Positions 1 through 27,262 are shown, counted from the first letter of the stretch. The stretch is 27,262 nucleotides of DNA from an uncultured cyanobacterium (GCA_963744145.1 CAVUSO010000003.1:1-27262), one strand, 5' to 3'. The notes: a model not told the origin generated them from the letters alone. Numbers and translations are program-made.

Positions 1-1124
1 AAACCTGAAGTATTGACTATTAAGGAGTCAATATTATGCTCTTGGCGATCGCCGATATTATTAGGCTCTAATTGCTTAATAATCGCTTGAATACCTGGAT
101 GATTTGGTTGGCATTTTAATCCCGCTAATGCTGCTTCTTTTGCTTCTACTAAACGTCCTAAATTAAATAGGATTGCCGCCCGGACAAAATCAATTTCTCC
201 CTTTTGTCGGAGTGGCTCTAAAATCGGATCAAGTAATAAATCTAAACTTGATATATGTTGTAGTAACCGGACAGATAGATATTCCCAATATTGAGGATAA
301 TTAGAAATTACCCGCAAAATCCTAGCTGGATAATTAGATAAACTAGCGGTACGTTTAAAAAATGAATTGACATCTTGATAAGCGGGAGTTGATAGTAATT
401 GCATCATATCTTTAAGAACTGCTAATTGATTTTGCAATTCTTTTTCCTGCAATTGATGGTAGGTATCAGATGACATCCTCTGAGCTACTGATAATGCTGG
501 AAAATAGCAAATACCGGTTCTAAAACCAATTACTAAATCTGTAAACCAATCAGAATAACAACCCATTTCCTCTAGAAAACCGCCAATCTCCATTAAAGCC
601 GAACGCTTTCTAATCCCAGTTGGAGTATAGATTGGCATCGCATTAATAGGACGATTGAGAATAATTTCAAGCAACTCATTTGGAGAAAAATAGCAAGATT
701 TATCGCTTAAAGATAACCGATGTTCCCTCTGATTACCTGTCCGAGAATCAAAAGTTATTAAGTCTGAACAGCACAGTCCAGCTTGAGGATACTGTGCTAA
801 TATGTTCATTGACTTTTCATACAATTGAGGTAAAACTTTGTCATCGGCAGCAGCTGAATGTATATAGTTACCTGATGCTAACTTTAGGGCTAAATTGACT
901 GAAAAATTAACTCCTCTATTTTGGGTATTACGCACCAATTTAATGATTGGTTCTTTGGTCGCAAATTTTTCGATAACTTCAACACTTTTATCTGTAGAAG
1001 CATCATCAACAATAATAATTTCCTTTGGTCTAAAACTCTGATTTAATATTGCTTCTAATGCTTCACCAATATACTGAGCATGATTGTAATTAGGCATTAC
1101 TACAGATAAAGTTAGCTGATTCAA
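1..1124 (-). CDS. Family 2 (GT-A) glycosyltransferase with a C-terminal TPR-like helical segment; 3' end runs off the window (not in ORF track)
   Basis: Manual translation of the minus strand gives an open frame from TTG at 1124 (GGGGGA RBS-like element 7 nt upstream; alternative TTG at 1130) to the window edge. It reads (M)NQLTLSVVMPNYNHAQYIGEALEAILNQSFRPKEIIIVDDASTD...SGNYIHSAAADD, matching the GT2 N-terminus and a DxD-like motif. Near the end, FVRAAILFNLGRLVEAKEAALAGLKCQPNHP looks like a TPR. Confidence 0.9.
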   Translation of the reverse strand, partial: MNQLTLSVVMPNYNHAQYIGEALEAILNQSFRPKEIIIVDDASTDKSVEVIEKFATKEPIIKLVRNTQNRGVNFSVNLALKLASGNYIHSAAADDKVLPQLYEKSMNILAQYPQAGLCCSDLITFDSRTGNQREHRLSLSDKSCYFSPNELLEIILNRPINAMPIYTPTGIRKRSALMEIGGFLEEMGCYSDWFTDLVIGFRTGICYFPALSVAQRMSSDTYHQLQEKELQNQLAVLKDMMQLLSTPAYQDVNSFFKRTASLSNYPARILRVISNYPQYWEYLSVRLLQHISSLDLLLDPILEPLRQKGEIDFVRAAILFNLGRLVEAKEAALAGLKCQPNHPGIQAIIKQLEPNNIGDRQEHNIDSLIVNTSG

Positions 1125-1169
1125 GGCCAAATCCCCCTAGTTTAAATTGGTAGGTAAAAATCTCATCTA

Positions 1170-1814
1170 CTAGAAATTATATTCAGTGACATTGTTCGCA
1201 GGTTCTAGATTTTCAGATTCTGGTAAAGCACCTTTCATTAAACCATCCAAGATACAGTGACAAATACACAGATGAGTAATTTCAGCAAATCCATAAGCCA
1301 TTGTAGGAACATAAAAGTTAAGATCGCCTAATTGACGCAGAGGATTGTCTGATTTGAAAGCAGACAGAGTAATGACATGACAACCACTTTGAGCTGCTTG
1401 ACGCGCACCTGCTAGGATATTGGCTGATTTTCCCGAACTACTAATGGCAAAAAGCACATCTCCTGGTTGAGCAAAAGTAGCGATCGGCTTGCTAAAAACT
1501 TGTTCATAGCCAAAATCGTTACTAATACAGGTGAGCAGAGCTCCATCATTAAAGGCGATCGCTGGAAATCCACCATTACGCCAGTAGTCAATTGCTTGAT
1601 GGCTAGCTACAGCCGCACTACCACCATTACCAATAAAAATCACTTTTTTCTGTTGCTGTGTTTGTTTAGATACCAAGCTCGCGGCTTGATCAATCCCTTC
1701 GGCAAAAGACAGAGATATACATTCTCGATTAGTTACTTGAAAATTTTCGCTTAAACCTGCTAATTGGTGAAAATAATCTGTGGCAAAGGGGTGTGATGAT
1801 GGTAATGATTTCAT
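1170..1814 (-). CDS. gmhA: SIS-domain phosphoheptose (sedoheptulose-7-phosphate) isomerase
   Basis: Motifs IGNGGSAAVASH, ISNDFGYEQVF, AISSSGKSANI and EITH. The ORF-track start at 1898 overlaps the NUDIX gene, so ATG at 1814 (MKSLP) is more plausible. Confidence 0.85.
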   Translation of the reverse strand: MKSLPSSHPFATDYFHQLAGLSENFQVTNRECISLSFAEGIDQAASLVSKQTQQQKKVIFIGNGGSAAVASHQAIDYWRNGGFPAIAFNDGALLTCISNDFGYEQVFSKPIATFAQPGDVLFAISSSGKSANILAGARQAAQSGCHVITLSAFKSDNPLRQLGDLNFYVPTMAYGFAEITHLCICHCILDGLMKGALPESENLEPANNVTEYNF

Positions 1815-1852
1815 AGGTAAAAGGTCTAAAAGTGAGCAAGATGACAAAATAA

Positions 1853-2299
1853 TTATTGCTGGAGATAGGTACTCCAAGCCGCAGTTAGGTCGGGACAAGC
1901 GATCGCTGCCACTACCTGCGGTAACATTAACTTAATTTTAGGAATAATAAACAACTGATTTAGTTCCTCAAAAGCAAATAGTCCGAAAGCTTGACCTTCG
2001 GTCAATATTAACTGATCAGTCGCAACTGTTAAAGGAGTAGCAAAAAGATATGTAGTTAACAATTGGTCTGGTTCGTCCCATGTCAGTAGATATTTGATTT
2101 GAGTAGGTGTCCAACTTAGTTCTTCTGTCAGTTCTCTTGCGATCGCTTGGATGGGAGTTTCACCAGCATCAAGGGAACCCCCAAATAGTCCCCAGTAATT
2201 TGGGTAACTAATATCAGGTCTATTATCTCGTAGTTGTAATAACAGACGGGACTGTTGGTAGATAAAAGCGTGGGCAACTTGACGAGGCGTTGAAGCCAT
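1853..2299 (-). CDS. NUDIX hydrolase
   Basis: Nudix box GGSLDAGETPIQAIARELTEEL, preceded by LLLQLRD...YPNYWGLFGG. Confidence 0.9.
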   Translation of the reverse strand: MASTPRQVAHAFIYQQSRLLLQLRDNRPDISYPNYWGLFGGSLDAGETPIQAIARELTEELSWTPTQIKYLLTWDEPDQLLTTYLFATPLTVATDQLILTEGQAFGLFAFEELNQLFIIPKIKLMLPQVVAAIACPDLTAAWSTYLQQ

Positions 2300-2304
2300 A
2301 AACT

Positions 2305-3300
2305 TTAGGATTTTCCTAGATGCTCAAACCATTCTTTGGTAGCTTCTTGAATTGTATCAGGTGTCCAGACCGGAGATTCTCGCCATAGATCAATATTAGC
2401 TAACATCTGTGCTACTCCATCAGGAAAGGAAACTTGTGGTTGCCAACCTAGTAGGGTTTTAGCTTTGGTAATATCTCCCCAAGTACAGTCTGGTTCTCCC
2501 GGACGTTTGGGTATATGGACAACAGGACCTGCTAATAGTTGTACAAGAGTAAGTACACTTTGAGGTTGACCAGAGCAAATGTTGATAATTTCACCCTTAA
2601 CTTGGGATTGTGCTGCGCTAATAAAAGCTTCCACCACATCACTCACAAAGGTAAAGTCTCGAGTTTGACTACCATCTCCTACCACGGTGAAGGGTTGACC
2701 TGCTAATTTTTGGGCTAAAAATACCCCAAAGACTGCCCCATAAGCTCCAGTAGTCCGACTCCGCGGTCCATAAACATTAAATAAACGTAGAGATACAGCT
2801 GGAAGTTGGTAAACTTTAGCCCAATGACAAACTAACTGTTCCCCCAGATATTTGGTTAAAGCATAAGGATGTTCCGGAGCGCAGTTATAGGTTTCTGGAG
2901 TTGGGTACTGATTGGGGATACCATAACAGGTCGAAGAAGCTGTATAAATAAACCTTTTTACTTGGACATGACGACAAGCTTCTAGGAGAGCAAAGGTACT
3001 ATGAACATTAGCGTGGTAATATTTAGCTGGGTTTTGGATCGATGGGACTAAATCAGCTAAACCTGCTAAATGAAAGATCCAATCGACACCTTCTAAAATA
3101 TTTGGTGTGATTGTGGCTAAATCTTGTTCTAAAAAAGTGAAGGTGTCAGAGGTTTGGGCAACTTGTAGATTGCTCAGACGACCTGTAATCAGACTGTCTA
3201 GACCGATCACATGATGACCAAGAGCCAGTAAGCGATCGCACAGATGGCTCCCAATAAAACCAGCAGCACCAGTTACCAAGCATTGCATAGGAATAGTCAA
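2305..3300 (-). CDS. Extended SDR, NAD-dependent NDP-sugar epimerase/dehydratase (4-epimerase-like)
   Basis: TGAAGFIG, HLAG, ASSTCYG, YALTK, FNVYGPR and GDGSQTRDF. TTG start with GGAG upstream; alternative ATG at 3288. Confidence 0.9.
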   Translation of the reverse strand: MTIPMQCLVTGAAGFIGSHLCDRLLALGHHVIGLDSLITGRLSNLQVAQTSDTFTFLEQDLATITPNILEGVDWIFHLAGLADLVPSIQNPAKYYHANVHSTFALLEACRHVQVKRFIYTASSTCYGIPNQYPTPETYNCAPEHPYALTKYLGEQLVCHWAKVYQLPAVSLRLFNVYGPRSRTTGAYGAVFGVFLAQKLAGQPFTVVGDGSQTRDFTFVSDVVEAFISAAQSQVKGEIINICSGQPQSVLTLVQLLAGPVVHIPKRPGEPDCTWGDITKAKTLLGWQPQVSFPDGVAQMLANIDLWRESPVWTPDTIQEATKEWFEHLGKS

Positions 3301-3330
3301 TGATATTTCTCCAACAGCTATTATCTATAT

Positions 3331-4485
3331 TTATGGTTCTCTGTGATCAAAGGGTGGGCTGAGAATAAAGTTGACTGAATTGCATTCTGGGTATAGTTTT
3401 TTGATTTTTAAACTGATATTTTTCCCATTATCATGGATGAATGGCATCACAATCTTTATTTCCTTGGGTATGTCTGATGGCATTACGATCGGAATATTGT
3501 CTATTTTATTGCCAATTTTTTTCCGATCTTCATCGACAAACAAAATCGGTTTTTTGGTTAATTGTCCATATACCCAACACCCAGCTATGGTTGTACCAAA
3601 AAGACCATAGTTACCATTTTGGGTAGATTTTTCAAAATAGGCAATCGTATTATTTAGCCAATCAAAATATTGATTAGCTCTCCAACTATCTACAGGTTCA
3701 GATGAAGAAGTTTCTAAGTCAATTGCTTTTTTTAACAATAGAGTTAGGCAATTATTAGTCCAATTTTCTCCATCAGTCACTAAGGTAAACTCTTGAGTAT
3801 GACAAAATTTTATTAATCGATTTTTGTGAAAATGAGAGCAATGATCAATCACAGCCATGTCAAAAGGTGTTCGATAAATATCAGGTACTTGGATCAGTAA
3901 AAAACCCTCATCTGTCAGCAAGTCTTTTAATTTTAATAGTAATTCTCCTGGATTAGCTAAATGTTCAAGAACGTGCCACAAAATAATTAAATCAAATTTA
4001 TCCTTGGGTAAATTTTGAAAGTCTCCACAATAAAAATCGACGACATTAGGAATTGTTAAAATCTGATCTTTATAATGATCTCCTAGATCAAAAGCAAATA
4101 AACTCCATTCTGGTAAAAGTTGACTAGCTGACTTCAGCACAGCACCATTACCTGTACCAATATCTAAAAGTTTACCTTTTTTTGCTAATAAAGATCGACA
4201 ACGCTCGATCGCATCATAGGTTCTTGGTCGAGCTGAACCACTTTCCCGAAAAACCAGTTGTTCTTCACCTCCAGAAAGATGATAAATATTATATTCTTTA
4301 TAGATCGCTTCGATCGCCACAAGTTCAGTTTCTGTATGAGCTTTTTGCAAATGATTACACTGTTCACAGAAATAGATTTTTGCTGCAAGAGAACATAGAT
4401 TTGGTTCTGAGGTGACTGAATTAGGCTGAATTCCCAAATTGCCTAATTCTGTGATTTGATTGTTTCCACAAAGATTACATTTCAT
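3331..4485 (-). CDS. Class I SAM-dependent methyltransferase with N-terminal Zn-binding Cys motifs and a C-terminal Rossmann-like domain (divergent sugar C-methyltransferase-like architecture)
   Basis: CNLC...CEQCNH, LLDIGTGNG, FDLIILWHVLEH, and C-terminal YGLFGT...LFVDED.KKIG. Confidence 0.8.
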   Translation of the reverse strand: MKCNLCGNNQITELGNLGIQPNSVTSEPNLCSLAAKIYFCEQCNHLQKAHTETELVAIEAIYKEYNIYHLSGGEEQLVFRESGSARPRTYDAIERCRSLLAKKGKLLDIGTGNGAVLKSASQLLPEWSLFAFDLGDHYKDQILTIPNVVDFYCGDFQNLPKDKFDLIILWHVLEHLANPGELLLKLKDLLTDEGFLLIQVPDIYRTPFDMAVIDHCSHFHKNRLIKFCHTQEFTLVTDGENWTNNCLTLLLKKAIDLETSSSEPVDSWRANQYFDWLNNTIAYFEKSTQNGNYGLFGTTIAGCWVYGQLTKKPILFVDEDRKKIGNKIDNIPIVMPSDIPKEIKIVMPFIHDNGKNISLKIKKLYPECNSVNFILSPPFDHREP

Positions 4486-4499
4486 CTGATAAGTTATTA

Positions 4500-5339
4500 T
4501 TATAACTGATTAGCTAATTGATAAGCATGAGCTGCTTCTGTGACTACAGACCGACTTATTTGTTCATAATAGCCTGGTTTTAAAGATTCGTTTAGAGGAG
4601 CTAGAGCATTTACTACTCTGATATCAGAACTCCAGCGAGAGATGGAACCGCGATTCTCTACAGCACCATGTAATATAGATAAACTAAAAATTAGTGCTTC
4701 ACCTAAATTAAGTGCAATCGGCTCCATCCCCACCGTATAAATAGGATCGATTAACTTAGGAGCATAAAGAAATCCTAATTGATTTTTTATTGATCCTTTG
4801 GTTATATCCGGACTGACAATCTGTGTAATCGGAAAATCGGATTCAGGACGAATATGAGAGCCGGAAAGCATTGAGATCGAACTTTCTAGCGGCACATTAA
4901 CATAGGGAATTAAAACTGATAGTTCAAAAGGTGAATTTCCATAAAAAGTATCGCGATGATATCCAACATTATCTTGGGGTTTATTTGGTCTGGTAATCCG
5001 CAAATGGGGCTTGCTTTGCACATTTAGATCTGGTCCTAATAAAGCTTTGAAAAAATCTATTTGAGCTGTAATAATCTTTTTACCTAATTGCTGTTCCCAA
5101 AAAAATTGACTTAATTGAAATTGCAATTCAGTATGCTGATCATCATCTTCAATTACAGTTTGATATTGCTCTAATGTAATGGTAGAATTTCTAGTTAGCC
5201 GTCGCAATTCTTCTAGCAAAGCATTACGGGTAATATAAACTGGCTCTGGATTCGGTAGTTGCAGCACCATCCATCCATGTTGATAAAAGTGCTGTTCCAG
5301 TTGCTCAAAATTTTTTGGTTTAGTTGTCGTGATTTCCAT
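4500..5339 (-). CDS. 2-oxoglutarate/Fe(II)-dependent dioxygenase, phytanoyl-CoA dioxygenase (PhyH)-like
   Basis: HxD (YHRD), SGSH, distal His (ILHGAVEN) and SRWSSDIR. ATG at 5339 overlaps the upstream stop (TAATG), so it is preferred over TTG at 5345. Confidence 0.8.
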   Translation of the reverse strand: MEITTTKPKNFEQLEQHFYQHGWMVLQLPNPEPVYITRNALLEELRRLTRNSTITLEQYQTVIEDDDQHTELQFQLSQFFWEQQLGKKIITAQIDFFKALLGPDLNVQSKPHLRITRPNKPQDNVGYHRDTFYGNSPFELSVLIPYVNVPLESSISMLSGSHIRPESDFPITQIVSPDITKGSIKNQLGFLYAPKLIDPIYTVGMEPIALNLGEALIFSLSILHGAVENRGSISRWSSDIRVVNALAPLNESLKPGYYEQISRSVVTEAAHAYQLANQL

Positions 5340-6097
5340 TACCAAGAACCTCCATCAATCGGTAATATAGTACCAGTACAAAAGGAAGCTTTTTCTGAAC
5401 ACAAGAAAATAACAAAATCACTAATTTCATCTAGGGTGGCAAATCGCTTAATCGCAATTCTTTGGTCAAGATAGTTTTGGACTCGATCTGGGTTTTCCTG
5501 AGCTACCTGATCCCAATGACTACCTGGAGAACGAATTGCCCCTGGCATAATGGCTGTAACTACAACCCCATCAGGTGCTACTGTACAACCTAAGTTTTTG
5601 GTATAGGCATTGAGAGCAGCTTTGACGGTACAGTAAGCAAGGGCACCACGACTTAAAGTAGCAGCGATCGAAGAAATATGCACTACCCGTCCCCATTTGC
5701 GTTGTTGCATCGAGGGAATTAAATAACGATTTAAGTCAGTAGCAATTTCCAAGTTAAGTCGCCAAACCGAACGCCATTCAGAAACTGAACAAAATGGATC
5801 TCTAATTCCTAATGTACCCCCCAAGTTGTGAATGATAATATCAATCTGTTTACCATGAGACTGGATTGTTTCAACTAACTCTCTAGGAGCATGATCCGGA
5901 ACTAAGTCTTTAACTTGACTCCAATGACCTTTGACTTCACCCCCCATTTCGGCTAACAAGGAGAGCAGATCCGCTTGATTACGAGCAACGACACCAACTT
6001 GGGCTCCTTCTTTGGCTAAACTCAGCGCGATCGCTCTCCCCAATCCACGACTTGCTCCCACCACTAAAGCTGATTTCCCCTCAAGTTCTAGGTGCAT
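5339..6097 (-). CDS. Classical SDR oxidoreductase (FabG-like fold)
   Basis: VGASRGLG, HISS, YCTVK, MPG and C-terminal TGTILPIDGG. Confidence 0.9.
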   Translation of the reverse strand: MHLELEGKSALVVGASRGLGRAIALSLAKEGAQVGVVARNQADLLSLLAEMGGEVKGHWSQVKDLVPDHAPRELVETIQSHGKQIDIIIHNLGGTLGIRDPFCSVSEWRSVWRLNLEIATDLNRYLIPSMQQRKWGRVVHISSIAATLSRGALAYCTVKAALNAYTKNLGCTVAPDGVVVTAIMPGAIRSPGSHWDQVAQENPDRVQNYLDQRIAIKRFATLDEISDFVIFLCSEKASFCTGTILPIDGGSW

Positions 6098-6099
6098 GA

Positions 6100-7146
6100 T
6101 TATTCTGACTTGGAGTTACAAATTAGCGCCCTACCTACTTTACCTGTTTCTAAATCCTCTAAGGCTTGATTAATTTCTTCCAGGGTATAGCTATGGGTAA
6201 TCAATTTTTCTAATGGTAGCTTTCCTGATAGATAAAGTGATACATATCTAGGAATATCCTGGTCAGGGTTAGTTTCTCCTCCCCAAGTACCAATCACTTT
6301 TTTACCGCGAATTAAATCAAAAGGATCGAGACTAATTTTTTCTCCTACTGGTAAGTTTCCAGCTAGCACCGCTAGTCCCCCAGGTGCCCGAATTGAGGCG
6401 ATCGCAGCTTCCATGGTCTGTTGACGTCCAGCAGCTTCAATGGCATAGTCTACACCTTTACCTCCAGTTAGCTCGTTTAAAACTTGCTGGGTATCCGCAG
6501 TTTTCCCATTGATTGTGTGAGTTGCGCCTAAAGCTTTCGCTTGTGCTAATTTATGGTCAAAAATATCAACGGCAATGATGGTAGTTGCATTCATTAGATT
6601 AGCAGCCAGGACGGCACTTAACCCAATCCCACCTACTCCAAAAATTACCACGCTACTACCGGGACGAATTTGGATGGTATTTAAAACTATCCCAGCTCCT
6701 GTCGGAATGGCACAACCTAATAAAGCTGCTTCTCGCAATGGCATAATTGCGGGAATGGCAGTGAGTCGATTTTCGGAAACTACTGCATATTGTAAAAAGG
6801 TACTGATGGCACCAGAGTTAATGGTCTGGTTTTGTTTTTGGTATTGAGTGGAGGGAATGTCTGCACCTTGTCCTTTAATCCAAGAAAGAACTACGCGATC
6901 GCCATGTTTTACTTTATTTACTCCTGTACCAATTTCTAAAACTATCCCAGCACCTTCATGTCCCATAGTATGGGGTAAATAACGATCTGGTCCTCGTTTT
7001 CCCCTTGCTTCTAACAGTTGACTATGACACACACCACTGTAGACAATTTCTACTAAAACTTGACCAGGTTTGAGTGTAGGTAGGGTCAATTCTTCTAAGC
7101 GTAGAGGTTCGTTGAGCTGATAAAGGACAGCAGCTTTAGTATTCAT
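6100..7146 (-). CDS. Zn-dependent medium-chain dehydrogenase/reductase (alcohol dehydrogenase family)
   Basis: GVCHS, GHEGAG, LLGCAIPTG and FGVGGIG. The structural-Zn Cys cluster is absent. Likely start is ATG at 7146 (MNTKAAVL, ATGA overlap) rather than 7206. Confidence 0.9.
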   Translation of the reverse strand: MNTKAAVLYQLNEPLRLEELTLPTLKPGQVLVEIVYSGVCHSQLLEARGKRGPDRYLPHTMGHEGAGIVLEIGTGVNKVKHGDRVVLSWIKGQGADIPSTQYQKQNQTINSGAISTFLQYAVVSENRLTAIPAIMPLREAALLGCAIPTGAGIVLNTIQIRPGSSVVIFGVGGIGLSAVLAANLMNATTIIAVDIFDHKLAQAKALGATHTINGKTADTQQVLNELTGGKGVDYAIEAAGRQQTMEAAIASIRAPGGLAVLAGNLPVGEKISLDPFDLIRGKKVIGTWGGETNPDQDIPRYVSLYLSGKLPLEKLITHSYTLEEINQALEDLETGKVGRALICNSKSE

Positions 7147-7802
7147 TCGGCAATGAACCAATAGTAATCTCCAGTGTACCCTACTTCGGCAAATAGCTTC
7201 ACCCAATCATCTACGTGCATATAAGTCAAAGCACCTAATTTCCATTTAAACATATTTTCTTTTTGTGCATCTGTGCGCCACGCATCTACTGATATAAAAG
7301 CATGACTACGGCTGACTCGCTGAATTTCCCTAAGTGATTGCTTACATTCTTCTAGCGGTAGATTGTGGATGGTATTAATTGATATTACTAGGTCAAATGA
7401 GTGATCTGGATAAGGTAATTCCTTCGCATTACCAAGTTTCAGTTCGGGTTTTACGTCTTCGATTGCATTGGCGATCGCATACTCGGAAATATCCAATCCA
7501 GCGATCGTCATTTCTGGCATTAATTCTTTGAAATCATGTAACATAAACCCTTTGGCGCAACCTATATCTAGTAAACTCGCGGTTGGAGATAAGTTGTAAT
7601 ATTCCTTAAACCTTTTGACTGTATCTTGCCAGAACCGAGGATGATAATAGTACCCACCGTATCCATATAGACGATCGCCATCAAAATATTCCTGACCAAA
7701 TTTACGTGCGATCGCTATATGATCGTCAGTCATTACTTGTCCCCGTTCTTCTATGGGGCGTTTGCTGCGTGGGTATAAATCCAGCAGGTTTATTTCTGAC
7801 AC
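7143..7802 (-). CDS. Class I SAM-dependent methyltransferase
   Basis: LLDIGCAKG, GLDISEYA and LPYPDHSFDLVISINTIH. Likely start is GTG at 7802 after an AAGGAG RBS; the ORF track starts at 7841. Confidence 0.88.
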   Translation of the reverse strand: MSEINLLDLYPRSKRPIEERGQVMTDDHIAIARKFGQEYFDGDRLYGYGGYYYHPRFWQDTVKRFKEYYNLSPTASLLDIGCAKGFMLHDFKELMPEMTIAGLDISEYAIANAIEDVKPELKLGNAKELPYPDHSFDLVISINTIHNLPLEECKQSLREIQRVSRSHAFISVDAWRTDAQKENMFKWKLGALTYMHVDDWVKLFAEVGYTGDYYWFIAE

Positions 7803-7885
7803 TTTTTCTCTCCTTTCATGCAATGGCGATATGGGAGCCAATTCGATTTTTGGCTGAACAACTGGACGAGCAAAATTAGATGTTT

Positions 7886-9760
7886 CTATTTTGCCATGAT
7901 CAGTTGACGATTTTGCGGTGAAAATTCAACTTCAGCAAATTCTAAGATTTCTGGAAACTCTTGAATCCGCTTTTGCCAGTAGTTAGACTTGGACAAAATC
8001 TGGGTAAATTTTTCTTGATAGTAACTAGCTTTTTCGGCATTACCTAACATTTTGTAACCCTTGATTAACCCAGCATACATTGACGCATCAGAGGGATAAC
8101 CTGCTAGAATTGATTCAAACCACTTGACAATTTTCGCGACATTTCCACCTGGCTGAAAATTTGGGTTTTCTACAAAGTTAGCCACGAAGTTGAAGGTAAA
8201 CCAAATTTCCCTCAATTGTTCCTTACTGGGAATTAAATCGTAAGGTAATTTAAAAATGTTGCGACCACATAAGATGCTATTTTCGGGATTGATAAAATTA
8301 TGACCAAACTCTCCTAATTGTTGGGCACGTCCCGGATTGAGGGTTTTATTATATCCTTCTTCCCCACAGCGATCGTCTCCTAATTCTTGAAATGCAGAAA
8401 ACATTTCTGTTCCTTTCAGAGGTTGACAAATATAAAAACTCGCCCAATCCCAAGCAAGTTCAGCCGCAAAATTATAGGTATCCATCATTTGTCCAAAGGT
8501 TTCACCAGCAAAACCAATGATAAAGTTTCCGCTGACGAGGACTTCTGGATATTGTTTGAATAAATTGCCTTTTTTTCTTAGTGCGGATTTGGTTGTAGGT
8601 TTTTTAATTTGTTTTAAAACTTCGTCATTACCGGATTCAATTCCGACTTTGAATGCTTTCATCCCGGATTTGACCATCCAGTACATAATTTCTTCGGTAA
8701 TCGCAACTGCTATCAGACCATTGTTGCATACCCACTCTAATTCAGGTACTTCTTCTGCTAATCCCTTAAACATTTCTAAAGCGCGATCGGGATTAAATAA
8801 TAGGTCGTCATCTAACCAGTCAATTTGCTGAATTCCTTTTTCCCGGACTAAAAACTTAATCTCTTCAATTACGCTTTCTACTGACCGTTGTCTTACTCCA
8901 TACCCGTTAAAATCACGAACTGTGCAAAAAGCACACTGAGCGCGACATCCTCTATTACTTAAAACTGTTGCAAAACTTTTTTCTTCGCCGTTATATCGAG
9001 AAAATGCTGCTAAAGAACCGTATTTATGATATTCTTGGATCTGGATCAAATCGTAATAAGGTCGGATGTCTTTATCCCAGTCAATCACCGCTGGTTGTTC
9101 TGTCCCTAATGGGTAAACTTGTCCTTGATATCCAAATGCTGCTCCCCAAGGGATGGAAACTGCTTTTCCAACTTTACAGCTTTCTAAAAATGCTTTAAAC
9201 TGCAATTCCCCTTCTTTCCGAAAAACAATATCACAGTAGCCGTTTTCTAAAATTTCTTGGTAATCGTAGCTGCCTTGTACTCCCCCTGATAGGATTGGTA
9301 CATCGGGAAAGTTAGCTCGAATTAGCTTAGTGATTTCCACAAATACCGATTTAGTGCTACCAAACATATAGGTAACCGCGACATAGGGAGCATCGCAAGA
9401 CCTAACTTCATTCAGCAGCAGTTCTTTCCAACTTCCATAATCAAAAGGATCAGTATGACTTAAACGTAGTAGTTCGTAATTAAGGTCAATCACCCGGATT
9501 TCTATTTCGGGATTTACTTCTTTGGCGATCGCTGCTAAATATAGTAAGCCAATGGGGGGATAAGCATAATAACCCCGTTTTCTGGCTGTAGCTAAATCAA
9601 ATACATTTTCTGGGACCAGTTGAGGATTGACCAAAATAAGCTGTTTTGGACTAGGAATTCTTAACCCACTCAGGAATAACTCAAAGGTTTTGCTAGAGTG
9701 GCCATTTTCTTCTTTGGGAGTAAATATTTGATTTTCCTGAGCTGTGTTGAATATAGTCAT
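7886..9760 (-). CDS. Cobalamin-binding (class B-type) radical SAM enzyme
   Basis: N-terminal PPIGLLYLAA...ILSGG B12-binding-type domain, SNRGCRAQCAFC (CxxxCxxC), DDDL, VGIESG and NFIIGFAGET. Confidence 0.92.
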   Translation of the reverse strand: MTIFNTAQENQIFTPKEENGHSSKTFELFLSGLRIPSPKQLILVNPQLVPENVFDLATARKRGYYAYPPIGLLYLAAIAKEVNPEIEIRVIDLNYELLRLSHTDPFDYGSWKELLLNEVRSCDAPYVAVTYMFGSTKSVFVEITKLIRANFPDVPILSGGVQGSYDYQEILENGYCDIVFRKEGELQFKAFLESCKVGKAVSIPWGAAFGYQGQVYPLGTEQPAVIDWDKDIRPYYDLIQIQEYHKYGSLAAFSRYNGEEKSFATVLSNRGCRAQCAFCTVRDFNGYGVRQRSVESVIEEIKFLVREKGIQQIDWLDDDLLFNPDRALEMFKGLAEEVPELEWVCNNGLIAVAITEEIMYWMVKSGMKAFKVGIESGNDEVLKQIKKPTTKSALRKKGNLFKQYPEVLVSGNFIIGFAGETFGQMMDTYNFAAELAWDWASFYICQPLKGTEMFSAFQELGDDRCGEEGYNKTLNPGRAQQLGEFGHNFINPENSILCGRNIFKLPYDLIPSKEQLREIWFTFNFVANFVENPNFQPGGNVAKIVKWFESILAGYPSDASMYAGLIKGYKMLGNAEKASYYQEKFTQILSKSNYWQKRIQEFPEILEFAEVEFSPQNRQLIMAK

Positions 9761-9854
9761 TTTAATCTTTCCTCAGATACCTGGGATATCTAAAAGTGTA
9801 AGGTAAAGAATGGCTTTCTGGCAATAGTAGTTTCTGATTTCCCGATCAACTAGG

Positions 9855-12053
9855 TTAATTTTCTGGTAGTAAATGGGCATATTTCCGTAAAAAAGCCTGT
9901 CCCATCCTGCTCAAACCAGAGATTTTGTAGGTTTTAGCTAAACTATGCCATTTTTCTTGCAAGTGTTCATCATCTAGTGTGTATTTAATTGTTCCCTCTA
10001 ACCGCTCTAACATTTCTAAGACTAAATCATTAATTTCTTCTGGTGTGTTATCTACTACAGTAATTTGCTTGACCGCAAAGTGTTCCCTATATTCAATGTA
10101 GCTAAATGAAGAAGACAATATTTCCGCAAAGGTGAGATAACGCTGCTCTGGTTCTAACCACTGAAGTTTGGCAATAGAGATAATATTACTATACCATAGT
10201 TGAAATTTCATTTGGGCTAAGTTGGTGATCAGACAGGGAACACCAAAAGTTGGAACTACGGAAGCTGGACCAGAAGCAGTACCAATGAAAAAGCGACACT
10301 GACCCCATAAAAACACATCCATCCAATCACTTTTTAAATCACTATGAGCATAGTCAATCACTTGAGCCATCGCTGGTAGAGGTTTCATCGTGCGATCGCC
10401 CATCCGGATCACCCATCCTCCCCGGTCAACAATTGACTGAATTGCTAGTGAGTATGTATGAGGATCAGCATTGCGAATTGTCCGGTTTGCTTTTTCTCCA
10501 TAAAATCCTCCTTCACGAACATGTAAACCGACAAACCAAGAATCCTTTGGTACTCCAAGTTCGCGTAAACAACTCCAACCCCGTTCTTGATCTGACTCAG
10601 ATAGTTTTAGTAAGGGGGCTCGTCCTTCAGTTTCCCATTGTTTTTGAGTTGCTAGAGCTGTATCGGCTAAATTCTTAATTTCTTGATTGGCAAAGGTAAT
10701 AAAACCGATATCATCTGTCAGATATTTAGCCAATGGAGCTAGATTTTTAATTTGTTCAGGATCAGAAATTACTTGAATATATGGAATCCAATATTGCAAA
10801 TACCACTTGTTAGAAATTTGCGCTGGAGATGCTAGCAGAATTGGACGATGGGGAGGTAAGCAGCCCAAAATGGTTGTCTTGATATAAACATCTAAAAAAG
10901 CCATTTGACCAATAGCACAGCTCCAGAAGGATGAAAGAAAACGGATACCTAAGCGATCAAGTTGATAAGTTCTTGCTAAATTATGCTGTACTTGTTTAAA
11001 CTTTTGCAGCATTTGTAAATATTCGTCGAGATTGCCCAGTAAATAAATAGCGTCAGCTAGGGGTTGATAAATTTCGAGCAGTTCTGGCTTGAGAGTTAAA
11101 GCTTGACGCCAATATGCGATCGCTTGATCGATTTTATTGATTCGTCTAAGAGCATTACCAAGATAAAAATAAGCTTCTGCCCAGTTTGGTTTAAGCGCAA
11201 TTACTTTTTGGTAACAGTTGACCACCTCTAATATTTTGATCGTTGACAATTTGACACAATAAAATACATTGCCCAAGTTAGCAAAATGCCAAAGTACAAT
11301 TCCTAAATTGTAGTATACTTCAATGAAGTCCAGATTGATTTCAATCGCTTTTTTATAGCTATTAATTGCCTCATTTAGTTTACCTTGTTGGGCAAATGCG
11401 TTTCCTTGATTGAAATAATCCGCAGCTAGATCTGGTTGGAGAAAAATAACTTCTGGACAACTCTGAAGCTTTTTTTCAATTTCATTTTGGACTTCCTCTA
11501 ACTGTTCGATATAGTAAGACACTATGGTCAAGTCTGGTTTAATTTGTAACACTCTTTTGTAGCTGCGACTTGCTTCATCTAAGTCTCCTTTTTGGACCAT
11601 AGTGTCGGCTAATTTTAGATGTGCTTGTACTAAACATGGTTGGTTAATAATAGCTTGTTTATAGCTAGCAATTGCTGCTAATAAGTTACCTTGTTTTTGA
11701 AAAATTATGCCCAAATTGTAGTGGGCTTCTAAGCAGTTTTGATTAATAATAATTACCTTTTGATAAGCAGCGATCGCTTGCTCTAAATAGTTATGATGAC
11801 AATATAATCTAGCAAGTTTTAACCAAACTATTTCCCAATCAGGCTGGATTTCTATCGCTTTAGTATAAGTGCGAATAGCGGCGGAAATGTTGTCTTGAGA
11901 TTTGAGGATATCACCAAGAATATGATAGACTAAAGCATCACCTGGTTGATGTTTGAGGATTTGATTACAGAGGTTCTTAGCTGCGGTAAAGTTTTTCTGC
12001 AAGTAATAGTTTCTGATCTGGTCAATTGATGGGGCAATAAAATCATAATTCAT
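9855..12053 (-). CDS. TPR-repeat protein fused to a C-terminal putative glycosyltransferase (resembles the TIGR04372, GT9-related family)
   Basis: The first ~350 aa are TPRs (e.g. AHYNLGIIFQKQGNLLAAIASYKQAI). The C-terminus has FVGLHVREGGF, RNAD, GGWVIRMGD, DYAHS...DWMDVFL...CRFFIGTASG and VVDNTPEEI. The family is named from memory of these motifs. Confidence 0.8.
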   Translation of the reverse strand: MNYDFIAPSIDQIRNYYLQKNFTAAKNLCNQILKHQPGDALVYHILGDILKSQDNISAAIRTYTKAIEIQPDWEIVWLKLARLYCHHNYLEQAIAAYQKVIIINQNCLEAHYNLGIIFQKQGNLLAAIASYKQAIINQPCLVQAHLKLADTMVQKGDLDEASRSYKRVLQIKPDLTIVSYYIEQLEEVQNEIEKKLQSCPEVIFLQPDLAADYFNQGNAFAQQGKLNEAINSYKKAIEINLDFIEVYYNLGIVLWHFANLGNVFYCVKLSTIKILEVVNCYQKVIALKPNWAEAYFYLGNALRRINKIDQAIAYWRQALTLKPELLEIYQPLADAIYLLGNLDEYLQMLQKFKQVQHNLARTYQLDRLGIRFLSSFWSCAIGQMAFLDVYIKTTILGCLPPHRPILLASPAQISNKWYLQYWIPYIQVISDPEQIKNLAPLAKYLTDDIGFITFANQEIKNLADTALATQKQWETEGRAPLLKLSESDQERGWSCLRELGVPKDSWFVGLHVREGGFYGEKANRTIRNADPHTYSLAIQSIVDRGGWVIRMGDRTMKPLPAMAQVIDYAHSDLKSDWMDVFLWGQCRFFIGTASGPASVVPTFGVPCLITNLAQMKFQLWYSNIISIAKLQWLEPEQRYLTFAEILSSSFSYIEYREHFAVKQITVVDNTPEEINDLVLEMLERLEGTIKYTLDDEHLQEKWHSLAKTYKISGLSRMGQAFLRKYAHLLPEN

Positions 12054-13425
12054 CTGCTAAACCTATCCGATTTTTTAATAATTCTAGCTGGAAACTAGCT
12101 TCTTCCCATTCTGGAGCAAGTTGAATAGTCTGGTGATAGCTCCGCATAGCAGCATTTAACTTACCTTGAGCGGTTAAAATCGAGCCTAAAGTAAAGTAAG
12201 CTTCTGCTAAGTTTGGGTTTAATGCGATCGCTTTTTGACAACCGTGAATCGCATCTTGCCATTGATGTTGCTGGTGCAATACTGCTGCTATATTAGTATG
12301 TACCTCTGCTAAATTAGGCTGAATAGCAAGCGCAGTTTGAAAATTGGTAAGTGCTTCATCTAACAAACCCTGTTTAACTAAATTTTTGCCTAAATTTAAA
12401 TACTTTTGGCAATTTTCCCAATCAGAAACAACTCCATCAGGATAGCGCACTATCCATTCACTGATTGGCTGAAAACTACGATAAAAGTGGGATTTAGCAT
12501 CTGCTAGTTTTTCTATCCATTGGTGAGAGACCATTTCATATTGTTTTGGTTTCGGACTCGGAAACCATAGAGGTAGAGCGGAATAAGCTAAATAACCGAC
12601 AAAAGCTTCATTGACAATATCTTTGGATTGTCCCAGCGATATTCCTGCAACTTTTGCTAATTCTTCCGTTAATGGTTGAGCAAATTGATTGTATCGTTGG
12701 GAAAAATCATCAGAGGTGATTTCTCCTGGTACAGAAAATTTTCGTGATTCTGCATCTGGAGGATAAGTACGTATAATATACAGCAGATTTAAACACTTTG
12801 ATTTTCCTTGAATTAGGCTTAAACAAGATAGAGTTAATTCACAAAATAAATAAGTGCTAATCTTCTGTTCTACTAAATTGAGACTGCGGATAGTAATTTC
12901 TAAGTTACGCTTAAGATCTGAACGGTGATGAATTGAATAAAATGTTGCTTTATAATTGATCAAGTGTTTTTGCAAACGTTGTTGGGGATTCGGATCTTCT
13001 ATGCTATAATCTACATCGTTACCAATTTGAAGTTTTCCCTTGATTGGGGTAACTATTGTGCTACATCCATGAGCAATCACATAATCTGAATGATTTTCAA
13101 GAAAGCGCGCACACTCTTCCATTGCTGGTGGACTTACAAAGTCATCATCTGCACAAAAAACAACATATTTTGAATCAACTGTTTCCAAAGCTTTAGCTAA
13201 TTTTACAAATGAATGTATTTTGGAATCATATTGTTGATGGTGGATATTTAAAACATTGCTGAGTGAATCGACAATTTTTTGATTTACTTGAATTACCGAG
13301 GCAATACTTGAATCGGCTACAATAATTTTAGCCCGAAATTGCTGCTGTTTATAATAGAGCAATAACCGATGTAACAAGTGAGAACGATTATAAGTTGGAA
13401 TAATCAGAGATAGGAGATCAGTCAT
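12043..13425 (-). CDS. GT2-related glycosyltransferase (resembles the TIGR04440-type domain) with about 3 C-terminal TPR repeats
   Basis: LIIPTYNR, IIVADSS, YVVFCADDDF and FYSIHHR; C-terminal TPRs such as AYFTLGSILTAQGKLNAAMRSYHQTIQLAP. Confidence 0.82.
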   Translation of the reverse strand: MTDLLSLIIPTYNRSHLLHRLLLYYKQQQFRAKIIVADSSIASVIQVNQKIVDSLSNVLNIHHQQYDSKIHSFVKLAKALETVDSKYVVFCADDDFVSPPAMEECARFLENHSDYVIAHGCSTIVTPIKGKLQIGNDVDYSIEDPNPQQRLQKHLINYKATFYSIHHRSDLKRNLEITIRSLNLVEQKISTYLFCELTLSCLSLIQGKSKCLNLLYIIRTYPPDAESRKFSVPGEITSDDFSQRYNQFAQPLTEELAKVAGISLGQSKDIVNEAFVGYLAYSALPLWFPSPKPKQYEMVSHQWIEKLADAKSHFYRSFQPISEWIVRYPDGVVSDWENCQKYLNLGKNLVKQGLLDEALTNFQTALAIQPNLAEVHTNIAAVLHQQHQWQDAIHGCQKAIALNPNLAEAYFTLGSILTAQGKLNAAMRSYHQTIQLAPEWEEASFQLELLKNRIGLADEL

Positions 13426-13449
13426 AAAGATTATTTAATCAATTGAAAT

Positions 13450-14430
13450 TCAATTTACTGTTAGTGGCGATCGCAGTTTTTTGCGCTCAAATTTGACAAG
13501 TTGGGAGATGATTGATTCATAGTCAATTAGTAAATTATCTGGACAAACTCCGAAATCGATCGCCGCTTCCCTAGTAATGACAATTTTATCTTCACAATGA
13601 CAATCCTTGGTGACTTCATGTAACAGCTTGTATCCCAGCAGATTAACGCTTTTACTATCATCAAGAACCACAATTTTTTTAGTAAGTTCAACGCTTTTCT
13701 TAATCCGATCCCAATTTTGGCTAGGGCTATAGTTTATGGAAAATAAGCTAGATTTTAATTCATGCTCTAACAGCTTAGTTTGCAAAGTGTGACCGATGGG
13801 CAAGGTAAAATTAAAACAGACAATAGTAACATCATTACCTTCACTATATTGAAATACTGAACTATCATCAGCTATATCTACTATTTGCAATTCCAAGAAC
13901 TCGGTGGGAAACATCCGCTGACTTAAAGTAATAAATCGGAATCCAGGTTGGTTTAACTCGGTTCTCAAAATATGGGAAGCATCTTGATTGTTAGTCAAAG
14001 TATATCCAGGAATTCTGGCTAATGAGCAAATATCTCCGAGAGCGTTAAAACTTGATTGTGGTCCTTGGAATCCCTGATCGCAAATAATTGAAATAATGGT
14101 GAAACTTCCTAAGGAATTTGGATCGCAATGACAGCGAATAAAATTATATGTACTAACGAAATGATCTATTGCTAAAAGCATGAAATCTAGCTGCTTCACA
14201 AATAAGATTGAAGATACACCATTGAGCATTAAACCGAAACCTACACCACAATGAGTTGCTTCCGTGTTTCCCACATTAATAATCTGACCTCCTTCAGCTA
14301 CTTTTAAATTCCGGGTCAGTCCTGATATATGGGAACCCTTATTGATATTTTCTCCATATAAAACTATGTTAGGTATTTTGGCAGCTTCATCGGCAATGAT
14401 TTGATTTACACTCACAATATAATTAGTCAT
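13450..14430 (-). CDS. Divergent ThDP-dependent E1 beta-like / transketolase C-terminal-like subunit (pair 2)
   Basis: VLYGENI, NTEATHCGVGFGL (conserved Glu), GNDVTIV and IKKSVELTKKIVVLD. It is coupled to the alpha gene. Likely start is ATG at 14430 (MTNYIV). Confidence 0.78.
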   Translation of the reverse strand: MTNYIVSVNQIIADEAAKIPNIVLYGENINKGSHISGLTRNLKVAEGGQIINVGNTEATHCGVGFGLMLNGVSSILFVKQLDFMLLAIDHFVSTYNFIRCHCDPNSLGSFTIISIICDQGFQGPQSSFNALGDICSLARIPGYTLTNNQDASHILRTELNQPGFRFITLSQRMFPTEFLELQIVDIADDSSVFQYSEGNDVTIVCFNFTLPIGHTLQTKLLEHELKSSLFSINYSPSQNWDRIKKSVELTKKIVVLDDSKSVNLLGYKLLHEVTKDCHCEDKIVITREAAIDFGVCPDNLLIDYESIISQLVKFERKKLRSPLTVN

Positions 14431-15331
14431 TAGGTCTACTCCATTCCTTAGCAAAAATTTGGCTAGTTAGTTCATTAAATATCTGGGTATCTATTTGTTG
14501 CTTTAACACGAAAACAGGATCATTGATAGTTTCTTCAATGATCAGACCATGTTTAATACTAATGCTCATGGGATCAGTTGGCCATCCCGGTGTTGGCCCA
14601 GCGTGCTGGTTAAGCATAGCTAATTGTACTTCGACACAAACCGGAGTTGATTCGTCAACGGTAGTGCGAATTGTATTTAAGGTAGATAAATATTCAAAGA
14701 TATTATTGCTCCAGAGATGGGTGAATGGGATATTTAGAGATTTACATATATCAGCTAGAGAAATAGGACAACGACGATCTGCGATCGCTGATGCCATAGA
14801 ATGGTTATTATTTTCGACGATAACCAGTAGTTTTAAGTTGTGAGAGCGAGCAAAAGTTAATCCTTCATAAAAAATTCCTTCTTCGATGGAGCCATCTCCC
14901 ATTAAAACAATGACAATACCTGGATGATTCAGAATTTTCTTTCCCAAAGCTAACCCGCAAGCTATGGAAATATTATTACCCAGAATACTAGAAGAATAAA
15001 CAACATTTTTTTCGGGGTTTACTAGGTTCATTGAACCTAACTTACCATGGGCAACTCCTGTAGTAGATAATTTATATTCTGCATAAATTGGTTCGAGTGA
15101 CCCAGCGCGTGCTAAATTATAAGCTACATTACGATGAGTTAAAACCAATTGATCTTTTTCCTTCATCATCTGGTTAACAGCCACAGCGATCGCTTCATGT
15201 CCAAAAGCCAGATGAATCGGTATTTTGAATAATTTATTTTTTAAGTCTTCATTGAGGATATGTTGCCAATACCTTAAATGCAGCACTTCCATTATTTGTT
15301 GTTGTTTTGGCACCACTAGACTTTGGCTCAT
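14423..15331 (-). CDS. ThDP-dependent dehydrogenase E1 alpha-like subunit (pair 2)
   Basis: PIHLAFGHEA, THRN, GKLGSM, and the ThDP motif MGDGSIEEG...VENN. Confidence 0.85.
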   Translation of the reverse strand: MSQSLVVPKQQQIMEVLHLRYWQHILNEDLKNKLFKIPIHLAFGHEAIAVAVNQMMKEKDQLVLTHRNVAYNLARAGSLEPIYAEYKLSTTGVAHGKLGSMNLVNPEKNVVYSSSILGNNISIACGLALGKKILNHPGIVIVLMGDGSIEEGIFYEGLTFARSHNLKLLVIVENNNHSMASAIADRRCPISLADICKSLNIPFTHLWSNNIFEYLSTLNTIRTTVDESTPVCVEVQLAMLNQHAGPTPGWPTDPMSISIKHGLIIEETINDPVFVLKQQIDTQIFNELTSQIFAKEWSRPND

Positions 15332-15341
15332 ATTTTACTCC

Positions 15342-16220
15342 CTAATTTGCTGTTTCTAAAAGGGTTAACAGACCTTCAGGTAAAGCAATTTTTGGTTGCC
15401 ATCCTAAAATTTGAAATGCTTTCTGATTATCTGGATTACGGATGCTAGTATTTTCTGGACTCTTCTCAGTAATTTGGGGAGTTCGGTTTAGTAAGATTGA
15501 ACTTTGTTTAATGATATCTCCTAAAGTAATCAGATTATTTCCACTTAAATTAAAAATTTCAAATTCTTTTCTACCAATGGCACTGATAATTCCCTGGGCA
15601 ATATCAGTAACATGGATAAATCGTCGAGCAGTTGCTAAACTACCAACAGATATTAAATCTTGCGATCGCACCGCATTAAACAACGATTCTACTGCCGACC
15701 AGTTGGCGGGTCTAGGACCATAAACAATCCCAAAACGTAGCACAGTCACAGGACATAATCCTTGGGTGTAAGCCATGCGTAAATTCTGTTCCCCTACAAT
15801 TTTAGAAAGGGCATATTCGGACTGAATTCGGGTTACGTCAATAGACTGGTTTTCTTTCTGGATCTCGCTATTACTTACCTCTCCGTAAACCCACTCGCTC
15901 GAAGCAAAAATAAATTGTTGTACACCTCTTTCTCTGGCAGCACGAATTAAGTTAAGTGTTCCTAAAACATTAACATCAAAAGCTAAATGCGGGTTTTCTT
16001 TACAGTCGCGATCGCGAGAAATTGCGGCTAAATGCACTAGTGCTTCAGCATTTTGTGGAATCACATTCTCGATCTGAGGTGAACGAATATCTAGCGTTAC
16101 GTGACCAATATCCTCAGATGGTATTGCATCAATTCCGACAAACTCAATATTCTGGGAACGACAATGTTGTTTTAACTCTTTGCCAATAAAGCTTTCAGAA
16201 CCAGTAATAACAATTTTCAT
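15342..16220 (-). CDS. Extended SDR NAD(P)-dependent sugar epimerase/reductase
   Basis: TGSESFIG (atypical Gly motif), HLAA, FASSEWVYG, YALSK, LRFGIVYGP and RRFIHVTD. Confidence 0.87.
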   Translation of the reverse strand: MKIVITGSESFIGKELKQHCRSQNIEFVGIDAIPSEDIGHVTLDIRSPQIENVIPQNAEALVHLAAISRDRDCKENPHLAFDVNVLGTLNLIRAARERGVQQFIFASSEWVYGEVSNSEIQKENQSIDVTRIQSEYALSKIVGEQNLRMAYTQGLCPVTVLRFGIVYGPRPANWSAVESLFNAVRSQDLISVGSLATARRFIHVTDIAQGIISAIGRKEFEIFNLSGNNLITLGDIIKQSSILLNRTPQITEKSPENTSIRNPDNQKAFQILGWQPKIALPEGLLTLLETAN

Positions 16221-16990
16221 GTTTTCTCCAACTCTTCCCTATTTAACCGACGCAAAAAGCCATCTGGTGAGCAGGTAACCTGCATTCTAGTATAGTAAGG
16301 ATCGAGCTGAAATTCTGGATGTTCTTGCAGAAAATCGTGAATCGCTTGAAGTGGATGATCGTCCTTCCATTCTCGCTTACCTCTAGGTACATCCCATACA
16401 TGAGCTTGAGCACCATCCATTACCACTAAATAGCTATCAGGAGTAACTATTTCATAATATAAGTTCAATTCTTGCCAAACATGAGCATAACTATGATTGG
16501 AGTCCAGCACCACCATCACTGTCCGGGCACCACTCAGCTTTTTCTTGACCAAATCAACTGTGGATGGTTCAACGGAACTGCCTTCAATAATTTCAATTCG
16601 TTTTGACATCGGGTGACTTTGAATCGCTACTCTGTTATGCTGTCTGACTTCAACATCAACTCCGATAACCAGACCTTTACCCATTAATTCGCAAATGGAA
16701 GCATAAAAAATAGCTGAACCTCCATGTGCTAAACCGCATTCTACAATTACATCAGGACGGATCTTCCAAATCAGTTCCTGCATCATTACAATATCTGTTG
16801 GCAGTTGGATAATTGGTATTCCTAGCCAACTTGGCTCGTACATGAGACGATATTGACAACATAATTTCAGCCATAAGCTGGCAACTATCTCCACACCTTC
16901 TTGCGAGTATAAATCTATGGTTTTAGATTTTCCTTCACAGGTAAGAGTGATTTGAGCTTTTTCTGTAGCTACTATTTCTTGATCGTACAT
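16217..16990 (-). CDS. CmcI (cephalosporin hydroxylase) family SAM-dependent methyltransferase, rhamnosyl O-methyltransferase-like
   Basis: WLGIPIIQLPTD...QELIWKIRPDVIVECGLAHGGS, IEGSS, VVLDSNH, YLVVMD and PDGFLRR. Confidence 0.9.
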   Translation of the reverse strand: MYDQEIVATEKAQITLTCEGKSKTIDLYSQEGVEIVASLWLKLCCQYRLMYEPSWLGIPIIQLPTDIVMMQELIWKIRPDVIVECGLAHGGSAIFYASICELMGKGLVIGVDVEVRQHNRVAIQSHPMSKRIEIIEGSSVEPSTVDLVKKKLSGARTVMVVLDSNHSYAHVWQELNLYYEIVTPDSYLVVMDGAQAHVWDVPRGKREWKDDHPLQAIHDFLQEHPEFQLDPYYTRMQVTCSPDGFLRRLNREELEKT

Positions 16991-17022
16991 CGATTTAATC
17001 TGACCTCTATATACTTCCTCTT

Positions 17023-18243
17023 TTAAAGAATAGCTACTTTGGGAACAGGAATAATAAACTTACCGCCCCGCTTACGATACTCTGCTTGTTGCTCCATAAT
17101 TTCTTCGGCAAAATTCCAGGCTAATAATACTACATAGTCGGGTTGCTCCTCAATCAGACGTTCTGGTGATACTACAGGAATATGGGTGCCAGGTGTGTAA
17201 CGATTTTGTTTAAGATGGCTACGGTCTACGATATACTCGATCGTATCAGGTCCAATTTCCAGAAAGCTTAACAAAGTATTGCCTTTAGCGGGCGCACCGT
17301 ATCCGACAACACGCTTTTTTTGAGCTAGCAAATTCTCAAGAGTAGATTTTAAATCTTGCTTAATCTGTTGTACTTGCTGATCAAAATTTTTATAAGTTTC
17401 AAATTTCCCGATACCCTTTTCTATCTCCATTTCTAGTACCTGAGCTACTCCAGGTTTCACGATACCTTGTCCTTGGTGTTGTACAAATACACGCAACTGT
17501 CCGTGATGTATAGGTAATCGTTCCACATCCACAATTTGCATTCCGTGACGCTCAAACAAGTAGCTCATTGGCCCTAACGCCCAGTAAGAAATATGTTCAT
17601 GATACACTGTATCAAAGGCTACTTGCTCTAAAAGATCAACTAAATAATGAGCCTCAATTACAAATACCCCATCAGTTCTCAGCACAGTTTTAATACCCTC
17701 TAAAAAATCTGCTAATGCTGGAATATGAGGGAAGGTATTGGTTGCTGTTACCACTGATGCTTGTCCCCACTTTTTGATAATTTCCTGAGCAGTTTGGGAA
17801 TTAAAAAAACCGACATAGCGATCGATTCCCATTTTATCGGTGAATTCAGCCAAGTTTTGAGCGGGATCTATTCCAAGGGTTTTTACTCCATACCTCTGGA
17901 ATCCACTGAGCAGGGTGCCATCGTTGCAGCCAATATCCATTACTAAGTGATCTGATTGGAGATGATATCGCTCAACTAGAATATGACTCAAGTCATATAG
18001 ATGTTTCTTTAAAGTATCGGAAGTTGATGAGATATAGAGATAATCCTCAAACATAACTTTCGGCAGCACCCCTTCGATTAACTGAACATGACCACAGGTC
18101 TGACAAAAGCCAACATTCAAAGGATACTTCTCTTCCTGCTGCGATAACTCTTCTTTAGTAAGAAATTTATTAGCTAATGCTGTTTCACCCAATTCCAAAA
18201 ACTGTACAACAGTTGGATAATTACAAACGATACATTCTGTCAT
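17023..18243 (-). CDS. NDP-4-keto-hexose C-methyltransferase (TcaB9/EryBIII/NovU-like architecture)
   Basis: CIVC...CQTCGHVQL Zn domain, DIGCNDG, FDTVYHEH, HHGQLR, YGAPAKGNTLL, PGTHIP and LAWNF. Confidence 0.92.
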   Translation of the reverse strand: MTECIVCNYPTVVQFLELGETALANKFLTKEELSQQEEKYPLNVGFCQTCGHVQLIEGVLPKVMFEDYLYISSTSDTLKKHLYDLSHILVERYHLQSDHLVMDIGCNDGTLLSGFQRYGVKTLGIDPAQNLAEFTDKMGIDRYVGFFNSQTAQEIIKKWGQASVVTATNTFPHIPALADFLEGIKTVLRTDGVFVIEAHYLVDLLEQVAFDTVYHEHISYWALGPMSYLFERHGMQIVDVERLPIHHGQLRVFVQHQGQGIVKPGVAQVLEMEIEKGIGKFETYKNFDQQVQQIKQDLKSTLENLLAQKKRVVGYGAPAKGNTLLSFLEIGPDTIEYIVDRSHLKQNRYTPGTHIPVVSPERLIEEQPDYVVLLAWNFAEEIMEQQAEYRKRGGKFIIPVPKVAIL

Positions 18244-18249
18244 AGTTGA

Positions 18250-19092
18250 TTAAAAAGTTAATATGTTATTGTTGGTCTTAGACGAATTTTTTATGATCAT
18301 CCCCTGTCCGGTAGGCAACGATAGTATTCCTACACCTTTTTCTTTGGCAAATTTATCAAAGGCATATTTTTGGTTAATATATCCATAACCTTCACCACCC
18401 CATCCATAGTCGTCTAGTATTATTACACCACCTGGAACTATTTTATCCCAGAAATATTCTGCTGCTTGAATTTCTGGATATGCACAATTCATATCAATGG
18501 ATAAGAAAGCGATTTTGTCTGATTTAACTTGGGTTAAAGTATCTGGAACCTTTCCTTTAATAACTATAACATTATTAAAACTCTTAAACTTTTCTACTAC
18601 CAAATCATAAACATCACGCTCTTTGTAAGCCCACTGGGCTGAATCAGCGCCACACTTTAGCTCATCTTCAGTCATCTGCTCTTCAGGTATTCCATAAAAA
18701 GTATCGAGCAAATAAAACTTTTTATCAGGAATTAAATTAAATTGAATGTAATTTACAATTGCTCTGGAAAGCCAGCCCATCCAGACACCGCATTCAACAA
18801 AATCTCCTGGCAATTGCTTGGCATGATTTGCGGCCCATAATGCAGTATGTAAAATCCAGGGAGCATCAGGCTTACCTTTATAATCATCTGGGATACCTTC
18901 AAGACCTAAAGAATTAGATTCAGCAAAAAGAGGTTCTTTGATAAAATCACAGTTTGTCACTGTTGCTAAACCATGTTTGTGATAAGTTGGCGTCCCTGAT
19001 AAAACAACATAATTAGTAGGTAATGTGTACTGGATGGGTGGAAGTTGAATAGGAGGAATTTCAATTATGATAGTCTGATGGGGATGTGACAT
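18250..19092 (-). CDS. TylF/MycF/NovP family sugar O-methyltransferase
   Basis: GDFVECGVWMG, LLDTFYG, KGKVPDTL, FLSIDMN and GGVIILDDY. Start uncertain (ATG 19092 or TTG 19134). Confidence 0.88.
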   Translation of the reverse strand: MSHPHQTIIIEIPPIQLPPIQYTLPTNYVVLSGTPTYHKHGLATVTNCDFIKEPLFAESNSLGLEGIPDDYKGKPDAPWILHTALWAANHAKQLPGDFVECGVWMGWLSRAIVNYIQFNLIPDKKFYLLDTFYGIPEEQMTEDELKCGADSAQWAYKERDVYDLVVEKFKSFNNVIVIKGKVPDTLTQVKSDKIAFLSIDMNCAYPEIQAAEYFWDKIVPGGVIILDDYGWGGEGYGYINQKYAFDKFAKEKGVGILSLPTGQGMIIKNSSKTNNNILTF

Positions 19093-19152
19093 AGTAAGAT
19101 CATCATGAATGAGCGAAAGTAACTCGAGTTGCAATCTATTAATCTAGGGCAA

Positions 19153-20130
19153 TTAATAGATTAACTTCTTAGCCAGTTGCTGGTTCACGGTGAACCATGA
19201 AATAGTTTTCTGTAAACCTTCCTTTAAACTGGTTTGAGGTTGCCAACCCAAGATTTGACGGGCAGATTGGTTATTACCAGACATTTCCATAATTTCATCG
19301 GGTCGCATCGGTAACGCTCCTAGTTCTACTGTGACAGGATTATCCATTAATTCTAGGGTCAAATTGACTACATCTCGAATAGCTATCCCTTGTCCAGTAC
19401 AAATATTAAACACCGAACTCAGTGGTAGGGGTTTCTTAGCTGCTAAAATAATAGCTTCAAGCACATCATCAATATACAAATAATCTCGCTGCTGTTTGCC
19501 CTCACTCATAACCATATTGATTTTATTTAAAGCCGATAAAATCGTAGATGGAATCAATCGTCTAGGATGTTCCCAAGGGCCATAAGGCGTGAATAAACGC
19601 AACTCGACTGTTTGGATTTGATACAATTTGGCAAATGTTTGCAGTAGTATACTAGCACAGGCTTTTGAAGCACCAAGCATTGTCCCAGGTAAAAGTAGAT
19701 CATTTTCCGATAATTTCGACCCAGCCCCATAAGCAGCAGCTGAACTGGTAAATATTATTTTGACATCTGGAAATTGCCTTAGAGCTTCTAAAAGGTGAAA
19801 AGTACCGAGAAGGTTTACCTGTAAGTGTGTTTCCGAGCTAATTGTTGGCGGATTGAAAGGTGTGCTAGCAAGATGATAAACGATCTGCGGTTTAATAATT
19901 TGAATCGCTGCTTGAACAGATGCTCCATCGGTGAGATCGGCAGATAGAATCTTGATCTGGTCTTCAATAGTCTGCAAACGAATACGGTTACTATTGGGTC
20001 GCACAAGTAAATACACCTGACATCCATCAGCGACCAGGCGTTGGGCCAAATTAGCGCCGATCGCACCAGTTCCACCTGTTAGCAATACCCTAATCCCCTT
20101 AAGCGTTTCCACCTGATTTTCCTCATTCAA
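19153..20130 (-). CDS. Extended SDR NDP-sugar epimerase/reductase with a non-canonical active site (LxxxK)
   Basis: TGGTGAIG, YHLAS, TSSAAAYG, PGTMLGASK, LRLFTPYGP and QRDYLYIDD. Confidence 0.85.
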   Translation of the reverse strand: MNEENQVETLKGIRVLLTGGTGAIGANLAQRLVADGCQVYLLVRPNSNRIRLQTIEDQIKILSADLTDGASVQAAIQIIKPQIVYHLASTPFNPPTISSETHLQVNLLGTFHLLEALRQFPDVKIIFTSSAAAYGAGSKLSENDLLLPGTMLGASKACASILLQTFAKLYQIQTVELRLFTPYGPWEHPRRLIPSTILSALNKINMVMSEGKQQRDYLYIDDVLEAIILAAKKPLPLSSVFNICTGQGIAIRDVVNLTLELMDNPVTVELGALPMRPDEIMEMSGNNQSARQILGWQPQTSLKEGLQKTISWFTVNQQLAKKLIY

Positions 20131-21139
20131 TCAGCAATAAACGGGACCCTTGAGACTCATAACCAACACTAATCTCAGTCAAATCAGCAAGCGATCGCCG
20201 CACAGATTCCTGATGTTCTGGTGTGACAATAAAAAGCAAGAATCCACCTCCCCCTGCACCACAGAGTTTACCGCCGATCGCACCAGCTGCCATGGCCAAC
20301 TGATACCATTGATCAATCTGGTCATTAGTAATACTACTAGCGAGTTGTCGCTTAAACTGCCAACTATTGTCTAGGACTTTGCCAAATTCTGGCAAGTTAA
20401 GGTCATTTTGCATCAGCAGAGTTCTGATTTCCATTGCGTGTTCTCGCATGGCCAACAAACTATCCATCTTACTGGCAGTATTACGTTGTTGTTCTGATAG
20501 GATTGAGCTGGAGTTCCGTCCCATACCTGTCCAAAACATGAGGATATGATCAAACAACTTGTCCATATCTACTTTTTGTCGATGCTGGGGTTCGATCGAC
20601 ACCCGACCATTAGAAAAAAAGCAAATATAGTTTAAACCACCAAACGCCGCAGCATAATGATCCTGCTTACCCATAGGACGCTTCAATACTTCTATCTCAA
20701 TATGAGCCGCTTCTTCAGCTAATTGACCAGCCGAAACGCGATCGCCCCGTAACCCATGCAGAGCATTCAGCAACCCCACCGCGAAAGAACTGGATGACCC
20801 TAATCCCGATGCCGCCGGAATATCTGCTACTGTGCTGATATAAATTGGTGGTTCAATCTCCAAAAAGCGCAAACATTCCCTGGCGATATCATTTTTGATC
20901 TCGTCTATATTTTTCACCTGCTCAGTCTCAGAATAGTTGAGACGAATCGGTTCGCCAAATAACTCACTGTGACGTTTAACAGTTACATATACATACTTGT
21001 TGATTGCGGTACTGAGAACTGCCCCGTCTTGGCACTCATAAAAGACAGGCAAATCAGTGCCCCCTCCGGCAAAACTAACTCGCAGTGGGGTGCGCGTCAG
21101 AATAATGCCTGCACTAGATTGTTTTACACTGTTAACCAT
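20123..21139 (-). CDS. hddA: GHMP kinase, D-glycero-alpha-D-manno-heptose-7-phosphate kinase-like
   Basis: TPLRVSFAGGGTD, PAASGLGSSS, GKQDHYAAAFGG and GGKLCGAGGGGF. Confidence 0.88.
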   Translation of the reverse strand: MVNSVKQSSAGIILTRTPLRVSFAGGGTDLPVFYECQDGAVLSTAINKYVYVTVKRHSELFGEPIRLNYSETEQVKNIDEIKNDIARECLRFLEIEPPIYISTVADIPAASGLGSSSSFAVGLLNALHGLRGDRVSAGQLAEEAAHIEIEVLKRPMGKQDHYAAAFGGLNYICFFSNGRVSIEPQHRQKVDMDKLFDHILMFWTGMGRNSSSILSEQQRNTASKMDSLLAMREHAMEIRTLLMQNDLNLPEFGKVLDNSWQFKRQLASSITNDQIDQWYQLAMAAGAIGGKLCGAGGGGFLLFIVTPEHQESVRRSLADLTEISVGYESQGSRLLLIE

Positions 21140-21581
21140 TCTTCAGTGACCAATCATAGCCAATTTCGTTATCAAAAGGATGAATGCGAATCATTTCATC
21201 AGGATCATGAGGTTCAGTAGCGCAGTTTGCCAAAATCACCATTTTATCACCGTAAGCTTTATAGCCATTAGCAATTCCAGGCGGAATTTGGACCAAACAG
21301 TAATTATCCTCTCCCAAAAATACCTCTTGCAATTTTCCTTTTGTTGGTGACTTTTCTCTGAGGTCATACATTACTAACTTAGCCCGTCCACAGATCACCG
21401 CATTATTAATAGTCATTGTCTGATGAATATGCCATGCTTTAATGGTTCCAGGCCAAGCACAGGAAAAATAAATCTCACCAAACTGGGTAAAATGCGGGTC
21501 GGTTGCTTTGAGCATGTGCATAATTTTGCCACGTTCGTCTACAATCTGCCGTAGGGGAATAATTTTGACTCCTTCAATCAT
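21132..21581 (-). CDS. Cupin dTDP-4-dehydrorhamnose 3,5-epimerase (RmlC)-family protein
   Basis: IEGVKI...DERG, KAWHIH, DLREKSPT and IPPGIANGY. Confidence 0.85.
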   Translation of the reverse strand: MIEGVKIIPLRQIVDERGKIMHMLKATDPHFTQFGEIYFSCAWPGTIKAWHIHQTMTINNAVICGRAKLVMYDLREKSPTKGKLQEVFLGEDNYCLVQIPPGIANGYKAYGDKMVILANCATEPHDPDEMIRIHPFDNEIGYDWSLKNG

Positions 21582-22627
21582 TGTCCTATCTCTGTGCTAT
21601 TTTGCCAATGCAGTGTACCATCTAGACGTCCCGTATCGAGCAAGTAACGTAACCAATGAAGACGAGTAAAACGACGATCAATGAAATCTGCATGGGTCAA
21701 TTTGATTGACTTAAAAGCTGCGTACAGATCTTTAGCCCCTTCTTGGGCAGTCCACTTGAACTCAAAGTTGGGAAAAACTCGAGCAAACTTACTAAAATCT
21801 GCTTGGTAGGTACGTTGATCAGCACTGGGGGTAGCTAGAACTTCTAATTTACAATCAGGAACGGTTTCGATCACGATTTTGGCCAAATCTAAAATTTGAT
21901 AATTTAAGTGGTTAGCACCGTTATTAAATATTTGGTTATGTATCGCAGTAATTGGTGCTTCTATCACTGTTAAAAATGAACGCACAACATCTTGAACATG
22001 AATAACGGGACGCCAGGGTGTGCCATCTCCATGCAATACTACTTTTTGGGTGGTTACTGCTGCTCCCATTAAGTTGTTCAAGACTGTATCAAATCGCATT
22101 CGTGGTGAAATTCCATAGATCGTGCCATTTCGTAAGAAGGTGGGTGAAAAGTGATCATCAGCTAGTTTGGCGATCGCATATTCACTTTTTACCTTAGATG
22201 CTGCGTATTCTGTTTTCGGATCGAGGGGTGATTCCTCTGTAACTACAGCAGTTTCTGACATCCCATACATAATGCAAGAAGATGAAAACAAAAATCGCTG
22301 TACTCCTGCTTGTTTAGCCAATTCAGCTAGACGTAAGGAAGATTGAAAGTTAATTTCCTCTGTCCAATCTCGATTTAAGTTGCCAATTGGATCGTTACTT
22401 AAAGCTGCTAAATGAACTACTGCATCAACTCCTTCCAAGTCTTCTGGTTGTAAATGACGAATATCCTTATTGATGGTCGGGACATTAACCAAATCTGGCA
22501 CTAGAGTGCATTCATGGAAGTAACCCGTGTCTAAACCAATTACTTCATATCCAGCATTTAAAAATATTGGAGTCATCACCGATCCAATATAACCATTATT
22601 CCCTGTTATTAAAATTCGTTTTGTCAT
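21578..22627 (-). CDS. Extended SDR NDP-sugar epimerase/dehydratase/reductase
   Basis: TGNNGYIG, HLAALSNDP, SSSCIMYG, YAASK, SPRMRFD and DGTPWRP. Confidence 0.9.
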   Translation of the reverse strand: MTKRILITGNNGYIGSVMTPIFLNAGYEVIGLDTGYFHECTLVPDLVNVPTINKDIRHLQPEDLEGVDAVVHLAALSNDPIGNLNRDWTEEINFQSSLRLAELAKQAGVQRFLFSSSCIMYGMSETAVVTEESPLDPKTEYAASKVKSEYAIAKLADDHFSPTFLRNGTIYGISPRMRFDTVLNNLMGAAVTTQKVVLHGDGTPWRPVIHVQDVVRSFLTVIEAPITAIHNQIFNNGANHLNYQILDLAKIVIETVPDCKLEVLATPSADQRTYQADFSKFARVFPNFEFKWTAQEGAKDLYAAFKSIKLTHADFIDRRFTRLHWLRYLLDTGRLDGTLHWQNSTEIGQ

Positions 22628-22763
22628 TTTTCTTTTCCAAATATATTAAACTACGATTGCTTTACTACTAAAAAGAATTTTGGCAGTTTTTAATGATCAA
22701 AAACTAAGTTTTATGTTTTTCCAATAACTCAATCTTAAATCAATCTCAATATATAGCACAATA

Positions 22764-22885
22764 TGGTTCAGATTAGCTCATTTATGTAGTTGTGCCAAGA
22801 GCGCTGAAGCGCAACTACATACCTGGTTCAGATTAGCTCATTTATGTAGTTGTGCCAAGAGCGCTGAAGCGCAACTACATACCTG
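22764..22885. repeat. Perfect 60-bp direct tandem duplication, each unit containing a REP-like inverted repeat
   Basis: The unit TGGTTCAGATTAGCTCATTTATGTAGTTGTGCCAAGAGCGCTGAAGCGCAACTACATACC occurs at 22764-22823 and 22824-22883. Arms TATGTAGTTGTGC (22783-22795) and GCGCAACTACATA (22809-22821) pair with 1 mismatch. There is an inner hairpin GCGCT-GA-AGCGC. Confidence 0.95.
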
Positions 22886-22901
22886 TGGTTGATCCATCCA
22901 A

Positions 22902-24116
22902 TTAAGATTCTAATCTACTATTTCCTATCAATTTTTGGACATAGTCAAGTAAACCTACTTGCTCAGATGCAAACAACCAAGGACATCCAGCAGCTTCAGC
23001 AGCTAACCCATCACGTTCGTCATCACCGATAAAGTATGTATGACTAAGATCTAAGCTAAAGTCACGTTGTGCTTGAAACAACATTCCTGGTTTAGGTTTA
23101 CGACACTCGCATCCTTCATCCCAATTATGGGGACAATAATAAACTGCATGAATATTACCACCTGCTAGCTGAACTTCTGCTTTCATTCTTTGGTGAATCT
23201 CATTTAGTTGTGCTTCTGTCATTGCTCCTCTAGCAATTCCTGGTTGATTAGTCACAACTATGACTCGATATCCAGCTTTATTTAATAAGCGTAAAGCTAT
23301 CTTTACACCAGGTAGCCATTCCCATTCAGCCCAAGATACCACATAATTAGCACGGGGCATTTTTTTATTGATTACGCCATCACGATCTAATAATATTGTG
23401 GGATATCTTGCTAGGAATTCTTCGGTTAAATGCAAGCGTTGATGAGAGCCAATACTATAATAACGATGTTCAGTAATATAAGCTTGTAGCTGTTGTTTTT
23501 CTACCAATTTTGGATAAGCTACAGCCTCAAAGGAAACATTTTCATCTGATAGTAAATCAATGACAGAGTTTTTCAGAATTACAAAGCCAATATCTACCCC
23601 AGACAGATTTGCAGTAGTTCGACTTTTATCATAAACAACAACAGATCCTTGACTATTTACACTGAGATTGTTCTGGGTATATTTATCCGCATTACGATAT
23701 ACTGTAATCTGTGCTAGGGGATCTGAAGCCAGAAATTGTCGCCACATGGCATCAAAACGCATTGGCCAATAGTTATCACAATACATGAGCAGAAAAATAG
23801 GATCTATCAGTGGTTGTGCCAGTTTTAGTCTTTGTCCCGTATCATTTTCAACTGCGGAAACAGAGTATTCAATTGATATACCCCATTTACTACCATTGCC
23901 GAAATAATTTTGAATTACCTCACTCAGATATCCCAATAATAAAAGAATGCGATCGAACCCTTGGTCACGGATCATCTCAATTAGATATTCTAAAAAAGGT
24001 TTACCGTGAAATTCGATCATCGGCTTAGGTTTGGTGTCAGTTAATGGTCGTAAGCGAGTACCTTGACCACCAGCTAAAATTACAGCTTGGGTAGGACGCG
24101 GTAAGGGTGTTAACAA
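22902..24116 (-). CDS. gmhB: Bifunctional sugar-1-phosphate nucleotidyltransferase (HddC-like) fused to HAD-IIIA heptose-1,7-bisphosphate phosphatase (GmhB-like)
   Basis: N-terminal ILAGGQGTRLRP...KPKPM; C-terminal LDRDGVIN, VTNQPG, CPH...CECRKPKPGM and FIGDDERD. TTG start after GAGGA. Confidence 0.9.
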   Translation of the reverse strand: MLTPLPRPTQAVILAGGQGTRLRPLTDTKPKPMIEFHGKPFLEYLIEMIRDQGFDRILLLLGYLSEVIQNYFGNGSKWGISIEYSVSAVENDTGQRLKLAQPLIDPIFLLMYCDNYWPMRFDAMWRQFLASDPLAQITVYRNADKYTQNNLSVNSQGSVVVYDKSRTTANLSGVDIGFVILKNSVIDLLSDENVSFEAVAYPKLVEKQQLQAYITEHRYYSIGSHQRLHLTEEFLARYPTILLDRDGVINKKMPRANYVVSWAEWEWLPGVKIALRLLNKAGYRVIVVTNQPGIARGAMTEAQLNEIHQRMKAEVQLAGGNIHAVYYCPHNWDEGCECRKPKPGMLFQAQRDFSLDLSHTYFIGDDERDGLAAEAAGCPWLFASEQVGLLDYVQKLIGNSRLES

Positions 24117-24154
24117 GATATCATCCTCTTAGACAAAATTTCCTAAACAAGTTT

Positions 24155-25153
24155 TTAAAGTTTATGAATATACTCTAATGGTTGTTGTTGAATCTCCTGC
24201 CAAAAATTTTCGATCCAATTGACTACACCTACAATACCTTGATCGAGAGAAATTTGTGGTATCCATCCCAATTCAGTCCGAGCTTTAGTAGAATCAATCA
24301 CATAGGCAGCATCTTGGCCTAATCTTTCTGCTACACTGACTGTCGCTTCGGTAAATGAGCAGTTCATGGTATAGCAAATTTTTTGGACTACCTCCCGTAC
24401 TGCATAACCTTGGTCAGGAGAAAGATGATAAATCTCCCCGATTCTACCTTTTTCCACGATCGCTAGTTCACCTTGAGAAATATCCCGAATGTGAATATAG
24501 GATTTTACTGCATGACCACCACCATGGAGTTGAATTACTTTACCTAGTTTCAAGTAAATTACCGATCGCGGAATTATTTTAAATAACTGCTGATAAGCTC
24601 CATAAACATTGGTAGAGCGCACCATTACCACAGGAAACTGGAAATTTTTATAAAAAGTGGATAGCAGCAGATCAGCAGCTGCTTTAGAAGCAGCATAAGG
24701 TGTAGAGGGATTCATCGGTGCAGATTCGGTAATGATTCCTGAGCAGGTTCCATAGACTTCAGGAGAGGAGATATGAACATAACGATGTAAATATTTTTGG
24801 TCTTTGAGGTGATTAATTAACTGTGCTAATGCCACAGTATTAGTCTGGAACCAATGATCTGGATTCACCCAACTAGGTGCTACTTCACTTTGAGCCGCAA
24901 AATTCACTATATATTCAGGAGCAAAGTCATCTAGCACCTGAAGGATCTTAGCCATATCTCGGTTCAGATCCAACTGATGAAATTGAAACTGTGGATGTTG
25001 ATGACGTAGATAAGGTAAAAATAACGGACCTTTTTCTGGAGAGCGACTCATACCCAAGACTTCATTTTGACTGTCTTCTAAAAGTAGGTCAATGAAATCA
25101 CTCCCCGAAAAAGAGTTACTACCAAGAACAGCTATTTTGCGATCAGAAGTCAT
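24155..25153 (-). CDS. NDP-glucose 4,6-dehydratase (RmlB)-like extended SDR with altered motifs
   Basis: LGSNSFSG, VNFAAQSEV, HISSPEVYG, PSTPYAASKAAAD, NVYGAYQ...KIIPR and RLGQDAAY. Confidence 0.85.
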   Translation of the reverse strand: MTSDRKIAVLGSNSFSGSDFIDLLLEDSQNEVLGMSRSPEKGPLFLPYLRHQHPQFQFHQLDLNRDMAKILQVLDDFAPEYIVNFAAQSEVAPSWVNPDHWFQTNTVALAQLINHLKDQKYLHRYVHISSPEVYGTCSGIITESAPMNPSTPYAASKAAADLLLSTFYKNFQFPVVMVRSTNVYGAYQQLFKIIPRSVIYLKLGKVIQLHGGGHAVKSYIHIRDISQGELAIVEKGRIGEIYHLSPDQGYAVREVVQKICYTMNCSFTEATVSVAERLGQDAAYVIDSTKARTELGWIPQISLDQGIVGVVNWIENFWQEIQQQPLEYIHKL

Positions 25154-25165
25154 AAGTGACAGTTG

Positions 25166-26224
25166 CTAAAATGGGCCAGTAAAAGATTTATCTGGAATAT
25201 CCAGTTTAATTGAAGATAGATGCGGCTCTACTGCTTGAGGCGATCGCCCCAGCATTTCACAAATCGCTTGATATATATTAACAGCTCGAGGATAATAAAA
25301 TTGTGCTAGTGCGTGGCTCGTGGGAGTAGGTGCATCGGGTAGGGTAATCCGACTTGGTGGACAACGTAAATCAGCAAATATTTGCTCGCTCACTAGAGCA
25401 ACGATTTCTGCACTAAAACCACAACAAGACCAACTTGTATCGGTAACTAACAAACGACCAGTCTTTTGCACGGAATTTAATATCATCTGAGCATCTAATG
25501 GTCTTAAGCTACGCACATCAACCACTTCAACTTGTATTCCCAATTCGGCTAACCAAGTTGCAGCTCGTAAAGCTTCTAAGGTCATATAAGATGTACTAAC
25601 AATGGTCACATCTTGACCACTACGAGCAATTTTGGCTTCACCCAATGGAATATGGTAACTTTCTGTTGGGACAACACCAGAAATATTATGCAACCAACGA
25701 TGTTCTAAAAAAATTACTGGGTTTTGATCACGAATACTAGCCAGTAATAAGCCCTTAGCATCATAAGCTGTGGTGGGCATAACAACTTTTAATCCTGGGA
25801 TATGAGCAAACCAAGCTTGAAGACTTTGGGAATGTTGTGGACCTTGACCCCAACCACGACCAATGATTAAGCGAATTACTAAAGGAACTGATAATTGACC
25901 ACCAAACATATAGTGCCATTTGGCGGCGTTATTTACCATCTGATCCATTGCCAAAAGGGCAAAGTCTACCCGCTGATGCACTAAAATTGGTCGCATCCCC
26001 ATCAATGCTGAACCAATTGCCATCCCTGTCATACCATTTTCAGCTACGGGCATATCTAAAACTCGGTCAGAGCCAAATTTTTCCCGTAAACCTAAGGTAG
26101 TGCCAAAGATCCCTTTTGGGTCTGGTACACCTTCCCCCATAATATAAACTAAAGGATCTTCAGCCATTGCTTGGGTCAAGGCTTCATTAATTGCTTGAGC
26201 GAAGGTAAGTTGACGTTGGGTCAT
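25166..26224 (-). CDS. Pyruvate/acetoin dehydrogenase E1 beta-like subunit (pair 1)
   Basis: MGEGV, DMPVAENG, GQGPQHSQ, IPGLKVVMP, NPVIFLEHR and VDVRSLRPLD. Confidence 0.92.
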   Translation of the reverse strand: MTQRQLTFAQAINEALTQAMAEDPLVYIMGEGVPDPKGIFGTTLGLREKFGSDRVLDMPVAENGMTGMAIGSALMGMRPILVHQRVDFALLAMDQMVNNAAKWHYMFGGQLSVPLVIRLIIGRGWGQGPQHSQSLQAWFAHIPGLKVVMPTTAYDAKGLLLASIRDQNPVIFLEHRWLHNISGVVPTESYHIPLGEAKIARSGQDVTIVSTSYMTLEALRAATWLAELGIQVEVVDVRSLRPLDAQMILNSVQKTGRLLVTDTSWSCCGFSAEIVALVSEQIFADLRCPPSRITLPDAPTPTSHALAQFYYPRAVNIYQAICEMLGRSPQAVEPHLSSIKLDIPDKSFTGPF

Positions 26225-26233
26225 GGTCCGAAT

Positions 26234-27199
26234 TTAGGCATAAATGTGTTCAAACATAGTTTTTTGATCAGGAAAAGGACTGGTTTTTGCAAAAGTGACC
26301 GCGGTTTGAATTTCTGTTGCGATCGCTTGTTCCATCTCTTCTAAATCGAGAACTGTTAAAATCCCTGTTTCTAACAATTGAGTCTGAGTCCGTTGGATGG
26401 GACAGAGAGCTTGCCATTGTTGAAATTCTGTTTCAGTGCGATAACCAATATTATTGTCATAATTTGGACCACAATGTTCTCTCCAGCGATAGGTTTTAAA
26501 TTCTAAAAATCTAGGTCCTCCCTGATTTTTGGCAAGATTAATCGCGGTACTTGTCAGTTGATAAACTTCTTCTACATTATTACCATCACCTTGGATACTA
26601 GGGATGTTATGTGCTTCAGCTAATCGATAAACTTCACGTCCTGGTGGTTGTCGTTCTGTCAGAGGTGTGTAAACTGAGTAGAGATTATTTTCGCAAATAA
26701 AGACGATCGGCAAGTTTTTCAATTTCGCAAAATTAAGACTTTCGTGAAATACACCTTCTTCTGTGGCACCTTCACCAAAAAAAACTACTACAATTTTACC
26801 CAAATTCTGTCTTGCTGATCCAAAAGCTGCTCCCACTGCGATTGGAATTGTACTAGCTACGATCGGTGTTGAACCGATAAATCCTACATTTAAGTCTACT
26901 AAGTGCATTGAACCACCTTTACCTCGACAGCACCCGGTGACTTTACCATACATTTCTGCCCAAAAAGCTTTTAAATCTCCTCCAGTTGCTAAATAGTGAC
27001 CATGAGCTCGATGTCCGCTAAATACTGCATCTGTTGGATTCAAAGCTGCACATACACCGCTAGCAATTGCTTCTTGACCTATACATAAGTGTACTGGACA
27101 ACGCATTTCTTGCTCTGGGTAAAGTTCGACAATCTTTTCTTCTACCCGACGAATCCGTAACATGGTAAAAAAAAGCTTTTTCAATAATTCTGGTGTCAT
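26234..27199 (-). CDS. Pyruvate/acetoin dehydrogenase E1 alpha-like subunit (pair 1)
   Basis: PVHLCIGQEA, HRAHGHY, GKGGSMH, ThDP motif FGEGATEEG...CENN, and TYRWREHCGP. Confidence 0.92.
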   Translation of the reverse strand: MTPELLKKLFFTMLRIRRVEEKIVELYPEQEMRCPVHLCIGQEAIASGVCAALNPTDAVFSGHRAHGHYLATGGDLKAFWAEMYGKVTGCCRGKGGSMHLVDLNVGFIGSTPIVASTIPIAVGAAFGSARQNLGKIVVVFFGEGATEEGVFHESLNFAKLKNLPIVFICENNLYSVYTPLTERQPPGREVYRLAEAHNIPSIQGDGNNVEEVYQLTSTAINLAKNQGGPRFLEFKTYRWREHCGPNYDNNIGYRTETEFQQWQALCPIQRTQTQLLETGILTVLDLEEMEQAIATEIQTAVTFAKTSPFPDQKTMFEHIYA

Positions 27200-27262
27200 C
27201 TTAGTTTTGGTTTGAATAGTTCTTACTTCAAGTTAATCTTTTGCATGGTTTTGATGTTATAA

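What the first reader, a model, noticed from the sequence alone, without database searches (positions are those of the whole stretch)
1..27199. Candidate undescribed pathway for a branched/higher-carbon, multiply methylated sugar, with TPR-glycosyltransferases
Seen: 25 co-oriented genes combining heptose-type activation (GmhA/HddA/HddC-GmhB), two ThDP E1 alpha/beta pairs, a B12 radical SAM enzyme, five methyltransferases, seven dehydrogenase/epimerase SDR/MDRs, a cupin epimerase, a 2OG dioxygenase and three TPR-bearing GTs. There is no Wzx/Wzy/ABC exporter and no NRPS/PKS. Known: these tailoring families are characterised mostly in actinomycete antibiotic sugars (avilamycin, gentamicin, novobiocin, lincomycin octose) and in rare surface sugars such as yersiniose. 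Inference: this cyanobacterium builds one or more unusual C-branched or chain-extended, methylated nucleotide sugars for a surface glycoconjugate. I do not recognise this combination as a characterised pathway.
Basis: partly seen in the sequence, partly recalled or inferred. Interest (0 to 1): 0.8.

Follow-up and report, generated by a model that had tools for sequence, protein, structure and literature searches.

The report
Two nested heptose-extending sugar gene modules
A cyanobacterium carries, in a variable chromosomal island, two nested and widely shared sets of sugar-building genes that likely add extra carbons to seven-carbon sugars and likely attach the products to cell-surface proteins; one set contains a relative of the only gene so far tied to bradyrhizose, a two-ring bacterial sugar whose pathway I could not find described.

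Summary
The gene list is real (26 co-oriented genes), but it is not one pathway. The window is a whole contig that fits a chromosomal slot between a reversed-HldE/SDR pair and a GT41 domain that its last gene runs into. It holds two independent mobile modules, each with its own heptose activation and its own E1 alpha/beta pair. Module B (HddA, HddC-GmhB, Cj1427-like SDR, cupin, C- and O-methyltransferases, divergent E1 pair lacking the beta-His) is syntenic across many phyla. Module A (reversed HldE, GmhA, 4,6-dehydratase-like SDR, zinc dehydrogenase, methyltransferase, E1 pair) occurs elsewhere with either an E1 pair or a split transketolase (11 and 11 of 22 loci, both in one). Published primers identify the gdh gene needed for bradyrhizose as a member of module A's dehydratase family. 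The TIGR04372 transferase is predicted to fold most like heptosyltransferases TibC/GT9. Best reading: two carbon-extended, methylated heptose derivatives, one possibly bradyrhizose-like, for a surface glycoprotein. No product or acceptor is shown. The scan noted heptose-plus-thiamine-enzyme cassettes before on other DNA (50 notes, at least 45 genomes).

The parts
27223..27262 (-). Last 12 codons and stop of the upstream SDR gene (SDR0, module A); the rest lies on chromosome C1 up to 5029602
   Evidence: Reads as the C-terminus homologous to the C1 SDR end
26234..27199 (-). E1 alpha 1 (module A), ThDP motif GEG...N intact
   Evidence: PF00676 2e-66; motif; own clade of 17 rows, SH-aLRT 98
25166..26224 (-). 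E1 beta 1 (module A), keeps the GPQHSQ histidine
   Evidence: PF02779/PF02780; motif tally
24155..25153 (-). SDR5, NDP-sugar 4,6-dehydratase-like (module A); same family as the bradyrhizose gene gdh
   Evidence: Best PDB hits are dTDP-glucose 4,6-dehydratases, 2e-47; 42% to Bradyrhizobium P0339, which holds both gdh primer peptides
22902..24116 (-). HddC-like nucleotidyltransferase fused to GmhB phosphatase (module B)
   Evidence: PF00483; NF006506 171.5 bits vs cut-off 178
22764..22885 (.). Two exact 60-bp tandem copies in the only long intergenic gap
   Evidence: related copy at C1 262.7 kb
21578..22627 (-). SDR4, Cj1427-like heptose C4-dehydrogenase candidate (module B)
   Evidence: Best PDB hit 6vo6, 6e-35; 6vo6 = Cj1427 is recalled
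21132..21581 (-). RmlC-type cupin epimerase (module B)
   Evidence: PF00908; PDB 3ejk 8e-33; 73-81% to most module-B orthologues
20123..21139 (-). HddA-like heptose-7-phosphate 1-kinase (module B)
   Evidence: NF049969 7e-51, below cut-off
19153..20130 (-). SDR3, atypical SDR without the catalytic Tyr (module B)
   Evidence: No YxxxK; 9 of 10 homologues found also lack the Tyr
18250..19134 (-). TylF-family O-methyltransferase (local add-on)
   Evidence: PF05711; 1 of 24 module-B loci
17023..18243 (-). Sugar 3-C-methyltransferase (module B)
   Evidence: PF08421/PF08484; mycarose 3-C-methyltransferase 4rv9, 2e-96
16217..16990 (-). CmcI / rhamnosyl-O-methyltransferase family protein (module B)
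   Evidence: PF04989 6e-69
15342..16220 (-). SDR2, constant neighbour of the second E1 pair (module B)
   Evidence: 22 of 24 loci; no close solved relative
14423..15331 (-). E1 alpha 2 (module B), ThDP motif GDG...N intact
   Evidence: PF00676 1e-26; clade of 29 rows, SH-aLRT 100
13450..14454 (-). Divergent E1 beta 2 (module B; likely start 14430), keeps the catalytic Glu, has Ser where E1-beta has the GxQHSQ His
12043..13425 (-). TIGR04440 GT2-like glycosyltransferase with C-terminal TPRs
   Evidence: 172 bits over cut-off 70
9855..12053 (-). TPR + TIGR04372 glycosyltransferase; domain predicted GT-B, closest to heptosyltransferases TibC and GT9
   Evidence: 231 bits over cut-off 45; model pLDDT 96.4; Foldseek E 3e-6, TM 0.38-0.49
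7886..9760 (-). B12-binding radical SAM enzyme (accessory)
   Evidence: PF04055/PF02310; 2 of 24 module-B loci, 0 of 22 module-A loci
7143..7841 (-). Class I methyltransferase MT11 (module A)
   Evidence: PF08241; 18 of 22 module-A loci; no close solved relative
6100..7206 (-). Zinc alcohol dehydrogenase, MDR (module A)
   Evidence: PF08240/PF00107; 14 of 22 loci
5339..6097 (-). Classical SDR ketoreductase SDRc (module A accessory)
   Evidence: PF13561; 3 of 22 loci
4500..5345 (-). TIGR04324-like 2OG-Fe(II) oxygenase (accessory)
   Evidence: 4e-22, below cut-off
3331..4485 (-). Methyltransf_23 methyltransferase (accessory)
2305..3300 (-). SDR1, GalE-like epimerase/dehydrogenase (module A)
   Evidence: 80-87% to the copies in C1/C4, G328, G107, G1007
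1853..2299 (-).
   Evidence: PF00293
1170..1898 (-). GmhA-like sedoheptulose-7-phosphate isomerase (likely start near 1814), would serve both modules
   Evidence: NF001628/TIGR00441 below cut-off
3..1130 (-). GT2 domain, open at the contig end; continues on C1 from 5051215 towards a GT41 (O-GlcNAc-transferase-like) domain through a frameshifted stretch

Best explanation
The window holds two nested gene modules that likely each activate sedoheptulose-7-phosphate-derived heptose, likely oxidise it to a 4-keto sugar and likely add a pyruvate-derived two-carbon unit with their own thiamine-dependent E1 pair, giving two different methylated higher-carbon sugars that TPR glycosyltransferases likely transfer to a cell-surface protein. 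Module B (inferred order): GmhA, HddA, GmhB and HddC give GDP-alpha-heptose; SDR4 oxidises C4; the cupin epimerises C3/C5; the 3-C-methyltransferase and the E1 pair 2 put on a methyl and an acetyl branch (on one sugar or on two products of the same ketone); SDR2 reduces the new ketone; CmcI and TylF add O-methyls. Module A (inferred order): GmhA and the reversed HldE on the chromosome give an NDP-beta-heptose; SDR5 makes the 6-deoxy-4-ulose; the zinc dehydrogenase oxidises C7 to the aldehyde; E1 pair 1 adds C2 at C4 or C7; the remaining carbonyl can close a six-membered carbocycle by aldol reaction; MT11 methylates and an SDR reduces. With a transketolase (hydroxylated C2) this bookkeeping gives bradyrhizose (7+2+1 carbons; structure 4,9-cyclo-6-deoxy-8-C-methyl-nonose recalled); with an E1 pair it would give a deoxy analogue or an open-chain nonose. 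Shown: gene content, modularity, clades, motif states, link of SDR5 to gdh. Inferred: every reaction, the products and the acceptor.
For: Modularity: in 24 loci with at least 8.7 kb upstream of the divergent E1-beta, E1 alpha 2 is present in 24, SDR2 22, HddA 20, HddC 18, CmcI 17, C-methyltransferase 17 (including distant 30-34% hits), SDR4 16, cupin 12, but each module-A marker (SDR5, MDR, MT11, reversed HldE) in only 1; the window's order is kept in Acidobacteriota and Omnitrophota loci. In 22 module-A loci: reversed HldE 20, SDR0 20, SDR5 20, MT11 18, GmhA 15, MDR 14; E1 pair 11, split transketolase 11, both in 1, so a ThDP C2-transfer enzyme of one type or the other is a near-fixed part. 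The two E1-alpha form separate clades apart from housekeeping PdhA (quick tree); the genome has a single E2, 2.4 Mb away. E1 alpha/beta pairs without E2 put C2 branches on keto sugars in antibiotic pathways (PMC12247030 section 2.2). Bradyrhizose link: both published gdh primers (PMC4743980) are encoded exactly by Bradyrhizobium protein P0339, 42% identical to SDR5 over 332 aa; they land 381 bp apart in one SDR5-family gene (2 and 4 mismatches), the only such pair in 2.8 Mb scanned; the closest genomic relative fetched (G1122, 82% to P0339) has an 11-gene module-A cluster plus a GT2, and the paper reports an 11-gene cluster. Protein acceptor: no exporter in the island; last gene runs towards GT41, an RTX-repeat protein (21% Ser+Thr) lies divergently upstream; in G154 an E1-type module A (64-74% for four genes) sits beside flagellin and FliD; in G1339/G1409 beside GT41; the TIGR04372 domain's best fold match is the protein heptosyltransferase TibC.
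Against: No enzyme was assayed and no sugar is known from this organism. Heptose specificity rests on hits below curated cut-offs. SDR5 is only 42% identical to the Bradyrhizobium protein, the Bradyrhizobium locus itself was not retrieved, and its proxy uses a split transketolase plus HAD and phosphotransferase genes that the window lacks. Module A has both a C4-dehydrogenase-like SDR0 and a 4,6-dehydratase-like SDR5, which is redundant in my scheme; G010 and Azospirillum oryzae have the E1 pair without SDR5, MDR or MT11, and contig C4 has the transketolase without SDR5 or MDR. Bradyrhizose is an O-antigen sugar, G446 and G1064 have ABC-exporter-like genes beside module A, LPS heptosyltransferases match the TIGR04372 model about as well as TibC (TM 0.35-0.49), and I saw no RTX gene next to the island in G328 or G107. 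The characterised E1-type branching enzymes are from antibiotic pathways and I could not place these pairs among them.
Confidence: 0.6

Rival explanations
1. Same chemistry, different destination: the sugars go into LPS O-antigen or another polysaccharide assembled in the cytoplasm and exported by machinery encoded elsewhere.
For: Bradyrhizose is an O-antigen sugar; the Coxiella region with GmhA, two SDRs and a reversed HldE serves O-antigen; the genome has three Wzx and one Wzt_C, the latter about 9 kb from a GT41 hit; TIGR04372 also resembles WaaF/WaaC.
Against: No exporter hit within 0.8 Mb of the slot; flagellin and GT41 neighbours in other genomes; TPR-fused soluble transferases are typical of protein-glycosylation islands (recalled).
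Confidence: 0.25
2. The E1 pairs do not branch a nucleotide sugar; they act earlier, on sugar phosphates, to build a C8/C9 ketose phosphate or a special donor that GmhA, HddA and HldE then activate, as the transaldolase does in the lincomycin octose route (recalled).
For: E1 and transketolase are interchangeable in module A and aldehyde acceptors are their usual substrates; the transketolase form adds a HAD and a phosphotransferase; E1 beta 2 has a changed active-site loop.
Against: An acetyl added to an aldose phosphate gives a 1-deoxy-ketose that GmhA cannot isomerise (chemistry); a 4-ketone-forming SDR travels with both modules.
Confidence: 0.1
3. One long pathway to a single, secreted small molecule or glycoside, or E1 pairs that merely supply acetyl-CoA with the housekeeping E2.
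For: All genes are co-oriented and tightly coupled; E1 beta 1 keeps the His needed for reductive acylation.
Against: The two modules almost never co-occur elsewhere; no aglycone, NRPS/PKS or transporter gene; E1 beta 2 lacks the His that PDB entries 1ols/1olx tie to reductive acylation; relatives fill the same slot with other gene sets.
Confidence: 0.05

Closest known systems
Bradyrhizose (O-antigen) gene cluster of photosynthetic Bradyrhizobium, gdh = BRAO285v1_100023 (Busset et al. 2016, PMC4743980; passages read)
   Same: gdh belongs to the SDR5 family (primer peptides, 42% identity); the nearest locus fetched has the module-A core: reversed HldE, SDR0, GmhA, SDR5, MDR, MT11 and a ThDP enzyme.
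   Different: The proxy locus uses a split transketolase with HAD and phosphotransferase genes; the window uses an E1 pair, lacks those genes and lies beside TPR/GT41 transferases. The paper gives genetics only, no pathway.
alpha-KADH2 (E1 alpha/beta) sugar C2-branching enzymes of aldgamycin, kosinostatin, kibdelomycin, paulomycin, avilamycin (review PMC12247030, sections 2.2-2.3 read); YerE/ErwE/MMAR_2332 branching in surface glycans (PMC9306805, main text read)
   Same: Stand-alone ThDP enzyme next to keto-sugar-forming SDRs, reductases and methyltransferases.
   Different: Known E1-type cases act on deoxy-keto sugars of actinomycete antibiotics and known surface-glycan cases use single-chain YerE-like enzymes; here E1 pairs sit with heptose activation, and pair 2 lacks the beta-His.
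Campylobacter jejuni capsular GDP-heptose pathway (GmhA, HddA, GmhB, HddC, Cj1427, Cj1430, Cj1428; PMC10680097, passages read)
   Same: Module B has the same activation set, a Cj1427-like SDR and a cupin epimerase.
   Different: Module B adds an E1 pair, a 3-C-methyltransferase, CmcI and a Tyr-less SDR; no capsule export genes.
Coxiella burnetii virenose region cbu0674-cbu0691 (PMC5843353, PMC3539893, passages read)
   Same: GmhA, two SDRs and a reversed-order HldE of unknown role, plus a sugar 3-C-methyltransferase.
   Different: Product is a 3-C-methyl hexose in O-antigen. That the region also has E1 pairs is recalled and was not confirmed in the passages read; no sequence comparison was made.
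TibC/AAH protein heptosyltransferases and GT9 LPS heptosyltransferases; glycosylated cyanobacterial RTX surface proteins oscillin and SwmA (PMC3034196, passage read)
   Same: TIGR04372 domain predicted to share the GT-B heptosyltransferase fold; an RTX-repeat gene flanks the island.
   Different: Only 11-16% identity, TM 0.4-0.5; TPR-fused; acceptor unknown.

Membership tests
alpha-KADH2 sugar-branching E1 pairs | Heterotetrameric E1 alpha/beta fold with ThDP motif and catalytic Glu | tested here: met
alpha-KADH2 sugar-branching E1 pairs | No E2 in the cluster; keto-sugar-forming enzyme adjacent | tested here: met
   single E2 at C1 2.59 Mb; SDR4, SDR5
alpha-KADH2 sugar-branching E1 pairs | Groups by sequence with AviB, AlmD, Pau11/12 or KbDH | not tested
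   No tool returned those sequences; two Streptomyces plasmid pairs of unknown role fall outside both clades
alpha-KADH2 sugar-branching E1 pairs | Transfers acetyl from pyruvate to a sugar ketone | not testable with these tools
   needs assay
Bradyrhizose cluster | gdh-type dehydratase gene | tested here: met
   family level only, 42%
Bradyrhizose cluster | Same eleven-gene content | tested here: inconclusive
   Bradyrhizobium locus not retrieved, figure and supplements not visible; proxy G1122 shares six core genes but has a split transketolase, HAD and phosphotransferase instead of an E1 pair
Bradyrhizose cluster | Bicyclic C10 sugar in O-antigen | not testable with these tools
   needs glycan analysis
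C. jejuni-type GDP-heptose modification pathway | GmhA, HddA, GmhB, HddC | tested here: met
   all four present, each below its NCBIfam cut-off
C. jejuni-type GDP-heptose modification pathway | C4-dehydrogenase, epimerase, C4-reductase | tested here: inconclusive
   SDR4 best hit 6vo6; cupin weakly similar to heptose epimerases; no clear C4-reductase, SDR3 lacks the Tyr
C. jejuni-type GDP-heptose modification pathway | Linked capsule export genes | tested here: not met
   none in window; nearest Wzx 0.8 Mb, Wzt_C 1.2 Mb away
Housekeeping pyruvate dehydrogenase E1 | Groups with PdhA; beta-His for reductive acylation | tested here: not met
   both alphas outside the PdhA clade; beta 2 lacks the His, beta 1 keeps it
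TibC/AAH protein heptosyltransferases | GT-B heptosyltransferase fold | tested here: inconclusive
   top Foldseek hits but TM 0.38-0.45, GT9 equally close
TibC/AAH protein heptosyltransferases | Iron-binding motif, dodecamer, autotransporter acceptor (recalled, partly in PDB titles) | not tested
   not examined

The most novel reading that the evidence does not exclude
Module A is the E1-type sister of the unsolved bradyrhizose pathway and builds an inositol-fused bicyclic sugar from a heptose by ThDP C2 transfer, C7 oxidation and ring closure; module B, with a new His-less E1 family, builds a second C-acetyl, C-methyl heptose; both are attached to a cyanobacterial surface protein by TPR-fused TibC-like transferases, and strains swap E1 and transketolase cassettes at this slot to change their surface sugar.
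Probability: 0.22. Interest if true: 0.82.

Novelty: new variant of a known kind. Interest (0 to 1): 0.56.

Why it matters
If right, it gives a gene-by-gene, testable route to carbocyclic higher-carbon sugars such as bradyrhizose, for which my searches found genetics but no pathway, and predicts that swapping an E1 pair for a transketolase changes the product by one oxygen. It would extend E1-type C-C bond formation from antibiotic hexoses to surface heptoses, supply a widespread His-less E1 family as a candidate ketone-accepting carboligase, and give the uncharacterised TIGR04372 family (5,756 representatives; no paper hit) a heptosyltransferase-like role. The cassettes are common in uncultured bacteria and already noted many times in this scan, which limits the surprise.

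Tried and rejected
Phage/virus carriage of the divergent E1-beta: none in viral contigs. SDR5 in plasmid and phage collections: no match at the limits used. Exact gdh primer in metagenome contigs: 0 matches. The Bradyrhizobium chromosome locus could not be reached; G1122 is a proxy. Sequencing runs: one DNA holder (X1, soil, share 0.52; may be the source sample), no RNA holder listed. Laying X1 on C1 5020000-5034000 covered the upstream flank with near-identical contigs and showed a second version of SDR0, while the C4-type part was covered only in patches; uncovered parts prove nothing, and the other junction was not examined with reads. So whether C3 and C4 are alleles of co-occurring strains or two islands of one chromosome is open. 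Profile search of the TIGR04372 alignment against PDB matched only TPRs. MT11 and SDR2 have no close solved relatives. No promoter or terminator pattern in the 274-bp gap. Paper searches without a described pathway for this gene set; the library lacks most subscription papers, and the survey of about 120 alpha-KADH2 clusters cited as ref. 70 in PMC12247030 was not read and may list such loci. The E1 tree is the quick tree (careful search unfinished, SH-aLRT only, five rows of deviant composition including E1 alpha 2). Rejected: a recent duplication of one E1 pair (32% identity, separate clades); a plasmid origin for the contig (both ends fit C1). No complex prediction was run.

Full report
Observation. 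The window carries 26 long minus-strand ORFs between 3 and 27199, tightly packed, with flat G+C near the genome's 39%. Most named hits are below curated cut-offs. The second E1-beta needed a profile and a model to be recognised.

Where it sits. The window is all of contig C3 of a four-contig, 7.7-Mb genome. Its right end is the tail of an SDR gene (SDR0) whose body ends at C1:5029602, and its left end matches C1 at 5051215, where the open GT2 frame continues towards a GT41 domain. Upstream on C1 lie a reversed-order HldE (cytidylyltransferase then PfkB) and, divergently, an RTX-repeat protein. In the assembly the slot is filled by a different, frameshift-rich cassette that is also contig C4 (98.4% identical). 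G328 and G107 of the same order keep the frame (reversed HldE, SDR0 ... SDR1, Nudix, GmhA, TIGR04372) at about 80% identity (Nudix 61%) with other middles. The slot is thus a variable island; whether C3 and C4 are alleles or neighbours is unresolved.

Two modules. A profile of the divergent E1-beta found 31 loci in GTDB genomes. I counted on the 24 with at least 8.7 kb upstream (seven short loci dropped; identity floors set by me per gene): E1 alpha 2 24, SDR2 22, HddA 20, HddC 18, CmcI 17, C-methyltransferase 17, SDR4 16, cupin 12, SDR3 9, GmhA 7, and 1 each for SDR5, MDR, MT11 and reversed HldE. Hosts include Acidobacteriota, Omnitrophota, Nitrospirota, Verrucomicrobiota, Gemmatimonadota, Pelagibacteraceae and one Prochlorococcus cell; 0 of 400 other genomes sampled from the window's phylum matched. 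This is module B (window 13450-24116). The genes on both sides form module A, contiguous elsewhere: in G154, SDR1, GmhA, reversed HldE, E1 pair, SDR5, MT11, MDR, SDRc and a TIGR04372-like gene lie next to flagellin and FliD. SDR5 was found in 6 of 300 other genomes of the order, 7 of 401 in a class sample centred on an alphaproteobacterium and, with P0339 as query, 10 of 401 in one family. On 22 loci with wide flanks (chosen by SDR5 or E1 pair 1; G120, two plasmid loci, L070-L072 and six of the ten genomes left out; some rows are close kin; stretches of 11-60 kb may miss genes): reversed HldE 20, SDR0 20, SDR5 20, MT11 18, GmhA 15, MDR 14, E1 pair 11, split transketolase 11, both 1. The two E1-alpha fall in separate clades, apart from PdhA (quick tree). 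So the window is module B inserted into module A, with transferases and accessory tailoring genes (radical SAM, oxygenase, TylF, MT23) added locally.

What the enzymes look like. SDR4's best solved relative is 6vo6, recalled as Cj1427, the GDP-heptose C4-dehydrogenase (function from PMC10680097 passages). The C-methyltransferase is close to mycarose 3-C-methyltransferase. SDR5 is closest to dTDP-glucose 4,6-dehydratases and keeps the Glu of the T-D-E motif as S-P-E. Both E1-alpha keep the ThDP motif; E1-beta 1 keeps the GxQHSQ His, E1-beta 2 has Ser there, a residue that PDB titles tie to reductive acylation; the only E2 is 2.4 Mb away. The TIGR04372 domain gave a confident model (pLDDT 96.4) whose best matches are the protein heptosyltransferase TibC and GT9 heptosyltransferases (E 3e-6 to 3e-5, TM 0.38-0.49): a real but distant likeness.

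Link to a known sugar. An earlier scan note (e1-2832870) pointed to bradyrhizose; I tested it. Busset et al. (PMC4743980; passages; figure and supplements not visible) show that insertion in gdh, in a conserved 11-gene cluster, removes the bradyrhizose O-antigen (polar effects not excluded). Their gdh primers encode two peptides found exactly in Bradyrhizobium protein P0339, which is 42% identical to SDR5; they also fall 381 bp apart in the SDR5-family gene of G446, the only pair in 2.8 Mb scanned. The nearest genomic relative fetched, G1122 (82% to P0339), has reversed HldE, a nucleotidyltransferase, SDR0, GmhA, SDR5, split transketolase, MDR, HAD, phosphotransferase and MT11, eleven genes, then a GT2. 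Bradyrhizose is a ten-carbon bicyclic, inositol-fused sugar (PMC9912281, PMC9042403 passages); its full name, 4,9-cyclo-6-deoxy-8-C-methyl-nonose, is recalled. Heptose + C2 + methyl, 6-deoxy, and a ring from C4 through C7 fit a 4,6-dehydratase, a ThDP enzyme, a C7 dehydrogenase and a methyltransferase, which is module A's core. This retro-synthesis is my inference. The window has the E1 form, so its product would differ, most simply by lacking one oxygen, and may not be cyclic.

Against. Nothing is assayed. The Bradyrhizobium locus was not seen. SDR0 and SDR5 both look able to make the 4-ketone. Some E1-type loci lack SDR5, MDR and MT11, and C4 lacks SDR5 and MDR.

Comparison with what is known. 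It works like alpha-KADH2/YerE sugar branching (PMC12247030 passages and sections 2.2, 2.3; PMC9306805 main text) grafted on heptose activation of the C. jejuni kind (module B) or the reversed-HldE kind also required for Coxiella virenose (PMC5843353, PMC13252051, PMC13552124, PMC3539893 passages). It is not shown to be a member of any of these. Ten searches found no paper describing either module; subscription papers and the cluster survey cited in PMC12247030 were out of reach. The scan has 50 earlier notes on related cassettes in at least 45 genomes; they are unchecked and not independent support.

Verdict. Real, intact and uncharacterised, but a mosaic of two widespread modules rather than one exotic pathway: a new variant of a known kind. 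Confidence 0.6 that both modules make carbon-extended heptose derivatives for a surface glycoprotein; about 0.22 for the full bicyclic-sugar-on-protein reading. Interest 0.56, earned mainly by the testable route to bradyrhizose-type sugars, the E1/transketolase interchange, the His-less E1 family and the heptosyltransferase-like fold of TIGR04372.

Noticed in passing
G000 contig C4 and C1:5029603-5051214: A second, frameshift-rich cassette occupies the window's slot in the assembly: split transketolase, HAD, phosphotransferase, TIGR04323/04324-like pair, radical SAM and FkbM genes, with its own SDR1, Nudix, GmhA, TIGR04372 and GT2 copies (55-90% to the window's). The C1 consensus is window-like (91-93%) for 300 bp at the GT41 junction, then C4-like, and has a duplicated SDR0 end: a mis-join of two alleles or two islands.
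   Followed up: partly
window 13450-14454: The E1-beta 2 family (830 hits) has PQSS/SQSS/PQSN in 109 of 120 listed members where E1-beta has the QHSQ histidine; 11 have PHSS.
   Followed up: partly
window 19153-20130: SDR3 and nine orthologues lack the catalytic Tyr and travel with the cupin and the close C-methyltransferase; possibly a non-redox or regulatory partner.
   Followed up: partly
G000 C1:5024134-5025735: 533-aa Gly-rich RTX-repeat protein (PF00353; 21% Ser+Thr), divergent from the island; oscillin/SwmA-like candidate acceptor.
   Followed up: partly
window 22764-22885: Exact 60-bp tandem repeat at the left border of module B, with a related copy at C1 262.7 kb.
   Followed up: no
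G000 C1:5027946-5028641: A nucleotidyltransferase/antitoxin-like gene sits where G328, G107 and L069 have a GmhB-like gene between reversed HldE and SDR0 (read by eye).
   Followed up: no
L060-L061 (G262): E1 alpha and beta of module A are fused in one 685-aa ORF.
   Followed up: no
L065 (Solidesulfovibrio plasmid pDMC1): HddA-E1-DegT-SDR-GmhA cassette that includes lhgO, which could recycle the 2-hydroxyglutarate made by Cj1427-type dehydrogenases.
   Followed up: no
G000 contig C2: 19-kb contig with an ATPase, FHA proteins, Ser/Thr kinases and a caspase-like gene; unrelated to the window (read by eye).
   Followed up: no
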